Of a stretch of DNA of 64,000 nt, positions 1 through 64,000 are shown piece after piece. Numbering within the stretch: the stretch's first letter is position 1; every line of letters begins with the position of its first letter. The DNA comes from Bdellovibrionales bacterium (GTDB lineage Bacteria > Bdellovibrionota > Bdellovibrionia > Bdellovibrionales > JAUICD01), in contig CBDANC010000012.1 of NCBI GenBank assembly GCA_965197425.1, positions 64,001 to 128,000 on the forward strand. Direction: 5' to 3'. The notes under the pieces were generated by a model. That model was not told where the DNA came from. It made no database searches and saw nothing but the letters and a program-made list of their open reading frames with translations. Made by a program: the position numbers and the translations under genes.

Positions 1-2189
1 TTTAAGCTTTCATGTACCTCTACAGTTTTAATATCATACTCTCCAATCTCGTCTTTAATACTGGATATTTTAGAATCTATTTCACTAAGATTTTTTTCTT
101 TTTTGTTTAAAGATTCTTGTGCTAGATAAAGTTTTCCCTGCCATTCTGCTTCCAACTTTTTAAGCTCTTCTATTTCTCTTTTTCTTCTAAGTACCCCAGA
201 GTCAGCACTCTCAGGAGTTCCTGCAGTTAAAATTCCATCAGAAAGCACATCTCCATCCAAAGTAACAAATGTGTTTTCTGGATAAACTTTGTTAAGCTTA
301 ATGGCATCATCTATATTCTCTACGATAGCTACTCCATCCAAAATATTATTAATTATCTCAGAGTATTTTTTGTCTGTCTCTACAAACGAAGACAACATAC
401 CTATTATATTTTTAGGAACACTTTTCTTTTTAGTTTGGTAAGAACCTGCGAAGCTGGATCTTCCAGAGTTATTTTCTTTTAAATAGTCTATAGCTTCCAA
501 TACATCACTATGAGAAGTGGTAACCAATGTTTGAAGTTTCAAACCAAGACTTGCTTCCATAGCTAGTTCATATTTTTTATCAACCTTTACCATTTGAGCT
601 ATAGGCAACATAGAATAACTGCCATCAGGGTGCACTTGCGCTTTTTTACTCATTAAACTCTTAATACCCGCCTGAAAACCTTCGAAGTTATTGCTCATAG
701 TCTCTAAGCTATACAGTCTACTTGTAACTTCATTTAACTTACTTTTAAACTGATCAAGCTCTGAGTTTTTATGACTAATTTCACTTTTTAATTGTTTGTT
801 TTCTGAGTTGAAAAAAGACAGATTGGATTCTTCCAGCTTAGTTTTATAAAAAGCTAATTTTTCATCCAAAGATTTTATCTGAGATTCCAAGGATGTTTTT
901 TTATCTTTTAACTGATTTTTAGATAACAAAACATCGTCTATCCTCTTACTCAATTCCTCTGACCTAACCTTGGCCTCTGTTAGCTGTAAGCTAGTATCCC
1001 TTTTTTGATTTTCTAAATCAGTTACCTTTTCTTTCGAAAAGTCCACTTTACTTTTTGTGCCTGATAAAGTGGTTTTTATCTCATCATGATGAGAACTCAA
1101 TTTATCATATTCATGATTTAAAGAATCTACTTCCAAAGAGTACTCTCGATAATAACCCTCTAAATCCGAAAACTCAGATTGCAATTTTTCTTGTTTGCTA
1201 GCAAGCTCAGCTTTTTGTACATCATTTGACTCAATTATCCTATTAGTCTCTTCTATCTCCCATGTTAGTTTTTTTATCTCATCTTCCTTAGCTTTAATAG
1301 TATCACTGCTAACACCTAGATTTTGTTTAGCATCATCTATTGTTCGTTCAAGCTCTACAATTTTAAGTTTTTTAGCAGCAGTAAAGTTATTAGCTGTAGA
1401 TATTTTAGAATCTATTGCAGCAATCTCAGACTGATAATCAGCTATAGTTTTATTAATAGAATCTAACTCGTTTATAAAACCTCGATACTTATGTGAAATA
1501 ATAATTAAATCAAGATTTCTGTAAGAAGCTTTTAAGTCTTTATATTTTTTAGCTCGCTTAGCCTGCCTGTCTAGAAAATCCAACTGCCTTTTAGACTCAT
1601 TGATAATATCACCAATTCTGGTCAAATTATTCTCTGTTGCCTCAAGCTTTCTTATAGCTTCTTTTCTTCTAGCTCTAAACTTAGTAATACCAGCAGCTTC
1701 TTCTATCAAAACTCTTCTCTGCTCAGGTTTGGCTACCACAAGATTGCCAATAGTGCCTTGCTCTATTACACTCAACCCACCAGCACTTATGTCCATAAAA
1801 ATTTCTTGTATATCACGTAGCCTTACAGGTTTACCATTTGCTAAGTATTCCGATTGACCTCCACGATGAAGCCTCCTGGTAAGCTGTATTTCGGAAAAAT
1901 CTTTAAACTGAACAGGAAAACTATCCCCCTCATCCTCAAAGGTTAAACTAACCTCCGCCATTCCAGAAGGAGCAAAGCCAGAAACCCCCTTGAAGATCAT
2001 GTCATCCATCGAAGATCCTCTTAAAGTTTTTGCTGACATTTCTCCCATAACCCAGCAAAATGCATCCACAATATTGGATTTTCCACATCCATTAGGACCG
2101 ACTATACTTGTGATGTTAGAATCAAAATCAATGACAGTCCTATCACGAAAAGATTTAAATCCTACTAATTCCAGCCTCTTAATCTTCAT
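1..2189 (-). CDS. smc: Chromosome segregation protein SMC (5' part; runs off the window)
   Basis: Not in the ORF track. Manual reverse-strand translation from ATG 2189 gives MKIKRLELVGFKSFRDRTVIDFDSNITSIVGPNGCGKSNIVDAFCWVMGEMSAKTLRG (Walker A), followed by coiled-coil sequence. Confidence 0.95.
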   Translation of the reverse strand, partial: MKIKRLELVGFKSFRDRTVIDFDSNITSIVGPNGCGKSNIVDAFCWVMGEMSAKTLRGSSMDDMIFKGVSGFAPSGMAEVSLTFEDEGDSFPVQFKDFSEIQLTRRLHRGGQSEYLANGKPVRLRDIQEIFMDISAGGLSVIEQGTIGNLVVAKPEQRRVLIEEAAGITKFRARRKEAIRKLEATENNLTRIGDIINESKRQLDFLDRQAKRAKKYKDLKASYRNLDLIIISHKYRGFINELDSINKTIADYQSEIAAIDSKISTANNFTAAKKLKIVELERTIDDAKQNLGVSSDTIKAKEDEIKKLTWEIEETNRIIESNDVQKAELASKQEKLQSEFSDLEGYYREYSLEVDSLNHEYDKLSSHHDEIKTTLSGTKSKVDFSKEKVTDLENQKRDTSLQLTEAKVRSEELSKRIDDVLLSKNQLKDKKTSLESQIKSLDEKLAFYKTKLEESNLSFFNSENKQLKSEISHKNSELDQFKSKLNEVTSRLYSLETMSNNFEGFQAGIKSLMSKKAQVHPDGSYSMLPIAQMVKVDKKYELAMEASLGLKLQTLVTTSHSDVLEAIDYLKENNSGRSSFAGSYQTKKKSVPKNIIGMLSSFVETDKKYSEIINNILDGVAIVENIDDAIKLNKVYPENTFVTLDGDVLSDGILTAGTPESADSGVLRRKREIEELKKLEAEWQGKLYLAQESLNKKEKNLSEIDSKISSIKDEIGEYDIKTVEVHESL

Positions 2190-2190
2190 A

Positions 2191-2333
2191 AAGGTCTTCC
2201 TAGCGAGGTCAATAAGGTGGGTTGGCGAAACGATTGCACTTTAGTGCAAGTGAAGCCAAAACATCTTTCAATAAAGGTGGGCGCCTGTTTCACCGAGTGG
2301 TTGCCCAGCTCCACACGTGTCATCAAACTCATC
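2191..2333. repeat. Family-1 mosaic repeat, locus A
   Basis: Begins AAGGTCTTCC. Its tail GCCTGTTTCACCGAGTGGTTGCCCAGCTC...GTCATCAAACTCATC is shared with 57644-57694. Confidence 0.9.
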
Positions 2334-2374
2334 ACAACAACAATTATTATATCCAAACAAATGACACTCAAGTG

Positions 2375-3643
2375 TTATTTTAACATTTTAGAGATCTGGG
2401 TAGCTGGAACTCGATCCTGCGTCATAGTATCTCTGTTTCTCACAGTGACCATCTTATCATTCAAGGTGTCAAAGTCTACCGTAACACAAAATGGTGTACC
2501 AATTTCATCCTGCCTTCTATATCTTTTACCTATACTGCCCGTATCATCATACTGAGTAGAAAAACTTTCAGACAATTCTTTATAAATATTTTGTGCTACT
2601 TCTATAAGCCCTGGTTTTTTCGAAAGTGGAAGTACCGCAACTTTTATCGGAGCAATGTCAAATGGAAACTTCATAACCACTCGAATATCGTCTGATAATT
2701 TCTCTTCGAAATAAGCGCTACATAAAATAGCCAAGACCAGTCTGTCACACCCAACCGATGTCTCCACAACATAGGGAACAAATTTAGTATCTTGATCTTT
2801 AAAATAACTGAAACTTTTTTTAGAAAACTCCTGGTGCTTTTTCAAATCATAGTCAGTTCTATTATGTATTCCCTCTAGCTCATGCCACCCAAATGGAAAT
2901 TTATATTCTATGTCACCTGCACTTTTTGCATAGTGTGCCAACTCATCTGGGCTATGTTCTTTAAATCTCAGCTCAAGCCCTAAAGCTTTATAAAAATCCA
3001 TTCTTATATTTTTCCAGTTTTCGAAAGATTTCTCATCGTTTCCAGGCTCTACAAAATATTGCATCTCCATTTGCTCAAACTCACGAGTTCTGAAAATAAA
3101 ATTCTCTGGTGTAATTTCATTTCTAAATGCTTTTCCTATCTGTGCAATTCCAAATGGTACTTTTAGCCTCATAGTTGTTCTGACATTTTCAAAATTAACA
3201 TATATACCCTGAGCAGTCTCAGGCCTTAAATAAATCTCCTGCTCCTCCAGAGGGCCCATAAATGTTCTAAACATTAAATTGAAATCACGCGGCTCGGTCA
3301 AATCCGAACTACCACAAGTAGGACACTTTTTATGATCTGACATATTATCTAATCTGTGCCTGGCCTTGCACCCCTTACACTGAACAAGTGGATCTGAAAA
3401 TCCATCAATGTGCCCTGAAGCCTTCCAAACAGTAGGATGCATCAATATTGCGGAATCTAAACCTACAATATCTATCCTGCTGGTCATAGAATCCCACCAA
3501 AGCTTTTTTACATTGTTTTTTAAATAAACTCCAATAGGACCATAATCATAACAAGCATTGATACCACCATAGACTTCTGAACTCTGGAAAACAAAACCTC
3601 TCCTTTTACACAGTGATATCAATGTCTTCATATTATCCAGCAT
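2375..3643 (-). CDS. glyQS: Glycine--tRNA ligase, homodimeric (alpha2) type
   Basis: [51 protein letters not shown]. Confidence 0.95.
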
Positions 3644-3736
3644 GTAACTATCTAATCCGTATAATCTCTATATTTCAAGATTTTTATAAAACGAAATATA
3701 CCCTTTATATCCTAGATGAGATAAAACACTTGGTGT

Positions 3737-4468
3737 ATGGATACAAAAAAAATTATTTTAGTAGCTTCAGGCAAAGGGGGAGTAGGCAAAAGCACAGTCG
3801 CTAGTTTACTTTCTGTAGCACTTTCTAAAAAAAATAAGAAGGTAGGCCTAATTGACTGCGACATACACGGCCCTAGTATACCCAGAATGTTTGGCAAAAT
3901 TAATAGTAGAATAACAGTAAAAGATAACAAAATGCTTCCCTTAGAACAATATGGCGTAAAGTTAATGAGTATAGGATTTTTGGTGGAAGAAACTAGCGCT
4001 GTGATATGGCGAGGACCTATGCTATTTAAAGCAGTAAGTCAGTTTTTTGATGATATATTATGGGGTAACCTGGATTATCTAATAGTCGATCTACCACCCG
4101 GAACAGGCGACATACAACTTACCATAGCACAAAAGTTCAAAGTATCAGGTGCAATAATAGTAACCACACCTCAAAACATTGCATTATCTGATGTAATTAA
4201 ATCAATAGACATGTTCAATACAGTAAAAATCCCTATCCTAGGTGTCGTAGAAAATATGTCCTATTTTCTATCAGATGAAAATAAAAAGTTAGAGCTATTT
4301 CCAAAAGGAAGTTTGAACAAATACCTACAAGAAAAGAATATCCATATTATTTCGCAAATACCATTCCTAAAAGCCATTGCACAAGGATCTGAAGTGGGTA
4401 TCCCCTACACACAATCCAAATCACTAGACTCGTTTGATGAAATTATAAAAACTATAGACAAAGTTTAG
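3737..4468 (+). CDS. mrp: Mrp/NBP35 (ApbC-like) P-loop ATPase
   Basis: SGKGGVGKST, DIHGPSIP, IWRGPM, DLPPGTGD, ENMS. Confidence 0.9.
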   Translation: MDTKKIILVASGKGGVGKSTVASLLSVALSKKNKKVGLIDCDIHGPSIPRMFGKINSRITVKDNKMLPLEQYGVKLMSIGFLVEETSAVIWRGPMLFKAVSQFFDDILWGNLDYLIVDLPPGTGDIQLTIAQKFKVSGAIIVTTPQNIALSDVIKSIDMFNTVKIPILGVVENMSYFLSDENKKLELFPKGSLNKYLQEKNIHIISQIPFLKAIAQGSEVGIPYTQSKSLDSFDEIIKTIDKV

Positions 4469-4473
4469 GCTTT

Positions 4474-4683
4474 GCCAGGTTGCCTGAATACCGAGCTACC
4501 TAAAATCTCTCAGGAACCACGCTATAAACAAAGTTTGTTTTCTATCTCTAAGGTATCGACAAAACAAAAAATTCTCGGGGGCCGGTTCTCTGCACAACTC
4601 TGATACTGAAAACACCTTTGGCTACATTTGGACTTCGTCTAAGCATTTCGCCAAGGCATTTTCAGCATCAGCGAAGGGCCTTT
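4474..4683. repeat. Degenerate mosaic repeat, locus B
   Basis: GCCAGGTTGCCTGAATACC nearly matches 39776-39794. The CTGAAA...CATTTCGCCA..GGCA..TTTCAG hairpin module is shared with 23630-23700. Confidence 0.75.
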
Positions 4684-5956
4684 AATTTGGGATTACAATT
4701 TTTCTTCCAACTAAAATTTTAGCGCTCTTATTTAAAGTGTTAGCTTTGTACAGTTGAGATAATGAAACCTTATATCTTCTAGCAATATGGCTCAGGGTAT
4801 CACCTCTTCTTACAATATGTATCTTTTTGCCACCAGCAGAAGAACCTCTGTAAACTCGCAGTTTTTGACCAGCTTTTATAAAGCCTCTTCTGTTTAGATT
4901 GTTCAAGTTTCTAAGCTCAGACACTTTAGTACCAAACTTAAGAGCTATACCAGATAAAGTATCACCCCTTCTTACCACATAAAGATCGTGTGATCTGGCA
5001 TAAACTTTTTTACTAACATGGCTTTTATCTAAAACTGCAGCAACCTTACTTCTAGTATCAACAGGAACCTTCATATACTGATCATTCCTAGAGAAAGGCA
5101 CATAATCTCTAAGAATACTAGGGTTAAGAGTTTTCAGGGTTTTTAGAGAAATTCCAGAGTGTTTAGCAAGCTTACTTAGACTAATTGATTTTTTTAAATC
5201 CAGTTTTTCATATTGCAAAGGTGGTTCATCCTCTATGTTATAAAAACCATAGCTAGAAGGATTCTTAGCTATTAATCTGGCCGCAAGATACTTAGGAACA
5301 TAGTTCATGGTTTCTCTAGGAAGCTGTTTGTTTTCTACCAAATCCCAAAAATTACGAGTATGATTTCTCATAACCACACGCTTAATCTTATTTTCACCAG
5401 CATTATAAGCAGCCATACTCAAATACCAATCACCAAACAAACTATATAGACTTTTAAAATAATTAGCAGCAGCTATCGTAGCTAACTCAGGATCTCTTCT
5501 CTCATCAACATATACATTGACTTTCAAACCATAAGCACGCCCCGTGCCTCTGACAAACTGCCAATACCCAACAGCAGAAGCTCTACTTCTAGCTTTACTA
5601 CTAAACCCAGATTCTATAAATACAACATAAATAAGATCCTCAGGCAAATTATGCTCTTTCAAAATAGACTTCATCAAACGGGAGTATTTAGGATATCTGG
5701 CCAAGTACATGTTCATGTACTCTCTGCCATCCCCCTGGAAATAATTTAGCCACTTCTGAACCAACTCATTCATATAGTCAGGCACAGGGGTAGAAAACGG
5801 CTCTGAATAATGAGGGCCCCTTAGTTTACTAAAATTACTTTTAGCTACAGCAACAGTACGATCATTAGAAGTAGTTAAACCCCTCTCGTAAATAGAAGCA
5901 CATCCCGTTAAGAACAAAACAATCGGTAAAATTAAAACTCTCATCTGTATCCCCAT
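4682..5956 (-). CDS. mltD: MltD-like lytic transglycosylase with two LysM domains, lipoprotein
   Basis: Lipobox FLTGC; IESGF, SAVGYWQF, AAYNAGE, LPRETMNYVPK; two VRRGDTLS LysM repeats. Confidence 0.88.
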   Translation of the reverse strand: MGIQMRVLILPIVLFLTGCASIYERGLTTSNDRTVAVAKSNFSKLRGPHYSEPFSTPVPDYMNELVQKWLNYFQGDGREYMNMYLARYPKYSRLMKSILKEHNLPEDLIYVVFIESGFSSKARSRASAVGYWQFVRGTGRAYGLKVNVYVDERRDPELATIAAANYFKSLYSLFGDWYLSMAAYNAGENKIKRVVMRNHTRNFWDLVENKQLPRETMNYVPKYLAARLIAKNPSSYGFYNIEDEPPLQYEKLDLKKSISLSKLAKHSGISLKTLKTLNPSILRDYVPFSRNDQYMKVPVDTRSKVAAVLDKSHVSKKVYARSHDLYVVRRGDTLSGIALKFGTKVSELRNLNNLNRRGFIKAGQKLRVYRGSSAGGKKIHIVRRGDTLSHIARRYKVSLSQLYKANTLNKSAKILVGRKIVIPN

Positions 5957-5988
5957 CCCATTAAGAACAATTGTATCAAAGCTTAAGG

Positions 5989-8256
5989 CTACCAGAAAGG
6001 TTTTTTCATATCAACAACCTGATTATCCAATACCCTATACATCAAAATTGTTCTAAGAATTGCTTTGACATAAAACCTCGTTTCTGCATATGGCAGGTCC
6101 TCAATCCAAAGCTCATCAATATACTCTACGGAAGATTTCAATTTAATTTTATAGGCCAAAAGCCAAGCACGGTATCTACCTATGCCAGCATTATAGGCCG
6201 CCAATGCCTGGGGCAAATGGTTATCAAAAGCCTTCAACATACGATTAATATAGCCCATGCCCAACATAATATTCTGGCCAAAATCATCCCTATTTAAATC
6301 CACCTTAGCCAAACTAGCGGTTTCCTTCAAAGTACCAGGAGTCAGCTGCATAAGACCAAATGCTCCGGCAGGACTTATAGCATCTACCTTAAATAAACTC
6401 TCCTGCCTAATAATACTAAGCGGAATTTCATAGCTAAAAGGATACTTGAACTTTTCTATATTACTCTTTATTATACCTACAAATTCATAAGGATAAGTAA
6501 ACTTAATAAAACTACTGTTAACCAAAGATTTATCCAACTCCCAGGCCCTTTGTATAAGCTTGGTAGCTTTAAGAAAATCTCCGGCTATATACCAATATTT
6601 TGCTTTCAAAGCCATAATAGTAGGATTTTCAAAGTCAGATAGAGATTCTATTTCCAAACCAGCTTCATCAAACCAACCCACATTTAGCAAATATTGAAGC
6701 CTTTCAAAAGCTTGTGTTTCTGCACTGGTATATAACAGCTTTAGTGTAGCATCAGGCTTATTTGAAATAAAATTAGCAAGCTTGCCATCATTGTAATGAG
6801 CTCTTACCTTCATTGAATAATATGTCAAAGGGTACTCTTCCAAAATTTGTTTGGAAATCTCAGAAGCCTTCTCTTTGCCCTTTTGTTTTATCAAACTTAC
6901 CCACAACCAATACATGGTACCTAGCTTTAAGTCCTCATCATCCTTTAAAAGAAGTTTTTCAAAAATGCCCGCTGCACCAGAAAAATCTTTAAGTTTAATG
7001 TGAATTAAACCCAATCTAAACAGGGACTCTGAAACAAATTCGGAGCCAGAGTATTGATTAATTAATTTTATATATACAGACTTTGCAAAATTAGTGTCAT
7101 TCACCGTATAAGCAGCCCTAGCTGTTTGAAACAAGAAATCATCATAAAAAAATCCAGGAATGTTTTTTTCAAAGGAAGTTTTTAATAAATTATAAGCTTC
7201 ATCATAAACTTGGGACCAATATAATTTGCTGGAAAGATCTAATATAAAGTCCTTAGATACTAGATTAATATTATCAGTAACTAGTAAATTAGCCTGCTTT
7301 TTTGTTAAATTAAGTTTGCTTCTTTTAAATAATCTAACATATATATCTACGGCATTTTTGCTAGCCCATGTAAGATGAATGCTACCTGGATAACTTTCTA
7401 AAAGTAAAAAATAATTTTTTAAAAAATCTAAAACATTACTTTTTCCGTTAGATAGTTTGTCAACAAGCTTTTGTTCTTCTTTTGACAGAAAAGTATTACT
7501 TGTATCTACTAACTGTTCTGGTTTTTTTGGGTAAATCAATCTGTCTTGCTCACCTAAAAAATTTTTATTTTGTAAAGATTCAAGCTTCGATAGAACCTCA
7601 TCATTATCTTTAATACTAAGACTTCTATGTAAATAAGCTACAGATGAGTTTAAATCCTGAGAAGTTAAATCACTAACCATAGAATATATCTGCGATTGAA
7701 ACTTAGGGCTATTCTCCCAATAATTTTTATTGTCAAAAAGTTTATCTAAAACATTGTATGCTAGCTTATGTTTTGTTTTAGTATATAAATCTAAAAGTTC
7801 AATGTGAGCATCTGTCCAAGAAAGTTTAAGGGGTTTTGAATAGGTGCCTGCATTTAGGTGCCTGGCACGGATGCTATCTAATACTTGCGTAAACCAAGAA
7901 ATATCAGGATTTCCTTGTTTTAACAAAGATCGTTTATCTTTTTTTATTATTTTAAGCGCACATTTAAGTTGTTTGTTTAAAATCCAAGGTTTAATGAAAG
8001 TGGCTTCATTTGGGTGATTTTTTAATAAATTAGAAATCAGTCCAAGGCAACTTGCGTAGTCACCTTTTCTAAAAACCCTCTCCGTCATAAAGAGGGTTTT
8101 GTTAATACCATCCATATTTTTATAGCGCTCTACTACACTATTTTCATCCCACCATCGTAATAAATTACCCTCTACCTTGGAGGTAAGATGGACAGGGGTA
8201 AGCTCAGCAAAAGCTGAACCTATTAATAAAACAAAAAGTATTGACACAAAAAACAC
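5989..8256 (-). CDS. Slt-family lytic transglycosylase with helical/TPR-like N-terminal region
   Basis: C-terminal IRQES, SPAGAFGLMQL, AAYNAG, IEDLPYAETRFYVKAI. Confidence 0.85.
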   Translation of the reverse strand: MFFVSILFVLLIGSAFAELTPVHLTSKVEGNLLRWWDENSVVERYKNMDGINKTLFMTERVFRKGDYASCLGLISNLLKNHPNEATFIKPWILNKQLKCALKIIKKDKRSLLKQGNPDISWFTQVLDSIRARHLNAGTYSKPLKLSWTDAHIELLDLYTKTKHKLAYNVLDKLFDNKNYWENSPKFQSQIYSMVSDLTSQDLNSSVAYLHRSLSIKDNDEVLSKLESLQNKNFLGEQDRLIYPKKPEQLVDTSNTFLSKEEQKLVDKLSNGKSNVLDFLKNYFLLLESYPGSIHLTWASKNAVDIYVRLFKRSKLNLTKKQANLLVTDNINLVSKDFILDLSSKLYWSQVYDEAYNLLKTSFEKNIPGFFYDDFLFQTARAAYTVNDTNFAKSVYIKLINQYSGSEFVSESLFRLGLIHIKLKDFSGAAGIFEKLLLKDDEDLKLGTMYWLWVSLIKQKGKEKASEISKQILEEYPLTYYSMKVRAHYNDGKLANFISNKPDATLKLLYTSAETQAFERLQYLLNVGWFDEAGLEIESLSDFENPTIMALKAKYWYIAGDFLKATKLIQRAWELDKSLVNSSFIKFTYPYEFVGIIKSNIEKFKYPFSYEIPLSIIRQESLFKVDAISPAGAFGLMQLTPGTLKETASLAKVDLNRDDFGQNIMLGMGYINRMLKAFDNHLPQALAAYNAGIGRYRAWLLAYKIKLKSSVEYIDELWIEDLPYAETRFYVKAILRTILMYRVLDNQVVDMKKPFW

Positions 8257-8269
8257 CTAAAAGTAAATT
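8241..8269 (+). promoter_or_regulatory. Putative sigma70 promoter for the glycosyltransferase
   Basis: TTGACA-17 nt-TAAATT about 75 nt upstream of ATG 8343. Confidence 0.4.
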
Positions 8270-8342
8270 TTTATCCTTTATCAACTTCACATAATAACAA
8301 GAAGTTTATTTTTTTAAAAGGTTAAACACAGGCAAGCTTAAA

Positions 8343-9062
8343 ATGATATCATTGGTAATACCAGCATATAACGAAGAAAAAAGGCTTCCTAAATCAATAC
8401 AAGATTTTAAAAGTTTTTTTGCAAAATTAAATCTAGAAATAGAAATTATTATTATTATAGAAAAATCAAAAGATAACACTGTACAAATAGCAAAAAAACT
8501 TACCAATAATTGTAAGATGTTCAAAATCATAGCAAACGATGTACAGCTAGGACCTGGATATGCGATTAAAATGGGGGTAGATGCTGCCCAAGGTGAGTAT
8601 ATATTTGTAACCGATGCAGATATCCCTATCCCTCTTACTTATGTCTTAAAATTTTTGGAACATCTAAACTCAAACAAGGATATTGACATACTATTAGGTA
8701 ACAGGGCAATGGGCAAAACCAATACCAAAAACCCTTTTATAAGAAAGTGTGCAAGTAAAGTATTTAATATTTTGGTAAGAAATATAACTGGAATTACGGC
8801 GACTGATACTCAGTGTGCATTCAAAGCTTTTAGAAATAAAGCAGCTAAGAAAATTTTTGCACACATCAGATCCCATAATGCAGCGTTTTGTGTAGAAGCT
8901 TTAATGCTGGCTAAAAAATTTAACCTTAAATACGAAGAAGCGCCGGTTACATGGACACATAGTGGAGGTGGGTACATAAACCACATAAATATAATTTACC
9001 ACTCGACATCTATATTTACCTCAGTGATTAAGTCTTTTTTTAGGGTAAAGCTTTTAAAGTGA
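8343..9062 (+). CDS. GT2 glycosyltransferase (dolichyl-phosphate glucosyltransferase-like)
   Basis: ISLVIPAYNEEKRL, TDAD, DTQCAFKAF. Confidence 0.85.
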   Translation: MISLVIPAYNEEKRLPKSIQDFKSFFAKLNLEIEIIIIIEKSKDNTVQIAKKLTNNCKMFKIIANDVQLGPGYAIKMGVDAAQGEYIFVTDADIPIPLTYVLKFLEHLNSNKDIDILLGNRAMGKTNTKNPFIRKCASKVFNILVRNITGITATDTQCAFKAFRNKAAKKIFAHIRSHNAAFCVEALMLAKKFNLKYEEAPVTWTHSGGGYINHINIIYHSTSIFTSVIKSFFRVKLLK

Positions 9063-10277
9063 TTTACAGATATCAGGAGAGTCTGGGTTTAAAACTGGAT
9101 CTCCACAAGTATCCTCGCACATCCAGCATTGTGACTTGGGTTTATCTGCTAACTTTTGGTTGCAAGTCCTAGCAGGCCTATAGCATGTAGTTGTTCCACA
9201 AAATGTTTTTTGAGCAGCAACACAGGTTGGCATTGCTGTGCTTGGGTAGCTTTTGGCATCACCTACAGATCCATTGTCTATGCCACAGGTGATTGTTTTA
9301 TTTGTAGGAAAGCCACAGACCGTTTTACATTCTGTGCAACTGTTCTCACTTCTCCTCTGTTCGCAAGTAAGACCTCCACCACCGTAACAAGTGACACCAC
9401 AAAGTGTTTTTTGTGATGTAGGGCAAGTTGGTTTGTTTGATTCATCATATTTGTACTGATACATAGCACCACTGCCACAAGTAATTGAGACAGCCCTAGG
9501 CTCCTCTGTGCAGCTATTAGGATCATCACAAACTTTACAAGTATCCCCAACCTTCTTTGCTTCGCAAGTTGTAGCCCCATTACAAACTCCGTTGTTACAT
9601 ATGTTACAATCACCGCTACAAGAGATGTTGTGATCTTCACATTGTTTAGTAGTGGTATTACAAACCTGACAACCTAGGCATGTTGGGCATTCGGTGTTCT
9701 TACAAACACCACCTACACAGCTCTGAGCAGGAGGACAAGTTCGATCCCTCGGCATTTCAGTTAAACTATTAGGATTATCACATACTTTACAACTATCCCC
9801 ACCTCTTTTTGTATCACAAGTTACACCTTCAGTATTGTCTGTGGTAGTGGTTGTTTCAGTTGTTTCGGTTACACATCTTTCTATAGATACATTGTGATCG
9901 TCTATCTGTTCTTTTTCATCAATTAATTGAAATGTTCTGATGGAAAGTTCATAAAAATCATTAGTTAGGTTAGTAAATACAATATTATCTACTGAGATTA
10001 AGGTGTTTGCACCATCATTATCTAGTGCAATTTCATCACAACTCAAAAAATCTGTATCTATTATAGGTTCAATTCTTTTGCACTTAAGCAAAATATTATC
10101 AACAGCTACAGGATCAATTTTGAGTGTAACAGTATTATCATCACCTATACATTTGGGTGTAAATTCAAATAATGAGAAAGAAGATGGATCTCTGCTAAAT
10201 TGTTGGGTATTGCAGTTTCGATAGCCAAATAAAATTGAGGCAAGTAAAGCACACAATAAAACTATAGACCTGAGCAT
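9054..10277 (-). CDS. Cys-rich exported protein, (Y/F)xNC putative lipoprotein family
   Basis: Start chosen at ATG 10277 (MLRSIVLL...FGYRNC), downstream of AAGGGA. Paralogous to 19536-19949 and 19994-20962; Cys-rich C-terminal half. Confidence 0.75.
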   Translation of the reverse strand: MLRSIVLLCALLASILFGYRNCNTQQFSRDPSSFSLFEFTPKCIGDDNTVTLKIDPVAVDNILLKCKRIEPIIDTDFLSCDEIALDNDGANTLISVDNIVFTNLTNDFYELSIRTFQLIDEKEQIDDHNVSIERCVTETTETTTTTDNTEGVTCDTKRGGDSCKVCDNPNSLTEMPRDRTCPPAQSCVGGVCKNTECPTCLGCQVCNTTTKQCEDHNISCSGDCNICNNGVCNGATTCEAKKVGDTCKVCDDPNSCTEEPRAVSITCGSGAMYQYKYDESNKPTCPTSQKTLCGVTCYGGGGLTCEQRRSENSCTECKTVCGFPTNKTITCGIDNGSVGDAKSYPSTAMPTCVAAQKTFCGTTTCYRPARTCNQKLADKPKSQCWMCEDTCGDPVLNPDSPDICKSL

Positions 10278-10430
10278 ATTATCCCTTCGTGAAATATCAA
10301 GTGAAATACTAAGCGCAACACTAACACCCAACAGAGACCATTACAAGTATCAACAACCAGGCACTGTTCTCACATCGAGGCACTTTTAGCACATGAGACT
10401 TTCCTTATCTGATTTAAAGAAATTACATTA

Positions 10431-11042
10431 AAGGTCTTCCAAACTAAGGCAAAAACAAGTGGACTTGTTCACTTTTTTTGACTTAGTGGTTGCCCAGCTC
10501 CGGAACACGATGCCAATCCCGTCACTTAAGGTTTTCCAATGAGGCCGATAAAAGTTGATTGGCGTAGCAGATGTGCAAAGCACGAAGCGAAGCAAAGAAA
10601 CTTTTTTGGCCGAGTGGTTGCCCAGCTTTGGACACTGATGCCGATCCCGTCACTTAAGGTCTTCCGAATGAGGCAAATAAGGGAAGCTTTGCTTTCCTTG
10701 GTTCAATTGGCTTACGGGATAAACCTTTATATTATCCAATTGAAATAACCTCCCTGCGGTCGGTTTTTACCGAATGGCTGTTTCCTGGTGGACCTCACAG
10801 CTAATACTGTCACTATAAACTATTTTACATAACCTTAGGTTATTATTGCAAAATTCATCCATCTATGCTACAAAAGCACTCAAGACAATCAGCTCTACTC
10901 GCTTTACTTAAAAACCAAGAGTTACAGGATCGGCATCGTGTTCCAGAGCTGGGCAACCATCAAACTAAAAGATGTCTTGGCTACATTTGGACTTTGTCTT
11001 ACATTTCACCAATCTATCTTTTAGCTTGATTAGGAAGACCTT
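10431..11042. repeat. Family-1 mosaic repeat, locus C: three tandem units plus one inverted unit; contains the 66-bp element at 10698-10763
   Basis: Starts AAGGTCTTCC and ends GGAAGACCTT; GTGGTTGCCCAGC frame repeated. Confidence 0.92.
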
Positions 11043-11055
11043 ATACTTATTTTAT

Positions 11056-14000
11056 ATGTACATGTATTTAAACTTTACTTTTAGCCTAACTAGAAAAATA
11101 GCACCTCTGTTATTTTTTATTCTCTCCTTCACCAGTGGAGTATCCACCACCAGTGGAGTATACACTTCTGCTCATGCTCAACAAGGTCTAGGTGAATTTG
11201 ATACCTTCACAGATCCTAGTACAACTGATCTTAGATTAGCAGAAAATGCAGTATCTTCATGTGAGGTGTTACAGGAAGTTGCTAAAATTGAAGCAAACAG
11301 TCTATCTTCACAAGAATTTTTCAATAAACTACAAAAGACAGATTCTAATGGAAATTTATTAATTGATACTGAAGATTGTACTGAAAGCATACTTCAGTTT
11401 GTATCATCTCTATGTTCCTCTAATTCAAATACCAACAGGTCATTTTGTAACACCCTTGGCTTCAGTGTGGTTACACCACTCGTAGTGGATACTCCACTGG
11501 TGGTGGATACTCCACTCGTAAATATTAGTAATACTGGTGAAGGTGACTACAAATCTTATGGTAGTTCTGCCCTAGAGAGTTTAGATTTAAACAATTCCAA
11601 TGTTCAAGTTCAACATCCTGATAATAATCCCACATTATCTAACGAAGGAAGTTCTACATTTTCTATAGCAGGACTTCTTTTTTCATTTACTCCCATTAAA
11701 AGATTAAAACTAGCAAGAAACCTAACAAGATCAAACTTAGTAACCTCTAGGATAAAGCCTGTTTTAAATGGAGCTATGTTAATACTAGCTACACTAGGCT
11801 TATCTTCATGTAGTGATGTAACAGAGCCTGAGCCAGTCCCAATAGTAGAAACTCCCTGTACTAGAGGAGAATCAGGATATTTTCAGCTAACTGGTGGCAC
11901 TAACAGTGCTGGTGGTACTAACAGTGCTAGTAATTGCATACAGCTCATAGACCCTCCTACAGTTAGTTATCTTGATAGTGAAGGTAATGTTGTTACGAAC
12001 ACAAATGATATCTCAGATCATTCTATAAAAGTAACATTTGAAGAGCCTGTAAGCTTCATTAGTACAAGTGAGCATGGAAATCTAACTTCCGAAAATGTGG
12101 TTAAGATGGTTGATATAAAGTTAGGCAATGTAGATCTTTTAGATGTTGGATTTGTTTTTACTATAGAGGTTTCAAGTGATGAGGCATCTTTCACTCTGAC
12201 TCCGAAAACCACCTATCCTGCTGGAGATTATGTAGTTGGTGTAAGTAACTATGCAAAGAAGGCTGATATATCTAAGATAGCTGCTAGTACTAACAGAGCT
12301 CAGTATCTTAGCAGGGTTAATGATATGTCACAGTCTTTGTCTTCTTTCAATGTACACACCCCCTGCAGTAGAGGAGAGGAAGGTTATTTTGAGCTTCAAA
12401 ACTCAAGTGTTATGACGGATTGTATTAAGCTTACACTTCCTACTATTAGTTATCTTGATGAAGAAGGTAACACTGTAGAAGATACATCTACAATCTCAGA
12501 TCACTCTATAAAAGTAACCTTCGATGGGAGGGTCAGTTATATAGACTCTTCTCGTTATGAAGGTCTAACAGCGGCTTTTGCAAGAAACATGATAGAGTTA
12601 AACATAAACAGTGAGAATTTATTAACTGGTACTTTTAGATTTCAGATAGAAGCTGGAGTTGAAGAAGATGAAAGCTCATTTTTTATCTTAACTCCAATTT
12701 CAAGTTATCCTGCTGGAAGTTACTCAGTAAAAGTAAAAAACTATGTTAGCTCTTCAGATGCTTCAAAGATTGCAAATGCTACTAATACAGAAAACTATCT
12801 TGCACTAATCAACAAGGAATATTCTTCATTTTCAACACCTAATATTAGCACTCTGTGTGAAGAGAATGCTTCTGGATACTTTGAGCTAACAAATGAAAAT
12901 GGTTCGAAGGACTGCATTAGAATTCCTCAAGTGGTGTTTACTTTTACCCCTAGGGGTGGAAGAGAGATGATCGAGTCAAACTTTGACCCGACTTCAGTTA
13001 TAAAGATTTATTTTGATTTAGAGGTAGTGTATTTATCTGACTCCGGTGAGTGGCGAGAGATTACCAAGGAAGATATTTTAGAGATGGTAGAAATTTCTGT
13101 AAAACCTGAATACAGCTCAAGAAAGGTTGATCATGTGAATACGGATGGTGCTATAGGTTTGGACCTAGTATCGGTAAGTCATGTTGGAGGTAAGACTGTT
13201 ATTACCATAGATTCTCCTTATGATCACACACATGAAGATGGAAGGATCTATGGTTTTCATGTCCCTTATAATATTATAGTCACAAACTTTGCTAAAAAAA
13301 CTGATGTATCTAAAGTTGCAAGTAGTAGCTCTATTAACTCTTATTTAGAGGACACCGCAACCTTTTATCAAGGAATACATGGTGGGCTGTATAAGCCAAC
13401 CTCTTGTGATCTAGGATATGCACAATCTGCCGCAAATTATGATCAGTATAATGATGCAGAAGAGTTAGATCACTTTATATGTGAGACTGATAAGATGCTG
13501 GATACATTTTTACCTCCATCAGGAGACATTGCCTTTGATATGGCAATGTTCGATGCAAATAATGATGCTGATATGACTCACTTAGAAAAAACCGATCCTG
13601 GTACAAGGCATGTTATTGATCTTGCGTTTGTTACTTCGGATGTTCTTTTTGAAAATGCTAGTGGTGATTGGCGTACATATTTCGAAGATAAAGTTATTAA
13701 AGGCTTAAACAAGATGTTTCAATACTCCGGGGTGAATGTTGAATTTAGAGTTTCTGTGATTGGCCCTTTTTCTGATTATAGAGGGTATTTGTATTGTGAT
13801 CTCCCTACCATAGAAAACGTAGTTAACCCTCAAACTGGGCTTGGAAGCGAAGCACAAGCTATTTCAGAATTAATTCCGATCATTCGCAAAAAACATCCTG
13901 TTGATATATTTGTTGTAATGGTTCCATATGGTGGAGGATATGCGGTGATAGGTGATGGTCTTAGACACTTCCCTGTTTCAGCTAGATGGAGTTCTTCACT

Positions 14001-14574
14001 TGCTATGCCAGTCTCTTCGGGTTTGTTTGATATGAGTCTTGGTGAAACACAACTTGAATCTCGTGCTACTGCTGCTAGAAATCTTCTTGCACATGAAATT
14101 GGTCATGTTTTACGACTACATCATGATGTGGATACTCTGATAGAAGCGGGAGCGTCCGTAGAATCACTTAGGAACACAATATACTGGACGAATGTTACTA
14201 CCTTTGCTTATGGGTACGGTGGTAATCGTAGTGATGAACCCATTGGAACTATAATGGCTTATTCTAGATTGAGTCAATTTATCCCTTTATTTAGTGCAGA
14301 CAAGCAAATTTTAAGATCTGAGCTTTGCGACACTGTGGATGGGATCGATGAAACTCACAAATATGGTTACTGTAATAGTAGTAACCCACATCCTGATAGA
14401 TTGATTAAGATTGGTGGTTCTTATAAGTATGGTATGTTTGTAGATGCATCGGAAGCAATGCAATACACGGTTGGAGTTGTTTCTGAATACTCTGATGTAG
14501 GTGCTGCTCCTTTAGATCTTTCGACAGTTTCCAACGCAGTAACTGCGAGGACACTGAGAGCTAACCACCGATAA
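11056..14574 (+). CDS. Large exported protein with internal repeats and a C-terminal metzincin (reprolysin-like) zinc protease domain
   Basis: HEIGHVLRLHHD and Met-turn TIMAY; three C..GYF(E/Q)L..CI..P repeats. The ORF-track N-terminus (10972-11042) is repeat-derived, so the start is moved to ATG 11056 or 11062. Confidence 0.8.
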   Translation: MYMYLNFTFSLTRKIAPLLFFILSFTSGVSTTSGVYTSAHAQQGLGEFDTFTDPSTTDLRLAENAVSSCEVLQEVAKIEANSLSSQEFFNKLQKTDSNGNLLIDTEDCTESILQFVSSLCSSNSNTNRSFCNTLGFSVVTPLVVDTPLVVDTPLVNISNTGEGDYKSYGSSALESLDLNNSNVQVQHPDNNPTLSNEGSSTFSIAGLLFSFTPIKRLKLARNLTRSNLVTSRIKPVLNGAMLILATLGLSSCSDVTEPEPVPIVETPCTRGESGYFQLTGGTNSAGGTNSASNCIQLIDPPTVSYLDSEGNVVTNTNDISDHSIKVTFEEPVSFISTSEHGNLTSENVVKMVDIKLGNVDLLDVGFVFTIEVSSDEASFTLTPKTTYPAGDYVVGVSNYAKKADISKIAASTNRAQYLSRVNDMSQSLSSFNVHTPCSRGEEGYFELQNSSVMTDCIKLTLPTISYLDEEGNTVEDTSTISDHSIKVTFDGRVSYIDSSRYEGLTAAFARNMIELNINSENLLTGTFRFQIEAGVEEDESSFFILTPISSYPAGSYSVKVKNYVSSSDASKIANATNTENYLALINKEYSSFSTPNISTLCEENASGYFELTNENGSKDCIRIPQVVFTFTPRGGREMIESNFDPTSVIKIYFDLEVVYLSDSGEWREITKEDILEMVEISVKPEYSSRKVDHVNTDGAIGLDLVSVSHVGGKTVITIDSPYDHTHEDGRIYGFHVPYNIIVTNFAKKTDVSKVASSSSINSYLEDTATFYQGIHGGLYKPTSCDLGYAQSAANYDQYNDAEELDHFICETDKMLDTFLPPSGDIAFDMAMFDANNDADMTHLEKTDPGTRHVIDLAFVTSDVLFENASGDWRTYFEDKVIKGLNKMFQYSGVNVEFRVSVIGPFSDYRGYLYCDLPTIENVVNPQTGLGSEAQAISELIPIIRKKHPVDIFVVMVPYGGGYAVIGDGLRHFPVSARWSSSLAMPVSSGLFDMSLGETQLESRATAARNLLAHEIGHVLRLHHDVDTLIEAGASVESLRNTIYWTNVTTFAYGYGGNRSDEPIGTIMAYSRLSQFIPLFSADKQILRSELCDTVDGIDETHKYGYCNSSNPHPDRLIKIGGSYKYGMFVDASEAMQYTVGVVSEYSDVGAAPLDLSTVSNAVTARTLRANHR
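11130..11165. repeat. Two tandem 18-bp palindromic units inside the CDS (reverse orientation)
   Basis: CACCAGTGGAGTATCCAC CACCAGTGGAGTATACAC. Confidence 0.9.
11467..11520. repeat. Three tandem 18-bp palindromic units inside the CDS
   Basis: GTGGTTACACCACTCGTA GTGGATACTCCACTGGTG GTGGATACTCCACTCGTA, encoding VVTPLV-VDTPLV-VDTPLV. Confidence 0.92.
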
Positions 14575-14708
14575 TAAACCGAGTTTCGCTTGGTTCTTGG
14601 CGGTGGTCGAATTTGTTTTCGCACAGATTATAGGTGTTAAAGGGTTATCAAAGTGATAAGGAAAAGAAGAGTGTGTTTTAGCTAAAACATATCAATAATA
14701 ACAATACC

Positions 14709-17700
14709 TTAAATGGTATAACAATGCCCTGTCATGCTTGCGTCAAAGACATTAACCGTGCACTGGTAGGGTGTAGGGCAGTCGTGGTGATTCTCACACC
14801 TTATTTCAGTACATTGCCAAGGGCAGCAATCACATACCTCAGTTGCACCACAATTTGTATTAGTCCAACATTCTACACCACTTTCGCTCCTACTTGTAGC
14901 ATTACAACTCGGATCAGAAGTATTAGGATAACCCGACATACTACCACTGCCACAGGTAACACCACAACTCGCTTTGCAGGTTGGAGGACTACCAGGACAA
15001 CAGTTTGGAGTAGCTCCAGAACAGGTAGGACCAGTTGAAGTACAACATCCTGTACCAGCGTCACATGTTCCACCACAACCACAATCTGCATTGCTAGAGC
15101 AAGGGGTGCTGCAAACAGGGACACAACCACCACTACCGTCACATGTTGTTCCTGGTGGGCATGTTTGTGGAGTACCACATGGTTTATCGCATGTGGTACA
15201 TGTAGCTGTATTTGATACACAAGTTGGTTGTCCTGTAACCGGAGTGCCACACAGCTTAGGGCATGTGGTACATGTAGCCGGATTGGCAGTACAAGTTGAT
15301 GGGCCTTGTTCGCATACCCAACTTCCGTTTTTACATTGAGCAGTCTCACAATTATCGCTATCGCAAGTTGGTGGTGTGCCTGAACATGGAGGACAGGTTG
15401 ACGGTTCATTACAAATTCCACCATTACATATTCCACAGGAGCGACAACCCCCCGACTTATTTCTTGGAATTTCAGTTGTACTGTTAGGATCAGTGCACTG
15501 TTGACATTCGGGATCGGTTATTCGTGATCCACAAGTTTGAGGAATATAGCAAGTACCGCTACCATTACATATTTGAGGAGGTACACATTTTGATGTTGGA
15601 GATGCACAGTTATCGGCACACTGTTCACATGCAGCATTATTTGCAACACAAGGAGCTTTACAAACTGGAGGATTCACACCAGTACAACAGTTTTCTCCAG
15701 TTGGACATCCACTACTTGTATCGCATTCCCAACCTCCACTACCACATATAACAGCCTGACAAGTGGCAGCACAATCTGGTTGTGCGCCTGAACAAGTAAC
15801 ACAAATAGAAGTACAAGTCCCTGGATTTTGACATGTTGGGGTTGGAACAGCACAGTCACCAGCCCCACTACAAGTAGGAGTTTTGCAAATTGCACCACAC
15901 CTAACTTGACCAGAAGGACATGGATTATCTACACAACTGGAACTACAAGTTCCTGCATCGCTACAAGATTTGCCTGCACCGCAGTCACTATTACTATTAC
16001 AAGTAACAGGACAACAACTAGAGCCACAATTTCCTGCACCTTGACATACTCCACCAGGACAGTCAGCATCACTATTACAACCAACACCACCAACACAAGT
16101 AACACAACTAGCACTACATTGTCCTGCATCTTGACATGTTTTACCTGCATTGCAGTCGCCATCATCATCACAAGCAACAGAACAACAATTAGTTCTGCAC
16201 TGATTATCAGGACAACAAGTCTGACCAGTTGGGCATGGATTAGGAGTACACACTGGAGGAGGCGGTGGCGGGGGTGGAGGATCTACACAACCTCCACTAC
16301 CATCACATACCTTGCCGCCTGAACATCTATTAACTGGAGATGAGCATGGACCGTGGCATTCTTCGCAGTTATTAGAACTTGCATTACATGGGGCCCTACA
16401 ACTGTAAGAACAACATATATCACCACCACAGTGACCGTCATTAAGACACTCAACACAATTACTAGCACCATCACAGTACGGAGTACCACCACCACACTTA
16501 TACTGACAGACACCAGGAGTACCAAAACTACAACTAAAACAATTAGGGGTATTACAAGGCGTAGCCCCTGTACAAATACCACAACCTAGACCATTGGTAT
16601 TACAGGTAGCTCCACATGTAGGATCCTCATTAAATCCACAACTCACACTACTAGGACATGAACGATCCACTGTCCTATTTAAAGAATCAAGAGGATGAGA
16701 ACAGTTAGTACAAGGACCTCCTGTAGGACAAAGAAAAGGATTGTAGTTGTTAACACCACTACAACAATTTACACCAGCCTTATAACAGGTAACTCCACCT
16801 AAGCTTGCAGAACCTCCATGACAAGATTGTCTGGTGGTCTCAGGGTAATCACGCATATAACCTTGGCCACATTGCACACAGGCTGTACCATCGTTTACAC
16901 ACTGCTCAACCCAATAATCACAGGTAACTCCAGTACCATTAACAGGACGAACAGGGCTGTTCGCAGGACCTGTCCTCTCCTCTATGGAATCATCAAAATA
17001 ATTATTGTAAATTCTAATATTACTAAGCTTTACACAACTAGATGTACCGTTAGTTATACCATTACCTAATAATAGATTAAATGTATGCTCACAATCACTC
17101 CGAGCATTATAAAATGGATTATCTATCCTACGGTTGTACTTAGCAATATTAGGATCAGGATTTGTAACACCACAGTTTTTGGGAGGAGTTGCGTAGATGC
17201 CAGAAGCATGAGTATTACCAAACTGTGCACAGTTGTAGGCAAAAACCCTATGCTCCTCTGTATAATCATCACTCTGTATCTGTCCGTTTTCTGTGGCAGA
17301 GTAATCATTACCATATTCATCTACTAACTTAAATCTAACTCTATAATCAGCATCCTGATCTTCATCAGGCCAACTGGATACATTTAAATTATCTAACTCA
17401 AGTCCTAACTTACCATCATCTACGCTAGATAAACTAGCTATCAATGAAGCACGATTAGGTTGACTAGAGGTAAGCTTAAAGTTCTCACATAAATCCCACC
17501 TAGGTGAACTTGTACTGCCATCCGTACTACCATACTCAGTACCACTTCTTCTTATACCAAGCTTATGTACACCACCATTACCAAAAGGCCTATAGGAGCT
17601 TAAACCTGCTATATCATCACAATCGGGGGGGCCTTTAACACAGTCCTCAAAACTACTCTTATCAAAACCACATAAAAAGACTCCTCTAAAATCTTCCTCA

Positions 17701-19310
17701 TCATCAGCAAAGGAACTAGGGTTGTTTACATCTCTCCAAACCTTACCAATATTCCTAAAGTTCAATGTCAATTCATCAGCATAATCACTAAGAGTAGTAT
17801 GAGCATTACCATCAGGCTTAGTAGGGATAGAATCAGCAGCACCATACTTATAACCAACATTTAAACCAGGGTTGTTTTGAAGAGGGTGAGTTGTGGAAGC
17901 TATAAAATCATTAGAACCATCTTTAATCTCTCTGTCATGGTGAACATATACAGGTCTTCTAGATGGAGGAACTGCAAAGCTGTTAGCATAAGCAAATAAC
18001 TTATTTGACTTACAGGATCTTTCTAACTTATCCACACCAGGTCTTGTTTTAACTTCAACAAATAACTTCAAACCTACATCTGACCTCATCTGGGCTGAAG
18101 TTAGACTCCTCTCCAGCTTATAACCAATCTTATTCTGTCTCTCTAATTCGTTGGTGCCTAAAACACTATCTGTAATGTATCTATCGTACTTAGAATGAGG
18201 TCTTAGAAAGACTGCTGGATGAACCTTAGTATCAGTACAACCAAGAGCACTACGATTAGATAAACTCCAAGGCCTTATACCTATCTTCACATCATATGGC
18301 TGAGCAGTATTAGTATAACTAGTACTATAATCAGTAAAACCTGCTAAGAGATGCAAATTTAAGGCATTTTTGAGACTCTTGGATAAACCATATAAGTACT
18401 CAGAGGTAAAAGTATCCCAAGCATAATGATTAGAAGATAAATTAGCATCAGCCATTTCCTTATAGTAATCAGGTTCAGGTCCTGGAGTTGCTGGTTTTAC
18501 ATCATCTAGCTTCTTATGTAAGTCTATCAGCTTAGCAGTGTTACCAGCCTCGTAGGTAATCACCATATCATCGGCAAGATCAAAGGTCAGGTTATCTACA
18601 TTAGATGGACATATGGTAGAACGATACTCGTTAAATAAATCTTCTACTAAACTAACACCACTACCTCTATGAAACTTATCTACTTTCAAAGTAATGTGAC
18701 TATTACTACCATGAGGCTCTATAACAAGATTAGGACCAGCATTATGAGTAGCCTCTCCACTAGTGTTTACAGATATAGTGCTTCTTTCTTCTATAGCTGC
18801 TTCAAAATCAGTAGGAGGAGTACCAGGAAAGTGTTCGGAGTTAAGCAAAACAATAGGTTCTAAGCCACCCTGAGAAAATCTCTCCATTACATTAGTAGCT
18901 ATAGCTGCACATTCATAGGAATCATCAGTCAACTTAGATGCCGTGTTCATCTGACCAGATATAAATGTAACTACAAAACCAGATATGGATACTAAAGCTA
19001 AACCAACTACAGTCTCTATTAAAGTAAAACCACCACCTTGCAGGTGGGGGCATTTACCACCAGTAGAGTACCCACCACCTTGCAGGCGGAGGCATTTTAA
19101 TAGAGGCTTAAACAAACTTTTATTCTGTTTGAAATATGCATTATTTAAACGTAACTTTAAACCTCTATGCGGAATTTTAGAGGGGGGGGGTACAGCTAAA
19201 TATTCGTTATTACTAGTGTTTTTAGTATTAGCTTCTTTATCAGCAACTCCACCAACAGCACTACTGTCAATACCCCTGTGAGAGTTTTTGTTTCGAAAGC
19301 CCCATCCCAT
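14709..19310 (-). CDS. Giant type IV pilin/pseudopilin-like protein with a long Cys-rich C-terminal region (start uncertain)
   Basis: G|FTLIETVVGLALVSISGFVV class III signal; dense Cys repeats over the C-terminal half; poly-Pro hinge. Confidence 0.8.
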   Translation of the reverse strand: MGWGFRNKNSHRGIDSSAVGGVADKEANTKNTSNNEYLAVPPPSKIPHRGLKLRLNNAYFKQNKSLFKPLLKCLRLQGGGYSTGGKCPHLQGGGFTLIETVVGLALVSISGFVVTFISGQMNTASKLTDDSYECAAIATNVMERFSQGGLEPIVLLNSEHFPGTPPTDFEAAIEERSTISVNTSGEATHNAGPNLVIEPHGSNSHITLKVDKFHRGSGVSLVEDLFNEYRSTICPSNVDNLTFDLADDMVITYEAGNTAKLIDLHKKLDDVKPATPGPEPDYYKEMADANLSSNHYAWDTFTSEYLYGLSKSLKNALNLHLLAGFTDYSTSYTNTAQPYDVKIGIRPWSLSNRSALGCTDTKVHPAVFLRPHSKYDRYITDSVLGTNELERQNKIGYKLERSLTSAQMRSDVGLKLFVEVKTRPGVDKLERSCKSNKLFAYANSFAVPPSRRPVYVHHDREIKDGSNDFIASTTHPLQNNPGLNVGYKYGAADSIPTKPDGNAHTTLSDYADELTLNFRNIGKVWRDVNNPSSFADDEEDFRGVFLCGFDKSSFEDCVKGPPDCDDIAGLSSYRPFGNGGVHKLGIRRSGTEYGSTDGSTSSPRWDLCENFKLTSSQPNRASLIASLSSVDDGKLGLELDNLNVSSWPDEDQDADYRVRFKLVDEYGNDYSATENGQIQSDDYTEEHRVFAYNCAQFGNTHASGIYATPPKNCGVTNPDPNIAKYNRRIDNPFYNARSDCEHTFNLLLGNGITNGTSSCVKLSNIRIYNNYFDDSIEERTGPANSPVRPVNGTGVTCDYWVEQCVNDGTACVQCGQGYMRDYPETTRQSCHGGSASLGGVTCYKAGVNCCSGVNNYNPFLCPTGGPCTNCSHPLDSLNRTVDRSCPSSVSCGFNEDPTCGATCNTNGLGCGICTGATPCNTPNCFSCSFGTPGVCQYKCGGGTPYCDGASNCVECLNDGHCGGDICCSYSCRAPCNASSNNCEECHGPCSSPVNRCSGGKVCDGSGGCVDPPPPPPPPPVCTPNPCPTGQTCCPDNQCRTNCCSVACDDDGDCNAGKTCQDAGQCSASCVTCVGGVGCNSDADCPGGVCQGAGNCGSSCCPVTCNSNSDCGAGKSCSDAGTCSSSCVDNPCPSGQVRCGAICKTPTCSGAGDCAVPTPTCQNPGTCTSICVTCSGAQPDCAATCQAVICGSGGWECDTSSGCPTGENCCTGVNPPVCKAPCVANNAACEQCADNCASPTSKCVPPQICNGSGTCYIPQTCGSRITDPECQQCTDPNSTTEIPRNKSGGCRSCGICNGGICNEPSTCPPCSGTPPTCDSDNCETAQCKNGSWVCEQGPSTCTANPATCTTCPKLCGTPVTGQPTCVSNTATCTTCDKPCGTPQTCPPGTTCDGSGGCVPVCSTPCSSNADCGCGGTCDAGTGCCTSTGPTCSGATPNCCPGSPPTCKASCGVTCGSGSMSGYPNTSDPSCNATSRSESGVECWTNTNCGATEVCDCCPWQCTEIRCENHHDCPTPYQCTVNVFDASMTGHCYTI

Positions 19311-19535
19311 GAAGCAAGATCATAGCAAACAAGATACACATTGCTATAACTTTTTTTAGAAATATCAGTATTTTTTATTCTCCCGGAATGATGTCTTTGG
19401 ATAAGACACAATTCGTAGAGAATGAGCGTGTTTAAGACCTGCAGCTGGGAGAAGCGTTGGGGTTTAAAGTAGGCGGGCCACAAGTACTCGTTGGGGTAGC
19501 ACTAAATACAACATTGATAGCCTAAGATTGGTAGC

Positions 19536-19949
19536 TTAAGTGCCACATTTTTTCATATCTACTTCATACTCCTGGCCAAACTTTCTTGTACCATCAACTA
19601 ATTGAACTGACCTTATAAAAAACTTATAATGCTCTTTATCTAAATTATTAAACAAAATGCCGCTATCACCAATGGGATAGGTGTTTGAACCATCGTTATC
19701 TAAGGTAATACCACCACAATCCAAAAATTGAGTATCAGCAATAGGGACAGTTCTCTTACACTGAAAAAAAGTATCGTCTAATAATGAAGCCACATTAAGT
19801 GTAACAGCCTTACTATCATCTATACACCCAGGTGTTATCATAAATGGCATAGATGAAGCATGATTCACAGAAGTAATATCAGTAGTACAATTTTGATATG
19901 CAAAAATTGAAACCACTAAACATAAAAAAAATACTACAGGCCTTATCAC
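19536..19949 (-). CDS. Short YQNC-family exported protein
   Basis: IFAYQNC; shares CKRTVPIADTQFLDCGGITLDNDGS with its neighbour. Confidence 0.75.
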   Translation of the reverse strand: MIRPVVFFLCLVVSIFAYQNCTTDITSVNHASSMPFMITPGCIDDSKAVTLNVASLLDDTFFQCKRTVPIADTQFLDCGGITLDNDGSNTYPIGDSGILFNNLDKEHYKFFIRSVQLVDGTRKFGQEYEVDMKKCGT

Positions 19950-19993
19950 AACTGACCCCTTTTTATTTTTTCACAAACACAAATTTGCTAATT

Positions 19994-20962
19994 TTAAAAG
20001 CGTATACACATCTCAGGATCAGCATTAGGTGCAGGTGTAGGTTCACCACAAACACTCTGACATTCCCAACAGTTTGGCATAGCTTGGAGTTGCCTTTTTT
20101 GCTCGCAAGTCTGCTCAGCCCTATAACAAGTAGTAGCACAGAATTGTTTTTCATCAGCAACACACGTAGGCCTACTTGAGCTTGCATAATTTGTAGCATC
20201 ACCAGCAGCACCATTGTCTGCACCACATGTAATAGATTTGTTAGTAGGAACTCCACAAGTAGCTGTACATTCTGTACAAACATTATTGTTTCTTTGTTGC
20301 TCGCAAGTAGGTCCTCCGTCAGCATAACAAGTAATCTCACCATGAGTTTTTTGTGATGTAGGGCAAGTTGGCTGTGAGCTTGAAGGGTGCGGATGTCCCG
20401 ACATAACGCCTTGACCACAAACAACATTAGTAGTGACAGTAGTCCCTGTGGTTGCTGTGGTTACGGTAGTCCCCGTAGTTGCTGTAGTAACAGTAGTTCC
20501 TGTATTACCACCGTCGTTGTTATCATTATTGTTGTCGTTGTCATTAGTTGTAGTACCACATCTTGTTATGATTACTTCGTAATCTTCATCAAATTCCCTA
20601 ATTCCATCAACTAGTTGAACTACCCTTATAAAAAACTGATAATTGTCCTGCTGTAGATTATTAAATAAAACACCACTATTACCAACAAGGTGAACACTCG
20701 AACCATCGTTATCTAAGGTAATGCCACCACAATCCAAAAATTGAGTATCAGCAATAGGGACAGTTCTCTTACACTCCAAAGAAATATAATTTTGCAACGA
20801 TGAGGATACGCTAAGTGCAACAGAATTATCACTGCCTATACATTCGGGTGTTAGTTCAAATGGTACAGAAGCCTGATCTACAGAAGTAATACTAGTAGTA
20901 CAATTTTGATACGCAACAATTGAAGCTGCTAAAGCACAAAAAAATGCTATCGACCTTACCAT
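19994..20962 (-). CDS. YQNC-family exported protein with Thr-rich linker and Cys-rich C-terminus
   Basis: MVRSIAFF...AYQNC; (TGTTVTTAT)n linker; C-terminus similar to 9054-10277. Confidence 0.78.
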   Translation of the reverse strand: MVRSIAFFCALAASIVAYQNCTTSITSVDQASVPFELTPECIGSDNSVALSVSSSLQNYISLECKRTVPIADTQFLDCGGITLDNDGSSVHLVGNSGVLFNNLQQDNYQFFIRVVQLVDGIREFDEDYEVIITRCGTTTNDNDNNNDNNDGGNTGTTVTTATTGTTVTTATTGTTVTTNVVCGQGVMSGHPHPSSSQPTCPTSQKTHGEITCYADGGPTCEQQRNNNVCTECTATCGVPTNKSITCGADNGAAGDATNYASSSRPTCVADEKQFCATTCYRAEQTCEQKRQLQAMPNCWECQSVCGEPTPAPNADPEMCIRF

Positions 20963-21303
20963 GGACCACCCCCGTATTGTGTATACTCCTAAGAGTATAC
21001 TTACACCCATCCTCTAACACAACAATTGGTAGAATAAAATATTTCTAAGACTCTATCTCCCAACCTAAAGTCTTGGTTTTTCAGAACTATAAACAACAAT
21101 CTCACTGATCTATCTTGAGCCTAAGTATAACTTAACATGTACACTAGAGTGTGGGTTTATTAAATTTTCAACACCAAAAATATTAAAAATATTAAAGGTA
21201 TTGGCTTAATAGTTGCTCAAGCTCATTAGCTTTTGAGTGTCTTAAATTTCTTGACTTAGTATTTATTATCAATAAGACTGCCTTAGCTTACAATTGAAAG
21301 TAT

Positions 21304-21379
21304 TCGGGAGTAGCTCAGTTGGTAGAGCAGTTGACTGTTAATCAATTGGTCGGGGGTTCAAGTCCCTCCTCCCGAGCCA
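21304..21379 (+). tRNA. tRNA-Asn(GTT)
   Basis: TCGGGAG/CTCCCGA acceptor stem, anticodon loop CT-GTT-AA, GGTTCAAGTCC T-arm, encoded CCA. Confidence 0.96.
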
Positions 21380-21444
21380 GTACATCTACCAAGGCGTGTT
21401 GCCACATCTATAAAAATCGTTAGTTTTACTATTTATTTTATTGT

Positions 21445-21819
21445 TTATTTTTTAGAGTTATCTTCTTTAACTTCCACATCCTGAAAATCACCTTTAGGAG
21501 GTGCTAGTTTTTTTAACTCTATATCTAACCTTTCTTTTAAGTTAGAGGGTTTTGGAATAACCATTGGATCCCCAACATAAATAACTAAATTATCTTTTAA
21601 CTGTATTTCTTTGAAAATTTTAATGTTTTTGTCATAAAACCTATAGTGCCATATATCCATTCCATCACTTCTTTTAGACTCATAAGGAGAACCCAGCTTA
21701 TCCAACACTGCTGTCTTGTCCATACCCTCTTTAATTCGACTAAATCTCTTCAAACCACTTGTAGCACAAGCAGAAAGCAGAAGTGCAAATAATAAAACCA
21801 GCAACGAAACTAAACGCAT
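21445..21819 (-). CDS. BamE/SmpA-like outer membrane lipoprotein
   Basis: Lipobox LLSAC; IKEGMDKTAVLDKLGSP...WHY. Confidence 0.7.
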   Translation of the reverse strand: MRLVSLLVLLFALLLSACATSGLKRFSRIKEGMDKTAVLDKLGSPYESKRSDGMDIWHYRFYDKNIKIFKEIQLKDNLVIYVGDPMVIPKPSNLKERLDIELKKLAPPKGDFQDVEVKEDNSKK

Positions 21820-21865
21820 ATCTGTGTAGATTATTAAACAAATATAAAATTAAATCAAACACATA

Positions 21866-22265
21866 AAGGTCTTCCGAGCGAGGCCAATAAAGTGAACTTG
21901 TTTGCTTTTTTCAATTGGCTCACGGGATAAATTTTTATATTTTCCAATTGAAATAACCTCCCTGCGGTCGGTTTTTTAATAAAGGTGAGGTTAATGAGGC
22001 CAAAAACAAAGTGACTTTGTTGCTTTTTTTTGGCCGAGTGCCTGTTTCACCGAGTGGTTGGCTTCATGCCCAGTACTGGGCAACCACAAGGCTTTGAAAA
22101 TAGGCAAAGCCTCCTTATTTTTTACCTCGTTCGGAAGACCTTATGGAACGGGATCGGAATCAGTGTCCAAAGCTGGGCAACACTGAGTTTAGAAGATGTC
22201 TTGGTTACACTTGGACTTTGTCCTGCATTACACCAATCCATCTTCTAGACTCATTTGAAGACCTT
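21866..22265. repeat. Family-1 mosaic repeat, locus D: head-to-head units; 66-bp element core at 21910-21971
   Basis: AAGGTCTTCC...GAAGACCTT inverted ends; modules shared with C, H, J, O. Confidence 0.92.
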
Positions 22266-22282
22266 GAGTATAATCATAAAAA

Positions 22283-23551
22283 ATGAAATTTAATCAAGTT
22301 ATACAATACATAGAAAACAAAGGCATAAGCCTAACTAAAGATAGAGTCCCTAGAAGATTAACCTTAGGCCCTATTAAAACTGCACTTAAAACATTAAACA
22401 TAAAACCTGCTTTAAATGGCGAAAGAGTAATACTAATTGCAGGTACAAATGGAAAAGGTAGTGTAGCCAAAACTTTAGAAACACTACTGACATCACAAGG
22501 TTTCAATGTAGGGTTGTACACTTCCCCACACCTGATATGCACAACAGAACGAATCTCAATAAATGAAAACCCCATAAGTAAGCAGCTATTTACAAAAACT
22601 TTCAAAGAAATAAAGAAAGCTATAAAAAACCTAACCCATTTTGAAATACTAACCTTAATAGCAGCACAAATATTTTTTAAAACAAAAAAGGTAGATTGGG
22701 CTATTTTTGAAATAGGACTTGGAGGTACAAAAGATGCCACAAATGCAATCCCTCATAAAACATCCATTATAACAACCTTAGGATACGACCACGAACATAT
22801 ACTGGGAAATTCTCTAGAAAAAATAGCCAAGAATAAATTTGGTATTATTAAAAAACACAACCTAGTAATTTCCAACAAATTACCAAAAGAACTAAAAAAG
22901 TTAAAAACAAAAATTTGTGACAAAAAAAAATGCAAATGGAAAATAAGCGATAAATTTCAATACAAAACAACAGTCAAAAAATTTAACCTCAATACAACAA
23001 TTACTATGTACAAGAAAAAATGCCCTTTAAATCTTCACTCAAAAAGAGGTGCCATGAATACGGCTCTAGCATTAACAGCTTTCAAACAACTTGGATTTAA
23101 CCCACAAGAACACATGCACAAACTAAAAAATGTAAATTGGCCAGCAAGAATGTCGGAACTTAAAATACAATCTCCATGCAAAATATATCTATCAGGAGAT
23201 CATAATGAACAAGGTATAAGAAGCTTGGTAGAAATTGTGCAACAATTTCGCTACAAAAATCTGCATATAGTTGCAAGCATAAGCAAAACAAAAAATCCAG
23301 ACAAAATTCTACCTATTTTATTAACACTAAAAAGATCTAACATTTTTCTGACCACAGCACAATTTATGGGAAGGAAAAAAGAAGAGTATAATAAATGGCT
23401 TACAAAAACTAGATATTATAAAAATCCAATCAAAGCACTAAAGAAAGCTCAAAGTATATCTAAAAAAAATGACCTAATAGTAGTAACAGGATCTCTATAT
23501 CTAATAGGAGATATTTTAGAGAAATACAGATCTAACATAGGAAGACTTTGA
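22283..23551 (+). CDS. folC: Folylpolyglutamate synthase/dihydrofolate synthase
   Basis: IAGTNGKGS, YTSPHL, EIGLGG..DATN, WPARM, TGSLYLIG. Confidence 0.92.
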   Translation: MKFNQVIQYIENKGISLTKDRVPRRLTLGPIKTALKTLNIKPALNGERVILIAGTNGKGSVAKTLETLLTSQGFNVGLYTSPHLICTTERISINENPISKQLFTKTFKEIKKAIKNLTHFEILTLIAAQIFFKTKKVDWAIFEIGLGGTKDATNAIPHKTSIITTLGYDHEHILGNSLEKIAKNKFGIIKKHNLVISNKLPKELKKLKTKICDKKKCKWKISDKFQYKTTVKKFNLNTTITMYKKKCPLNLHSKRGAMNTALALTAFKQLGFNPQEHMHKLKNVNWPARMSELKIQSPCKIYLSGDHNEQGIRSLVEIVQQFRYKNLHIVASISKTKNPDKILPILLTLKRSNIFLTTAQFMGRKKEEYNKWLTKTRYYKNPIKALKKAQSISKKNDLIVVTGSLYLIGDILEKYRSNIGRL

Positions 23552-23557
23552 GGTGCA

Positions 23558-23709
23558 GGATTGGCTGATTGCCTGATTGTCCGATTTCAAGTTAATGGAT
23601 CAGCATCTTGTTACAGTGCTGGGCAACTCTGAAACTGAAAGTACCTCGGCCACACTTGTGCTTCGCACAGCATTTCGCCATGGCAACTTTCAGTTCTTGC
23701 TGAGACCTT
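23558..23709. repeat. Mosaic repeat, locus E (8-mer GATTGCCT-like run plus a family-1 unit)
   Basis: GGATCAGCATCTTGTTACAGTGCTGGGCAAC...TTTCAGTTCTTGCTGAGACCTT; the tail is also at 51727-51753. Confidence 0.85.
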
Positions 23710-23714
23710 TAAAT

Positions 23715-24224
23715 CTAGATGCCGCCTTTAATACGATCTTCATCATCTAAGACTGTCTGAACACCACCCTTTAATTGAGGTCTATAAGCTAACTCTTGAA
23801 TACCATTTATAAAACTTGCTCCATTTATCCCAGGAGTTTGCCACTCAGGCCCCATTCTAACAGCATCTACAGGACAAGCTTCTTCACAAAAACCACAAAA
23901 AACGCACCTAAGCATGTCTATTTCATAATTAATAGGATATTTTTCAACTGAAGAGTCAGAATGCTCACTTGCCACAATTGTAATACAGTCCGCAGGGCAG
24001 TTGGTTGCACATAACATACAAGCTGTACACCTCAGGGAACCATCTTTTTTGACAGTTAAAACATGATTACCCTTAAACCTAGGACCATATTGATACTTTT
24101 TTTCAGGATAATTTACAGTCTGCATATCTCCCTTTCTAAATAAATTTTTTATCAGGTTAGATATGGTGATCTTTAATCCCTTTAAAATACCCGGTAAATA
24201 CCAATCTTCTATCTTTCTAGCCAT
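23715..24224 (-). CDS. nuoI: NADH-quinone oxidoreductase subunit I
   Basis: CTACMLCATNCP and CVFCGFCEEACP. Confidence 0.93.
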   Translation of the reverse strand: MARKIEDWYLPGILKGLKITISNLIKNLFRKGDMQTVNYPEKKYQYGPRFKGNHVLTVKKDGSLRCTACMLCATNCPADCITIVASEHSDSSVEKYPINYEIDMLRCVFCGFCEEACPVDAVRMGPEWQTPGINGASFINGIQELAYRPQLKGGVQTVLDDEDRIKGGI

Positions 24225-25689
24225 TTATATCCGGAACTCCTTTAAATAAAATTGATGCTACATCCACCCCTGAAAGAGCATTCTTAACTATGATAGTACC
24301 TACATCAATTTTTTGCTCTATACCTTTATAATTAATAAAAGTACCCGTTTTTTCAACAAAAGATTTAATAGGTATCTGCCAAGCAAAGTCTTTATACAAA
24401 ACATTCTTAGTAGGAGACATATATACAACACACTTAGCCTTCTTAAACAAGTTAATATTATCAGCAAGATCAGTATACACAGCCTGATTCTCAGGACCTA
24501 ATACAAACAAGTACTCTATCTTACCATTTGTTAATTTATTTTCCAAATCATTCCATTTGGTCTTAACCTTGTATTCTTTTAATACTTTCAATAAACCATT
24601 TGTATTTGGGTTTTTATCCCCACGAATTAAAATTCCATCATAATCATTATTTGAAATATCCCAATGATAAACATCAACTTTCATCTTTGTAAAAGAATCT
24701 ACCAACGCCCTATACTCTTCTGTAGTATATTGAGCTGTTAAAACTAGCGCAAATTTTGACTTATCCAAATTCTCAATCTTCTTGTGCAAACCCACAAGAG
24801 CTTCACCAGGAACCAAACTCTCCACACCATCTTTGGTTTTATTATATGCACTAACTAACCTGTTCTCTAAATTAGCAAATTTGTAGATAAACCTACCATG
24901 ATCACACATCCAATGAGAATTTATATCTTTGTTATAAGATGGGGTTACTCTATAAAGTCCATTCTTATTATAGTAAACTTTTACATTGCAGCCAGTAGAA
25001 CACCCTTGGCATACAGTCTCAAAACTGTCTAAAAACCACACTCTCTGCCTAAATCTAAAATCTTTAGAAGTTAAAGCTCCAACAGGACAAATATCCACTA
25101 CATTAAGTGAATAATCATTGTTCAAAGGTTTGTCTTTAAAAGTGCCCACTTCACTTCTATCACCTCGATTAAAAATACCAAGTTCATGTGACTTAGAAAC
25201 TTCGTCAGTAAACCTAACACATCTAGAGCACAATATACATCTTTCAGTATCCAAAACAACATTCTTACCTAGATCCACTACCTTTCTTTTTTTGACCTTT
25301 CTTTCAGCCATTTTTGAATCATAATTACCATAGGTCATAAAATATTCTTGCAAGCCACATTCCCCAGCCTGATCACATATAGGACAATCTAAAGGATGAT
25401 TTATAAGATGAAATTCCAGAGCCCATTTAACAACATCCTTCACTTTTTCAGATTGATTTGAAATAACCATGTTGTCTTGAACCTCAGTATTACAAGCAAT
25501 TTGAAGTTTTGGGTTGCCTTCAATTTCCACCACACACATGCGACAAGCACCAGCCACACTTAATCCAGGATGCCAACAGTAATGAGCAATCTCCCCAGCA
25601 AATTTAGATCTCATAAAAGCTTCAATAACAGTAGAGCCTTTTGGAACTTTTATGCTTTCACCATTTATTACAACTGTAACCTCAGACAT
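24217..25689 (-). CDS. nuoG: NADH-quinone oxidoreductase subunit G (short form)
   Basis: CWHPGLSVAGACRMC, NHPLDCPICDQAGECGLQ, CILCSRCVRF. Confidence 0.92.
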   Translation of the reverse strand: MSEVTVVINGESIKVPKGSTVIEAFMRSKFAGEIAHYCWHPGLSVAGACRMCVVEIEGNPKLQIACNTEVQDNMVISNQSEKVKDVVKWALEFHLINHPLDCPICDQAGECGLQEYFMTYGNYDSKMAERKVKKRKVVDLGKNVVLDTERCILCSRCVRFTDEVSKSHELGIFNRGDRSEVGTFKDKPLNNDYSLNVVDICPVGALTSKDFRFRQRVWFLDSFETVCQGCSTGCNVKVYYNKNGLYRVTPSYNKDINSHWMCDHGRFIYKFANLENRLVSAYNKTKDGVESLVPGEALVGLHKKIENLDKSKFALVLTAQYTTEEYRALVDSFTKMKVDVYHWDISNNDYDGILIRGDKNPNTNGLLKVLKEYKVKTKWNDLENKLTNGKIEYLFVLGPENQAVYTDLADNINLFKKAKCVVYMSPTKNVLYKDFAWQIPIKSFVEKTGTFINYKGIEQKIDVGTIIVKNALSGVDVASILFKGVPDING

Positions 25690-26959
25690 CTTGAAACCTT
25701 TCTACTTTTGATCTGCCATTGTTTATGTAATATTCAAATTCATCTCTAAATTTTGTGATAAAACCTACCGTGGGCCAAGCCGCTGAATCAGATAGAGCAC
25801 AAATTGTTCTAGCTTCCATGTTATCAGATATCTGTTTCATCAATGATATATCCTGCATTCTGCCCCTACCATCCATAATGCTATCTACAACTCTTTCAAG
25901 CCAGCCAGTTCCCTCCCTGCAAGGAGTACACTGACCACAAGACTCATGTGCATAAAAATGTAAGGTTACTTTTAACATATCTACCATACACCTAGTTTCA
26001 TCTAAGATTATAACAGCTCCAGACCCTAACATAGAACCCATACCACTTAAACACTCATAGTCCATGGTAGCCTTCTTACATTCATCATAAGTTAAAATAG
26101 GAGCAGAAGAACCACCAGGAATACAACCCTTGAGCTTACCACCATTCAACATACCACCACATTCTTTATTTATAAGATCCATTAATGGATAACCTAATTC
26201 AACCTCATAAGTACCAGGTTTATTGATATCTCCACTAACACTAAAAAGTTTAGTGCCTGAAGATTTTGGGGTGCCATATTTCAAATATGCATCAGCTCCA
26301 TCCCTTATGATATACTTAACAGCAGCTAAGGTTTCTACATTATTAACAATTGTAGGCTTATTCAAATACCCTCTTACAGCAGGAAAAGGTGGTTTTAACT
26401 TAGGGTGACCTTTCTTTCCCTCGAGCGATGAAATCATCCCTGTCTCTTCACCACATATGTAAGCTCCAGCACCCCGATAAATATCCAACTCAACATCAAA
26501 ACCACTTTTTAAAATGTTTTTACCCAGATAACCAGAACCTCTAGCCTCATCTAAAGCACTCAACAAAATATTATAAGCGTCCACATACTCACCACGAACG
26601 TAAATATAACCTTTTTTGGAGTTTGTGGCATAAGCAGAAATAACCATACCCTCTATAAGTTGATGAGGAGCACGCTCCATCATTAAACGATCTTTGAAAG
26701 TACCGGGCTCACCTTCATCTGCATTACACAGTAAAAAACGATCTTCTCCATTATCAGGAAGAAAACCCCACTTAACACCAGTAGGAAAACCAGCTCCACC
26801 TCTACCTCTAAGACCAGACTTTTTGACTTCATCTATAATCTTAGAGGGTTTCATTTTAAAAGCCTTCTTTAAAACTTCATAACCACCCAGAGACTTATAA
26901 CCTTCTAAGGTTTTAAATTCGTCTTTTTCATAATGCTCAGTTAATAATTTTGTTTCCAT
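25682..26959 (-). CDS. nuoF: NADH-quinone oxidoreductase subunit F
   Basis: GLRGRGGAGFPTG, NADEGEPGTFKDR, ESCGQCTPCREG. Confidence 0.96.
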   Translation of the reverse strand: METKLLTEHYEKDEFKTLEGYKSLGGYEVLKKAFKMKPSKIIDEVKKSGLRGRGGAGFPTGVKWGFLPDNGEDRFLLCNADEGEPGTFKDRLMMERAPHQLIEGMVISAYATNSKKGYIYVRGEYVDAYNILLSALDEARGSGYLGKNILKSGFDVELDIYRGAGAYICGEETGMISSLEGKKGHPKLKPPFPAVRGYLNKPTIVNNVETLAAVKYIIRDGADAYLKYGTPKSSGTKLFSVSGDINKPGTYEVELGYPLMDLINKECGGMLNGGKLKGCIPGGSSAPILTYDECKKATMDYECLSGMGSMLGSGAVIILDETRCMVDMLKVTLHFYAHESCGQCTPCREGTGWLERVVDSIMDGRGRMQDISLMKQISDNMEARTICALSDSAAWPTVGFITKFRDEFEYYINNGRSKVERFQDV

Positions 26960-27032
26960 GTCTTATATCTTTATATTTTTGCTTTCTAAAAAAGAAAGTT
27001 TATAACCACATTTTTTTATTTAAGTTAAAAAT

Positions 27033-27506
27033 CTACCTTAACTTTCTTAAAAGATTTTTTGCCTTTTCAAAATTCATTTTATCATAGTATTTTTCGTTAA
27101 TCTGAACCGCTGGGGCATTATCACACGACCCCAAACACTCTACCCTTGTTACTGTAAATCTTCCATCTAGAGTTTTTTCTCCCTCTTTTACTTCAAGCTC
27201 CGAGCATAATTTTTCTGTTAATTCTCTAGCCTGAAACATTGAACAAGTAAGGTTACAGCAAACCTGGATATGATATTTACCCACGGGCTTTTTGTTAAAC
27301 ATAGTATAGAACTCTAATACCTCATTTACATGAGCCTCAGGTATATCCATAAGTTCACTTAAACACTCGACAGCCTCTTGGCTTATCCAACCGTTATTTT
27401 CCTCTTGAACTTTGTAAAGACAAGGAATTATAGCTGAATACTTATCCTCATAACGTTTAAGTTCTGCTTTAACAAATTTTTTTGCTCCTTCCGATAGCTC
27501 AAACAT
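27033..27506 (-). CDS. nuoE: NADH-quinone oxidoreductase subunit E
   Basis: FYTMFNKKPVGKYHIQVC, VECLGSCDNAP. Confidence 0.94.
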   Translation of the reverse strand: MFELSEGAKKFVKAELKRYEDKYSAIIPCLYKVQEENNGWISQEAVECLSELMDIPEAHVNEVLEFYTMFNKKPVGKYHIQVCCNLTCSMFQARELTEKLCSELEVKEGEKTLDGRFTVTRVECLGSCDNAPAVQINEKYYDKMNFEKAKNLLRKLR

Positions 27507-29167
27507 TATCTGTCCAACTCCCCTGCTATAACATTCATACTACCCAATATTGCTATTACATCGGACAATAACCCCTTTTCAATAGATGGTACAAAGGACT
27601 GATAAATTGCAAAACAAGGTGGTCTTACTTTTAATCTATAAGGCTTAGGACCACCATCTGATACAAGATAAAACCCAAGCTCACCATTTGCAGCCTCAGT
27701 ATAATCATATATTTCACCAGCTTTTGGTCTTAAGCCCTTTATAACCAGCATAAAGTGATTCATAAGTCCTTCTATGTTTCCGTACACATCCTTTTTTTCA
27801 GGTAAAACAATGTCTTTATCTCTGATGGTGTAATCTCCGCTTGGAATATTGTTTGCCACCTGTTCTACTATCGACAGAGATTGCCTCATCTCCTCCAGCC
27901 TAACCATATACCTATCGTAAACATCACCATTTTCACCAACCGGTATCTCAAAGTCTAATTCGTCGTAGCAGTAATAAGGTGAAACTTTTCTTAAGTCCAA
28001 AGCAAGTCCAGATGCCCTTAAACAAGGGCCTGTAAACCCATAAGCAATTGCATCTTCCAATGAAGTTGATCCAACACCCTTTGTACGCTCAATCCAAATC
28101 TTGTTTTTAGATAAAAGCTTATCTATCTGTTCCACACCCTCTTTCATTTTTTCTACTGTTTTTAAAACATCTTTAAACCAACCAATGGGAGGTTCATTTG
28201 CCATCCCCCCAACTCTTGTCATTGATACAGTCAGCCTTGCTCCACACAGTTTTTCAAAGAGAGAATAAACTCTCTCTCTCATATCAAAAAGATAAAAGAA
28301 ACTAGTTAAAGCACCTAAGTCCACAGACATAGCTCCAATACAAACAATGTGATCAATAACACGACTTAACTCACACAGTATGACCCTTATAGCCTGTGCT
28401 TTCTGAGGAACTTCTACATCCAACATTTTTTCTACTGTTTTACAAAAACCTACATTGTTCATTGGAGCAGAACAGTAATTAAGCCTGTCTGTATAAGGAA
28501 TTACTTGGTTGTAATGATGAGTCTCTGCCATTTTTTCAAAACATCTATGCAAAAAACCAATTTCAACATTAGCTCTGTTAACTGTCTCCCCGTCTAACTC
28601 CGCCATAATTCTAAGGGTGCCATGAGTGGCTGGGTGCGATGGACCAATATTTATTGGAACCAGGTTTTTGTCTTCTTCATTTGTACTGACAGTAGGATAA
28701 TCAGCCTCTTGAATACTACTACAACTTTGCTGATGATGAGATACATAGTCTTTTCGCAAAGGATGGCCTTTAAACTCATGATGGGTTAATATTCTTCTTA
28801 GATATGGATGATTTTTAAAGTTTATCCCAAACATATCAAAGGCTTCTCGCTCAAACCAATTAGCGCCTTTAAAAACTCCAGTTACTGACTCTATACTATC
28901 AGACTCACCAACCTTAGTTTTTACACGAAGCCTTTTAAAGGTTTCAGACGAAAACAAATGATATACAACATCAAATCTTTTTTCCCTTTTAGGGTAATCC
29001 ACCCCACAAACATCCATCAAAAAATTAAATTTACCTTCATTTTTTAGATGCTCTAAAACAGGTTTTATTTCTTCTTTAGGTACGGTCAGTACTTCAGAGT
29101 CTGGCTCTTTAGCCCCAGTAAAATTTGATACATCAAATTTGTCTTTTAAAAATTCAATGGTAGTCAT
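27506..29167 (-). CDS. nuoCD: NADH-quinone oxidoreductase fused subunit C/D
   Basis: ANWFEREAFDMFG, GHPLRKDY (C); NIGPSHPATHGTLR, GELDR (D). Confidence 0.95.
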   Translation of the reverse strand: MTTIEFLKDKFDVSNFTGAKEPDSEVLTVPKEEIKPVLEHLKNEGKFNFLMDVCGVDYPKREKRFDVVYHLFSSETFKRLRVKTKVGESDSIESVTGVFKGANWFEREAFDMFGINFKNHPYLRRILTHHEFKGHPLRKDYVSHHQQSCSSIQEADYPTVSTNEEDKNLVPINIGPSHPATHGTLRIMAELDGETVNRANVEIGFLHRCFEKMAETHHYNQVIPYTDRLNYCSAPMNNVGFCKTVEKMLDVEVPQKAQAIRVILCELSRVIDHIVCIGAMSVDLGALTSFFYLFDMRERVYSLFEKLCGARLTVSMTRVGGMANEPPIGWFKDVLKTVEKMKEGVEQIDKLLSKNKIWIERTKGVGSTSLEDAIAYGFTGPCLRASGLALDLRKVSPYYCYDELDFEIPVGENGDVYDRYMVRLEEMRQSLSIVEQVANNIPSGDYTIRDKDIVLPEKKDVYGNIEGLMNHFMLVIKGLRPKAGEIYDYTEAANGELGFYLVSDGGPKPYRLKVRPPCFAIYQSFVPSIEKGLLSDVIAILGSMNVIAGELDR

Positions 29168-29745
29168 TAGTTAGCAACTTTTCTAGGTTTCCAGTTATCT
29201 TTCCAAGGCCTTGGTTGTTTGTTCTCGATCATTTTTTGGATAACCATAACACCATCCAAAACCGCCTCAGGTGTTGGAGGACATCCTGGTACATATACAT
29301 CAACTGGAATAATTTTATCTATACCCTGTAACACATGGTATGCTCTATAAAAACCACCAGAACTTGCACACGCACCCATTGACAAAACATATTTTGGCTC
29401 TAACATTTGTTGATAAATATTTAAAAGCACGGGGGCCATTTTTTCTGTAATAGTACCAGCAACAATCAATAAATCCGACTGACGTGGCGAAAATCTAACA
29501 ACCTCAGCACCAAACCTAGCTAAATCATACTTAGGCCCCATAACACTCATAAGCTCAATACCACAACAGGCCGTACCAAATGGCAGGGGCCAAAGCGAAT
29601 TTTTTCTACCCCAACCAACAATTTTATCCAATTGCGTGGTCATGTAGGAGTCTAAAAAACCATATTTGTTAGCTTCTACATCCGATATTTTAATATCTTG
29701 CTCTTTTGATAGCTTTTTTAGTTTTATATCTTTTGATTTAGCCAT
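29167..29745 (-). CDS. nuoB: NADH-quinone oxidoreductase subunit B
   Basis: [33 protein letters not shown]. Confidence 0.96.
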
Positions 29746-29829
29746 ATCAGTTTACTATACACTCACAAAATAGGGATAACAACCACAAAAACTATCAAGG
29801 GAAACGCAAAATAGCAAACTAATAGCAAT

Positions 29830-30039
29830 TGGATCAGCTGCGAGTTCTATCAGGAACTTGAGTTGCTGGATCAGAATCGTGTCCAAAGCTGAACAACCTC
29901 TCAGATAAAAAACCGGCTGCAAAGGAGGTTCATCCAATTGGATAATATAAAGATTTATCCCGTAAGCCAATTGAACCAAAGTGAACAAGTCCACTACGAG
30001 TGGAGTATCCACTTGTTTTAGCCTCGTTTGGAAGACCTT
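29830..30039. repeat. Family-1 mosaic repeat, locus F, carrying a variant of the 66-bp element (29913-29979) and an 18-bp element (29995-30012)
   Basis: Aligns to 51762-51916 with an extra TACGAGTGGAGTATCCAC. Confidence 0.9.
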
Positions 30040-30045
30040 TAGTTG

Positions 30046-30357
30046 TTATTTTACTTTGTTAATACATGGTGTAGTTCGATAAATTGAGTTTGAGTTTTTA
30101 TACTCATCTTCATCCAAAATTCTTTGTGAAAGTGCATGAAGTCCGTTGGCAAATTCTTCCCTAAGTTCATTCGTCACTTCTCTTTGCCTCTGAACTTTGG
30201 TTTTGCCTAAAAAATAATTACTAACCAAAAGTAGCTTAAAATGAGTACCAGACCCAAGACCATCTCCATGCATGCTACTTTGATCCTCTAGCTCTAACAC
30301 AATTGGATTAAATTTTTTTAATTTTTGTACTATTTTTTTATAAACCGTATCGCTCAT
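30046..30357 (-). CDS. bolA: BolA family protein
   Basis: LEDQSSMH, THFKLLLVS..F.G...VQRQR, GLHALS. Confidence 0.88.
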   Translation of the reverse strand: MSDTVYKKIVQKLKKFNPIVLELEDQSSMHGDGLGSGTHFKLLLVSNYFLGKTKVQRQREVTNELREEFANGLHALSQRILDEDEYKNSNSIYRTTPCINKVK

Positions 30358-30412
30358 TTTAAACTTTCAATTATGTTTGATTAACATGATCTAACTTGTA
30401 TGTTACTTGCGA

Positions 30413-30631
30413 TTACTTGTGCCGATACATGATAAGACCATGAGTTGGGTCATAAGGTGAAACTCCAACAGTAACTTTATCTCCAACAACAACTCTGATG
30501 TTGAATCGTCTCATTTTACCACATAATTTAACACTCACCTCTACATCGTTATCCAATTTAACTTTATAAATTCCGCCCACTCCAGCATCCACAACCTTAC
30601 CTTCAATTTGTGCTAAATCATCTCTTGCCAA
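30413..30631 (-). CDS. infA: Translation initiation factor IF-1
   Basis: GKMRRFNIRVVVGDKVTVGVSPYD. Confidence 0.95.
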   Translation of the reverse strand: MARDDLAQIEGKVVDAGVGGIYKVKLDNDVEVSVKLCGKMRRFNIRVVVGDKVTVGVSPYDPTHGLIMYRHK

Positions 30632-30742
30632 CTAAACCCTCCAAAGAGAAATTTCGAAAATTACTAAAAACTCTGACAAATAAAAACTATACAAAAGTAG
30701 TCTGATAAAACTTTCTCGGTATGTCAAACCTCTTTTTAATTA

Positions 30743-30820
30743 AAGGTGAGCTTAATGATAGCAAAAAGCGAACTTGTTTGCTTTTTGCTGAATGACTCTT
30801 TTCCCGTCACTTAAGGTGAG
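30743..30820. repeat. Short family-1 repeat, locus G
   Basis: AAGGTGAGCTTAATGA-hairpin-...TCCCGTCACTTAAGGT, as in C and J. Confidence 0.8.
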
Positions 30821-30943
30821 TCAGTTTTTGGAAGTGGCAGATATACTCTACGGTTTTGTAGAATCTTTAGTACCATGGCTTTTATGTGCTTGTGTTTTAT
30901 ATGCTTGTACTTTACATCAAAGTGGATAATATAGACCCTTTGT

Positions 30944-31020
30944 GGGGTGGTAGTTAAGTTGGTTATAACGCCGGCCTGTCACGTCGGAGGCCGCGGGTTC
31001 GAGTCCCGTCCACCCCGCCA
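30944..31020 (+). tRNA. tRNA-Asp(GTC)
   Basis: GGGGTGG/CCACCCC acceptor stem, CT-GTC-AC loop, GGTTCGAGTCC, CCA. Confidence 0.96.
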
Positions 31021-31073
31021 CTTAAGTAATATTTTAAAAATAATTAAATAAAAAACCTTTATGATTTTTAAGA

Positions 31074-31149
31074 TGGAGCTGGTGATAGGAATCGAACCTA
31101 CAACCTGCTGATTACAAATCAGCTGCTCTGCCAATTGAGCTACACCAGC
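31074..31149 (-). tRNA. tRNA-Thr(TGT)
   Basis: Reverse strand GCTGGTGTAGCTCAATTGGCAGAGCAGCTGATT-TGT-AATCAG...GGTTCGATTCC...ACCAGCTCCA. Confidence 0.96.
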
Positions 31150-31192
31150 ACTGCTTAACGCATGACGATCTTTTGTACTAAAATTCATAAGT

Positions 31193-31918
31193 TCAAGTCA
31201 ACTGCCTATTTATCTCAGCTAAACCAATAGCAAGACTAACAGATGCATTGAACGAAGCATAAGAATTTATCTGCGGTATCTGTATAATTTGATCACTTTT
31301 TTTCAAAACACCAGACCTTATACCCTTACCTTCAGAACCAACCACCAAAGCAACCTTTTTATCAAAATTAACATCCCACAATGACATACAATCTGTTTTA
31401 TTATCAAATGCATATACCCAAAACCCACAATCTTTTAACTTTAATATCTCTTGCCCAATATTAGACACCCTACAAACCGGAACATGCGTAGCACCACCAC
31501 TTGCAACCTTGTAAACCACAGAAGTTAAAGAACTGGAACCATCCTTTGGCACAATAATACCATCGACACCAAATAACCAAGATGTTCTTAAAATAGAACC
31601 TAAGTTTTGTGGATCTGTTATGCCATCCAAAATTACAACTTTTGCACTTTCCTTAGAATAAATTTTTCTATCATTAAACTCTAAATGAGTTTTTATAAAA
31701 AGAATAACTCCGTCAGTATCTGAATTTATCTTATTTAAACTAGAAGAAGCCACATACTCTATGGGTATCTTATTTAATAAAATCTTTTTTTGAATATCCA
31801 ATAACCTAGGTTTGCTCTTGTAATCTGAACTAAGCTTACACAAAATTATATTTTCAGGATATACACTTAAAGCTTCAAAAGCTGCATGCACTCCAACTAT
31901 TATCTTTTTATCTTTCAA
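31193..31918 (-). CDS. rlmB: 23S rRNA (Gm2251) 2'-O-methyltransferase, SpoU family
   Basis: LDGITDPQNLGSILRT, VGSEGKGIR, SFNASVS. Confidence 0.88.
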   Translation of the reverse strand: MKDKKIIVGVHAAFEALSVYPENIILCKLSSDYKSKPRLLDIQKKILLNKIPIEYVASSSLNKINSDTDGVILFIKTHLEFNDRKIYSKESAKVVILDGITDPQNLGSILRTSWLFGVDGIIVPKDGSSSLTSVVYKVASGGATHVPVCRVSNIGQEILKLKDCGFWVYAFDNKTDCMSLWDVNFDKKVALVVGSEGKGIRSGVLKKSDQIIQIPQINSYASFNASVSLAIGLAEINRQLT

Positions 31919-31927
31919 AAAACACCT

Positions 31928-32611
31928 TCAGCCTATAGAAGATAAAATCTCTAAAACAGTTTTTTTAGGATCATCACTTTTTAAAATAGCTCTACCCATA
32001 ACCAGTGCATTTGAGCCATTTGAAATAGCTAGAGCAGGTGTAGAAACCCTGCTTTGATCTATATATTTTGTAAATCCAATACCAGGAGTTATTATATTAG
32101 CATTTTTATATTTAGCTCTTAATGCTCTAGCCTCTAGGCTGGAGCAAACAATTGTATTTAAACCAGACTCAAAAACCAAGTCAGTTAAAATCATAACATG
32201 CTCCTCTACATTCAAAGGCTTCCAATTACCCGGAAAATCATCTCTAATACTAGTCAGAACAGTGACACAAGCTATGTGAAAGTCTCTTTTTTTCGAAAAA
32301 TCTGTTTCAAGCTTTTTTAATTCTTTCAATACCGAAAGACCACAAGAAGCATGAACTGTAACTATACTAGCACCTAAATCATAACAAGCTTTCACGCTAG
32401 CCAGTACCGTGCTTGGAATATCATAAAACTTAAAGTCTAAAAAAACAGGGGCAAGCTTAACAAATTTACTCACATCAGTTTTAAAAAAAAGCCTAGGACC
32501 AATTTTAAAAGCCCCAACACAATCAGCTAAACTGTCAGCTAAATCCAAAGCCTTTTTGGGGTCATCTAAATCCAACGCACATATAATTGGATTTTTTAAA
32601 TTTAAACTCAT
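31928..32611 (-). CDS. pyrF: Orotidine-5'-phosphate decarboxylase
   Basis: ICALD, FLDFKFYDIPSTV, VTVLTS, TPGI, VMGRAI. Confidence 0.93.
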   Translation of the reverse strand: MSLNLKNPIICALDLDDPKKALDLADSLADCVGAFKIGPRLFFKTDVSKFVKLAPVFLDFKFYDIPSTVLASVKACYDLGASIVTVHASCGLSVLKELKKLETDFSKKRDFHIACVTVLTSIRDDFPGNWKPLNVEEHVMILTDLVFESGLNTIVCSSLEARALRAKYKNANIITPGIGFTKYIDQSRVSTPALAISNGSNALVMGRAILKSDDPKKTVLEILSSIG

Positions 32612-34326
32612 GCCTTAAAAACTTTCTCTTTAATAACAGAAACTATATCATTAACACTGACCGAATTTCTCTTAAGAGTTTTTCTATCTATTAACTCCAC
32701 CTCTTCTTTATCAAAAGACCTTTTACCTAGATTAATTCTATAAGGAATACCCAATAAATCTGCATCATTAAACTTAACCCCTGCTCTTTCATCTCTATCA
32801 TCCAACAACACTTCAACATCAGAATCCAAAAGTTCAGAGTATATCTTATCAACACACTTCGATACCTTAGAATCCTTAGCATCTAAATTACAAATATGTA
32901 CATGATATGGGGCAACCCAAAGGGGCCAAATAATGCCCTTATCATCGTGACTTTGTTCAACTATAGTCTGCATTGTCCTAGAAACACCGATTCCATAACA
33001 ACCCATTTCAAAAAATCTGCTTTTTTGATCTCTATCCGAAAAGGTAGCATTCATAGCCTTGGAATATTTAGTACCTAAATAAAATATATGACCAACCTCA
33101 ACTCCCCTGTGCTCTTTGTATTTCCCTTCACAAACAGAACATACATCACCTTCCTTGGCACAAACTAAATCAAAAAACCCTTCTATATCAAAGTCTCTTT
33201 TGTAGTTAACATTTTTTAAATGAACTCCATCCTTGTTAGCGCCAGTGACAAAATTTGTCATATTTTGAAGTGAATAGTCTAAATATGTCTTTACACCATC
33301 TAAACCAACAGGGCCCCAACTGCCAGGAACACTACCTGTCAACTCCTCGACCTCTTCGTCAGACATCAGCTGCACATCACTATCCAAAACCTTACTTAGT
33401 TTTAAGGTATTTGCCTCATCTGAACCTCTCAATAAAACCAATATAGGTTTTCTATCCTTGTCATAGAAAAACATGCTTTTAACTAATACGGGTGGAGTTT
33501 CCACATCTGATTCATCTACTTTTAAAAATTTTCCAAGCTGGGCAATAGTTCTAATACCAGGTGTATCAAAACTTGAAATTTCTAATAGGTTAGATCTGAC
33601 ATCCTTAACGAGTTTACCAACAGGAGCGATCTCCATATTGTAAGCATGAGAGTTACATAATAAAATTGTATCCTCACCTGCACTGGTCACCGCATGAAAT
33701 TCATGTGACTGATTTCCACCAATGTTTCCTGTATCTGCTTCAACCACTTTAAAGTTTAAACCAACTCTATTAAAAATTTTTGAATATGCTTCGTACATTT
33801 TCTGATAACTAACTTGAGCAGCGTCTTTGTCTACATCAAAACTATAGGCGTCTTTCATTATAAATTCTCTACATCTCATCAAACCAAACCTAGGCCTTAT
33901 CTCATCACGATATTTGGCCTGAATATGATAAATATTTTTAGGTAGATCCTTATAACTCTTAATTTCACCTCTAACTAAATCAGTAACCACTTCTTCATGT
34001 GTAGGGCCTAAACAAAATTCCTGATTATTTCTGTTTTTAAACTTTAAAAGAGACTTGCCCATCACACTCCATCTGTCAGCTTCATCCCATAAAGATTTAG
34101 GCTGAACCATAGGCATCAAAACTTCAACACAACCAGCATGATCTAGCTCAGCTCTAATTATATCTCCTATCTTATTTAAAACACGTAAGGCCATATTATG
34201 ATATGTATAAATTCCAGGAGCTACTTTTCTAATAAAACCAGCTTTCAACAAAAGAGCTTCACTAACCAATTCCACATCAGAAGATACATCCCTCCTGGTA
34301 ACTATATGAGAACTAGACCACTTCAT
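32608..34326 (-). CDS. proS: Proline--tRNA ligase (bacterial type with editing domain)
   Basis: LGPTHEEVVT, KYRDEIRPRFGLMR, EVGHIFYLGTKYS, MGCYGIGVSR. Confidence 0.96.
   Translation of the reverse strand: MKWSSSHIVTRRDVSSDVELVSEALLLKAGFIRKVAPGIYTYHNMALRVLNKIGDIIRAELDHAGCVEVLMPMVQPKSLWDEADRWSVMGKSLLKFKNRNNQEFCLGPTHEEVVTDLVRGEIKSYKDLPKNIYHIQAKYRDEIRPRFGLMRCREFIMKDAYSFDVDKDAAQVSYQKMYEAYSKIFNRVGLNFKVVEADTGNIGGNQSHEFHAVTSAGEDTILLCNSHAYNMEIAPVGKLVKDVRSNLLEISSFDTPGIRTIAQLGKFLKVDESDVETPPVLVKSMFFYDKDRKPILVLLRGSDEANTLKLSKVLDSDVQLMSDEEVEELTGSVPGSWGPVGLDGVKTYLDYSLQNMTNFVTGANKDGVHLKNVNYKRDFDIEGFFDLVCAKEGDVCSVCEGKYKEHRGVEVGHIFYLGTKYSKAMNATFSDRDQKSRFFEMGCYGIGVSRTMQTIVEQSHDDKGIIWPLWVAPYHVHICNLDAKDSKVSKCVDKIYSELLDSDVEVLLDDRDERAGVKFNDADLLGIPYRINLGKRSFDKEEVELIDRKTLKRNSVSVNDIVSVIKEKVFKA
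33487..33504. mobile_element. 18-bp palindromic element inserted in frame in proS
   Basis: TACGGGTGGAGTTTCCAC, 16/18 identical to 29995-30012; encodes VETPPV. Confidence 0.8.
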
Positions 34327-34385
34327 TTTTTATAGCCTCCTTTAAGTAAGTTCCTTAGCTATAGCATGAAACAGCCATGATGACA

Positions 34386-34711
34386 AAAAGCAAAGCTTCC
34401 CTTATTTGCCTCGTTCGGAAGACCTTACGGAACAGGATCAGCATCGTGTCCAGAGCTGGGCAACCACTCAGTCAAAAAACCGACCGCAGGGAGGTTATTT
34501 CAATTGGATAATATAAAGATTTATCCCGTGAGCCAATTGAACCAAAGTGAACAAGTCCACTTATTTTTGACTTCGTTCGGAAGACCTTACGGAACAGGAT
34601 CAGCATCGTGTCCAACGCTGGGCAACTATCAAGTTAAAAGATGTCTTGGTTACATTTAGACTTCGTCTTACATTTCACCAATCTATCTTTTAACTTGATT
34701 AGGAAGACCTT
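34386..34711. repeat. Family-1 mosaic repeat, locus H: tandem units; 66-bp element at 34480-34545
   Basis: GGAAGACCTT three times; ACGGAACAGGATCAGCATCGTGTCCA twice. Confidence 0.93.
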
Positions 34712-34716
34712 GAATA

Positions 34717-35211
34717 TTACAACAAACTGCCAACATTTAAACTGTGAAGTTTTGAAGAAAGGTGGCGCATATGAATTGCAGCCTTGGCTATATCCTCGCC
34801 CCTATTTCCTTTCTCACCTTCAATCCTATCTAGTGCTTGCTGCTTATTTTCTACTGTTAAAACTCCAAAGATAATAGGTTTTCCATGTTTTAATTGAACT
34901 TGTATACATCCGTTTTCCAAAGCGCGGCAAACACTATCATAATGACTGGTTTCACCTCTAATAACAACACCCAGTGCTATGACAGCATCATACTCTCGAT
35001 GCTCAAATACCCATTGCGAAGCAAGGGGTATTTCCATTGCTCCTGGCACTTCATAAGAAGAATACTTTATATTATTTTTCTTCAAGACCGTCTTAACATT
35101 ATTATAAAGCTTATCAGTTAGATCAACATTAAACATAGACTTAACAATTCCAAATGAATATTTATCAACCCTGTTTTTTCTGCTTTTTGATTTTTTTTTA
35201 TAAAAGTACAT
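34717..35211 (-). CDS. ribH: 6,7-dimethyl-8-ribityllumazine synthase
   Basis: VPGAMEIP, ALGVVIRGETSHYD, FGVLT. Confidence 0.93.
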   Translation of the reverse strand: MYFYKKKSKSRKNRVDKYSFGIVKSMFNVDLTDKLYNNVKTVLKKNNIKYSSYEVPGAMEIPLASQWVFEHREYDAVIALGVVIRGETSHYDSVCRALENGCIQVQLKHGKPIIFGVLTVENKQQALDRIEGEKGNRGEDIAKAAIHMRHLSSKLHSLNVGSLL

Positions 35212-35372
35212 CAGGCCTCCACAAGCAAATTTTTGTCTGACACAACTTTATCACTTTTAAAAAAAAATGTAATGAATATAATCTTAGTTTTGGACCTTAT
35301 GACAATATACAAAATGCCAAATTTTATAGTAGAGCAAACGGATAGTCAGGCAGTTAAGTTACGGAATTATAC

Positions 35373-35547
35373 TCGTGTCCAAAGCTGGGCAACCACTCAG
35401 TCAAAATAAGTGAACAAGTCCACTTATTTTGACTTCGTTAGGAAGACCTTATGAAACTGGATCAGCATCGTGTTACAGTGCTGGGCAACCATTCGGATAA
35501 AAAAGTAGGCGAAGCCTCCTTATTTTTATCCGAATTCAGAAGACCTT
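35373..35547. repeat. Family-1 mosaic repeat, locus I (two units without inserts)
   Basis: GCTGGGCAACCA(C/T)TC-hairpin-GAAGACCTT twice, with different hairpins. Confidence 0.92.
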
Positions 35548-35551
35548 TAAA

Positions 35552-37375
35552 TTAACTTTCTAGCATTTTAAGAATATGACCCATTTTTTCTTTTTTAGCA
35601 CCCATATATTTTACATTGTGTTTATTAACTTTTATTTCAATGGGTATTACTTTGGAAATTTCTAATCCATAGCCATCTAGACCAACTTTTTTGGACGGGT
35701 TATTGGTCATTAAATTAATTTTTCTAACTCCAAGCTTACGGAGTATTTGAGCGCCGATACCGTAATCTCTTTCATCAGGCCTAAAACCTAAGTGCATATT
35801 AGCTTCTACAGTATCCAACCCAGAATCCTGCAAAACATATGATTTTATCTTGTTCACAAGACCAATACCTCTACCTTCTTGTCTTAAGTACAAAACAATA
35901 CCACTGCCGTTTTGATCTATTTTGTTTAAAGCATGTTTTAGCTGTTTGCCACAATCACACCTTTGACTTGAAAATACATCACCAGTCATGCATTGTGAAT
36001 GAACCCTAATAAGAACAGGGGTGTCCTTTTTGATCTCGCCTTTCTTAAGCACAACATGTTCTGCATTATCAATGGTAGTCTTAAAAACCTTAAGCTGAAA
36101 CACGCCACAACCTTCAAGGGGAAGATCACAACTACAAGCTTCATAAACCAGGCTTTCATTCTGAATTCTATAACGAATTAAGTCTGCAATACTACCAATT
36201 TTAATCTCATGTACCCTGGCAAATTCCACTAAATCTTTCATTCTAGCCATCTGACCATTATCTTTCATAATTTCACATACCGTAGCAGAAGGAGTAAGCC
36301 CTGCTAATTTCACCAAATCAACACTTCCTTCAGTATGACCTGCCCTTTTTAATACACCACCATCAATTGCTTTTATTGGAAAAATATGTCCCGGGGATAC
36401 TATGTCAGTAGGACTTGCTTTCGGATTGCACAATGCTCTTATAGTTGTTGCTCTATCAGCAGCGGAAATCCCAGTTGTAACACCCTTGCCCGCCTCCACA
36501 CTCAAAGTAAATGCGGTGTTATTATGTGAAAAATTAGACCCTTCTTCTACCATCAATGGCAAGTGCAATCTCTTAGCTTGCTTATCGGTGATAGACACAC
36601 ACACTAAACCTCTTGCATGCTTCACCATGAAATTCACTTTATCAGAAGTTATAAATTCCGAGGCAACCACAAGATCACCCTCATTCTCTCGCTCTTCATC
36701 ATCAACCAATATAACCATCTTGCCTTGCTTAATATCTTCCACTAACTCTAAAGTTGTATTGAGTTTTAATGAAGAAGACTGTTTCCTAGCCTTGTTATAA
36801 GCCAGGCTAGGAGAGTAATGGGATGTTGAAGCTGTAGAATCGCTATAATTTGGTTCTATATTTACCAGGCTTCCTACTTTTAAAAATCTTAGGTTTGTTC
36901 TTTTTAAAGTTTCGGGAATTATATGTAGGTTTACTTTATTGTTATCAACTTCATTTATCGTTAGACTTACACCATTTATGGATATACAAGATTTTTTATT
37001 AAGCTCCACTTCATCTGGCAGACTTACTTCTAAATCTAATGTAGCCTTATGCCCTTTTACTGATGTTACTAAGCCGGTACAATATACATGGCCGGTTACT
37101 AAATGGCCGTTTATTCTATCACCATATTTAACAGCTCTTTCTAGGTTTAGTACATCTCCTGTTTTATAGCTCTTAGCCACATCACGTGTAACTTTTGATA
37201 CAAAAAATCCAACCTCTTCTGAGGTTAAATAATCTATGGTTAGGCAAACACCATCAACTGATATGCTGTCGCCCAATTTTATATCACCAAATTCCCTAGG
37301 CCTTTTAATCATAAGCCTACAAGAATTGTCTATTTTTAGTACAGATGATGTCTGCTCTATTATACCGGTAAACAT
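35552..37375 (-). CDS. ribE-ribBA: Fusion of riboflavin synthase (alpha), DHBP synthase and GTP cyclohydrolase II
   Basis: MFTGIIE, GHLVTGHV; DDEERENEGD, RAGHTE; RVHSQCMTGDVFSSQRCDCG, QEGRGIGL, all in one frame. Confidence 0.92.
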   Translation of the reverse strand: MFTGIIEQTSSVLKIDNSCRLMIKRPREFGDIKLGDSISVDGVCLTIDYLTSEEVGFFVSKVTRDVAKSYKTGDVLNLERAVKYGDRINGHLVTGHVYCTGLVTSVKGHKATLDLEVSLPDEVELNKKSCISINGVSLTINEVDNNKVNLHIIPETLKRTNLRFLKVGSLVNIEPNYSDSTASTSHYSPSLAYNKARKQSSSLKLNTTLELVEDIKQGKMVILVDDEERENEGDLVVASEFITSDKVNFMVKHARGLVCVSITDKQAKRLHLPLMVEEGSNFSHNNTAFTLSVEAGKGVTTGISAADRATTIRALCNPKASPTDIVSPGHIFPIKAIDGGVLKRAGHTEGSVDLVKLAGLTPSATVCEIMKDNGQMARMKDLVEFARVHEIKIGSIADLIRYRIQNESLVYEACSCDLPLEGCGVFQLKVFKTTIDNAEHVVLKKGEIKKDTPVLIRVHSQCMTGDVFSSQRCDCGKQLKHALNKIDQNGSGIVLYLRQEGRGIGLVNKIKSYVLQDSGLDTVEANMHLGFRPDERDYGIGAQILRKLGVRKINLMTNNPSKKVGLDGYGLEISKVIPIEIKVNKHNVKYMGAKKEKMGHILKMLES

Positions 37376-37520
37376 GCCAACCTCTTACAAGTCCGAACAG
37401 CATACAACCATTACGACTCAAGGTCTAGTTTTTGGGCTATAATTTGAACAAGTTTTCTTTGCTTGACACCATTTTAGTAGAATATAATGGTAAAAAAATC
37501 CCTAAACTGGAAAAGAGGTT

Positions 37521-38348
37521 ATGATGGATGACAACAAGAAACCAGAAGATGTGAAAGAACAAGAGATAAAGGACAAGAAGTTAAAGGGCATAAGCACAAA
37601 AGGCAAATTTGCCAGTGCTTTTTTTATCCTATGCCTTACCACCGTTATGGTTTCCTATCAAAACTGCGGAATGGTGGCCACATCTTCCATGTCTAAAATA
37701 GACTTTACAGATGTTAATAACTGTGGTGTTGCTCAGTTTGACATGCAATCTCTTGGATTACCAGGGACTGTTCAAATTGGAGTGCAGTATGTTGCTTCAA
37801 GCCCAGTAGCTTTTATAAGCTTTCCACTTCCAGGTGCTGGAGGAATTATGAGCGCAAACGGAAGTATTGACGACATACCAGGAGCTACTTGGTATACTAT
37901 GCCTGATCCTCCAACATACCAAATAGAAATCCCTGTTGACTCTGTGGCTACCCTGACATACGAGGAAAGACAAAACAAACTTCCTAGTAAAATAAAATCA
38001 GATGGTACCCATGAAAACAAAGGCCCATATTTGTTTGGCTTTGACAGACAAGTTGCGGATGTTAAGAATCTAACTCTTGATCAATACAATAACCTTGATG
38101 GGAGATTGTATTATAGAAATAGCAGACCACAAACTCTGGGCTTACTGGTAATGTCAGAGGATTTACCTAAGTTGCCATTAATCCAAGGTTTTTTACAAAA
38201 CATAACCCCCAGTAAAACACTTGAAAAGTGCGACCAAACTATAGGTCATGTCGCCTATATTATGGTAGAAGATGAAGATGAAGATGATCAATACCAAGCT
38301 AACAACGGTATTTACCTTTCTATAAAACTTGACAACTTAGTTCAATAA
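37521..38348 (+). CDS. Exported protein with YQNC motif, function unknown
   Basis: AFFILCLTTVMVSYQNC; GAGG upstream of ATG. Confidence 0.7.
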   Translation: MMDDNKKPEDVKEQEIKDKKLKGISTKGKFASAFFILCLTTVMVSYQNCGMVATSSMSKIDFTDVNNCGVAQFDMQSLGLPGTVQIGVQYVASSPVAFISFPLPGAGGIMSANGSIDDIPGATWYTMPDPPTYQIEIPVDSVATLTYEERQNKLPSKIKSDGTHENKGPYLFGFDRQVADVKNLTLDQYNNLDGRLYYRNSRPQTLGLLVMSEDLPKLPLIQGFLQNITPSKTLEKCDQTIGHVAYIMVEDEDEDDQYQANNGIYLSIKLDNLVQ

Positions 38349-38363
38349 AAAAGGAATGTCAAA

Positions 38364-39110
38364 ATGCCAAGGAAAAGAAAAAAGAAAGTTAAAAAGAAAT
38401 CACTAAAACGAAAAACTACAACCAAAAAAAAGACTATAAAAAAAGTCAAAGGAAAACCTACAAAAAAGGTTAAGAAAAAGTCCACTAAAAAGAAAACTAA
38501 GAAAGTAATCAAAAAGAAAATCAAAAAAAAGTCAAAAGTAACTAAAAAGAAAGCTAAAAAAAAACTTAAAAAAAAAGCTAAGAAAGTAACTAAAAAGAAA
38601 ATTAAAAGAAAACCTACAAAAAAGGTTAAGAAAAAGTCCACTAAGAAGAAAATTAAGAAAGTAATCAAAAAGAAAATCAAAAAAAAGTCAAAAGTAACTA
38701 AAAAGAAACCAAAAAAAACAACCACTAAAGCTAAAAGTAGCAAAAAATCTTCAGCAAAGAAGAGGGCAGAAAAAAAAGACACAGCCTCAAAAAAGACTAT
38801 AAAAAAAAATGTAGGGAAAAAGCCTGCTGTAAGATCACTAGAAGAGATCAAAGCAGATGAATCTACCACTATATTTTCCAAAGATATTTTACATGCTGAT
38901 GACCCTAGAGTTAAGGCGCAATATGACCCATACGATGAAGCAGACGACTTTGGTGACAACGAAGATTTTAAAGCTCAAAGCTTTCGCAATGATGATCTTT
39001 TTGATGATGAGGAATATGCACAAGATTTTGAACCTGAATATGAACAACTTGATGAAGAAAAAGATATAATATCAGATTCAGATAATGAAGAAGACGAAGA
39101 TTTTATATAA
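38364..39110 (+). CDS. Histone H1-like Lys-rich protein with acidic C-terminal tail
   Basis: About 150 aa of K/T/V/S/A/P repeats with a duplication at 156-bp spacing (38454 and 38610), then a D/E-rich tail. Confidence 0.7.
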   Translation: MPRKRKKKVKKKSLKRKTTTKKKTIKKVKGKPTKKVKKKSTKKKTKKVIKKKIKKKSKVTKKKAKKKLKKKAKKVTKKKIKRKPTKKVKKKSTKKKIKKVIKKKIKKKSKVTKKKPKKTTTKAKSSKKSSAKKRAEKKDTASKKTIKKNVGKKPAVRSLEEIKADESTTIFSKDILHADDPRVKAQYDPYDEADDFGDNEDFKAQSFRNDDLFDDEEYAQDFEPEYEQLDEEKDIISDSDNEEDEDFI

Positions 39111-39111
39111 C

Positions 39112-39351
39112 AAGGTCCATTAACGAACAGCAAATAATTCTGGCTCCGCCAGATTTTTGCTGTGAGTGACTGTTCCCTGGTGGACCTCACAGCCGATCCA
39201 GTTCCACAAGGTCTTCCGAACGAGGCAAAAACAAGGAGGCTTCGCCTACCTTTTTTGCCAAGTGGTTGCCCAGCTCTGGAACAAGATGCTGATCCCATTA
39301 CTAAAGGTGAGCTTAATGAGGCTATGCCTGTTTTGATCCGGCATTCCGGGA
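39112..39351. repeat. Family-1 mosaic repeat, locus J (left of the four-helix-bundle gene)
   Basis: Three successive AAGGT-starting units with different hairpins. Confidence 0.9.
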
Positions 39352-39720
39352 TCATGTATTTTTCCATAATTGGTATAGAAAGCCTCCTAGCACATCTGCC
39401 TCTTCTATTAGTTCTTTGTGGTCTATGAGATCTAGTATAGCTTGCGTTTCTCTGAGCGAGTCTAAGCTTATTGCATAGAATCTTTTTCTATCTTTTGCTG
39501 TAGGTTGGTTCAATTGGCTCACGGGATAAACCTTTATATTTTCCAATTGAAATAAACTCCCTGCGGTCGTTTTTGCACTTCCCTCCGCAAGGTTAAGTAG
39601 AACACTCAAAGTAGCTCTTTGGAATTGGTTTTTGAGGGGTTCTTTTAGCCAAAGTTTTTTTGATTCTCGATAAAACTCTTTAGCTATTTGGTATGTTTTT
39701 AATTTTTTTGGAAAAATTAA
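39352..39720 (-). CDS. Four-helix-bundle protein (23S rRNA IVP/Avd-like fold) with a 22-aa in-frame insertion; start unclear, possibly a pseudogene
   Basis: LKTYQIAKEFY...LKNQFQRATLSVLLNLAEGSAK[insert]PTAKDRKRFYAISLDSLRETQAILDL. Confidence 0.8.
   Translation of the reverse strand, partial: LIFPKKLKTYQIAKEFYRESKKLWLKEPLKNQFQRATLSVLLNLAEGSAKTTAGSLFQLENIKVYPVSQLNQPTAKDRKRFYAISLDSLRETQAILDLIDHKELIEEADVLGGFLYQLWKNT
39505..39570. mobile_element. 66-bp palindromic element inserted in frame in the four-helix-bundle gene
   Basis: Absent from the paralog at about 54626; the same unit occurs at seven intergenic sites. Confidence 0.92.
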
Positions 39721-39796
39721 AGATACTACCGGTTCCTGGTGGCGGATGCCAGATGCAGATAACGGATCCCTGACTGCCGGGTTGCCTGAATACCTA

Positions 39797-41194
39797 TTAT
39801 AATCTGTTAAGTAATTTTTGGTATATATTTCCAAATCCACCATTACTCATAATTAACACTATATCGTTGGGATTAGCATTTTGTAAAATTATAGAAATTG
39901 CTGCTTCAACATCTTTTGCCCTAAATGCAGAGACAACTCCAGAATTTTTAATATCATTAACTAGCAACTCAGTATCCAACAAACTTGTGTCACTAGGTTT
40001 TGCTATTACATCACAAATAATGCAAAACTGTGAGTCACTAAAGGCTTTGAAATATTCTTTTTGAAACACACTCCCCCTGGATGTAAAAGATCTAGGCTCA
40101 AAAACTGAAATTACCTTTCCCTTACATTGTTGTTGAAAAGCATCAATAGCATGTTTAACAGCTGTGGGGTGATGTGCAAAATCATCAATGATTGTGATCT
40201 TGTTTTTTACTCCTACTACCTCAGCCCTTCTTTTTACACCTTTAAAACTCAAAAAAGCTTTTTTGATGGATTGTGAAGAAAGCCTTAACTTTTTTGATAA
40301 AATATAAACCGCAGTTGCATTTAAAATATTATGCCTACCAAACATTTTTAATTCTATTGTTTCCTTAGAATTATTATGGTTTATGGAAAACTGTACACCT
40401 TTATTTTTTATGCAAATATCCTCAATCACATAATCTGCATTTTCAAATCCATAAGTTATGGCTTTGGTATTTGCCTTTTCCAAAACGCCCAATACATTTT
40501 TATCAGCATAAGCCACAATCAACCCATCTTTTTGAATTTTTAGAAGCGATAAAAATGCACTCTTAACCGCATCAATGTTGGGGTAAATATCTTGGTGATC
40601 AAATTCTATAGAAGTTAAAATTAAATGGTTGGGTTTATAGTGCATAAATTTAGGAATTTTATCAAAAAATGCACTGTCATACTCATCACCCTCTATAACA
40701 AAATATTCAGCTCCAATACTTGTTTTAAGTTGCTTAGAAAAATTATTACACACACCACCTATAAAAAAATCTACATTTTTATTAGAAGAATCCAAAACCC
40801 AAGACATAAGCGAAGCGATAGAAGTCTTGCCATGAGTTCCTGCTATTACAATATTTTTGGTTTCAGACATAAACGATTCACCTACCAGGCTGGCAAAACT
40901 GGTATAAGCAATATTACTGGATAAAAGAGCCCTTGATTCTTCATAGTTTTTTGTCATCACATTTCCAACAACCACAAGATCAGGGTTATGAGATAAATTT
41001 TCTCTTTTAAAACCTTGCATAATATCAATACCAGCATCAGCTAATCTGAGAGACATTGGAGGATATACATCTGTGTCACTACCTGTAACTTTAAAACCCA
41101 AATTTTTAAGTTCACAAGCAAGGCTTGCCATGGCAGTACCACAAACTCCCATGATATGAACCTTTGAACCTTTTTTTAAATCTCGTACATTCAT
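39797..41194 (-). CDS. mpl: Murein peptide ligase Mpl (MurC-like)
   Basis: GVCGTAMASLA, YPPMS, AGTHGKTS, EGDEYDSAFFDK, DDFAHHPTA, FEPRS, MSNGGFG. Confidence 0.9.
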   Translation of the reverse strand: MNVRDLKKGSKVHIMGVCGTAMASLACELKNLGFKVTGSDTDVYPPMSLRLADAGIDIMQGFKRENLSHNPDLVVVGNVMTKNYEESRALLSSNIAYTSFASLVGESFMSETKNIVIAGTHGKTSIASLMSWVLDSSNKNVDFFIGGVCNNFSKQLKTSIGAEYFVIEGDEYDSAFFDKIPKFMHYKPNHLILTSIEFDHQDIYPNIDAVKSAFLSLLKIQKDGLIVAYADKNVLGVLEKANTKAITYGFENADYVIEDICIKNKGVQFSINHNNSKETIELKMFGRHNILNATAVYILSKKLRLSSQSIKKAFLSFKGVKRRAEVVGVKNKITIIDDFAHHPTAVKHAIDAFQQQCKGKVISVFEPRSFTSRGSVFQKEYFKAFSDSQFCIICDVIAKPSDTSLLDTELLVNDIKNSGVVSAFRAKDVEAAISIILQNANPNDIVLIMSNGGFGNIYQKLLNRL

Positions 41195-42183
41195 GTACTA
41201 ATTAACTCAACTATTTTATCGTGAATTTTAGATCTTAAAGGGGCAAATAAAGCTTTTCTTTTTGCTTGAAGCCTGTTGGATAATATCACTACACCTATAT
41301 CGAGCTTGGGATCAAACCACATAGACGTTCCAGTAAAACCAAGATGACCAAAAGCATCTTTCATGTACTTACCACAGCTAGCAGTACCATCTAAAGCCGG
41401 TTTCATAAAACCAAGCCCCCAATCTGCAATATGACTTTTTGTAAAATAAGAAATTTCATTTAAAACACCATCACCCAATAAAGACTCTCTTAAAATAAGC
41501 ATCCACAAAGATACGGCATCAATAGTCCCAAATAAACCAGCATGAGTCGATACACCATCCAAGATATAAGTATTAGCATCATTAACCACACCCTCTGAAA
41601 CCTGACCCCGCAAAGGACACATGCCACAAGGAGCTGAGTTGTCTAAAGGCTTATTTTTTACATTGAAATCAAGGGAGTCTAAATTAAGTTCATCTTTTAC
41701 TTTAAGCCATGATTGATAAGTATCTATTTTATCTAATTTTTCTATGACATCCATTAAAACTAAAAATCCAATATCGCTGTATGTAGTTTTTCCTGGAGTT
41801 GGTTTTTCCAGTGATATGATTTTTTTTATTTGTTCCCAGTTTGAGGTTCTATTGATGATGTCTATTTTTTTGTAAAATTGTTTATTGGACTTAAATCCAG
41901 CAGAGTGTGTTAGGAGTTTACGAGAGGTCAGGTCAAAGTCAAAATCTGTAAATTCATTGATTGGTCTGGTTTCATCAAAAATTGTTGCTTGCCTTAGCAT
42001 CATAAGTCTTGTGGTGGTAAATATAACTTTTGTAAGGCTTGCTAGATCATAGAACTTATAATCTTTGCCATGAGTAATATCTATTTTTTTCTTTCCTCTG
42101 TGATAGGCCTGTATTTTAATACTTGGAGCAGTTAGATTGGCCTCTTGTTCGGTTAAAAAAGTTTCTAATTGTTTTTGTTGCAT
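41191..42183 (-). CDS. Serine hydrolase, beta-lactamase family
   Basis: DLASLTK (SxxK), LLTHSAG, YSDIGF, HAGLFG, GHLGFTGTS. Confidence 0.88.
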   Translation of the reverse strand: MQQKQLETFLTEQEANLTAPSIKIQAYHRGKKKIDITHGKDYKFYDLASLTKVIFTTTRLMMLRQATIFDETRPINEFTDFDFDLTSRKLLTHSAGFKSNKQFYKKIDIINRTSNWEQIKKIISLEKPTPGKTTYSDIGFLVLMDVIEKLDKIDTYQSWLKVKDELNLDSLDFNVKNKPLDNSAPCGMCPLRGQVSEGVVNDANTYILDGVSTHAGLFGTIDAVSLWMLILRESLLGDGVLNEISYFTKSHIADWGLGFMKPALDGTASCGKYMKDAFGHLGFTGTSMWFDPKLDIGVVILSNRLQAKRKALFAPLRSKIHDKIVELIST

Positions 42184-42196
42184 GGTGGATTAGGTT

Positions 42197-43093
42197 TTAC
42201 TTTAAAGATAATGATAAGCTGGGAATCTTTCCGGTTTCAAGTGTTGTTGTGGTATTAAAGGGTAAGATTTCCTGAGTTTTTCTATCATGCCCAACTTTTA
42301 ACCCACCTACAACACAAAAGGGTACTTTTTTAAAAAACAAATCAATTACCTTCTTGATATTTTTATCAGTTTTGTGAATAAAATCACCCAAAATCACTGC
42401 TTTTATATTATCAAAAATCCCGGCATTTAGCATGTGGTATAACATTCTATCTATTTTGTAGGCTTCCTCATTTACATCTTCTAAAAACAAAATTTTAGCT
42501 TTAGTCTTAATCTGCCAAGGAGTACCTATAGATCCTATTAAAGTACATAAATTTCCCCCTACAATTTTACCAGTTATAGATGTTTTTTTCCTACAAGCTG
42601 AATTTATAGGTTTTAAGTTTCTGAAGTTTAAAATTTTTGTTTTCCCCTCTAATATATCCATAAGTTTCGCAAACTCTTCCTTATGTTTTTTCTCACTTAA
42701 TCTTTCCAACATGGGGCTATAGAGTGTTTTAAAGCCATAATTATTAAGTAGTATGTGTATAATTGTAGCGTCACTAGAGCCTATAAATATTTTCTTACTT
42801 GGTTTAGGCCACTTTAAAAAATCCTGCGCCAGATGAATTACGCCGTAACCACCTCTTAATGAAAATATAGCCTTTGAGTTAGAGTAAAGTGCTTTTTTAA
42901 AACCCAAAATACGATTTTGCTTTGAGCTTGCAAATAAAAAATCTTTTTTTAATATATCTTTTTGTACTTTTGGTTTAAAACCTTGAGCTTTTAATAAGTT
43001 TACAGCTTTTGTTAACTTGATTTTGCTACATGAAAAAGACGGGGCAATAATATCTATTAAATCTCCTTTTTTTAGCTTCATATTAAGATCCAT
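42197..43093 (-). CDS. ldcA: LD-carboxypeptidase (S66)
   Basis: RGGYG, IGSSDAT, GGNL, LEDVNE, GH. Confidence 0.9.
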   Translation of the reverse strand: MDLNMKLKKGDLIDIIAPSFSCSKIKLTKAVNLLKAQGFKPKVQKDILKKDFLFASSKQNRILGFKKALYSNSKAIFSLRGGYGVIHLAQDFLKWPKPSKKIFIGSSDATIIHILLNNYGFKTLYSPMLERLSEKKHKEEFAKLMDILEGKTKILNFRNLKPINSACRKKTSITGKIVGGNLCTLIGSIGTPWQIKTKAKILFLEDVNEEAYKIDRMLYHMLNAGIFDNIKAVILGDFIHKTDKNIKKVIDLFFKKVPFCVVGGLKVGHDRKTQEILPFNTTTTLETGKIPSLSLSLK

Positions 43094-43106
43094 CTAGTAA
43101 TTAATT

Positions 43107-44009
43107 TTATGCACTTGGTGGCTTTATCATTTTGTAGAAGTAAAGTTTTCCTCTATCATTTGTCAGATCACCTACATGATTGTTTTTGAAGTTGATATTT
43201 ATGGAACTTTCTATATCCCAATACGGATCTCTGGTTATACAAGCTGACTCACGGCTATTAAAGCAGTACGTATGTTTGTCTCTTGGATGATTTGTTAAGT
43301 AATACCTCGAGGTGAAAGTTATTGATGCACCCGCTGCCCTGTTACTTCCTCCAGCTTGAGATGATTCAAAGTTGAATCTCACAATATTGTCAAATGCTAT
43401 GGACTTTTCAAATCTTCTAATATCAGTGGCAGTAGGGGTTCTGCTCTTAATTTCATAAATAACTTTGCCTGAGTTATCCGACAAACCACTGCGCTCATCA
43501 CCGCCATAGACTATATGTAGCTTTCCTCCTGATTCTATTCTGGGTGCCTCAAAAAATATAGCACTTGCTTCATACTTCATCTCCTCAACACCCCCTAAAG
43601 AACCCGAATCCGGATAGCCGGTTTGTCTGTTAAAAACTGCTATTGCCTCTGGATCTGGAGTAGTAAAACATACATGATCACCACATGAATCACATCCATT
43701 ACAGATATACTCTTTAATAATGGTTGAGGTATCGAGGGTCGCATTGTTCCCTGCGGCTTCAGTGAAATCAGTATCAATGTGGTGTGTGACATTTAGTGAG
43801 TCGGATTGAGACAACATACCTTTAAGATAATAAGTTATCCACATTATTTCTTCTTCTATCGCATTTTTGCGTACAATTGTTTGGAATTGATTTGTGGCGA
43901 ACATATACACTGAGGCCATACCTAGTAGGACCAAACCAATTAATACGGCAGAGATCATGGACTCTATCAGGGTAAATCCAGAATTGTTAGAGCTAGGTTG
44001 TATGCTCAT
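43107..44009 (-). CDS. Prepilin-type N-terminal cleavage/methylation domain protein
   Basis: G|FTLIESMISAVLIGLVLLG. Confidence 0.85.
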   Translation of the reverse strand: MSIQPSSNNSGFTLIESMISAVLIGLVLLGMASVYMFATNQFQTIVRKNAIEEEIMWITYYLKGMLSQSDSLNVTHHIDTDFTEAAGNNATLDTSTIIKEYICNGCDSCGDHVCFTTPDPEAIAVFNRQTGYPDSGSLGGVEEMKYEASAIFFEAPRIESGGKLHIVYGGDERSGLSDNSGKVIYEIKSRTPTATDIRRFEKSIAFDNIVRFNFESSQAGGSNRAAGASITFTSRYYLTNHPRDKHTYCFNSRESACITRDPYWDIESSININFKNNHVGDLTNDRGKLYFYKMIKPPSA

Positions 44010-44024
44010 ATTTAAACCTCTTAT

Positions 44025-45044
44025 TTATGGTTCTCTTGCTAAGTAGGAAGTAGCCGGCAAACCCATTTTGTAAAACAATATCTTACCATAGGTTCCAGCT
44101 CTTACTACCACTTCATCAGGCCCAGAAATTTGCACGATATTCTCATAGTCCTCAAAAATATTATTTCGAAGATTAACCTGCACCTTATGTTGTATGTCTC
44201 TCCAATTTACATTAGTGTCACAAGCTTTTGGATCGTCCGGATCTACTGGGTAACCTGATTTATTTGGGTCATCTGCGCCAGCAACACAATACCTATGGCC
44301 TCTATCCTCACCTGAACCTTTTTTCGAGCTTGTCAAAAAGTACCTAGAGTGAAGGGTAATATCTACTAACATAGAGTCGTCTACACTAGGATCTGGCACT
44401 TTTTGTATATCAATTTCAAGCCCCGCTAATTTAAATCCCAGGGAATATTCTTGGACTTCAACTATAGCATTATCTGAAAGCGACAGGTTACATGCTGTAT
44501 CATGCAGGCTCGGAACTTGTGCTAAAGTAATACTTGCCTTGCCTAAGGAAAATACAATACATAGTACTCCAGGTTTGTTGGCATAAGGCTCTATATAATA
44601 CAGGTAACTTTTATGTTCGTTATCTCCAACATTTGAAGCAGCTTTTTCAATCTCAACACCACTACCAACCACTTTTGCAAAACCAATCATTCTATCTGTT
44701 AAGATGGAAGCTATTTTAACCCTACCATTATCCTTATCATCTTTAGTGTGGCCACAAGTAGCGCCACCATCCCATATAGGACAAGAATAGCTAGAATCGG
44801 ACCCTGCCATATTATAATAATTTATTTTGAGTTTTTTATTCATTGACTGAGTAAACATTGACTGAAGGTGGTAGCCCATCCACTGTAGTTCTTGTTGTGT
44901 TTGACTCTGTAACACTAAAGTAGAAAATTGTCTCATGGTGAAGATAAAAAGTGATCCGATAGTTATGGCAACAATTCCACTTATTGCAGATGCTACCAGT
45001 ATTTCTATTAAAGTCAGACCAGACTGCCTGTTACTTTTACCCAT
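44025..45044 (-). CDS. Prepilin-type N-terminal cleavage/methylation domain protein
   Basis: MGKSNRQSG|LTLIEILVASAISG; start moved to ATG 45044. Confidence 0.85.
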   Translation of the reverse strand: MGKSNRQSGLTLIEILVASAISGIVAITIGSLFIFTMRQFSTLVLQSQTQQELQWMGYHLQSMFTQSMNKKLKINYYNMAGSDSSYSCPIWDGGATCGHTKDDKDNGRVKIASILTDRMIGFAKVVGSGVEIEKAASNVGDNEHKSYLYYIEPYANKPGVLCIVFSLGKASITLAQVPSLHDTACNLSLSDNAIVEVQEYSLGFKLAGLEIDIQKVPDPSVDDSMLVDITLHSRYFLTSSKKGSGEDRGHRYCVAGADDPNKSGYPVDPDDPKACDTNVNWRDIQHKVQVNLRNNIFEDYENIVQISGPDEVVVRAGTYGKILFYKMGLPATSYLAREP

Positions 45045-45184
45045 AACATCTATCCTACCACAGACAAACTTCTCAAAAAAGAGTACATGAAGCACACTGT
45101 GGGATTAATCAGCAAAAGCCACTAGCTAGGTAATCAGTAGGACACGAAAACCTAGCAAACACTAGTTTTAAGGTGTTTATAAAA

Positions 45185-45517
45185 TTATCTGATAATTGCG
45201 GTGTCCTTAATAACACTGCTACCTTGAGGCATTTGCTCTTCAGCATTAACATCAGCCTCATTAGTAGGACTAGCATTGTTATTGTTGGACGCTGATGCAT
45301 CCACAAAACCAGCTTTAGGCATGCACCATACAATCAACTGAGCACGAGAACGAAGAGTCATTTTTTTGTATATGTTAGTAAGATGAAACTTCACAGTCTT
45401 CTCAGTTACAAACAGTCTGCTAGCAACCTCTTTATTCGACAGCCCATTAGTTACTAACTCAGCCACCTCAGCTTCCCTATTTGAAAGCCCTTTTTTTATT
45501 AGGACATCTCTGAGCAT
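45185..45517 (-). CDS. Stand-alone LuxR-type HTH regulator
   Basis: LSNREAEVAELVTNGLSNKEVASRLFVTEKTVKFHLTNIYKK. Confidence 0.9.
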   Translation of the reverse strand: MLRDVLIKKGLSNREAEVAELVTNGLSNKEVASRLFVTEKTVKFHLTNIYKKMTLRSRAQLIVWCMPKAGFVDASASNNNNASPTNEADVNAEEQMPQGSSVIKDTAIIR

Positions 45518-45707
45518 TCTAGTTTCCCCCTTCTTTTAACAAATCAAAAAAAACAACTACTAATAAAAGGATGCACAGAAACCATTCTTGAATCAACATA
45601 AGAAAAACAAATAACTCAAAACTAGACTAAACGAGTCAAGACTAAGGTCAGATATAAACTTTATGAGACTTTGCTTACTTTATAAGAAGTAAAATGAATT
45701 GTGTTTC

Positions 45708-46250
45708 TTAGGATTGAATATAAAAAACATACTTAATACTATATCTGCCTTCAGAAATTTTAGTGTAAACTTCAATTGGGTTTCCAGAGAATTCCAATTT
45801 ATTATCCTGAACAAACTTATCTATTTTTGGATAAACTTTTAAAGGTCCTACAGCAGGAGAGCCTTCAAAATCCACAATTAATGCCCTTTTATTAGGAAAA
45901 TTTTTGGTCTTAAATGGTATATCAATGTTAGGGAGGGTTTCTAGCAGACAACCAGCATGGCTTCTTAGATTGGAAGCTTCAGTTTCTTTAGGATCATCTA
46001 AGTATTCACCAAAAGTAACAATACAAGCTATTGAATTTTCATTAGCCCAATCCTCAACCTTAGCTATGCTCCGATTAATTTTGTGATACTCTCCCTCATG
46101 CTCAGTATAGATAGCATTTATACCACCCCATCTACTATCTACTATCTCAACCTTCTTAAATACACCTATGCTAATAGACACAGTTAAGATCAAGCTAATA
46201 AATACAACAAAAATAAATAACAAATATGCCCAAATAGGTAGCTTCTTCAT
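45708..46250 (-). CDS. Membrane-anchored GyrI-like domain protein
   Basis: N-terminal TM segment; HEGEYHKI, YLDDP, GSPAVGPLKVYP, PIEVY. Confidence 0.7.
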   Translation of the reverse strand: MKKLPIWAYLLFIFVVFISLILTVSISIGVFKKVEIVDSRWGGINAIYTEHEGEYHKINRSIAKVEDWANENSIACIVTFGEYLDDPKETEASNLRSHAGCLLETLPNIDIPFKTKNFPNKRALIVDFEGSPAVGPLKVYPKIDKFVQDNKLEFSGNPIEVYTKISEGRYSIKYVFYIQS

Positions 46251-46317
46251 TTACATAACCTCTTTAAGCGTTATCCCCAGACAATACCTCACTCTCAGCT
46301 CCTTAAGTCAATCTAAT

Positions 46318-46575
46318 AGGTCTTTCCCGGAATGACCGATTGCCCGACTGCCTGATTAGATCTGGGATCTGGCATTCGGGGATCCGTTACCTGCATCCGC
46401 CACCAGGCACCTGTTTGCCAGATTGCCCGATTGCCTGACTGCCAGAATAACCGTGCCGTAGGCACAAACACATGCACCCGTAGGGTGCCGCCTTGCAGGC
46501 GGAGGCATTTAATGGTGGTTGAACATACACCGTGTTCTGTATTTCACCAGCCAAATACCTGCACCCGTAGGGTGC
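46318..46575. repeat. Family-2 mosaic repeat, locus K: 7/8-mer runs, four-helix-leader segment, GCACCC-GTA-GGGTGC hairpins, 24-bp unit at 46487-46510
   Basis: Shares long segments with 61530-61729 and 47478-47590, and in reverse with 39720-39794. Confidence 0.9.
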
Positions 46576-47432
46576 TAGTCTCTTTGTCCGAATCTTAGTT
46601 TTGATCTTAGTATTTCTAGTTGATTGGTATTGTGTGGTAGTAGCATATGGTGAAATTTATTTGAATGTTTGATTAAAATTTTATCTTTGTATGTTAAGTC
46701 AATTTGTCTGTATCCATCTATCATAAAGATAGCTTTTTGTTTTTCTTGTGTTAATTGAATTTGTATTTGGCTGGTATCTGGTATTGTGAGTGGTCTATTT
46801 GTTAGGCTGTGTGGGCAAATAGGTGTAATTACGGTTGCTGGTATTTCTGGGGTTAGTATAGGTCCTCCTGCTGATAGATTATAGGCAGTGGAACCAGTTG
46901 GAGTGGCCACTATTAAGCCATCTGCTTTCAGATCACAAAGCAAGGTATCATCTATTTTGATTGCCATGGATATAAGTCTACTAAAGCTACCTCTTTCAAA
47001 CACAATATCATTTAGAGCCAAAATTTTTCCATTACTGAATTTATCTTTAGAATTTATTAGGCTAATTTCTAGCATTGAGCGTTTGGATACAACAAGTTTA
47101 CCTTCTAATGCCTCAGTGATTACCTTAATTAAATTGTCTGATCTAGCTTGAGTTAAAAAACCTAAGGATCCCATGTTAATACCCAGAACAGGTATTTGAG
47201 TGTGAAATCCAAGCATTCTTACGGCATTTAGGTAGGTACCATCTCCACCTAATACTACAACAAGCTTAAGTTTTAGCAAAATTTTGTCAGTAAGTTTGGC
47301 AGTATCTTTAAGAGGGGTTTGTTCAGGATGATGATAACAAGTACAGCCTTTATTACTAAGCCATTTAACTATTTCAAAGGATTTATCTAAAACCTCAGGT
47401 TTATTGGGTCGGTATACTATCGCAATGTGCAT
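46575..47432 (-). CDS. nadK: NAD kinase
   Basis: LGGDGTYL, GINMGSLGFL, ALND, DGLIVATPTGSTAYNLSAGGP. Confidence 0.95.
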   Translation of the reverse strand: MHIAIVYRPNKPEVLDKSFEIVKWLSNKGCTCYHHPEQTPLKDTAKLTDKILLKLKLVVVLGGDGTYLNAVRMLGFHTQIPVLGINMGSLGFLTQARSDNLIKVITEALEGKLVVSKRSMLEISLINSKDKFSNGKILALNDIVFERGSFSRLISMAIKIDDTLLCDLKADGLIVATPTGSTAYNLSAGGPILTPEIPATVITPICPHSLTNRPLTIPDTSQIQIQLTQEKQKAIFMIDGYRQIDLTYKDKILIKHSNKFHHMLLPHNTNQLEILRSKLRFGQRD

Positions 47433-47477
47433 AAAAATCCACTAATACACCAATTATAAAAACACAACCTTTTTATA

Positions 47478-47590
47478 CCACCGCCCTACAGACGGAAGTA
47501 TTTAATAGTGGTTGCACACACCACATTTCGTATTTCACCAGTTAAACACCCATACCCGTAGGGTGCTAGTCACCGGCACCCGTAGGGTGT
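47478..47590. repeat. Family-2 mosaic repeat, locus L
   Basis: Degenerate 24-bp unit at 47480-47503, GTATTTCACCAG, two CCCGTAGGGTG hairpins. Confidence 0.85.
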
Positions 47591-48423
47591 GGAGGAATGT
47601 AGGATAGGCTTTCAATTAGTTGGAAGGTGAAGTTGCCGCTTGGTGCTTGGTTGGTGATAGCTCCGACACTTACATAGTTTATATCCATTGAGGCAAGTTC
47701 TGAAACTCTATCTGGGCTTATTATACCGGTTACTTCTTTTTCAATTGTAGGCGGAATAATTTTAAGTGCTTTTTGTATATTTTTGTTTGGCATATCCATA
47801 ATTACTCTATCTACTTCAAAATCAATTGCTATTTTAACTTCATCTAGGTTGGTCACTTCTACATGTATAGGTAGGTCTTTATTTTTTGTTACAATCTTCA
47901 AAACTTTTTTTAGGTCGTTATCTAGCGCAACTATGTGATTTTTTTTCACAAAAATTGAGTTACTGCGATTGTTGATAGTATTATGTCCGCCCCCAGCTAC
48001 TACTGCTTTTTTTTCAAGTTCTCTTAAAAGTGGCCTATTTTCGTTGGTATCTAGCAGTTTTATTTTATCTTTGAGTACTTCTTTATAGCATTTGGTAAAA
48101 GTGGTGATACCCGTTAGATGGCTTAAAAAGTTCAGGGCAACTTGACTTGCGAAGAGCATTTTTGTAATTGTACCTTCAATCAGACAGACTGTCTGATCTT
48201 GCAAGACAATATCTCCGTCTTTAAATTTCCAAGAAACTTTGGCATCTGGATCATTATATTTTATGCAACTTTCAAAGACACTACATCCAAATACCACTAG
48301 GTCTCCCAGTGCCTGAACTTTTGCAATTCCTACGACACCATCTAATTTAAGTAAAGTTGCGGTTTTGTCTTCGTAGGCATCCTCTAGATATGCAATTCTT
48401 ATCAAGGATTCTAAGGATTCCAA
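47566..48423 (-). CDS. nadC: Quinolinate phosphoribosyltransferase-like protein with degenerate active site
   Basis: Fold motifs present (ALNFLSHLTGITT, LEKKAVVAGGG, KKNHI, VEV..LDE, YVSVGAIT); several catalytic residues replaced. Confidence 0.8.
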   Translation of the reverse strand: MESLESLIRIAYLEDAYEDKTATLLKLDGVVGIAKVQALGDLVVFGCSVFESCIKYNDPDAKVSWKFKDGDIVLQDQTVCLIEGTITKMLFASQVALNFLSHLTGITTFTKCYKEVLKDKIKLLDTNENRPLLRELEKKAVVAGGGHNTINNRSNSIFVKKNHIVALDNDLKKVLKIVTKNKDLPIHVEVTNLDEVKIAIDFEVDRVIMDMPNKNIQKALKIIPPTIEKEVTGIISPDRVSELASMDINYVSVGAITNQAPSGNFTFQLIESLSYIPPHPTGAGD

Positions 48424-48426
48424 CTA

Positions 48427-49245
48427 TTATTCATCCATTTTTGAATCGGCCATTAGCTTTCTAAGCTCTTCTTTTACATACCTGGTGACAATATTAGGAA
48501 GTAGTTTTCTTACTATATCTCTGGTGGTGTTTTCTAAAATTTCTATTTGTTCATCGCGAGATACTCTAGTGTCTAGGTTAGCATCCAGACCATCATTAAT
48601 ACTGTCTATGGGATTAAAATCAGTACTTGAAAAAATATTACCCCCCTCTAGAGTCTCTGTTTTAGCTTGTTCATAATCAGGGGGTTTTTGGCAGTCTGTG
48701 CTGTTATTCTCAAATCTATATGATTTATCAAGGCTAAAATCAGTCTTTTTTAAGTTTGGATGATTTGAATTTCTAGAACCAATACTTGAAAGCGGTACAT
48801 TAGAAAAGTCATCTATATTTTGGGGTCTACTAAATGTATGTTCAGTGTGTGATTGGTTAGTTGTTTCATGAATGGGATTTTGATCTATGTTAAATAGATT
48901 TTTCATAATTTCTTTTAATGATTTTATATCGAATGGTTTTTTTAGGTTTGCGTCAGCTTTTGATTGTAAAAATCTCGCTTCATCTAGCTTTAAAAAGCTA
49001 CTGGTCATAATTACAACTTTGGTATTTTCTAAAAGTTTTTCTGATTTAATTTTTTCAGAAACTGTATAACCATCTTCATGCTCTAGTAGAACATCTACAA
49101 ATATTATGTTGGGGTTTAACTTGATAGCCTCTTCCAGGATATTGGAAGTTACTTTAGTTACGGTAGTTTTGTAGTCTCTTAACCCCAGCTCTAGTGCTTT
49201 TTTTACACTATCGCTGCTGTCAGCTAAAAGCACACTTAGCGTCAT
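48427..49245 (-). CDS. RomR-like response regulator (REC, linker, helical C-terminal domain)
   Basis: VLLAD, IFVDVLL, LKKPF; the C-terminus LLPNIVTRYVKEELRKLM resembles the RomR C-terminal region as I recall it. Confidence 0.7.
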   Translation of the reverse strand: MTLSVLLADSSDSVKKALELGLRDYKTTVTKVTSNILEEAIKLNPNIIFVDVLLEHEDGYTVSEKIKSEKLLENTKVVIMTSSFLKLDEARFLQSKADANLKKPFDIKSLKEIMKNLFNIDQNPIHETTNQSHTEHTFSRPQNIDDFSNVPLSSIGSRNSNHPNLKKTDFSLDKSYRFENNSTDCQKPPDYEQAKTETLEGGNIFSSTDFNPIDSINDGLDANLDTRVSRDEQIEILENTTRDIVRKLLPNIVTRYVKEELRKLMADSKMDE

Positions 49246-49555
49246 GGCGCTAGTAAACGACCAATTAATCCACTAGTCAAGAAGTAACAACTCTCTATAG
49301 CAAATTGTGCGCCTTACGAACACAAAGTGGCAGTTGGCAAGGTTTTTTGCCGTAAAGAATAGCTGTCTTTGAGGGTTATCTATTACAATAGTGCTTTAGT
49401 TTTAGCGTACGCATTAGTACAGAAGATGTTTCACTTATAGCTCTAACCTCCTACAAGCTACTTGTATATACCAAGTGTATTCATTATTTATATTGATGAA
49501 TATGAGGATAATGTTAAATTAAGAGGACATAGAGATATTAGAAAAAAGGGAGGCC

Positions 49556-50098
49556 ATGAAAGTGTTGGATGTAAAACTTTACCCTGATCCTATTTTGAGA
49601 AGTGTAGCTGAGCCTGTGGGTGATGTGAAAAAGTATAGTTCTTTGGTGGATGATATGTTAAAAACTATGTACAATGCGAATGGTATTGGCCTTGCTGCCG
49701 TTCAGGTTGGCGAGCTTGTTAGACTTGTAGTGATTGATATATCTGTTTCTGACAAGTATAAGGATCAGCACCAGAAGCTTACTGATTTGGAACGGAGCGT
49801 GAAGTATCCTCTTGTTTTATTTAATCCTGAAATTGTATCCAAAGAGGGTGATATTTGCTTTGAAGAAGGTTGTCTTAGTATTCCTGGTTATACTGGAGAG
49901 GTTCCAAGATCCCGGCATATTAAGGTATCTTTTCAGGATAGAGATGGTAAGTCTGTGACTACGGAGACTGATGGTTTATTGTCTGTTTGTATTCAGCATG
50001 AGATCGATCATTTAAATGGAGTTTTATTTTTAGATAAGATGGATAAAGAAAAATCCAAAGCTATTAAGGCACATATTAAAGAACATGGATTTAGCTAG
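49556..50098 (+). CDS. def: Peptide deformylase
   Basis: GIGLAAVQVG, EGCLSIP, QHEIDHLNG. Confidence 0.96.
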   Translation: MKVLDVKLYPDPILRSVAEPVGDVKKYSSLVDDMLKTMYNANGIGLAAVQVGELVRLVVIDISVSDKYKDQHQKLTDLERSVKYPLVLFNPEIVSKEGDICFEEGCLSIPGYTGEVPRSRHIKVSFQDRDGKSVTTETDGLLSVCIQHEIDHLNGVLFLDKMDKEKSKAIKAHIKEHGFS

Positions 50099-51020
50099 GG
50101 TTTTATTTTTAGCAACACCTAAATTTGCTATTCCTACTTTAGAGGGTTTGTTGTCCAATCCTTCCATTGAGATTGTTGGTGTAGTAACTCCTCCTGATAA
50201 AAAATCAGGAAGAAATTTAAAAACCAATGAATCTGCTTTGAGTTATTTTGCAAAGCAAATGAGGCTTCCTTTATTTAAGTTTGAGTCTGTAAACAGTGCA
50301 GATGCTTTGAAAGTGTTAAAACCTCTTAATGTGGATTGTGTTTTGGTGATTGCATTTGGACAGATATTATCTGTGGATTTTTTAAAATCTTTTCCAATGG
50401 CAATAAATATGCATGCTAGTTTACTTCCAAAGTTAAGAGGCGCTTCTCCTATACAAAGAGCACTTATGAATGGTGATAGAGTTACTGGCATAACAATGCA
50501 ATTTATGCATGAAAAAGTAGATAGGGGCGATATTATTGCAAGCTTTGAGCAGGTTATTGATGATGATATGACTTATGTTGATCTTTGTAAAAAGTTGGAA
50601 GTTTTAACAAGTAAGTTGGCACAAAAATATTTGTTAAAAGTGATACGTGGTGAAGTGAGTGCTGTTAAACAAGATGATACTTTGGCTACTTATGCTACCA
50701 AGATAAAAAAGGACGAGGGATTTATTGATTTTAATGCTAAGGCTTCAGATATTTATAATTTGTATAGAGGTTTATATTCGTGGCCTGGGGTTTATTTCAA
50801 AAAAGGTGGTTTGATTAAAATAACTAAGATGAAGTTGGGCAGTTTATCGGCTAAAAAGTCTGGGATGGTGCTTGGTATTACTAAAAATCATATGACAGTA
50901 TCTTGCAAAGAGGGGTCTGTGGATATTTTGAGGCTTAAGCCTGAGTCGAGAAAGGACATGAGTGCTTATGAGTTTGCCAATGGTTTTAAGGTTGAGGTTG
51001 GTTGTATTATAAATGATTAA
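50085..51020 (+). CDS. fmt: Methionyl-tRNA formyltransferase
   Basis: VVTPPDKKSGR, AFGQIL, INMHASLLPKLRGASPIQ. Confidence 0.95.
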   Translation: MDLARVLFLATPKFAIPTLEGLLSNPSIEIVGVVTPPDKKSGRNLKTNESALSYFAKQMRLPLFKFESVNSADALKVLKPLNVDCVLVIAFGQILSVDFLKSFPMAINMHASLLPKLRGASPIQRALMNGDRVTGITMQFMHEKVDRGDIIASFEQVIDDDMTYVDLCKKLEVLTSKLAQKYLLKVIRGEVSAVKQDDTLATYATKIKKDEGFIDFNAKASDIYNLYRGLYSWPGVYFKKGGLIKITKMKLGSLSAKKSGMVLGITKNHMTVSCKEGSVDILRLKPESRKDMSAYEFANGFKVEVGCIIND

Positions 51021-51672
51021 AGTATCTGCTAGTGTATTGGCATTTGATCTTGCAAATATAGATTCTGAGATAAAGAAGCTAGAGGATACTGGTGTTGATT
51101 ACATTCATGTAGATGTCATGGATGGTAAATTTGTCCCAAATACCACTGATATGGATCCCGATTTTGTCTCGTCTATTAAGTCTATTACTAGTTTACCTTT
51201 AGATGTGCATTTGATGGTAGAAGATCCACAAAGTGTTATCCGCAAGTTTGTGAATGCTGGTGCGGACATGATAACTTTTCATGTTGAAGCGGTTAAGGAT
51301 GTAAAGAAAGTTATAGAGAATATTAAGTCATTTGATGTTTTAGCTGGCTTAGCTTTTAAACCCGGTATTGATTTAGAAGTTATTTATCCTTTTCTACCTG
51401 CTCTTGATCTTGTGTTAGTTATGACAGTAATGCCTGGTTTTGCTGGTCAGGATTTTATGTGGGATGAGGCTTATAATATTTCTAAGCTCAAAAATTTTGT
51501 AAAAAATAAAGATCTAGATACCATAATAAGTGTGGATGGTGGAATAAATGATAGAACAAAAGATATATGCATTAAAAATGGGGCTGATATTTTGGTATCT
51601 GGAAGTTTTATTGCACAAAATTGTTCCTCCGATGCAATTGCCACTTTAAAAGAGATACCCAATGGACCTTGA
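51013..51672 (+). CDS. rpe: Ribulose-phosphate 3-epimerase
   Basis: IHVDVMDGKFVPN, DVHLMV, MTVMPGFAGQ, VDGGIN. Confidence 0.95.
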   Translation: MIKVSASVLAFDLANIDSEIKKLEDTGVDYIHVDVMDGKFVPNTTDMDPDFVSSIKSITSLPLDVHLMVEDPQSVIRKFVNAGADMITFHVEAVKDVKKVIENIKSFDVLAGLAFKPGIDLEVIYPFLPALDLVLVMTVMPGFAGQDFMWDEAYNISKLKNFVKNKDLDTIISVDGGINDRTKDICIKNGADILVSGSFIAQNCSSDAIATLKEIPNGP

Positions 51673-51699
51673 AGCAACTTTTATCGTATTATACCTACA

Positions 51700-51916
51700 A
51701 AGCTGGGCAACTCTGATTTCGCCTAGGCAACTTTCAGTTCTTGCTGAGACCTTGTGTGGAAGGATCAGCATCTTGTTCTAGTGTTGGGCAACCACTCAGT
51801 CAAAAAACCGACCGCAGGGAGGTTATTTCAATTGGATAATATAAAGATTTATCCCATGAGCCAATTGAACCAAAGTGAACAAGTCCACTTGTTTTTGACT
51901 TCGTTCGGAAGACCTT
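51700..51916. repeat. Family-1 mosaic repeat, locus M (66-bp element at 51808-51873)
   Basis: Near-identical to 34436-34588. Confidence 0.93.
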
Positions 51917-51940
51917 GAGCTTGACAAGGTAATTTTATGT

Positions 51941-53950
51941 GTGAGAGTTTTATTGTGTGAATCTTTTTTTAAGAGCTTATTTAGCAAAATCTTGATGCTG
52001 GGTACCCGTAGCATAAAAGTAAATTTACCTAAAGGTTGTAAGGTTTTTGACTCTGATGGTGTGTCAGGCCCTAGTGTATTGGATGTAGCTTGTTCTATTA
52101 GTCCTAACTTAGCTTCCAATGCTCTTGGTGGTTTGGTGAATGGTAAGTTAGAGGATGTTAGGTATAATTTATCTGATGGGGATCACCTTGAGATTATTAC
52201 ATCTAAACATCCTAGGTCTCTTGAGGTGGTTAGGCACTCTGCTGCGCATGTATTAGCTCAGGCTGTTCAGAGTTTATTTGATGTGCAGGTTACAATAGGT
52301 CCTATTATTGAGGACGGTTTTTATTATGATTTTTATTGTAAGGGTTTTTCTTTTTCAAAAGATGATTTTCCTAAGATAGAGAAAAAAATGAGAGAGATTA
52401 TAAAGTCTGATTTTGTGATTGAGCGTTCTGTTTTATCTAAGGCTTTGGCTTCGGAGAAGTTTGAAAATCTTGGTGAGAGTTTTAAGGTTGAGCTTATTAA
52501 TGACTTAGATTTGGATGAGGTAAGTATTTACACTCAGGGTGACTGGTTAGATTTGTGCAAAGGACCTCATGTTCAAAGGACTGGTCAGATTAAGGAATTT
52601 GCTCTTTTATCTAATGCTGGTTCTTATTGGCGTGGTGATGAAACTCGTCAGTCTTTACAGCGGATCTATGGCACTGCTTGGAATACTAAAAAAGAGCTTG
52701 GTGATTATTTAGAAAAGTTGGAAGAAGCCAAAAAAAGAGATCATCGTGTGCTAGGCAAGCAGATGAAGCTTTTTTATTTTAGTCATCATTCTCCTGGGAG
52801 CCCTTTTTTTACTCCGAATGGTACAATAATTTATAATGAACTTACATCTTTCATAAAGGAACTTTATATAAAGAGGGGTTATCATGAGGTTATAACTCCA
52901 CAAATTTATGATTGTGAAATGTATAAAACTTCTGGTCATTATGATAATTTTTCCAAGGACATGTTTTTTATAAATCAGGATAAGGAATATGCTTTAAAAC
53001 CTATGAATTGTCCTGGACATTGTTTGTTGTACAAGATGGGTCAATATTCTTATAGAGACTTGCCTTTAAGGATTGCTGATTTTGGTAGGCTTCATCGTTT
53101 TGAGCGAAGTGGTGTGTTACATGGTATGACTAGGGTAAGAACAATGTGTCAAGACGATGCTCATATATTTTGTACTGAGGATCAGTTGGATTTCGAAATT
53201 AAGTCTTTTATAGAGTTTTTAAAAGAGGTTTATGAAAAGCTGGGTCTTGAGGATATTGTGGTAAAAGTTGCAACTAGGCCTGATAAGAGAGTTGGTTCTG
53301 ACAAGTTGTGGGATGTTAGTGAAAAAATTTTGATGGATTCTTTGAGTGCCATGGGTATAACTTTTTCTGTTGAAAGTGGTGAGGGTGCTTTTTATGGTCC
53401 TAAGATGGAGTTTCACATAACTGATGCTATTGGCAGATCTTGGCAGTTGGGAACTTTACAATTGGATTATTCTATGCCAAGTAGATTTGGTTTGGAGTAT
53501 ACAGATAGTTCTAATAAAAAGTGTACTCCTATAATGTTGCATAGAGCTATTTTAGGAACTTTGGAGCGTTTTATAGGTGTTTACATAGAACATTGTGCGG
53601 GTCATCTCCCTACTTGGCTTTCTCCTGTACAGGTTGTGATAATGAATGTTTCTGAAAGTCAGGCTTCATATTCCAAATCTCTGTTTGATAAACTTGTGGG
53701 GGAAGGTATTAGGGTTAAGTTGGATAGTAGAAACGAAACTCTGGGTTATAAGTTAAGAGATGCACAGGTGGCAAAGGTACCGTATTTTGCTATTGTTGGA
53801 AAAAAGGAAGTTTCGGATAACACAGTCTCTGTGCGATCCAGTTCTTCTAAAGAAAGCATTAGTATGGATGTTGGCAAATTTGTAAATAATTTGAAAAAAG
53901 AAATAATTAACAAGGATTATAGGAGGTTTTATCAGACTAAGAAGGAATAG
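51941..53950 (+). CDS. thrS: Threonine--tRNA ligase (true start probably near ATG 51995)
   Basis: RHSAAHVLAQAV, DLCKGPHV, RDHRVLG, LKPMNCPGH, LHRAILGTLERF. Confidence 0.96.
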   Translation: MRVLLCESFFKSLFSKILMLGTRSIKVNLPKGCKVFDSDGVSGPSVLDVACSISPNLASNALGGLVNGKLEDVRYNLSDGDHLEIITSKHPRSLEVVRHSAAHVLAQAVQSLFDVQVTIGPIIEDGFYYDFYCKGFSFSKDDFPKIEKKMREIIKSDFVIERSVLSKALASEKFENLGESFKVELINDLDLDEVSIYTQGDWLDLCKGPHVQRTGQIKEFALLSNAGSYWRGDETRQSLQRIYGTAWNTKKELGDYLEKLEEAKKRDHRVLGKQMKLFYFSHHSPGSPFFTPNGTIIYNELTSFIKELYIKRGYHEVITPQIYDCEMYKTSGHYDNFSKDMFFINQDKEYALKPMNCPGHCLLYKMGQYSYRDLPLRIADFGRLHRFERSGVLHGMTRVRTMCQDDAHIFCTEDQLDFEIKSFIEFLKEVYEKLGLEDIVVKVATRPDKRVGSDKLWDVSEKILMDSLSAMGITFSVESGEGAFYGPKMEFHITDAIGRSWQLGTLQLDYSMPSRFGLEYTDSSNKKCTPIMLHRAILGTLERFIGVYIEHCAGHLPTWLSPVQVVIMNVSESQASYSKSLFDKLVGEGIRVKLDSRNETLGYKLRDAQVAKVPYFAIVGKKEVSDNTVSVRSSSSKESISMDVGKFVNNLKKEIINKDYRRFYQTKKE

Positions 53951-54500
53951 AACAAATAAGGGCCTTGGGGTTAATAAGGAGATAACCTCTGAAGTTTTAA
54001 GGGTTATTGGTCCAGATGGAACGATGTTTGGAGTAATGAAAAAGCAAGATGCAATTAATCGTGCAGAAGATTTAGGTCTTGATTTGATAGAGGTTGCACC
54101 CAACAGTGATCCTCCCACTTGCAAGATAATGAATTATGGCAAGTATAAATATGAGCAAAAAAAGAAAAATCAGGAGGCAAAAAAAAGACAAACTATAATT
54201 ACTGTAAAGGAGATAAAGTTAAGGCCTAGAACAGATACTGGCGATTTGCAAACAAAGTTAAAACATACAAGAAAATTTTTAGAGCAAGGGAACAAAGCAA
54301 AAATTACTATTAGGTTTAGAGGCCGTGAGATGGCACATCAGGAAATTGGAAAAGACCAATTAGATAAAGTGATGAAAGCTTTAGAGGATATATCTGTTGT
54401 AGAGGTTGAGCCAAAAATGGAAGGAAGACAAATGTTTGCTATGCTTGCACCTAATCCTACTGTTTTAAAAGAGTTAGCCAAAAAGAAATCAAAAGCATAA
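53931..54500 (+). CDS. infC: Translation initiation factor IF-3, probable non-canonical ATC start
   Basis: The frame is open 31 codons upstream of ATG 54024 (..VNKEITSEVLRVIGPDG), back to ATC 53931 after AGGAGG; LDLIEVAP, YGKYKYE, FRGREMAH. Confidence 0.9.
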   Translation: MRLRRNRTNKGLGVNKEITSEVLRVIGPDGTMFGVMKKQDAINRAEDLGLDLIEVAPNSDPPTCKIMNYGKYKYEQKKKNQEAKKRQTIITVKEIKLRPRTDTGDLQTKLKHTRKFLEQGNKAKITIRFRGREMAHQEIGKDQLDKVMKALEDISVVEVEPKMEGRQMFAMLAPNPTVLKELAKKKSKA

Positions 54501-54780
54501 AGGTCTTCCGAGTACATCTGCTTCTTCTATAGGGTTTTTGTGGTCTATGAGATCTAATATAGCTTGTGTTTCTCTTAGTGAACCTAAGCTTATTGCATAG
54601 AATCTTTTTCTATCTTTTGCTGTTGGCTTTGCACTTCCTTCTGCAATATTTAGTAGAATGCTCAAAGTAGCTCTTTGAAATTGATTTTTGAGCGGTTCTC
54701 TCAGATAAAGGTTTTTTGAGTTTTTATAAAACTCTTTAGCCAGTTGGTATGTTTTTAATTTTTTTGGAAAAATTAGGGAT
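54499..54780 (-). pseudogene. Second four-helix-bundle gene, 3'-truncated by a family-1 end
   Basis: Closely matches 39352-39720 without the 66-bp insert; after ADVLG the sequence switches to GGAAGACCTT. Confidence 0.75.
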
Positions 54781-54811
54781 ATGACAGATTTCTGTTGCCG
54801 GATCACAGATA

Positions 54812-54867
54812 CAGATCCCAGATCCCAGATCCCAGATCCCAGATCCCAGATCCCAGATCCCAGATCT
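54812..54867. repeat. Heptanucleotide tandem repeat (CAGATCC)x7 plus one variant unit
   Basis: Read directly from the sequence; lies upstream of the four-helix-bundle gene. Confidence 0.95.
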
Positions 54868-54904
54868 AATAATGAATCAAGCTAGGTTTATTGTCAGTGG
54901 CCTC

Positions 54905-57463
54905 TCAGTGTTGATTTAGGAAGTAGTGTAAGATTCCTTTATTTTTGTAGTATAGTAGTTCGTTGTTTGTATCAATTCTGCATTTTAATTTTATATTTCC
55001 AAGTTTACTAAATTGTGCTTCTATAGTTGCCCTTGTTGATAGTTTATCTAGTTTTATTGATATACTCTGGTTTGAGTTTTTTGCTAGTTCATCAAGGTCT
55101 ATGTCCTCTTGAAATTCTAGTGGTAATACTCCCACACCTATTAAATTGGATCTATGTATCCTTTCAAAGCTTTTTGCTATGACAGCTTTTACTCCTAATA
55201 GACTTGTGCCTTTTGCTGCCCAATCTCGTGATGATCCCATGCCATAGTCTTTTCCAGCTATTACTATTAGCGGAACATTGTTTTGTTGGTATTTTTGTGA
55301 AGCATCATAGATAAACGTTGGTTCTTTTTCATTTTCATAAAGTGTGAAGCCTCCCATTTTATCTACCATTTTATTTCTAAGTCTTATATTGCTGAAAGTA
55401 CCTCTCATCATAACTTCGTGGTTACCTCTTCTTGCCCCAAATGAGTTAAAGTCACGTACTTTTATATTTAAGCTTTTTAGATAATTTCCAGCAGCACTAT
55501 CAGGGGCGATAGAACCTGCAGGTGATATGTGATCTGTGGTGGTACTATCTCCTAGTATAGCTAGAATTTTTGCATCTTTAATATCACTAATTGTTGTAGG
55601 TTCTTTTATATTTTTGAAAAACGGAGGTTTTTTTATGTAGGTGCTATTATTGTTCCAACTATATTTACTCCCCCCTGTTGCTTTTATATCTTTCCATTGT
55701 TGTGTGCCGTCAAACACTGAGTTATATTTTTCAAATATTTTAGAAGTTAAAAATTTATCTTCATATCCTTTGATTTCATCATTAGTTGGCCAAAGATCTT
55801 TTAGAGATATTTTATTATCTCCAAAACTATCTATCGAAGCATTCATGCTTCCTGCAAATGCGTAGGCAACAACTAATGGCGGTGAAGCTAGATAGTTTAA
55901 GGTAGTGTGTGGTGAAACTCTTCCCTCAAAATTTCTATTTCCAGAAAGAACACTTGCTACTGACAGATCATGTTTTTTAATTGTGTTAGCTATATTTTCG
56001 TTTATCGGGCCTGAATTTCCGATACATGTGGTACAACCGTAGCCAACATTTTGAAATCCACACTTATCTAGCTCTGCTTGTAGTCCTGATTTTTCTAAAT
56101 ATTCTGAAACAATTTGAGAGCCTGGTGCTAAGGAAGTTTTAACCCATGGCTTTACTTTTAATCCAAGTTCATTGGCTTTTTTGGCCACAAGACCTGCTGC
56201 AATCATAACATGTGGGTTGGATGTGTTAGTGCAGCTAGTGATGGCAGCTATAACCACATCTGCATTTGCAAGATCAAAATTTTCCCCTTCTACTTTAAAA
56301 CGAGGCGTGGTTGTTTTATTTCCTAAATGGTTTTTAAGTTCATTTTTAGTATTTTTTAATGCAATTCTATCCTGTGGTCTTTTTGGTCCTGCTAATGACG
56401 GCTCTAGTTTGGATAAATTAATTTCAATGGAATTTTCAAAATTTGGCTCGACATCATCTAACCATAGACCTTGTGCTTTAGAGTACTGTTCCACTAATTT
56501 TATAAGTTTATCACTTCTATTTGTTAGTTTTAAATAAGATAGAGTTTCATTATCTACAGGAAAAAAACCGCAGGTAGCACCGTACTCAGGTGACATATTA
56601 GAGATTGTTGCTCTGTCAGCCAGACTAAGTGAACCAACATCTCCATAAAATTCAACAAACTTACCCACAACATTTAGTTTTCTTAAAGCTTCTGTTATGT
56701 GTAGTACTAAATCTGTGGCAGTAATACCCTCTGGCATTTCTCCTACAATTTTTACGCCAACAACTTTTGGTATAAGCATTGAGATTGGTTCACCTAACAT
56801 AGCTGATTCGGCTTCAATACCACCTACTCCCCAACCTAGTACACCAATCCCATTTACCATTGTTGTATGAGAGTCTGTGCCTACACAGGTATCTGGGTAT
56901 AAAAGGTTATTATCTTTCATAACCACTTTTGCCAGGTATTCTAAGTTTATTTGATGGCAAATACCGGTACCGGGTGGAACAATAGATAAGTTATTAAATG
57001 CAGATTTAGCCCATTTTAAAAATTCATATCTTTCAGAATTCCTTTCAAACTCCCTTTTTACGTTATATTCAAATGCCCCCTGTGAAGCATATTTATCAAC
57101 ACTAAGGGAATGATCAATTACTAAATCTACTGGAATAACAGGGTTGATTTTATTAGGGTCTTTGTTCAGTTCAGTTGATGCATCTCTCATGGCTGATAGA
57201 TCTACAATCGCTGGCACTCCCGTAAAATCCTGCATTAGAACTCTGCTGGGATAAAAGCCTATTTCATAATCTTTTTTGGTTAAATTAACCAAAGCTTCTA
57301 TGTCATCTTTTGTAACAACCTTTCCATCTTCATGTCTTAATAAATTTTCTAATAAAATTTTAAGGCTCTTTGGATGTTTTTTTACATCAAGTTTGGTTAA
57401 GTTATAAAAATCAAAGTCACCTTCTGATGTAGAGAGAGTAGTTTTTGTATTAAAGCTATCCAT
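54905..57463 (-). CDS. acnA: Aconitate hydratase A
   Basis: RVLMQDFTGVP, GICHQINLE, GTDSHTT, AAITSCTNTSNP, GCTTCIGNSG, TTDHISPAG. Confidence 0.97.
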   Translation of the reverse strand: MDSFNTKTTLSTSEGDFDFYNLTKLDVKKHPKSLKILLENLLRHEDGKVVTKDDIEALVNLTKKDYEIGFYPSRVLMQDFTGVPAIVDLSAMRDASTELNKDPNKINPVIPVDLVIDHSLSVDKYASQGAFEYNVKREFERNSERYEFLKWAKSAFNNLSIVPPGTGICHQINLEYLAKVVMKDNNLLYPDTCVGTDSHTTMVNGIGVLGWGVGGIEAESAMLGEPISMLIPKVVGVKIVGEMPEGITATDLVLHITEALRKLNVVGKFVEFYGDVGSLSLADRATISNMSPEYGATCGFFPVDNETLSYLKLTNRSDKLIKLVEQYSKAQGLWLDDVEPNFENSIEINLSKLEPSLAGPKRPQDRIALKNTKNELKNHLGNKTTTPRFKVEGENFDLANADVVIAAITSCTNTSNPHVMIAAGLVAKKANELGLKVKPWVKTSLAPGSQIVSEYLEKSGLQAELDKCGFQNVGYGCTTCIGNSGPINENIANTIKKHDLSVASVLSGNRNFEGRVSPHTTLNYLASPPLVVAYAFAGSMNASIDSFGDNKISLKDLWPTNDEIKGYEDKFLTSKIFEKYNSVFDGTQQWKDIKATGGSKYSWNNNSTYIKKPPFFKNIKEPTTISDIKDAKILAILGDSTTTDHISPAGSIAPDSAAGNYLKSLNIKVRDFNSFGARRGNHEVMMRGTFSNIRLRNKMVDKMGGFTLYENEKEPTFIYDASQKYQQNNVPLIVIAGKDYGMGSSRDWAAKGTSLLGVKAVIAKSFERIHRSNLIGVGVLPLEFQEDIDLDELAKNSNQSISIKLDKLSTRATIEAQFSKLGNIKLKCRIDTNNELLYYKNKGILHYFLNQH

Positions 57464-57466
57464 ACC

Positions 57467-57932
57467 AAGGTTTTCCTAACGAGACCAATAAGGCGAACTT
57501 CGTTTGCCTTTTTTCAATTGGTTCACGGGATAAATCTTTATATTATCCAATTGGATGAACCTCCTTTGCAGTCGGTTTTTTCAATAAAGGTGAGGTTAGC
57601 GAACAGCAAATAAATCTGGCTTTGCCAGTTTTTTGCTGTGAGTGCCTGTTTCACCGAGTGGTTGCCCAGCTCTACACATGTCATCAAACTCATCTCCACT
57701 GAGGGTATCGTAATATGATTTGCTTTAAAACTCAAGCACTGACCCCCACTTGCCAACAAAGTGAACTTGTTTGCTTGGTTCAATTGGCTCACGGGATAAA
57801 TCTTTATATTATCCAATTGAAATAACCTCCCTGCGGTCGGTTTTTGGCCGAGTGACTGTTTCCAGGTCTAACTAAGGCTAGGGAACTTTCATATTTCACC
57901 AATTCATCTTTTAGCTTGATTAGGAAGACCTT
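57467..57932. repeat. Family-1 mosaic repeat, locus O (66-bp element at 57775-57840, variant core at 57513-57575)
   Basis: AAGGTTTTCC...GGAAGACCTT inverted ends; modules shared with A, D, J. Confidence 0.92.
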
Positions 57933-57958
57933 GACCCGTTGGGTTGTGACAAAGTATA

Positions 57959-59542
57959 TTGCCAAAAGTGTTTAAACCAGCATTTATTTTAATCACTTCT
58001 TTGGCACTATCTTCTAGTGTTTTAAATCCTGTTAAGCTCGATTCCCCACGAGACACAATGAAAACATTTATGGAAACCATGAATGAGTATAGAGATGGTG
58101 TGGAGAATAACGACCAGGAGAAACAAGACAGGATAAATGATGCAATAAAAACTTTAAATTTAAGTGATATTGCACCACTTCTAAAACAAAAAATAGGTAA
58201 AGAATCAGCTATCTTTCTAAAAGAAGTTATAGACAGAGTTATTTTAATTGATTTTTCAAAAGTACCTGACACAACGGATGGTAGTTTACACAGATGGAGA
58301 TTAAAAGATACAGATATAACAATTGTACAAATTGAAGAGAGAGAAGATAAAGGCAAATATTTATTTTCAAAAGATACAATACAAAATGCCAAAAGATATT
58401 ATCAAAAAGTAAAAGACTTGCCTTATTTAGAAAATTCAGGGCAAGGAGCTTTGTATAAAAAACCAATAAGTGAGCAAATAGTACCAGAATGGAGCAAGCA
58501 AAAACTAGGCCCACTGTTTCTGTGGCAGTGGTTAGGATTAGTAATTGCGTGCCTTGTTAGTATCTCCGTACATTATCTAACTAAACTAGTATTAGTAATA
58601 TTTTTAACTATTACTAAAAAAACGAAAAATATTTTAGATGATCTTATTATAAAAGGTGCAAAAAATTCTTTTTCAAAATCTGTTGCATTAGTATTTTTGC
58701 TAGTAAGTATACATATACTTCAAATTGAAGGGCTTACACTACAAATATTGACAGCTATTGTTCAAGTAGTCTTAAGCTTCTATTTAATAAAGCTATTTTA
58801 TAAGCTAACAGAAGTGCTATTAGATACCTATTTAGATAAACTTACAATTACTAGATTTGAATCTCAATTTATTCATTTGTTTAAGCGAGTTATAAAAATA
58901 TTGGTAATTGCATTAGGGACACTTGTAGCAGTTCAAAACTTAGGGATTAATGTTATGGGAGTGATGGCAGGGTTAGGATTAGGAGGCTTAGCATTTGCTT
59001 TGGCTGCAAAAGATACCTGTGCCAATTTGTTTGGCTCAATCACAATATTTTTAGATAAACCGTTTGAGGTAGGAGATTGGGTAATATCTCAGGATATAGA
59101 AGGAACAATAGAAAATATTGGGTTTCGATCTACAAAGGTTAGAACTTTCTATAACTCTCTAGTTTCAGTACCAAATGCTCTTCTAGCAACCTCCAACATT
59201 GATAATATGGGAAAAAGAAAGTCTAGAAGAATGAAACACTTCTATACAATAACCTACGATACTCCAGTGGATACTGTTAAGGACTTCGTGAAAGGTATAA
59301 AGCAAATTGTTGTAAACCATCCAAGAACTAATGATGAATTTCATGTAACGGTACATAGCATGAAAGATTCAGGGATAGATATTATGCTTTACTGCTTTTT
59401 AAAATCAAAAGACTGGGATGAAGAACTTACAGACAAGCAAGATATTCATCTAAAAATTGCTTCTCTTGCAAAAGAGAAAAATATCAAATTTTCTTTTGAT
59501 TACAATAATGATTTAACCAATCTATTTTCAAAGACAAACTAA
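57959..59542 (+). CDS. MscS-family mechanosensitive channel with periplasmic N-terminal domain (start possibly GTG 57968)
   Basis: GLGLGGLAFALAAKDT..NLFG, DKPFEVGDW, IGFRSTKVRTF, VPNA. Confidence 0.9.
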   Translation: MPKVFKPAFILITSLALSSSVLNPVKLDSPRDTMKTFMETMNEYRDGVENNDQEKQDRINDAIKTLNLSDIAPLLKQKIGKESAIFLKEVIDRVILIDFSKVPDTTDGSLHRWRLKDTDITIVQIEEREDKGKYLFSKDTIQNAKRYYQKVKDLPYLENSGQGALYKKPISEQIVPEWSKQKLGPLFLWQWLGLVIACLVSISVHYLTKLVLVIFLTITKKTKNILDDLIIKGAKNSFSKSVALVFLLVSIHILQIEGLTLQILTAIVQVVLSFYLIKLFYKLTEVLLDTYLDKLTITRFESQFIHLFKRVIKILVIALGTLVAVQNLGINVMGVMAGLGLGGLAFALAAKDTCANLFGSITIFLDKPFEVGDWVISQDIEGTIENIGFRSTKVRTFYNSLVSVPNALLATSNIDNMGKRKSRRMKHFYTITYDTPVDTVKDFVKGIKQIVVNHPRTNDEFHVTVHSMKDSGIDIMLYCFLKSKDWDEELTDKQDIHLKIASLAKEKNIKFSFDYNNDLTNLFSKTN

Positions 59543-59554
59543 AGTTTAATATCT

Positions 59555-60523
59555 TTATCTTCTAACTGTTCTTTTTATATTGTGACAAGCTGCTTTTTGT
59601 TTAAAGATTCTAAGCTGTGGCTCGGTTAACTTGCAAGTTTCAGTGACCAATGGACATCTAGGATGAAAACTACATCCACTTGGAGGATCAAAAACAGACG
59701 GTAGTTCTGTTTGAAACAAAACTCTCTTTTTTGTATTTTTATGTTTAATCTGAGGATTACTGGATAGCAAAAGTTGTGTGTAGGGATGAAGTGGGTTGGA
59801 AAAAATATCATCTGCTTTTCCATGTTCTACAACTTTTCCTAAGTACATAACTATAACCACATCAGCAATGTGCTTAACCACGGAGAGATCGTGGGATATA
59901 AATATGTAACTAAGCCCCATACTATCTTGCAAATCCATTAACAAATTTAACACCTGAGCTTGTATTGAGACATCAAGTGCACTAACAGGTTCATCACAAA
60001 TTAATATTTTAGGTTTTAGTATTAATGCTCTGGCAATACCAATTCGTTGTCTTTGGCCTCCACTTAGCATATGTGGATATCTGTTCCTATATTCTTCACC
60101 TAAACCCACCAATTCCATCGTTTCTATACTGCGATCCAGACAATCTTTGGTGGGCATATTAGTATTTAACAAGGGTTCACTTATTATCTGCCATACTTTT
60201 TTTCTTGGATTAATGGAGCTGTATGGATCTTGAAAGACAATCTGAATATGTTTACTAAGTTCTTTTTTAGTTAATGTTGAAATATCTATGGGTTTGTCTT
60301 GATATACCATGCATTTACCTTGAGTCATAGGTTCAATACCCATAATTATTCTGGCAAGAGTACTTTTACCACACCCACTTTCACCAACAATTGCAACTGT
60401 CTCACCTTTATTTAGATTGAAGGTTACACCATCCACAGCTTTCAGGCTTTTTTTAGATCTTAAAAAAAGCCTTGATAGTTTATAGTGTTTTTTTACATCA
60501 CTAACAGATAATAATTGCTTCAT
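59555..60523 (-). CDS. dppF: Dipeptide/oligopeptide ABC transporter ATPase
   Basis: GESGCGKST, LSGGQRQR, DEPVSALDVSIQAQ. Confidence 0.9.
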   Translation of the reverse strand: MKQLLSVSDVKKHYKLSRLFLRSKKSLKAVDGVTFNLNKGETVAIVGESGCGKSTLARIIMGIEPMTQGKCMVYQDKPIDISTLTKKELSKHIQIVFQDPYSSINPRKKVWQIISEPLLNTNMPTKDCLDRSIETMELVGLGEEYRNRYPHMLSGGQRQRIGIARALILKPKILICDEPVSALDVSIQAQVLNLLMDLQDSMGLSYIFISHDLSVVKHIADVVIVMYLGKVVEHGKADDIFSNPLHPYTQLLLSSNPQIKHKNTKKRVLFQTELPSVFDPPSGCSFHPRCPLVTETCKLTEPQLRIFKQKAACHNIKRTVRR

Positions 60524-60532
60524 ATAAAAACC

Positions 60533-61510
60533 TTATGAAATTGGAAAATAGCACTTAATCAGTCTACCATTTTCTATGGTGTCAGGTGGATTTTTTGATG
60601 CACAAATATCTTTTGCGTATTCACATCTAGGATGAAACTGACAACCGCTAGGTCTATCCACCAAATCAGGCACTGTTCCCTTTATACTATTTAATCTCTT
60701 ACTTGCTTCTAACTGAAAACCCGGCAAAGATTTTAACAAGCCAATTGTGTAAGGATGTCCTGGGTTAAACAATAATTGATGTCTTAAGCCAGACTCAACT
60801 ATATGACCTGCATACATAACCTGAATTCTATCAGCTACTTCAGATGCTAAGCTAATATCATGGGTAATAATAATAAGTCCCATTTTGTACTCTTTCTGAA
60901 TTTTTTTAAGCAAGGAAATTATTTGAGATTGTATTGTTACATCCAATGCAGTGGTAGGTTCATCGGCAATTAATAGCTCAGGGCCGGCTGCCATTGATAT
61001 AGCGATCATTATTCTCTGACTCATTCCACCAGACAACTGATGAGGAAAAGCTTTAAGCCTCATTGCTGGATCAGGAATTCCAACTAAGGTTAAAAGCTCC
61101 AAAATTTTTTCTCTTCTCTGCTTTTTATCTAAAACTCTTCCTTTTTTGTCTTTGATATTATGGGTTCTTAGTACTTCATCTATCTGAAATTCAACAGTGA
61201 AACTAGGATTTAAACTGGTCATGGGGTTTTGAAAAACCATAGACATTCTTTTGCCTCTTAATTGTCTAAACTCCTCACTACTAATGTCCAACAAATCTAT
61301 ACCATCAAATAATAGTTTATCTGCCTTTACCCTGGCATTTGAGGGTAATAGACCCATAATGGCAAGACTAGTAAGACTTTTACCGCAGCCACTTTCACCC
61401 AAAAAACCCAAAGTTTCAGATCTATCCAGCTTAAAACTAACACGATCAACAGGCCTGATACGACCTCTCAAAGTCTCAAACTCAATAATTAAATTTTCAA
61501 CCTCTAACAT
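60533..61510 (-). CDS. dppD: Dipeptide/oligopeptide ABC transporter ATPase
   Basis: GESGCGKS, PHQLSGGMSQR, DEPTTALDVTIQ. Confidence 0.9.
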   Translation of the reverse strand: MLEVENLIIEFETLRGRIRPVDRVSFKLDRSETLGFLGESGCGKSLTSLAIMGLLPSNARVKADKLLFDGIDLLDISSEEFRQLRGKRMSMVFQNPMTSLNPSFTVEFQIDEVLRTHNIKDKKGRVLDKKQRREKILELLTLVGIPDPAMRLKAFPHQLSGGMSQRIMIAISMAAGPELLIADEPTTALDVTIQSQIISLLKKIQKEYKMGLIIITHDISLASEVADRIQVMYAGHIVESGLRHQLLFNPGHPYTIGLLKSLPGFQLEASKRLNSIKGTVPDLVDRPSGCQFHPRCEYAKDICASKNPPDTIENGRLIKCYFPIS

Positions 61511-61529
61511 TTTTTTATAGCCCCTCTGT

Positions 61530-61729
61530 CCAACTACCCAACTGCTTGATTAGATCCGAGATCTGGCACTCAGGGATCTGTTATCTGCATCTGGTATCCG
61601 CCACCAGGCACCTGTTTGCCAGATCACTGACCCCGAGCCCGTTTAATCTAAAAACATACATCATATTTTGTACTCCACCAGTTAAATACCTGCACCTGTA
61701 GGGTGCAAATACCCGCACCCGTAGGGTGC
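61530..61729. repeat. Family-2 mosaic repeat, locus P (inside the dpp operon)
   Basis: ATCCGCCACCAGGCACCTGTTTGCCAGAT shared with K; two tandem 23-bp AAATACC(T/C)GCACC(T/C)GTAGGGTGC units. Confidence 0.9.
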
Positions 61730-62595
61730 TATTTTTTTAGTCTAGGGTCTAACGCATCTCTTAGTCCATCTCCTAGTAAGTTAAATGCTAGTACTACTAT
61801 TAGTATACACAAGCCTGGTAGTGTAACTAAGTGTGGTGCACTTTCGATATATGGTCTTGAGTCTGATAGCATTGTCCCCCATTCTGCTATTGGTGGTTGA
61901 GCGCCTAAACCCAAGAAACCAAGTGCAGCGGCATTTAATATTCCATCGCTAAATCCTAATGCGCCTTGAACTATTAGAGGAGCAGTACAGTTTGGTAGTA
62001 TGTTAGAAAAAATAATTCTAATATTAGGTGTTCCATAAGTTTTGGATGCTATAACATACTTCTTTTTTTTCTCAGCCAGTGCACCTGCCCTGGCTAATCT
62101 AATAAACCCAGGTAGAGCCACAAAACTTACGGCTACAATAGTATTTAGCAAACTAGGTCCTAGAATGGATACTACAACAATAGCAAGTAATATACTGGGT
62201 AGGGCCATTAATATATCTACAAGCCGCATGATTGCCTTATCTAACCAACCACCAAAATAACCTGATATCAAACCTAAAACTGTACCAACACTCATTGAAA
62301 ATAATACAACTAAAAATCCAATTCCCATAGACACTCTTGCTCCATGAACAAGTCTACTTAGCATGTCTCTGCCAATTTCATCAGTGCCTAATATAAAATT
62401 ACCTCCGTCCCAGAATGGAGGGCTTATATGAGAATCAAAGAGTCTATTTTGTTCATAAGGAGCGATTAAATCTGCAAATAGAGCTACAAATACAAAAAAA
62501 ATCACAACAAAAAGGCTAAATAAAGCACCTTTACTGCTAGAAAAGTACTTCCAAAATTCTTTAAACGGTGAAGGAGGCGTATGTAGATCAGACAT
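61729..62595 (-). CDS. dppC: Dipeptide ABC transporter permease
   Basis: LGTDEIGRDMLSRLVHGAR, GFLGLGAQPP..EWG, NLLGDGLRDALDP. Confidence 0.92.
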   Translation of the reverse strand: MSDLHTPPSPFKEFWKYFSSSKGALFSLFVVIFFVFVALFADLIAPYEQNRLFDSHISPPFWDGGNFILGTDEIGRDMLSRLVHGARVSMGIGFLVVLFSMSVGTVLGLISGYFGGWLDKAIMRLVDILMALPSILLAIVVVSILGPSLLNTIVAVSFVALPGFIRLARAGALAEKKKKYVIASKTYGTPNIRIIFSNILPNCTAPLIVQGALGFSDGILNAAALGFLGLGAQPPIAEWGTMLSDSRPYIESAPHLVTLPGLCILIVVLAFNLLGDGLRDALDPRLKK

Positions 62596-63605
62596 TATAC
62601 CTCCCCTCTTACTTTTGGATTAACCAGAGTATATACAAAATCCACAGTTATATTAATGATTACAATAAAACCTGCAATAATTAAAATCCCACCTTGTACA
62701 ACTGGATAATCTCTAGAAGTTACACTGTTCACTAGCCACTTACCAATACCAGGCCAACTAAAAATAGTTTCAGTTAGTATTGCACCAGTAATAATTGTAC
62801 CGAACATTAAACCAATAACAGTTACCACAGGTATTAATGCATTTCTAAGTCCATGAATAAATATGACTCGTGACTCTGTTAAACCTTTAGCTCTAGCAGT
62901 TCTGACATAATCCTCTGATAAAATTTCCAACATACTAGATCTAGTCATCCTTGCAATAACAGCCAAAGGAATTGTACCAAGAACTATTGAGGGCAGAATC
63001 AAATGTCTAACAGCACTAATAAATGCACTAAAATTGTTGTTAAGCAATGTATCAATTAACAAAAATCCAGTTACATTTGGAACTTCAAACAACACATCTA
63101 TACGACCGGACACAGGAGTTAAACCTAGGCCAACAGAAAACCACATTATTAAAATCAATCCCCACCAAAAAATTGGCATGGAATAACCAATCAAGGCACC
63201 TGACATTGTTACATAATCAAAAGCAGAATTTTTTTTTACAGACGCAATGATACCCATGGGCACACCCAACAAAACAGCCCAAAGCAAACCAGTTAAACCC
63301 AATTCTAGTGTTGCAGGAAATCTAGCAAAAAATTCATCTAACACAGGAACATTTGTAACTATGGAATTACCTAAGTCACCTTTGAAGGCATTTCCTATAA
63401 ACCTAAAATATTGCACTATTAAAGGTTTATCTAAACCAAGCGACTCTTTGATCTCATTATAGGCTGCGGGGTTAGCTCCTCTCTCACCAAGCATTGTGAG
63501 TACAGGGTCACCTGGTACCAATCTTATCAAGCTAAAAGAAACAATTGATACCCCAATAAATGTAGCTATTAAAGTAGATACCCTACTAAAAAAAAATTTA
63601 AACAT
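62595..63605 (-). CDS. dppB: Dipeptide ABC transporter permease
   Basis: RLVPGDP, RFPATLEL, SMPIFWWG, RTARAKGL, TETIFSWPGIG. Confidence 0.92.
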   Translation of the reverse strand: MFKFFFSRVSTLIATFIGVSIVSFSLIRLVPGDPVLTMLGERGANPAAYNEIKESLGLDKPLIVQYFRFIGNAFKGDLGNSIVTNVPVLDEFFARFPATLELGLTGLLWAVLLGVPMGIIASVKKNSAFDYVTMSGALIGYSMPIFWWGLILIMWFSVGLGLTPVSGRIDVLFEVPNVTGFLLIDTLLNNNFSAFISAVRHLILPSIVLGTIPLAVIARMTRSSMLEILSEDYVRTARAKGLTESRVIFIHGLRNALIPVVTVIGLMFGTIITGAILTETIFSWPGIGKWLVNSVTSRDYPVVQGGILIIAGFIVIINITVDFVYTLVNPKVRGEV

Positions 63606-63612
63606 TATTCCA

Positions 63613-64000
63613 TTATTCTAAGTGTAAATGTTCAAATATATCTCTACCAAGAGGTTCCATCTTATAGTTCTTAACATTATTACGAAGTGCCCTATAGACC
63701 GTGGAGTGGGCTATAGTAACCCAAGGAGCTTGTTGTTTAAACACAACTTGAGCTTGCATGTAGTTAGAAGTTCTAGTGTTAATATCAGTAGCCTCTTTTG
63801 CTGCTTTTACTAGTTTGTCGAAAGGTTCAAAGCACCAACCAGCTCTGTTAGAACCACCCTCTTTAGCAGCACAGCTTAAAAGAGTGTATAAGAAGTTATC
63901 AGGATCCCCGTTATCTCCGGTCCAACCAAGCTGCAACATTTTATGCTCGCCATTTTTGGACTTGGCCAAATAAGTAGGCCAATCATAAGAAACCAAATTT
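63613..64000 (-). CDS. dppA: Dipeptide ABC transporter substrate-binding protein (3' part only)
   Basis: GWTGDNGDPDNF, LLSC, QAPWVTIAHS. Confidence 0.9.
   Translation of the reverse strand, partial: NLVSYDWPTYLAKSKNGEHKMLQLGWTGDNGDPDNFLYTLLSCAAKEGGSNRAGWCFEPFDKLVKAAKEATDINTRTSNYMQAQVVFKQQAPWVTIAHSTVYRALRNNVKNYKMEPLGRDIFEHLHLE

Follow-up and report, generated by a model that had tools for sequence, protein, structure and literature searches.

Nested hairpin units of 18 and 66 nucleotides in the spacers and protein genes of a Bdellovibrio-like bacterium

Introduction

The spread of REP- and RPE-type palindromes still lacks an agreed explanation. Fungal double-hairpin elements are grouped with GC clusters as very short palindromic units that are not known to have a transposase of their own. 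The RPEs of Ogata et al. (2000, 2002) are about 105-150 bp long, and REP dimers or groups within genes code for 20-30 residues, as described in the accessible portions of PMC10969869, PMC3184786, and PMC3733652. The GTAG before a REP hairpin is the tag read by TnpAREP, and IS200/IS605 transposition is strand-specific (PMC8266576, in part). REPtrons can be lost (PMC3733652, in part). An 18-nt mobile subunit was proposed for yeast mitochondrial GC clusters in the accessible text of PMC4478555.

The window analyzed here is a 64,000-nt stretch of a Bdellovibrionales genome (GCA_965197425.1, CBDANC010000012.1:64001-128000). The organism is uncultured and Bdellovibrio-like, and its 99%-complete assembly is termed G000. 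G001 is a sister species, and the two are near-complete small genomes. A first-pass annotation of the window proposed a hierarchical system of nested 18-, 24-, and 66-bp palindromes, mobilized in trans, that enter both spacers and proteins. A literature search, with subscription journals largely outside its reach, found no paper on the 18-nt (M18) or 66-nt (M66) elements or on repeats in this lineage.

Results

Four hairpin families share one genome

Module motifs were counted across G000 and in one dinucleotide shuffle. The per-module counts were 3-170 versus 0-8 in the shuffle. The earlier description of 16 mosaic intergenic loci in the window was confirmed; 13 are AAGGT-anchored (2191, 4478, 10431-11042, 21866, 23567, 29868, 30743, 34417, 35384, 39110-39329, 51702, 54500, and 57466) and 3 are GTAG-REP-like. 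Four hairpin families occur in G000: M18, M66, tandem spacer units of 93-128 nt, and a GTAG-REP-like family. The modules are real and they nest, with M18 in hairpin H1 and in the 24-mer and M66 in spacer hairpins and a four-helix-bundle gene. The proposed hierarchy did not hold to the same extent; several families share one genome rather than forming one proven hierarchy. Over 22025-29946 and 32288-34413, contigs of run X2 show 0 differences from the window, which argues against misassembly, and X2 may be the source sample and hence not an independent strain.

The recurrent 24-bp unit was recovered as the end of a longer GTAG-REP-like hairpin element, and its spacing in one spacer is 23 bp (61683/61706). 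This family is the source of the 23/24-nt unit and is found with 8-nt tandem repeats at 46338..46590, in a copy overlapping a gene end at 47470..47590, and in a copy at 61560..61730 whose two end units are spaced by 23 bp.

Spacer arrays have one fixed and one variable end

The 93-128-nt spacer units are not frame-preserving. Among 52 unit lengths, just 11 are divisible by 3. The earlier description gave three module lengths (18, 24, and 66 bp), all multiples of 3; of the units found here, only those of 18 and 66 nt preserve frame. Plus-strand arrays lie at 2191..2333 (anchor, long hairpin, C, and F tail), 30741..30826 (a short array), and 39112..39330 (abutting the four-helix gene). Minus-strand arrays lie at 4478..4682 (degenerate, R type), 23540..23709 (R type), 29868..30040 (with M66 at 29912-29977 and M18), 34387..34711 (three units upstream of proS, M66 at 34478-34543), 35373..35547 (two units, empty H1 site), and 51693..51916 (M66 at 51806-51871). 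Arrays face each other at 10431..11042 (M66 at 10700-10765), 21866..22266 (M66 variant at 21908-21973), and 57468..57932 (two M66 copies, upstream of acnA). In a close relative, the anchor of the arrays before acnA seems to be followed by a different module. In most arrays only one end has the AAGGT anchor. Where two arrays face, the anchors are inverted, and inspection of these by eye revealed no target duplication.

The spacer units have a diverged homologue in G001 at other places. Array positions common to both genomes number 4 in 757 spacers (p = 0.057), and the G001 spacer orthologous to 34387..34711 is about 31 bp. Each array has a fixed anchor end and a variable opposite end, and 34 of 136 intergenic arrays start no more than 15 nt after a same-strand stop codon. 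Both features would suit movement through an RNA copy, made by a reverse transcriptase that a phage supplied or that the lineage has lost. We regard this as improbable. A reverse transcriptase was not found in G000, an Rfam scan matched nothing but tRNAs, M18 lies both ways in genes (25 sense, 24 antisense), and target duplications are absent.

M66 enters spacer hairpins and a four-helix-bundle gene

M66 is a 66-nt double hairpin, with 37 full copies, that sits in the four-helix gene and, across several spacer hosts, in seven spacer-hairpin contexts. Filled and empty sites within the window, noted earlier for both the 66- and 18-bp modules, were confirmed at the named sites. M66 fills 34478-34543 and is missing near 35400 in the same host hairpin. 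It also fills 39507..39572 (plus strand), in frame in a four-helix-bundle gene at about 39352-39700 on the minus strand that lacks its native start. The site is empty in the minus-strand paralog at 54507..54780, which has no native start, a 7-nt tandem arm upstream, and a 3' end fused to an AAGGT anchor.

Of 19 four-helix paralogs, 5 have M66, always at the same position, and monophyly of these five was rejected (AU p = 1e-4). Three of the copies are identical (66/66) in hosts that are 78-83% identical, and there are differences within 15 nt of the junctions. The two other four-helix copies are closest to spacer copies. A metagenome scan for M66 gave 2 matches in an unrelated 52%-GC genome, which were judged to be chance. 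The four-helix protein was considered as the mover and rejected. G001 has 0 copies despite 24 array matches, so the gene is not needed for spacer arrays, and at 9 of the 19 loci the interval between flanking orthologues contains no array motif. The four-helix gene is a target rather than the mover.

M18 is a constrained 18-nt hairpin found mostly in genes

G000 contains 59 non-redundant M18 arrays with 97 units, 60 of them distinct. A structure-based pattern found 83 copies in G000 and a single one in G001, and three shuffles gave 0-1. A degenerate pattern found 84 in G000; in 250 further genomes of the phylum no genome had more than 8, and a reversed control pattern gave similar counts there. 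In contig scans, the exact tandem pattern had 0 matches in genome contigs and the single unit had 0 in viral contigs. The degenerate tandem pattern matched at least 113 genome and at least 6 viral loci; among the matches listed, both stems were paired in 2 of 128, and the better of the two (L295) is the lone array in its genome.

Stem covariation was scored over the 97 units. One pair is T-A in 81 and C-G in 12, and another is A-T in 80, G-C in 4, and T-A in 4. A sub-family of 8 arrays has different stems with the loop and tail unchanged. The M18 hairpin is under constraint, and its stem is kept through compensatory changes.

Genes hold 49 of the 59 arrays in a genome that is ~87% coding by our own ORF calls, and M18 shows no depletion there. 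M18 adds 6n residues to ProS, TyrS, GlnS, FumC, citrate synthase, GcvP, ObgE, and RecX, and ThiB is a further protein with an in-frame palindromic repeat. The first-pass annotation had listed in-frame copies in proS, a metzincin gene (zinc-protease-like below), the giant pilin, and the four-helix-bundle gene, and each of these was upheld, as was the remodeling of proteins by the modules. The proS copy (33487..33504, minus strand) adds six residues, VETPPV by alignment, that are absent from 12 of 12 homologues. The zinc-protease-like gene (10972-14574, motif HExxHxxRxxH) has two units antisense to the gene at 11130..11165 (minus strand) and three sense units at 11467..11520 (plus strand), compared to 0 or 1 in near-identical paralogs. 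The leader of the giant prepilin contains two 24-nt units (19032..19097, minus strand) with M18 at their junction (19058-19075), before the G|FTLIE site. Outside genes, M18 is nested in the spacer-array hairpin H1 at 29995..30012 (minus strand), and H1 is plain elsewhere.

Frame filtering is seen directly in the counts. The three sense frames hold 18, 7, and 0 arrays and the antisense frames 5, 7, and 12; the sole unused frame is the one with a TAG stop. Gene copies survive because both lengths, 18 and 66, divide by 3 and a stop is present in only one of the six M18 frames.

Tandem arrays of 2-4 units, which run head-to-tail, make up 23 of the 59, and a tandem array in one relative differs by one unit. 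Local slippage or protein-level repeat expansion would produce such arrays, and misassembly could mimic them. This explanation is barely credible and is already contradicted as regards dispersal. The same DNA unit is found in five frames, on both strands, and in dozens of unrelated genes. Single copies account for 36 of 59 arrays, and neighboring units differ (1 of 38 adjacent pairs is identical). Separately assembled contigs agree, and other assemblies have the same inserts.

M18 sites are filled and empty between relatives

Orthologous sites were compared with G001. The length difference is an exact non-zero multiple of 18 nt at 12 of 19 alignable sites; the remaining 7 are inexact multiples of 18, one of them without any insertion. 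Across 794 orthologue pairs, extra segments of 6, 12, and 18 codons number 23, 7, and 2 in G000 versus 3, 0, and 0 in G001. Closer relatives were sought for 26 proteins; the collection included 13 of these, and a full-length relative was available for 6. M18 is missing from close relatives at 2 of 6 tested sites, ProS and an S8 protease, and the expected presence/absence polymorphism is supported; the other 4 sites are common to relatives, so most M18 insertions are not very recent. An X1 contig across the proS insertion (33196-33781) is shorter by 18 letters. The relative without M18 in the S8 protease has an extra sub-family unit elsewhere. A search with GcvP homologues found no close strain.

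M18 sites have a weak target motif that resembles the start of the unit

Target bases were counted over the 59 arrays, with expected values corrected for codon position. G is at +4 in 43 arrays versus 12.0 expected, an excess present in each frame class, and C is directly upstream in 1 array versus 9.4 expected. No consistent target duplication was found in M18 flanks. The target consensus resembles the first six bases of M18. GTAG arises at 29 of 38 M18 junctions and is also seen in the 23/24-nt family; single M18 copies lack such a tag on the 5' side of the hairpin. With leading-strand calls that are rough, M18 has no replication-strand bias (15 versus 21, p = 0.41), nor do M66 and the AAGGT anchor, and module C gave the sole such signal among five tests (p = 0.03).

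The usual candidate movers were not found in the assembly

Pfam scans covered 49 window ORFs and 23 proteins. The Y1 transposase/RAYT family (PF01797) had 0 members in G000, G001, and G002, and spacer arrays are present in both G000 and G001, though neither has a Y1 enzyme. Searches of G000 for a reverse transcriptase, IS110, a tyrosine recombinase, and GxxExxY were each negative. A Y2 search of G000 was also negative, and it weighs little since its control gave no signal. No small (Ssn-type) GIY-YIG protein was found in G000 or its family; the only match was UvrC-sized (612-653 aa). None of the G000 proteins without a G001 match fit a simple HUH pattern. The partner enzyme suggested earlier (Y1/RAYT, a reverse transcriptase, or a free GIY-YIG nuclease) is thus absent from the 99%-complete assembly, and mobilization in trans is unproven.

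A small HNH gene beside a repeat-bearing gene was rejected as a candidate; it is conserved in four relatives, and the flanks inspected in three of the four show no repeats. G000 has an IS1634 gene and an IS1595 fragment, and no modules were seen by eye in their flanks. The flanks of the G004 TnpA, also compared by eye, do not resemble the modules.

Candidate mechanisms

Our working proposal, held tentatively and at somewhat less than even confidence, is that M18 and M66 are pasted in as single-stranded DNA by a trans-acting, hairpin-reading HUH enzyme of the Y1/RAYT type that is absent from the assembly. Each 18- or 66-nt insertion would be an exact unit placed at a weak target motif by a putative single-strand cut-and-join step. 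In its favor are the exact unit lengths, the lack of consistent target duplication, the target signal, stem covariation, filled and empty sites, frame filtering, and the GTAG at M18 junctions. The start of M18 fits the target motif, and an element could therefore insert in front of itself to build mixed arrays. The larger spacer units would likely also swap modules through recombination between copies. Several observations run counter to the HUH proposal: no Y1 in three genomes, no M18 strand bias, the missing 5' tag of single M18 copies, the little room that 18 nt leaves for two IS200-type ends, the 4 of 6 sites common to close relatives, the 7 of 19 sites that are inexact against G001, and the spread of M66 among homologous spacer units, which could be gene conversion. 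The contigs examined contained no excised circle or junction read.

The same data could be explained by host repair and replication enzymes that capture short hairpin oligonucleotides at nicks or stalled forks, with no dedicated transposase. A variant invokes template switching and very short gene conversion, with the target motif as microhomology to the element start. We consider host capture possible but rather doubtful. Every dedicated candidate searched is absent from G000 (the Y2 search having no positive control), the target resembles M18's first six bases, there is no strand bias, spacer mosaics are joined at short shared words, and 33-nt halves of M66 can duplicate alone. Yeast mitochondrial GC clusters behave alike with no known transposase of their own, as far as the accessible text of PMC4478555 goes. 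Two points speak against host capture. The insertions measure exactly 18 or 66 nt at sites that are unrelated and have no more than 1-3 constrained target bases, and compensatory stem change is better explained by a catalyst that reads structure than by capture at random.

A more specific reading is that M18 is a complete mobile element, a closed single-stranded dumbbell with a self-matching target, moved by an enzyme outside the recognized transposase families. This is unlikely on present evidence. The predicted circle would consist of a 5-6-bp stem with a 3-nt loop at either end. Folded as a circle, the M18 consensus is more stable than shuffles (z about -5 to -6), and the pair needed to close the second loop has no covariation (p = 0.27).

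Discussion

This lineage is an unusually clean case of palindrome spread, with an 18-nt unit, a countable target motif, stem compensation, filled and empty alleles, and frame filtering in the counts. Here selfish DNA adds loops of six residues to tRNA synthetases and to enzymes of the TCA cycle. The usual movers are missing from two near-complete small genomes, which makes the catalyst search a bounded task. If the dumbbell reading were true, M18 would be about the smallest bacterial mobile DNA and would keep supplying essential enzymes with six-residue loops. The hairpin units, the 18-nt one among them, are likely among the smallest mobile DNAs known.

Comparison with REP/BIME/REPIN elements (accessible parts of PMC8266576, PMC3733652, and PMC3116915) reveals short hairpins and intergenic mosaic tandem clusters as likenesses. 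The GTAG tag gives a mixed picture, as it occurs at M18 junctions and within the 23/24-nt family and is missing 5' of single M18 copies. The differences are that G000 and G001 have no RAYT, and that M18 is head-to-tail instead of in inverted doublets and mostly genic (49/59) instead of extragenic. IS200/IS605-derived MITEs share the lack of target duplication and a short target motif (exact 18n, G at +4 for M18). They differ in that M18 has no strand bias, on rough replichore calls, and G000 has no cognate TnpA IS. A classical TIR MITE differs in that the anchor here is mostly at one end and no target duplication is seen.

The modular arrays, in which one end is fixed and the internal modules vary, resemble, by description, pneumococcal BOX and neisserial intergenic mosaic elements (PMC3184786, in part), but no cognate IS was found here. 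Ssn-related motifs and the CGTC REPs with SsnA are likewise single-strand hairpin repeats in small genomes (PMC11893778, in part); by gene content, G000 differs in having no small GIY-YIG ssnA gene.

Yeast mitochondrial GC clusters (GC42, GC18) are, in the accessible text of PMC4478555, organellar and located mostly between genes, and they target AG and show co-conversion tracts, whereas the present elements are bacterial and mostly in proteins, with no duplication seen. The likenesses are very short palindromes, presence/absence, constrained stems, units that merge into larger clusters, and the lack of a transposase of their own.

RPEs are, like the present elements, palindromic non-coding DNA located in frame in unrelated metabolic genes, species-restricted, and with no dedicated transposase shown. 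Length sets the two apart, with units of 18 and 66 nt rather than about 100-150 bp, and M18 further differs in adding 6 residues, using five frames, forming mixed arrays, and having a measurable target motif. The mechanism is unproven, and by this comparison the elements are a new, very small version of RPE/REP-type coding palindromes.

Genome setting and reality of the mosaics

The source assembly (G000) spans 1.60 Mb in 15 contigs, is 99.4% complete and has a GC content of approximately 35%. The window carries ordinary Gram-negative housekeeping genes; genes outside it were called by our own ORF script and are approximate. The first-pass annotation described 16 spacer loci in the window as hairpin mosaics, and all 16 were recovered, 13 in one family and 3 in another. 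Genome-wide, the module motifs occur 3 to 170 times each versus 0 to 8 times in shuffled sequence, and 132 clusters contain at least two module types. Contigs from sequencing run X2, which may be the source sample, are identical to the window at 22025-29946 and 32288-34413 (0 differences), which argues against misassembly. By eye, a short ORF at 30447-30631 of the minus strand resembles translation initiation factor IF-1. Likewise by eye, a protein on contig C9 resembles a piggyBac-type transposase and contig C10 seems phage-like; either contig may be contamination of the bin.

An 18-nt hairpin unit resides in frame within genes

The 18-nt unit, M18, consists of a 5-bp stem, a 3-nt loop and a 5-nt tail. 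The stem covaries across units, and a sub-family of 8 arrays has other stem letters with the loop and tail kept. Counting each set of paralogous copies once leaves 59 arrays (36 single, 12 double, 7 triple and 4 quadruple; one is a false positive without a length difference relative to the sister species, G001) that hold 97 units, 60 of them distinct. A structure-based pattern matches 83 copies in G000, 0-1 in shuffled sequence and 1 in G001. G000 has 33 copies of the exact consensus, which is absent from 383 other genomes of the order. A degenerate form occurs 84 times in G000 and, at background level, no more than 8 times in any of 250 other genomes within the phylum. Separately, a Deltaproteobacteria MAG contains three 18-nt units in tandem that share the M18 build, with a paired stem and the same loop and tail type (L295; JACQOY010000047.1, ~8698-8750), in what by eye resembles the terminal part of a DNA polymerase III alpha gene. 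This is the only such array found in that genome.

Genes contain 49 of the 59 arrays, and the named hosts include ProS, TyrS, GlnS, FumC, citrate synthase, GcvP, TopA, ObgE, RecX, ThiB, DeoC, NusB, SecF and a CoaB-like protein. The three frames are used 18, 7 and 0 times in the sense orientation and 5, 7 and 12 times in the antisense orientation. The unused frame is the one that bears a stop codon, an outcome with a chance probability of ~1e-4 if frames are equally likely.

M18 sites follow a target rule and are empty in some relatives

Alignment to G001 was possible at 19 M18 sites. The length difference is 18 nt or an exact multiple of it at 12 of these sites, takes another value at 6 and is zero at 1. 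Across 794 orthologue pairs, extra segments of 6, 12 and 18 codons number 23, 7 and 2 in G000, only part of which are M18, and 3, 0 and 0 in G001. The M18 flanks contain no consistent target duplication. At 43 of 59 sites (12.0 expected by codon position), and at 34 of 50 once flanks resembling another unit are dropped, G is the fourth host base downstream; the host base upstream is almost never C. The first bases of M18 itself match this target motif, and only 1 of 38 pairs of neighboring units is identical, which favors repeated insertion rather than recent slippage as the origin of the arrays. Slippage or artefact as the explanation of the repeats as a whole is highly improbable.

The expected presence/absence polymorphism among relatives was observed, with M18 missing at two of six tested sites. 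A contig from a separate study (X1, ~97% identical) aligns 568 letters over 586 proS bases; its 18 gap letters probably correspond to a missing M18 insert, although the alignment table does not give the gap position. The S8 protease of a relative (92% identical) lacks six residues present in G000 and has six extra sub-family residues elsewhere. The inserts in GlnS, ThiB, NusB and RecX are retained in relatives. Within G000, near-identical protease paralogs differ at one site in their number of units (0, 1 or 3). The window gene at 10972-14574 has the zinc-binding motif HExxHxxRxxH, and two paralogs have the usual glycine.

Spacer arrays are built from exchangeable modules

The spacer-array units are intergenic and repeated head to tail. 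Each begins with a fixed AAGGT anchor. An exchangeable hairpin, of which there are several, comes next, then the conserved word GTTGCCCAGC and finally a tail, which also exists in several versions. Unit lengths are mostly 93-99 or 121-128 nt, or ~152-164 nt when the unit holds the 66-nt double hairpin, M66. Only 11 of 52 lengths are divisible by 3, so the divisibility by 3 that the first-pass annotation saw in its three module lengths does not extend to these units. The DNA of one array had no real match in 30 relatives, and the G000 modules were not found in G001, which has a diverged unit of its own with the same layout. A shared form of the anchor and word pattern matches 46 times in G000, 24 times in G001 and 0-1 times per genome in 278 others of the order. 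Across 757 syntenic spacers, 68 hold an array in G000 but not in G001, 12 show the reverse and 4 have one in each genome. In a close relative, 10 of 11 residues in the N-terminal extension of aconitase (P0005) match what the anchor and a different module would encode when read antisense; at the protein level, this suggests that the site may hold other array contents than in G000. A further module of ~65 nt, mostly behind the anchor, is present in many spacers and within one four-helix gene (C13:84827). G001 also has a CRISPR array (L067, from ~9200; 36 copies of a 36-nt repeat) and, elsewhere, a 1028-aa HNH-bearing ORF; no such array was seen among the frequent words of G000.

M66 has 37 full copies in eight classable host contexts (2 unclassed), preceded by TT in 33 and followed by TT in 34. 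Its halves, ~33 nt each, also occur alone or doubled. Among its host hairpins, H1 is filled in 14 cases and empty in 17, and H2 is filled in 11 and empty in 34. Of the 19 four-helix-bundle paralogs, 5 also carry M66, all at the same position, and a single clade of these five was rejected (AU p = 1e-4). Three of the inserts share one sequence, and their hosts, at 78-83% identity, diverge within 15 nt of the junctions; spacer copies are the nearest matches of the remaining two. These sequence relationships imply that M66 was gained independently three or more times, or spread by very short conversions.

Pilin leaders and four-helix genes

The 24-bp unit of the first-pass annotation does repeat at 24 nt in pilin leaders, but its spacing in a spacer is 23 nt and it forms one terminus of a larger GTAG-REP-like hairpin element, whose pattern matches 29 times (0 in shuffled sequence). 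An M18 is nested at the 24-mer junction in a pilin leader. Type IV pilin processing removes the leader at the prepilin cleavage motif; the inserts lie upstream of this motif and therefore would be absent from the mature protein. Giant pilin leaders also contain poly-C tracts of variable length (window 19186-19195 and paralogs on C14, C15 and C6), and the copies on C15 and C6 are out of frame with the upstream start.

The four-helix genes of G000, 19 in number, belong to a distinct cassette that has short tandem arms. For 11 of these 19 loci, no more than 205 bp separates the flanking genes in G001. Copies are patchy across the order, with 0 in G001 and 14 and 19 in relatives G002 and G004. The four-helix gene is not a plausible mover; here it is a target of M66 and one further module. 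A different long hairpin repeat family surrounds four-helix genes in G002 (L131-L136) and G004 (L124-L130), and two G002 copies interrupt the gene itself.

Insertion mechanism

Several features point to HUH-type single-strand cut-and-join as the insertion chemistry, as in REP/TnpAREP and IS200/IS605 (PMC8266576): units of exact length, flanks free of duplication, a short motif at the target, a hairpin under constraint and GTAG at junctions. A lost or transient HUH-type enzyme would cut and join the units as single strands, a model we favor tentatively. Searches of G000 for Y1, reverse transcriptase, IS110, tyrosine recombinase, GxxExxY and small GIY-YIG genes found none, and the mover anticipated by the first-pass annotation (Y1/HUH, GIY-YIG or reverse transcriptase) was not recovered. 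M18, M66 and the anchor show no replication-strand bias. Spread of the units by host repair or template switching is rather unlikely, and spread by an RNA route is more doubtful still. Tyrosine recombinases (PF00589) number 0 in G000 and G001 and two each in G002 and G004; XerC/XerD are therefore apparently missing from the first two. Another relative, G003, has two RAYT-sized Y1 genes (L147, L148), each with its own flanking palindromes that by eye are unrelated to the G000 modules.

Comparison with known systems

A literature search found no description of this hairpin element. In-frame palindromes as such are an already known kind. M18 works like Rickettsia palindromic elements (RPE) and intragenic REPs, but it departs from them in size, arrangement and partner gene, and a single M18 lacks the 5' tag; GTAG does form at 29 of 38 M18 junctions. 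In their way of working, the spacer arrays resemble BIME/BOX mosaics. The nearest analogue of M18 in size is the yeast mitochondrial GC cluster, within which an 18-nt subunit has been proposed (PMC4478555). The novelty lies in how small the unit is, in its target rule, in the five frames it uses and in the empty sites seen at strain level.

Follow-up and report, generated by a model that had tools for sequence, protein, structure and literature searches.

A mobile hairpin of 18 nucleotides in proS and across a Bdellovibrionales genome, possibly moved by topoisomerase I

The prolyl-tRNA synthetase (ProRS) gene in the window, by which we mean the whole 64-kb stretch of DNA analysed, carries a copy of an 18-nt hairpin that occurs in this genome as 131 units at 81 sites. 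Sequence comparisons indicate that this hairpin is a real mobile element, very small, recent and compatible with coding; to our knowledge, it is shorter than any known mobile element. It inserts without target duplication, mostly 3' of the tetranucleotide C-N-N-N on one strand, and we tentatively propose, with a little less than even confidence, that the host topoisomerase I (TopA) excises it and ligates it as single-stranded DNA.

A copy of the element in proS

The site in proS is defined by the following features:

32608..34326, minus strand: proS, encoding a 572-aa prolyl-tRNA synthetase with an editing (INS) domain (NCBIfam PRK09194, 719.7 bits)
33487..33504, minus strand: 18-nt element copy in proS, translated VETPPV; empty in X3, filled in X4
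33483..33486, plus strand: target tetranucleotide CTAA, with the C at 33483 lying 4 nt before the junction
33501..33504, plus strand: element end CCAC, with the C at 33501 lying 4 nt before the other junction
33478..33480, minus strand: codon of K283, the invariant editing-domain lysine, three residues past the insert

The minus-strand letters at 33487–33504 are GTGGAAACTCCACCCGTA, which are read in frame as VETPPV and correspond to ProRS residues 275–280. The first-pass annotation had taken this DNA for a copy of a repeat that landed in the gene without flanking duplication. We observed that it differs from the unit at two positions (16/18 identical) and keeps an intact 5-bp stem (GTGGA/TCCAC) around the loop AAC, followed by the tail CCGTA; the absence of a duplication was confirmed in the flanking sequence. 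The landing itself is supported by empty alleles in a ~97%-identical strain and in the sister species, and by nine other sites with exact 18- or 36-nt gaps in paralogues. In the strain, the evidence comes from one X3 contig of 568 nt (depth 4.6, 19 substitutions) that is 18 nt shorter across the site, while an X4 contig of 935 nt (depth 2, 31 substitutions) retains the insert. A metagenome scan returned ProRS matches at 41–49% identity and nothing else.

The alignment of ProRS sequences, from which a unique 6-aa insertion had been expected, upheld this expectation for the sequence but not for the length. Between the invariant T255 and K283 there are 29 residues in this protein, and 23 (69/79), 24 (9/79) or 29 (1/79) in its homologues. 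Judged by this alignment, the length at the VETPPV site is not strictly unique among the 79 homologues, whereas the sequence is. The lone homologue with 29 residues (L030) is about 50% identical, and its DNA is unrelated to the repeat. A relative of equal length lacking the repeat DNA, which had been named in advance as evidence against an insertion, was therefore found in 1 of 79 distant homologues, the other 78 being 5–6 residues shorter; the unrelated 6-residue extension of L030 shows only that this loop of ProRS tolerates lengthening. The explanation that VETPPV is an ordinary loop expansion resembling the repeat by chance could draw on L030, which is extended at that same place, and on four weak motif matches elsewhere that turned out to be chance. 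It is almost certainly wrong, being at odds with the 16/18 identity, the intact stem and the presence of the target C, and contradicted by a closely related strain, whose allele lacks exactly these 18 nt.

K283 is conserved in 80/80 aligned ProRS rows and, counted along the alignment, pairs with K279 of the S. aureus enzyme (5znj), which shows an equal 6-residue gap opposite the insert. We take K279 of E. coli ProRS to be the equivalent of K283. In the excerpted text of PMC3973320, the K279A variant of the E. coli enzyme is described as editing-defective. The AlphaFold model of the protein (mean pLDDT 94.6; TM 0.89 against E. faecalis ProRS 2j3l) positions VETPPV in a loop between helix 261–268 and strand 280–288, with a pLDDT of 78 for residues 271–280. 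Mapping on the structure, as the annotation had suggested, thus depicts the insert as a predicted loop extension three residues before the editing-domain lysine. Since proS, with an open frame, encodes the sole full-length ProRS in the assembly (G000), and the insert recurs in a second strain, we infer that the enzyme tolerates it.

Structure and host range of the element family

The repeat reaches further than the first-pass annotation had recognised, the copy in proS being one of the 81 sites that share a common target rule. A profile search detected 124 units in the genome and 0 in the reversed genome. A structure-aware search detected 135 units at 85 sites and, at the seed threshold, 0 matches in the reversed genome and in G001, a genome of the same genus; four of the 85 sites align without gaps to G001 and were dropped as chance matches, which left the 131 units at 81 sites. 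For the analysis of targets, six sites with near-identical flanks were removed (n = 75). The window alone contains 7 matches to the unit at ≤3 mismatches, against 0.01 expected. Sites hold one (50), two (17), three (9) or four units (5).

Each unit consists of a 5-bp stem enclosing the loop N-A-C and of a 5-nt tail, Y-N-G-T-R, and is predicted to form a DNA hairpin of −3.4 kcal/mol. Four loop and tail bases are nearly invariant: A7 (128/131), C8 (131/131), G16 (128/131) and T17 (126/131). The stem pairs 1/13 (GC, CG), 2/12 (TA, CG) and 5/9 (AT, TA, GC, CG) covary (p = 2e-4 each, 85 distinct units, uncorrected for kinship). This is support for selection rather than proof of it, because the subfamilies share ancestry and covariation can also be imitated by palindrome repair. 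For the sixth pair, 14/18, which would close a dumbbell circle, covariation was absent (p = 0.15).

We found 61 matches to the element in G000 against 0 in G001, and 91 in G000 against at most 11 in any of 400 genomes of the phylum; the 11 loose matches of the best of these include 7 from one 12-nt tandem run. A species collection, which may not include this genome itself, gave 13 scattered single exact matches, and three viral loci matched the unit, one of them a 45-nt tandem repeat. By these searches the element is lineage-specific among the genomes covered, with nothing above chance in the sister species or the 400 phylum genomes. Rfam recognised three tRNAs in the window and nothing else.

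Location of the copies

Besides proS, the window contains these sites:

29995..30012, minus strand: one unit lying inside a ~96-nt intergenic repeat; 18 nt missing from an X3 contig
11130..11165, minus strand: two-unit array, antisense in the gene of a 1200-aa secreted protein, TSGVST-type peptides; C6 paralogue with an exact 36-nt gap
11467..11520, plus strand: three-unit array in the same 1200-aa secreted protein gene, VVTPLV-VDTPLV-VDTPLV; paralogues with 0 and 1 unit here
19058..19075, minus strand: one unit, GYSTGG frame, close to the beginning of a 1533-aa gene

An 85-aa ORF over 29995..30012 is probably spurious. In the whole genome, 71 of the 81 sites fall inside crudely called ORFs (47 ORFs, a few of them spurious), and ORFs cover 88% of the genome. 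Of the 56 sites with a reciprocal orthologue in G001, 20 show a net gap of exactly 6n residues and 8 come within 2 residues of this, the remaining ones being different (17), unalignable (6) or absent (5). In orthologues with at least 50% identity, extra segments of 6, 12 and 18 residues occur 28, 12 and 3 times in G000 vs. 7, 3 and 0 times in G001.

The genes that bear the element include those of ProRS, TopA and GcvP; further putative carriers, recognised by motif only, are TyrRS, GlnRS, ObgE, YchF, fumarase and GuaA. In gcvP (L225:492-3470) there are five element sites with 10 units and the frame is open, and topA (L226:591-3098) has one unit in its C-terminal region. The element uses five reading frames, and the frame that includes a stop and tryptophan is nearly empty. 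Frame counts match the target preference plus stop avoidance (p = 0.17, or 0.04 if stop avoidance is omitted; 62 sites), and selection for frame is unsupported once both are accounted for. Genic sites show no bias between sense (33) and antisense (38). The sites cluster, with a median nearest neighbour at 508 bp vs. 6,605 expected, and neighbouring copies are weakly similar (p = 0.03–0.05 at 5–60 kb).

Evidence of mobility

At the nine sites with paralogous empty alleles no duplication accompanies the gap, and one site has 0, 1 and 3 units in three paralogues. Among contigs of related strains (~3% diverged), those of X3 have no unit at proS or at window position 29995; the X4 and X6 contigs lack it at C13:42874; an X6 contig skips 36 nt of a triple array; and an X4 contig has an additional identical unit at C13:42942, a tandem duplicate. 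These strain comparisons are single low-depth contigs from three studies, and an empty allele may be ancestral or the product of precise excision. The mean difference between units of one array is 2.7 nt, with just 4/74 pairs identical, which favours serial insertion, but the identical duplicate in X4 shows that slippage or self-reinsertion occurs too. Target duplication was unsupported at the insertion sites, where flank repeats measure 0–1 nt in 63/75.

A target rule with a C at position −4

When targets were read on the strand ending in the hairpin, a C was found to open the four bases before the insertion in 55 of the 75 non-redundant sites (p = 8e-26), and its frequency is high in every frame class. 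C(−4) is the sole strongly fixed target position; the context is AT-rich and poor in G (31/375 at −3 to +2). On this same strand, the element's own end keeps the C in 121/131 units and in 78/81 outermost units, this base having been a scoring criterion. Since the C is equally distant from the junction at the target and at the element end, one specificity, C-N-N-N with joining after the fourth base, fits both junctions and turns every copy into a target for further insertion. The proS site follows the rule at both junctions, with C at 33483 and at 33501.

The flanks are otherwise unlike the element, which argues that C(−4) is not microhomology; flank microhomology as the basis of insertion was unsupported, the resemblance being limited to one base. 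The target C is absent in 20/75 sites, and also from some empty paralogues. T at −2 (26/75), T at −1 (21/75) and A at +1 (27/75), that is, the TT/A part of the E. coli motif TCNTTA, are not enriched.

Topoisomerase I as a candidate mobiliser

According to excerpts of PMC3467081, PMC9352719 and PMC9960139, bacterial topoisomerase I cleaves with a C at −4 in an AT-rich patch. The pocket for this base is formed by R169, R173 and Y177, and the R169A substitution changes the preference to A (excerpt of PMC3467081). G000 encodes a single type IA topoisomerase, in which RRILDRLVGY at residues 152–161 fits the spacing of R169/R173/Y177. The shared C(−4) rule, the presence of one TopA with this motif and the lack of a detected dedicated mobiliser together suggest that TopA would free the unit and re-ligate it as single-stranded DNA. 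One nick would fall at the target C-N-N-N that stays behind and a second at the CCAC/CCAG end of the element, together releasing exactly 18 nt, either linear and enzyme-linked or as a small circular molecule; insertion would follow by strand exchange at another place nicked by TopA. As the start of the element would again be a target, arrays could grow from one side, aided by slippage, and the six-codon length would allow copies to survive within protein loops. The invariance of bases in the loop and tail points to an additional recognition factor.

Several observations count against TopA. The need of the enzyme for C has been described as strict, and yet 20/75 sites do not have it; the C(−4) of the element lies inside the stem, which TopA would need to melt; the near-invariant loop and tail bases go beyond what TopA explains; and TopA of G001 is 72% identical although G001 is devoid of the element. 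One conserved base is weak evidence for the identity of an enzyme. Within the largely open-access literature searched, there was no precedent for TopA-driven insertion, and nothing relevant was found on such a repeat in Bdellovibrio. The full reading, in which the hairpin is a parasite that TopA excises and reinserts as single-stranded DNA without any transposase, scattering 6-residue loops through the proteome, is one that we consider possible but doubtful. If true, a housekeeping enzyme of universal occurrence would drive a class of mobile DNA of its own, and the movement of SDR- and RPE-like repeats lacking a known mobiliser could be explained in a way that is open to testing.

In the search for dedicated enzymes, G000 gave no match to PF01797, NF047646, PF00078, PF00589, PF02371, PF01867 or PF04480, and Y1, RAYT, reverse transcriptase, tyrosine recombinase, IS110, Cas1 and DUF559 were all undetected in it; Y1/RAYT had 0 matches in G001 as well. 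The lone GIY-YIG match of G000 lies in a 612-aa frame shared by G001. G000 is a metagenome-assembled genome, 99% complete in 15 contigs, and may miss a mobile enzyme. A DDE transposase on contig C11 was rejected, as C11 has no element sites and carries a second ribosomal operon; DDE enzymes normally duplicate their target.

Three other observations concern the assembly. Tyrosine recombinases, even XerC/D, were undetected in G000 and G001 (1.6 Mb each), whereas 14/14 control genomes gave matches. The second operon on the element-free C11 is an S10 ribosomal operon, and this contig is probably from another organism. By eye only, C9 resembles an animal transposon region and C10 a phage fragment.

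Alternative routes of spread

The main rival to TopA is an HUH enzyme. The hairpin would then be a minimal REP-like element, moved by a Y1/RAYT-type transposase that the assembly lacks, that was recently lost, or that a phage or plasmid provides in trans. Duplication-free insertion 3' of a short motif is a trait of IS200/IS605, the invariant loop and tail bases fit a specific binder, and Y1 genes are present in 2/4 other genomes of the family. The Marinomonas group 3 REP in the excerpted text of PMC8266576 has an identical arrangement of a tag, 2 nt and a 5-bp stem, and because of this resemblance we keep the HUH enzyme in consideration, though it is on the whole unlikely. Neither G000 nor G001 contains a detectable Y1/RAYT, the tag is other than GTAG, the junctions fall elsewhere than CT/CA, and just one target base is fixed. 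Moreover, guide–target covariation was not detected (best p = 0.009 in 84 tests on 75 sites, with limited power), and there is no replication-strand bias: 26 sites are leading and 31 lagging (three contigs, 57/81 sites placeable), or 45 vs. 40 by local skew.

Movement by short RNA or cDNA pieces, patched into nicks by the host ligase, or by TopA acting on the target side only, is improbable. Most copies lie within genes and are transcribed, the hairpin is conserved, and G000 has about 20 four-helix-bundle (PF05635) genes that are absent from G001, with a fold that we take to be related to the reverse-transcription helper Avd; such a spread has reportedly been proposed for the SDRs of Nostoc. 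Against it stand the failure to detect a reverse transcriptase in G000, the equal use of sense and antisense, and ends so precise on both sides that they require a cutter. Enzyme-free template switching of the polymerase onto a nearby hairpin copy, with slippage producing the arrays and quasi-palindrome repair the apparent covariation, would account for the clustering of sites, the identical tandem duplicate in X4 and the weak likeness of neighbouring copies. It is nonetheless quite improbable, in view of the fixed unit length, of flanks that resemble the element at one base only, and of array units that are rarely identical.

Comparison with known repeat systems

The closest known systems appear to be the SDRs of Nostoc and the RPEs of Rickettsia, and the element fails to qualify as a member of either, as it does for the REP, IS200/IS605 and MITE classes. 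Elhai et al. (2008) reportedly found in Nostocaceae SDRs of 21–27 nt with compensated hairpins and insertion into their own copies. In excerpts of PMC2884548 and PMC5861425, SDRs are about 20 nt, dispersed, in short tandem groups and thought to be mobile, with no known mobiliser. Our element shares the dispersal, the tandem copies, the hairpin with compensatory changes, the lack of a known mobiliser and, probably, insertion into its own copies; compared by description only, it differs in its length of 18 nt, its phylum and the location of most sites in genes, and in targeting a single C at −4 where SDR5 targets HIP1. SDRs, also treated in PMC3116915 (excerpt), are confined to the Nostocaceae according to PMC5861425 (excerpt), and the host of our element is outside that family. 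Rickettsia RPEs are palindromic repeats found in frame in housekeeping genes and translated as an extra peptide, about 150 bp long with a conserved peptide (excerpt of PMC10969869). The in-frame property is shared, with gaps of 6n residues exact at 20/56 sites and within 2 residues at 8/56; in contrast, our element measures 18 bp, is read in five frames and occurs in arrays.

As in REP/RAYT and IS200/IS605 systems (excerpt of PMC8266576), a short hairpin stands beside a conserved tag, duplication is absent and the target is kept next to the element. However, the GTAG tag 5' of the hairpin is replaced by YAC-N-R on that strand, the sites are mostly in ORFs rather than extragenic, and the cognate Y1 transposase has no match in G000 or G001. 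A non-autonomous IS200/IS605-type element would likewise insert 3' of a short motif without duplication, but the replication-tied orientation of that group was not observed. MITEs have terminal inverted repeats and duplicate their target, whereas this element is an asymmetric hairpin with a tail. TopA cleavage sites agree with both junctions in C(−4) (55/75 targets, 121/131 ends) and AT-rich context, and the pocket residues with the RRILDRLVGY motif of the host TopA; of the in vivo E. coli motif TCNTT/A, only the C and the AT-richness fit, and the literature searched does not describe TopA as a mobiliser.

No enzyme is known to move very short bacterial repeats such as SDRs and RPEs. The element reported here has exact polymorphic sites and a target rule suggestive of a specific enzyme for which a specificity-switch mutant exists, so that the way such repeats move can be tested directly in vitro and in E. 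coli. The copies also constitute a natural linker-scanning experiment, in which housekeeping proteins have received dozens of insertions of 6–24 residues, that in ProRS lying three residues from the editing lysine.

Other repeats and multi-copy genes

A modular intergenic repeat of ~96 nt occurs in tandem groups in the window (34395–34710, 10420–11040 and 21880–22270) and genome-wide (145 head-motif matches). In its downstream flank the same rule, here as a G at +4, may be weakly present (11/34, p = 0.03, repeat boundaries being uncertain); a looser count of the C(−4) rule at this repeat, 39/71, was discarded as inflated by repeat heads. Nested in it is a 66-nt module with 55 matches (window 39482–39575 and 34474–34545), which is in frame in some four-helix-bundle genes, adding 22 residues, and is missing from other-strain contigs at C13:40430. 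The PF05635 four-helix-bundle genes are flanked by 8-nt tandem repeats (window 39355–39843 and 54492–54806, about 20 loci in G000) and were not found in G001.

Another intergenic repeat, of ~85 nt (window 46465–46590 and 61683–61742), contains a hairpin whose loop is TAC, with N-N-G-T-A after it. Its inner stretch equals positions 6–16 of the 18-mer, and by this likeness it is possibly a parent or sister family. Finally, where the giant pilin-like genes begin (window 19030–19075 and paralogues), the 18-mer is accompanied by a 24-nt unit that has a CACCT/AGGTG hairpin and a variable copy number.

Follow-up and report, generated by a model that had tools for sequence, protein, structure and literature searches.

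Among the systems described to date, those closest to the element reported here are the REPIN and BIME units associated with RAYT proteins. For REPINs, one study (PMC3337134) gives a single excision read, which runs from 3' foot to 3' foot of the palindromes and leaves a long palindromic singlet behind. For BIMEs, a model set out in PMC3333891 envisages the excision of single-stranded circles at dinucleotide sites, followed by integration and by the capture of gene fragments, whilst the head of a REP is defined by the tetranucleotide GTAG (PMC2817692).

Here we analyse a 66-bp repeat in a window of 64,000 nucleotides (the whole stretch of DNA under study) from the genome of a Bdellovibrionales bacterium (G000; 1.6 Mb in 15 contigs, 99.4% complete). 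We find it to be a real, lineage-specific and recently active mobile hairpin unit, which sits almost only in two kinds of multicopy host: a larger REP-like repeat and a family of four-helix-bundle (PF05635) genes.

Results

Copies and boundaries of the element

A pattern catalogue of the genome contains 52 two-ended copies and two with a left end only. Lengths of the two-ended copies are 66 nt (37 copies), 67 nt (10), 100 nt (3), 134 nt (1) and 65 nt (1); the 37 66-mers comprise 29 distinct sequences, with a mean difference of 5.6 nt. All eight copies that an earlier note on this DNA had listed for the window are present, with bounds that move by 2 nt:

10700..10765, forward strand: 66-bp copy, base of host hairpin H3
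21908..21973, forward strand: 66-bp copy, left end TTTT, host hairpin H5
29911..29977, reverse strand: 67-bp copy of C type, host hairpin H1
34478..34543, reverse strand: 66-bp copy, host hairpin H1
39507..39572, forward strand: the element under study, GGTT...GTTT after re-bounding; a private allele, also found in two other four-helix-bundle paralogs
51806..51871, reverse strand: 66-bp copy, host hairpin H1
57511..57577, forward strand: 67-bp copy of C type, left end TTTT, host hairpin H5
57777..57842, forward strand: 66-bp copy in host hairpin H5, identical in sequence to the one at 34478 (H1)

At the left junction the dinucleotide is TT in 48 copies, AT in two and CT in two, and at the right junction it is TT in 52 of 52. 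The AT form is seen only after host hairpin H4, and empty copies of this hairpin class also read AT (3 of 9 genuine empties; 11 listed); one CT copy is a gene copy whose three nearest empty paralogs all have AAG at that codon, and the second has no matching empty type. Set against an invariant TT on the right, AT and CT on the left mean that the first two bases of the bounds originally drawn (39505..39570) are target and not duplicated, such that the unit is 39507-39572, of the GGTT...GGTT type, in a target NT|TT with one T assignable to either side. In four of the 52 copies the left dinucleotide (AT or CT) differs from the right one (TT); these rule out a target duplication of 2 bp or more (with a 1-nt T ambiguity), and the earlier claim that there is none is thereby borne out.

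The left four bases are GGTT in 38 copies, TTTT in eight, GATT in three and others in three; at the right end the last four read GGTT 49 times and GTTT three times. Copies first taken to be '5'-shortened' are in fact full length, with TTTT replacing GGTT (8/52). The rule that every copy is followed by at least four T holds for 8/8 in the window but for only 47/52 genome-wide. As boundary evidence, the pair of filled and empty paralogs from which the original bounds were argued is uninformative, since it leaves one C/T mismatch under either boundary, and the CTTT of the unhit paralog does not explain why it was spared: 6 of 14 empty paralogs have AAA at that codon, and CT sites are used. A comparison of flanks over all genomic copies, as the note had advised, does return a fixed TT on the right, but only NT is common on the left, and a T-run is not a sufficient target.

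Anatomy and distribution

Within the copy under study, two parts can be told apart:

39507..39559, forward strand: core, a 25-nt loop between imperfect inverted arms TTCAATTGG / CCAATTGAA
39556..39572, forward strand: tail, a small hairpin, usually AACC-N11-GGTT, that ends at the right junction

The tail comes in two types, B and C. Copies of 100 and 134 nt are arrays whose joins lie at internal CCAATTG repeats. In older relatives of the element the arms persist while loops and tails differ, and two such relatives have the core linking a pair of inverted host hairpins. Hairpins near both ends are predicted for core and tail, but they are only marginally stable against shuffled sequences (z -0.7 to -2.4; -0.7 to -2.2 for the element alone), the present tail makes only a weak hairpin, and a single compensatory change was seen, in an older copy. 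Rfam returned no match to the element, and in the window matched only three tRNAs. An older, longer form of the core, with pairing rich in G.T, lies in the 23S-5S rRNA spacer (G000:C13:123900-124070), between two copies of an 8-nt direct repeat matching the start of 5S.

The 66-mer was not found in 40 relatives of G000, and its exact pattern has no match in collections of genome contigs and viral contigs; five metagenome matches were rejected as chance, in unrelated sequence. The peptide encoded by the insert matches only three proteins, all of G000. The reading of the element as a small, non-coding, precisely inserted mobile unit is supported.

Host repeat and choice of target

Of the 52 copies, 46 lie in the larger REP-like repeat, five in PF05635 genes and one at the end of another repeat-like stretch. 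The host repeat, of which the genome has ~176 left arms, consists of left arm, A-run, variable hairpin, T-run and right arm, as in this empty example:

10431..10500, forward strand: empty host repeat (left arm, A-run, hairpin, T-run, right arm)

The copies nearly always lie 2-3 nt 3' of the hairpin, with two cases in which the hairpin is missing. A short T-run had been proposed as the target motif, and this reading fails: 51 of 52 copies lie in the two multicopy hosts and one outside them, despite the 4,253 T/A runs of at least 4 nt that unique non-coding DNA contains. The T-run is a property of the host repeat and not a sufficient target. None of 47 host copies is in reverse orientation (there is no inverted right arm upstream); 23 of the 47 have the right arm downstream, and two have an inverted left arm there. 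Relative to the G-rich strand, orientation is 24 against 22 among 46 copies, with no bias seen (by a crude local GC skew on a fragmented assembly).

Identical 66-mers lie behind different hairpins, one sequence in H1, H2 (twice) and H6, and another in H5 and H1 (twice), and allele and host hairpin show no association (30 copies, permutation p 0.24-0.36), from which it follows that the unit moves apart from its left flank. One and the same nucleotide is joined across six hairpin classes plus the genes; the left flanks, at least seven of them unrelated, have only NT in common. At the host-repeat sites, insertion into a singlet and excision from a doublet fit alike; the gene sites are insertions.

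A GTAG/GTGG head is absent at the foot of the element's hairpins; one class of host hairpin reads GTAGGC-NNN-GCC on the reverse strand (46 copies), and the other classes do not. A separate palindrome family, of the type GCACCC-GTA-GGGTGC, has ~11 copies in the genome (46465-46590, 47543-47600 and 61683-61742 in the window) and may be a REP relic.

Insertion into four-helix-bundle genes

Three features of the window bear on the gene sites:

39352..39708, reverse strand: host gene, a PF05635 four-helix-bundle ORF that has lost by deletion the ATG and Shine-Dalgarno hairpin seen in most paralogs, and is possibly not translated
39492..39506, forward strand: left target flank in the gene, which resembles the element's right end
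54489..54806, reverse strand: empty paralog, 81% identical and sister to the filled gene in the tree

That the insertion adds codons in frame is confirmed, 22 of them in a PF05635 gene, as is the uninterrupted paralog at 54489-54806. In all, five of 19 paralogs are filled, at one and the same nucleotide, which falls in the loop between helices 2 and 3 (by alignment to 2GSC). Among 120 homologs examined, none of the 105 outside ones carries an insert in this loop, and no longer loop was seen in the 48 parsable of 80 genomic loci; the empty state is thus ancestral. In a paralog tree built without the insert columns five changes are needed, three of them forced by strong branches, and a single clade for the five filled genes is rejected (AU p=2.4e-5). 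The element has therefore arrived at this codon on at least three separate occasions.

Three of the filled genes are 80-83% identical to one another (17-20% divergence), and yet carry the 66-mer with no difference at all, in an allele seen in none of the 49 other copies. The test does not reject a single clade for these three (AU p 0.24); saying this, 66 identical bases are not expected from descent at such a divergence between the genes (0.82^66 = 2e-6). Copying is recent and precise, as attested by an identical private allele in genes 80-83% alike. Outside the insert, the three stay identical for ~11 nt to one side and for 4-7 nt to the other. Two further filled genes have other alleles at the same nucleotide.

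In a structure model of the paralog on contig C6 the four helices are kept, with a pLDDT of 85 overall and low confidence for residues 49-66. Two other filled genes retain their ATG and leader. The reading frame is open in 5/5 gene copies, all of 66 nt, as against 30/32 intergenic copies; selection for an open frame was considered and set aside, there being no evidence for it when most intergenic copies are open too.

Some further observations concern the paralogs themselves. Both of those in the window, and one on C13, lost ATG and Shine-Dalgarno hairpin through one common deletion (39708-39790 and 54760-54800 in the window); the paralog at 54.5 kb also ends early, and heptamer repeats flank the paralogs. 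One filled paralog has a second insertion of ~64 bp, a variant of the host repeat, ~20 nt from the 66-mer (G000:C13:84828-84891), and the end of this insertion is also target-like.

A gene-like right end

On the minus (gene) strand the C tail translates as (K)PTAKE and the B tail as (K)PTA; both resemble the host gene beyond the insertion site, where KPTAKD is the commonest sequence in the family (68/120). Compared with the nearest paralog, the C tail differs at third codon positions only. By base composition, the chance of PTAK[DE] in frame is 1.7e-7 (computed after the match had been noticed). The likeness of tail to gene ends where the core's arm starts. This suggests that the tail was captured from, or shaped by, such a four-helix-bundle gene.

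The filled left junction of four genes equals the predicted circle joint, right end to left end, at 17/18 nt, and the circle-joint pattern has genome matches only at the left junctions of those four filled genes. One crossover between a circle and a gene, inside the likeness, would yield precisely the filled allele; were the donor linear and from a host repeat, there would be no homology on the left. Likeness as the only rule has against it ~100 unfilled sites that match the C tail at 11/14 or better, and the right end finds better matches elsewhere in the genome than at the gene site; most of these ~100 sites would lie in genes, from which an insertion may have been purged.

Search for a mobilising enzyme

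Profile searches were made family by family, with IS256, ISL3, IS1595 and others lying outside them, and the absence of a nuclease gene was judged on the 99.4% complete, 15-contig assembly. A search for tnpA or RAYT genes, suggested earlier, yielded none in G000: Y1_Tnp (PF01797) has no match there (control, 6/14), tblastn with the Y1 proteins of relatives found no remnant, and RAYT (NF047646) has none in G000, G001, G002 or G004 and is present in 6 of 13 genomes searched. For Y2_Tnp (PF04986) G000 again gave 0 matches, but so did the control (0/14). No match was obtained in G000 for rve, the TnpB zinc ribbon or DDE_3, and a GIY-YIG search of it found only a 612-aa ORF of UvrC size. As for the proposal of a non-autonomous HUH-type element, precise insertion, the lack of a duplication and predicted hairpins near the ends do fit HUH-like nicking and joining, but no HUH partner was found in G000 and no lagging-strand bias was seen by the crude local GC skew.

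Several other classes were tried and rejected: IS110/IS1111, with no DEDD recombinase in G000 (PF02371: 0 matches; control, 6/14); a retro-element or DGR, with no reverse transcriptase (PF00078, RVT_1: 0 matches; control, 3/14); and a classical DDE MITE as judged by its ends, which are direct (GGTT...GGTT) and unrelated to IS1634, with no rve or DDE_3. The arms of an integron attC site follow the consensus RYYYAAC...GTTRRRY. An integron cassette was likewise rejected, since tyrosine recombinases (PF00589) have no match in G000 (no XerC/D was found; control, 14/14) and the element's arms are, by inspection, in inverse order.

Excision or circle joints were sought among the 15 joints listed of 42, from contigs of four runs over 38500-54480 of the window and so covering two of the eight copies, and none was found there. 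One joint in run X5, a weak one with a side of 26 nt, starts at 39506; run X1 is probably the source sample, and hence not independent.

The genome does hold other elements and genes of note. An intact-looking IS1634-type element with a 548-aa transposase (G000:C11:5734-7682; derivative at C11:38203-38690) lies between exact 877-bp direct repeats in which an ankyrin gene is duplicated; as a candidate mover it was rejected, because its ends share nothing with the 66-mer and it has a deletion derivative of its own. A solo serine recombinase of 239 aa (C12:4669-5388) lies upstream of dcd, is syntenic in G001 and has eight matches in G002. A patatin-like gene followed by a nucleotidyltransferase-like gene (G000:C13:119022-120925) is, by inspection, a CBASS-type pair. 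Contigs C2, C3, C5 and C8 consist largely of long AT-rich repeats unlike the rest and may be contamination.

Related genomes

G001 is of the same genus, with a median protein identity of 70% (400 kb of 1.6 Mb compared), and carries a dense family of repeats whose arms are those of the G000 host repeat (loci L040-L059); no PF05635 gene, RAYT, DDE_Tnp_1 or 66-mer was found in it. Both G001 and G004 are dense in repeats though no RAYT was found in either. PF05635 matches are interrupted by repeats of the lineage's own in at least 5/14 cases in G002 and at least 5/19 in G004 (16 loci examined, mostly chosen for truncated matches), at another fixed site ~45 nt downstream of that used by the 66-mer. 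The genes concerned, at L093, L094, L095, L092 and L073 in G004 and at L099, L030, L098, L100 and L101 in G002, are interrupted near the codons SLGSL by a repeat of ~150 bp with one end fixed and a variable stretch of 15-20 nt at the other, in three paralog types in G004.

Discussion

Synthesis and alternatives

We tentatively propose a model, to which we would give somewhat less than an even chance, in which an HUH/RAYT-like nick-and-join enzyme acts in trans, and a circle leaves one repeat to rejoin at another repeat or at the gene site. In this scheme, the unit would leave its host repeat as a single-stranded circle through two same-strand cuts at T|T, and the circle would rejoin at another repeat or at a gene site that resembles its own right end; this end would once have been captured from a four-helix-bundle gene, such that a gene codon would now serve as a homing site. 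The lack of a duplication, the fixed TT at the right end, the single orientation and the independence of allele and hairpin all count in favour of excision and rejoining, and it is from such features that we infer the circle, the chemistry, the class of enzyme and the capture of the right end. Against nicking and joining we count the missing Y1/RAYT gene, strand bias and GTAG head, the lack of a joint among those listed, the marginal hairpins, and the fact that all targets but one belong to multicopy families. Identical copies point to recent activity, which is awkward when no enzyme was found.

The private allele in three genes points to homology-guided copying from gene to gene, not to free transposition, and leads to the strongest competitor, which we nonetheless hold to be unlikely: host repair alone, without a dedicated enzyme, through template switching at hairpin feet/T-runs together with short-patch gene conversion among ~170 host repeats and 19 gene paralogs, the 15-nt likeness seeding the first gene insertions. 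Such a process would fit with the absence of a matching transposase from the families searched, with 51/52 copies in multicopy hosts, with the confinement of the private allele to three genes, with arrays of 100 and 134 nt joined at internal CCAATTG repeats, and with the four-helix-bundle genes of G002 and G004, repeatedly hit at one site by other repeats. Saying this, for recombination the tracts of identity among identical copies (~11 and 4-7 nt) are short; at least seven left flanks, unrelated but for NT, are joined to the unit at one and the same nucleotide, the allele is independent of the flanking hairpin, and other alleles occur at that nucleotide in two more genes. Recurrence at one codon in genes 73-83% alike, with a shared flank down to 11+4 nt, amounts to very tight homing, be it enzymatic or by repair.

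A different source of mobility might be the genes themselves, the 66-mer being a parasite of a four-helix-bundle cassette in which an Avd-like protein, or whatever spreads the cassette, gives or guides its movement and the gene-derived end is the recognition site. We regard this as improbable: we know of no catalytic motif for the family, there is no reverse transcriptase in G000, G001 has a homologous host repeat without the genes, and insertions may simply survive in dispensable multicopy genes. What speaks for it is an end that reads KPTAKE and differs from the gene at third positions only, together with a similar occupancy of the two targets (5/19 gene sites, 46/~176 left arms), the piling of repeats into these genes in three genomes, and the joint absence of genes and 66-mer from G001, although this co-occurrence is one genome pair. 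PF05635 also resembles Avd (PMC10053308). If a four-helix-bundle protein does take part, it would be a first function for a widespread family of unknown role.

Quite improbable, in our estimate, is integration of a double-stranded circle by the solo serine recombinase (C12:4669-5388) through a TT core, the unit then being 64 bp plus a 2-bp overlap. This is the only site-specific recombinase found in G000, it is syntenic in G001 and multicopy in G002, and both junctions are TT in 48/52 copies; however, the odd base is on the left in 4/4 mismatched cases and never on the right, no inverted half-sites surround the joint, neither a 66-mer nor a host repeat lies at the ends of its gene, and G001 has the enzyme without the element. 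Least probable is a classical DDE MITE, in which a ~50-bp core with terminal inverted repeats would once have entered a gene, duplicating 15-16 bp, with later copies moved by the resident IS1634. In its favour, the core has inverted arms, near-direct repeats flank it in the genes and the IS1634-type element makes long duplications (877 bp); on the other side, the ends of IS1634 are unrelated to the element, IS1634 has its own deletion derivative, duplication is seen in 0/46 host-repeat copies, and the scheme would explain the birth of the tail at most and not the spread, being contradicted for present-day movement.

For the question of how short palindromic repeats spread in genomes that lack a RAYT or any matching transposase, the element offers a small and exact test case, with defined ends, a predicted circle joint, two classes of target and few candidate proteins in a 1.6-Mb genome. 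The boldest reading, a long shot in our judgement, is of a homing system not described before, in which a 66-bp element with five captured gene codons as its own end would insert precisely, in frame and repeatedly into one loop of diverged paralogs and into a REP-like repeat, moved by an agent outside the known transposase families, possibly an Avd-like four-helix-bundle protein, whose genes also serve as landing sites for repeats in two related genomes. Our literature search, made largely outside the subscription journals, found no account of the element or of insertions into four-helix-bundle genes. Nor did it find recurrence at one codon of one gene family by a repeat with a target-like end; in-frame repeats in genes are already known (PMC3184786).

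Comparison with known systems

The host gene belongs to the PF05635/S23p family of intervening-sequence genes, with heptamer repeats beside it (PDB 2GSC; PMC4990558); here it is the target, not the element. Streptococcal BOX, Rickettsia RPE and Bordetella BRE, as reviewed in PMC3184786, resemble the element in their modular repeats, variable number of modules and in-frame insertion into genes, but they hit many unrelated genes, whereas the 66-mer, with its target-like end, returns to a single codon in a single paralog family.

Insertion sequences that target REPs include IS621, ISPpu10 and IS1397. Elements of this kind, mentioned in PMC3333891, share with the 66-mer insertion at a fixed position of a host repeat, and are unlike it in that no IS110 or rve-type transposase was found here and the unit is only 66 bp. 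Non-autonomous derivatives of IS200/IS605 (for the 'peel and paste' movement of IS608, see PMC5027513) have in common with it the absence of a duplication, hairpins near the ends (in the 66-mer only predicted) and a fixed orientation to the target; in contrast, there is no fixed target of 4-5 nt here, the hosts are two and multicopy, and no TnpA was found. The same paper gives a lagging-strand bias for IS608, as opposed to none seen here (24 vs 22, by crude local GC skew on a fragmented assembly).

The nearest likeness is to the REPIN/BIME-RAYT systems. As there (PMC3337134, PMC3333891, PMC2817692), we find intergenic hairpin repeats, modular arrays, putative cut sites defined at the level of a dinucleotide and a probable capture of gene fragments, and the element begins at the 3' foot of one hairpin and ends at that of the next, the geometry of the REPIN excision read and of the BIME model. 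Unlike them, it has no rayt gene that we could find in the genome and no GTAG head, which is why we do not class it as a REPIN/BIME member; the cut would be T|T here and is C|T there, and the element re-inserts in frame at one codon of a gene family. By analogy, then, it works like the excisable middle of a REPIN/BIME doublet, with membership of the HUH class no more than a possibility, and it illustrates how a middle segment of REPIN-like kind can move out of its repeat and extend a protein by a peptide.
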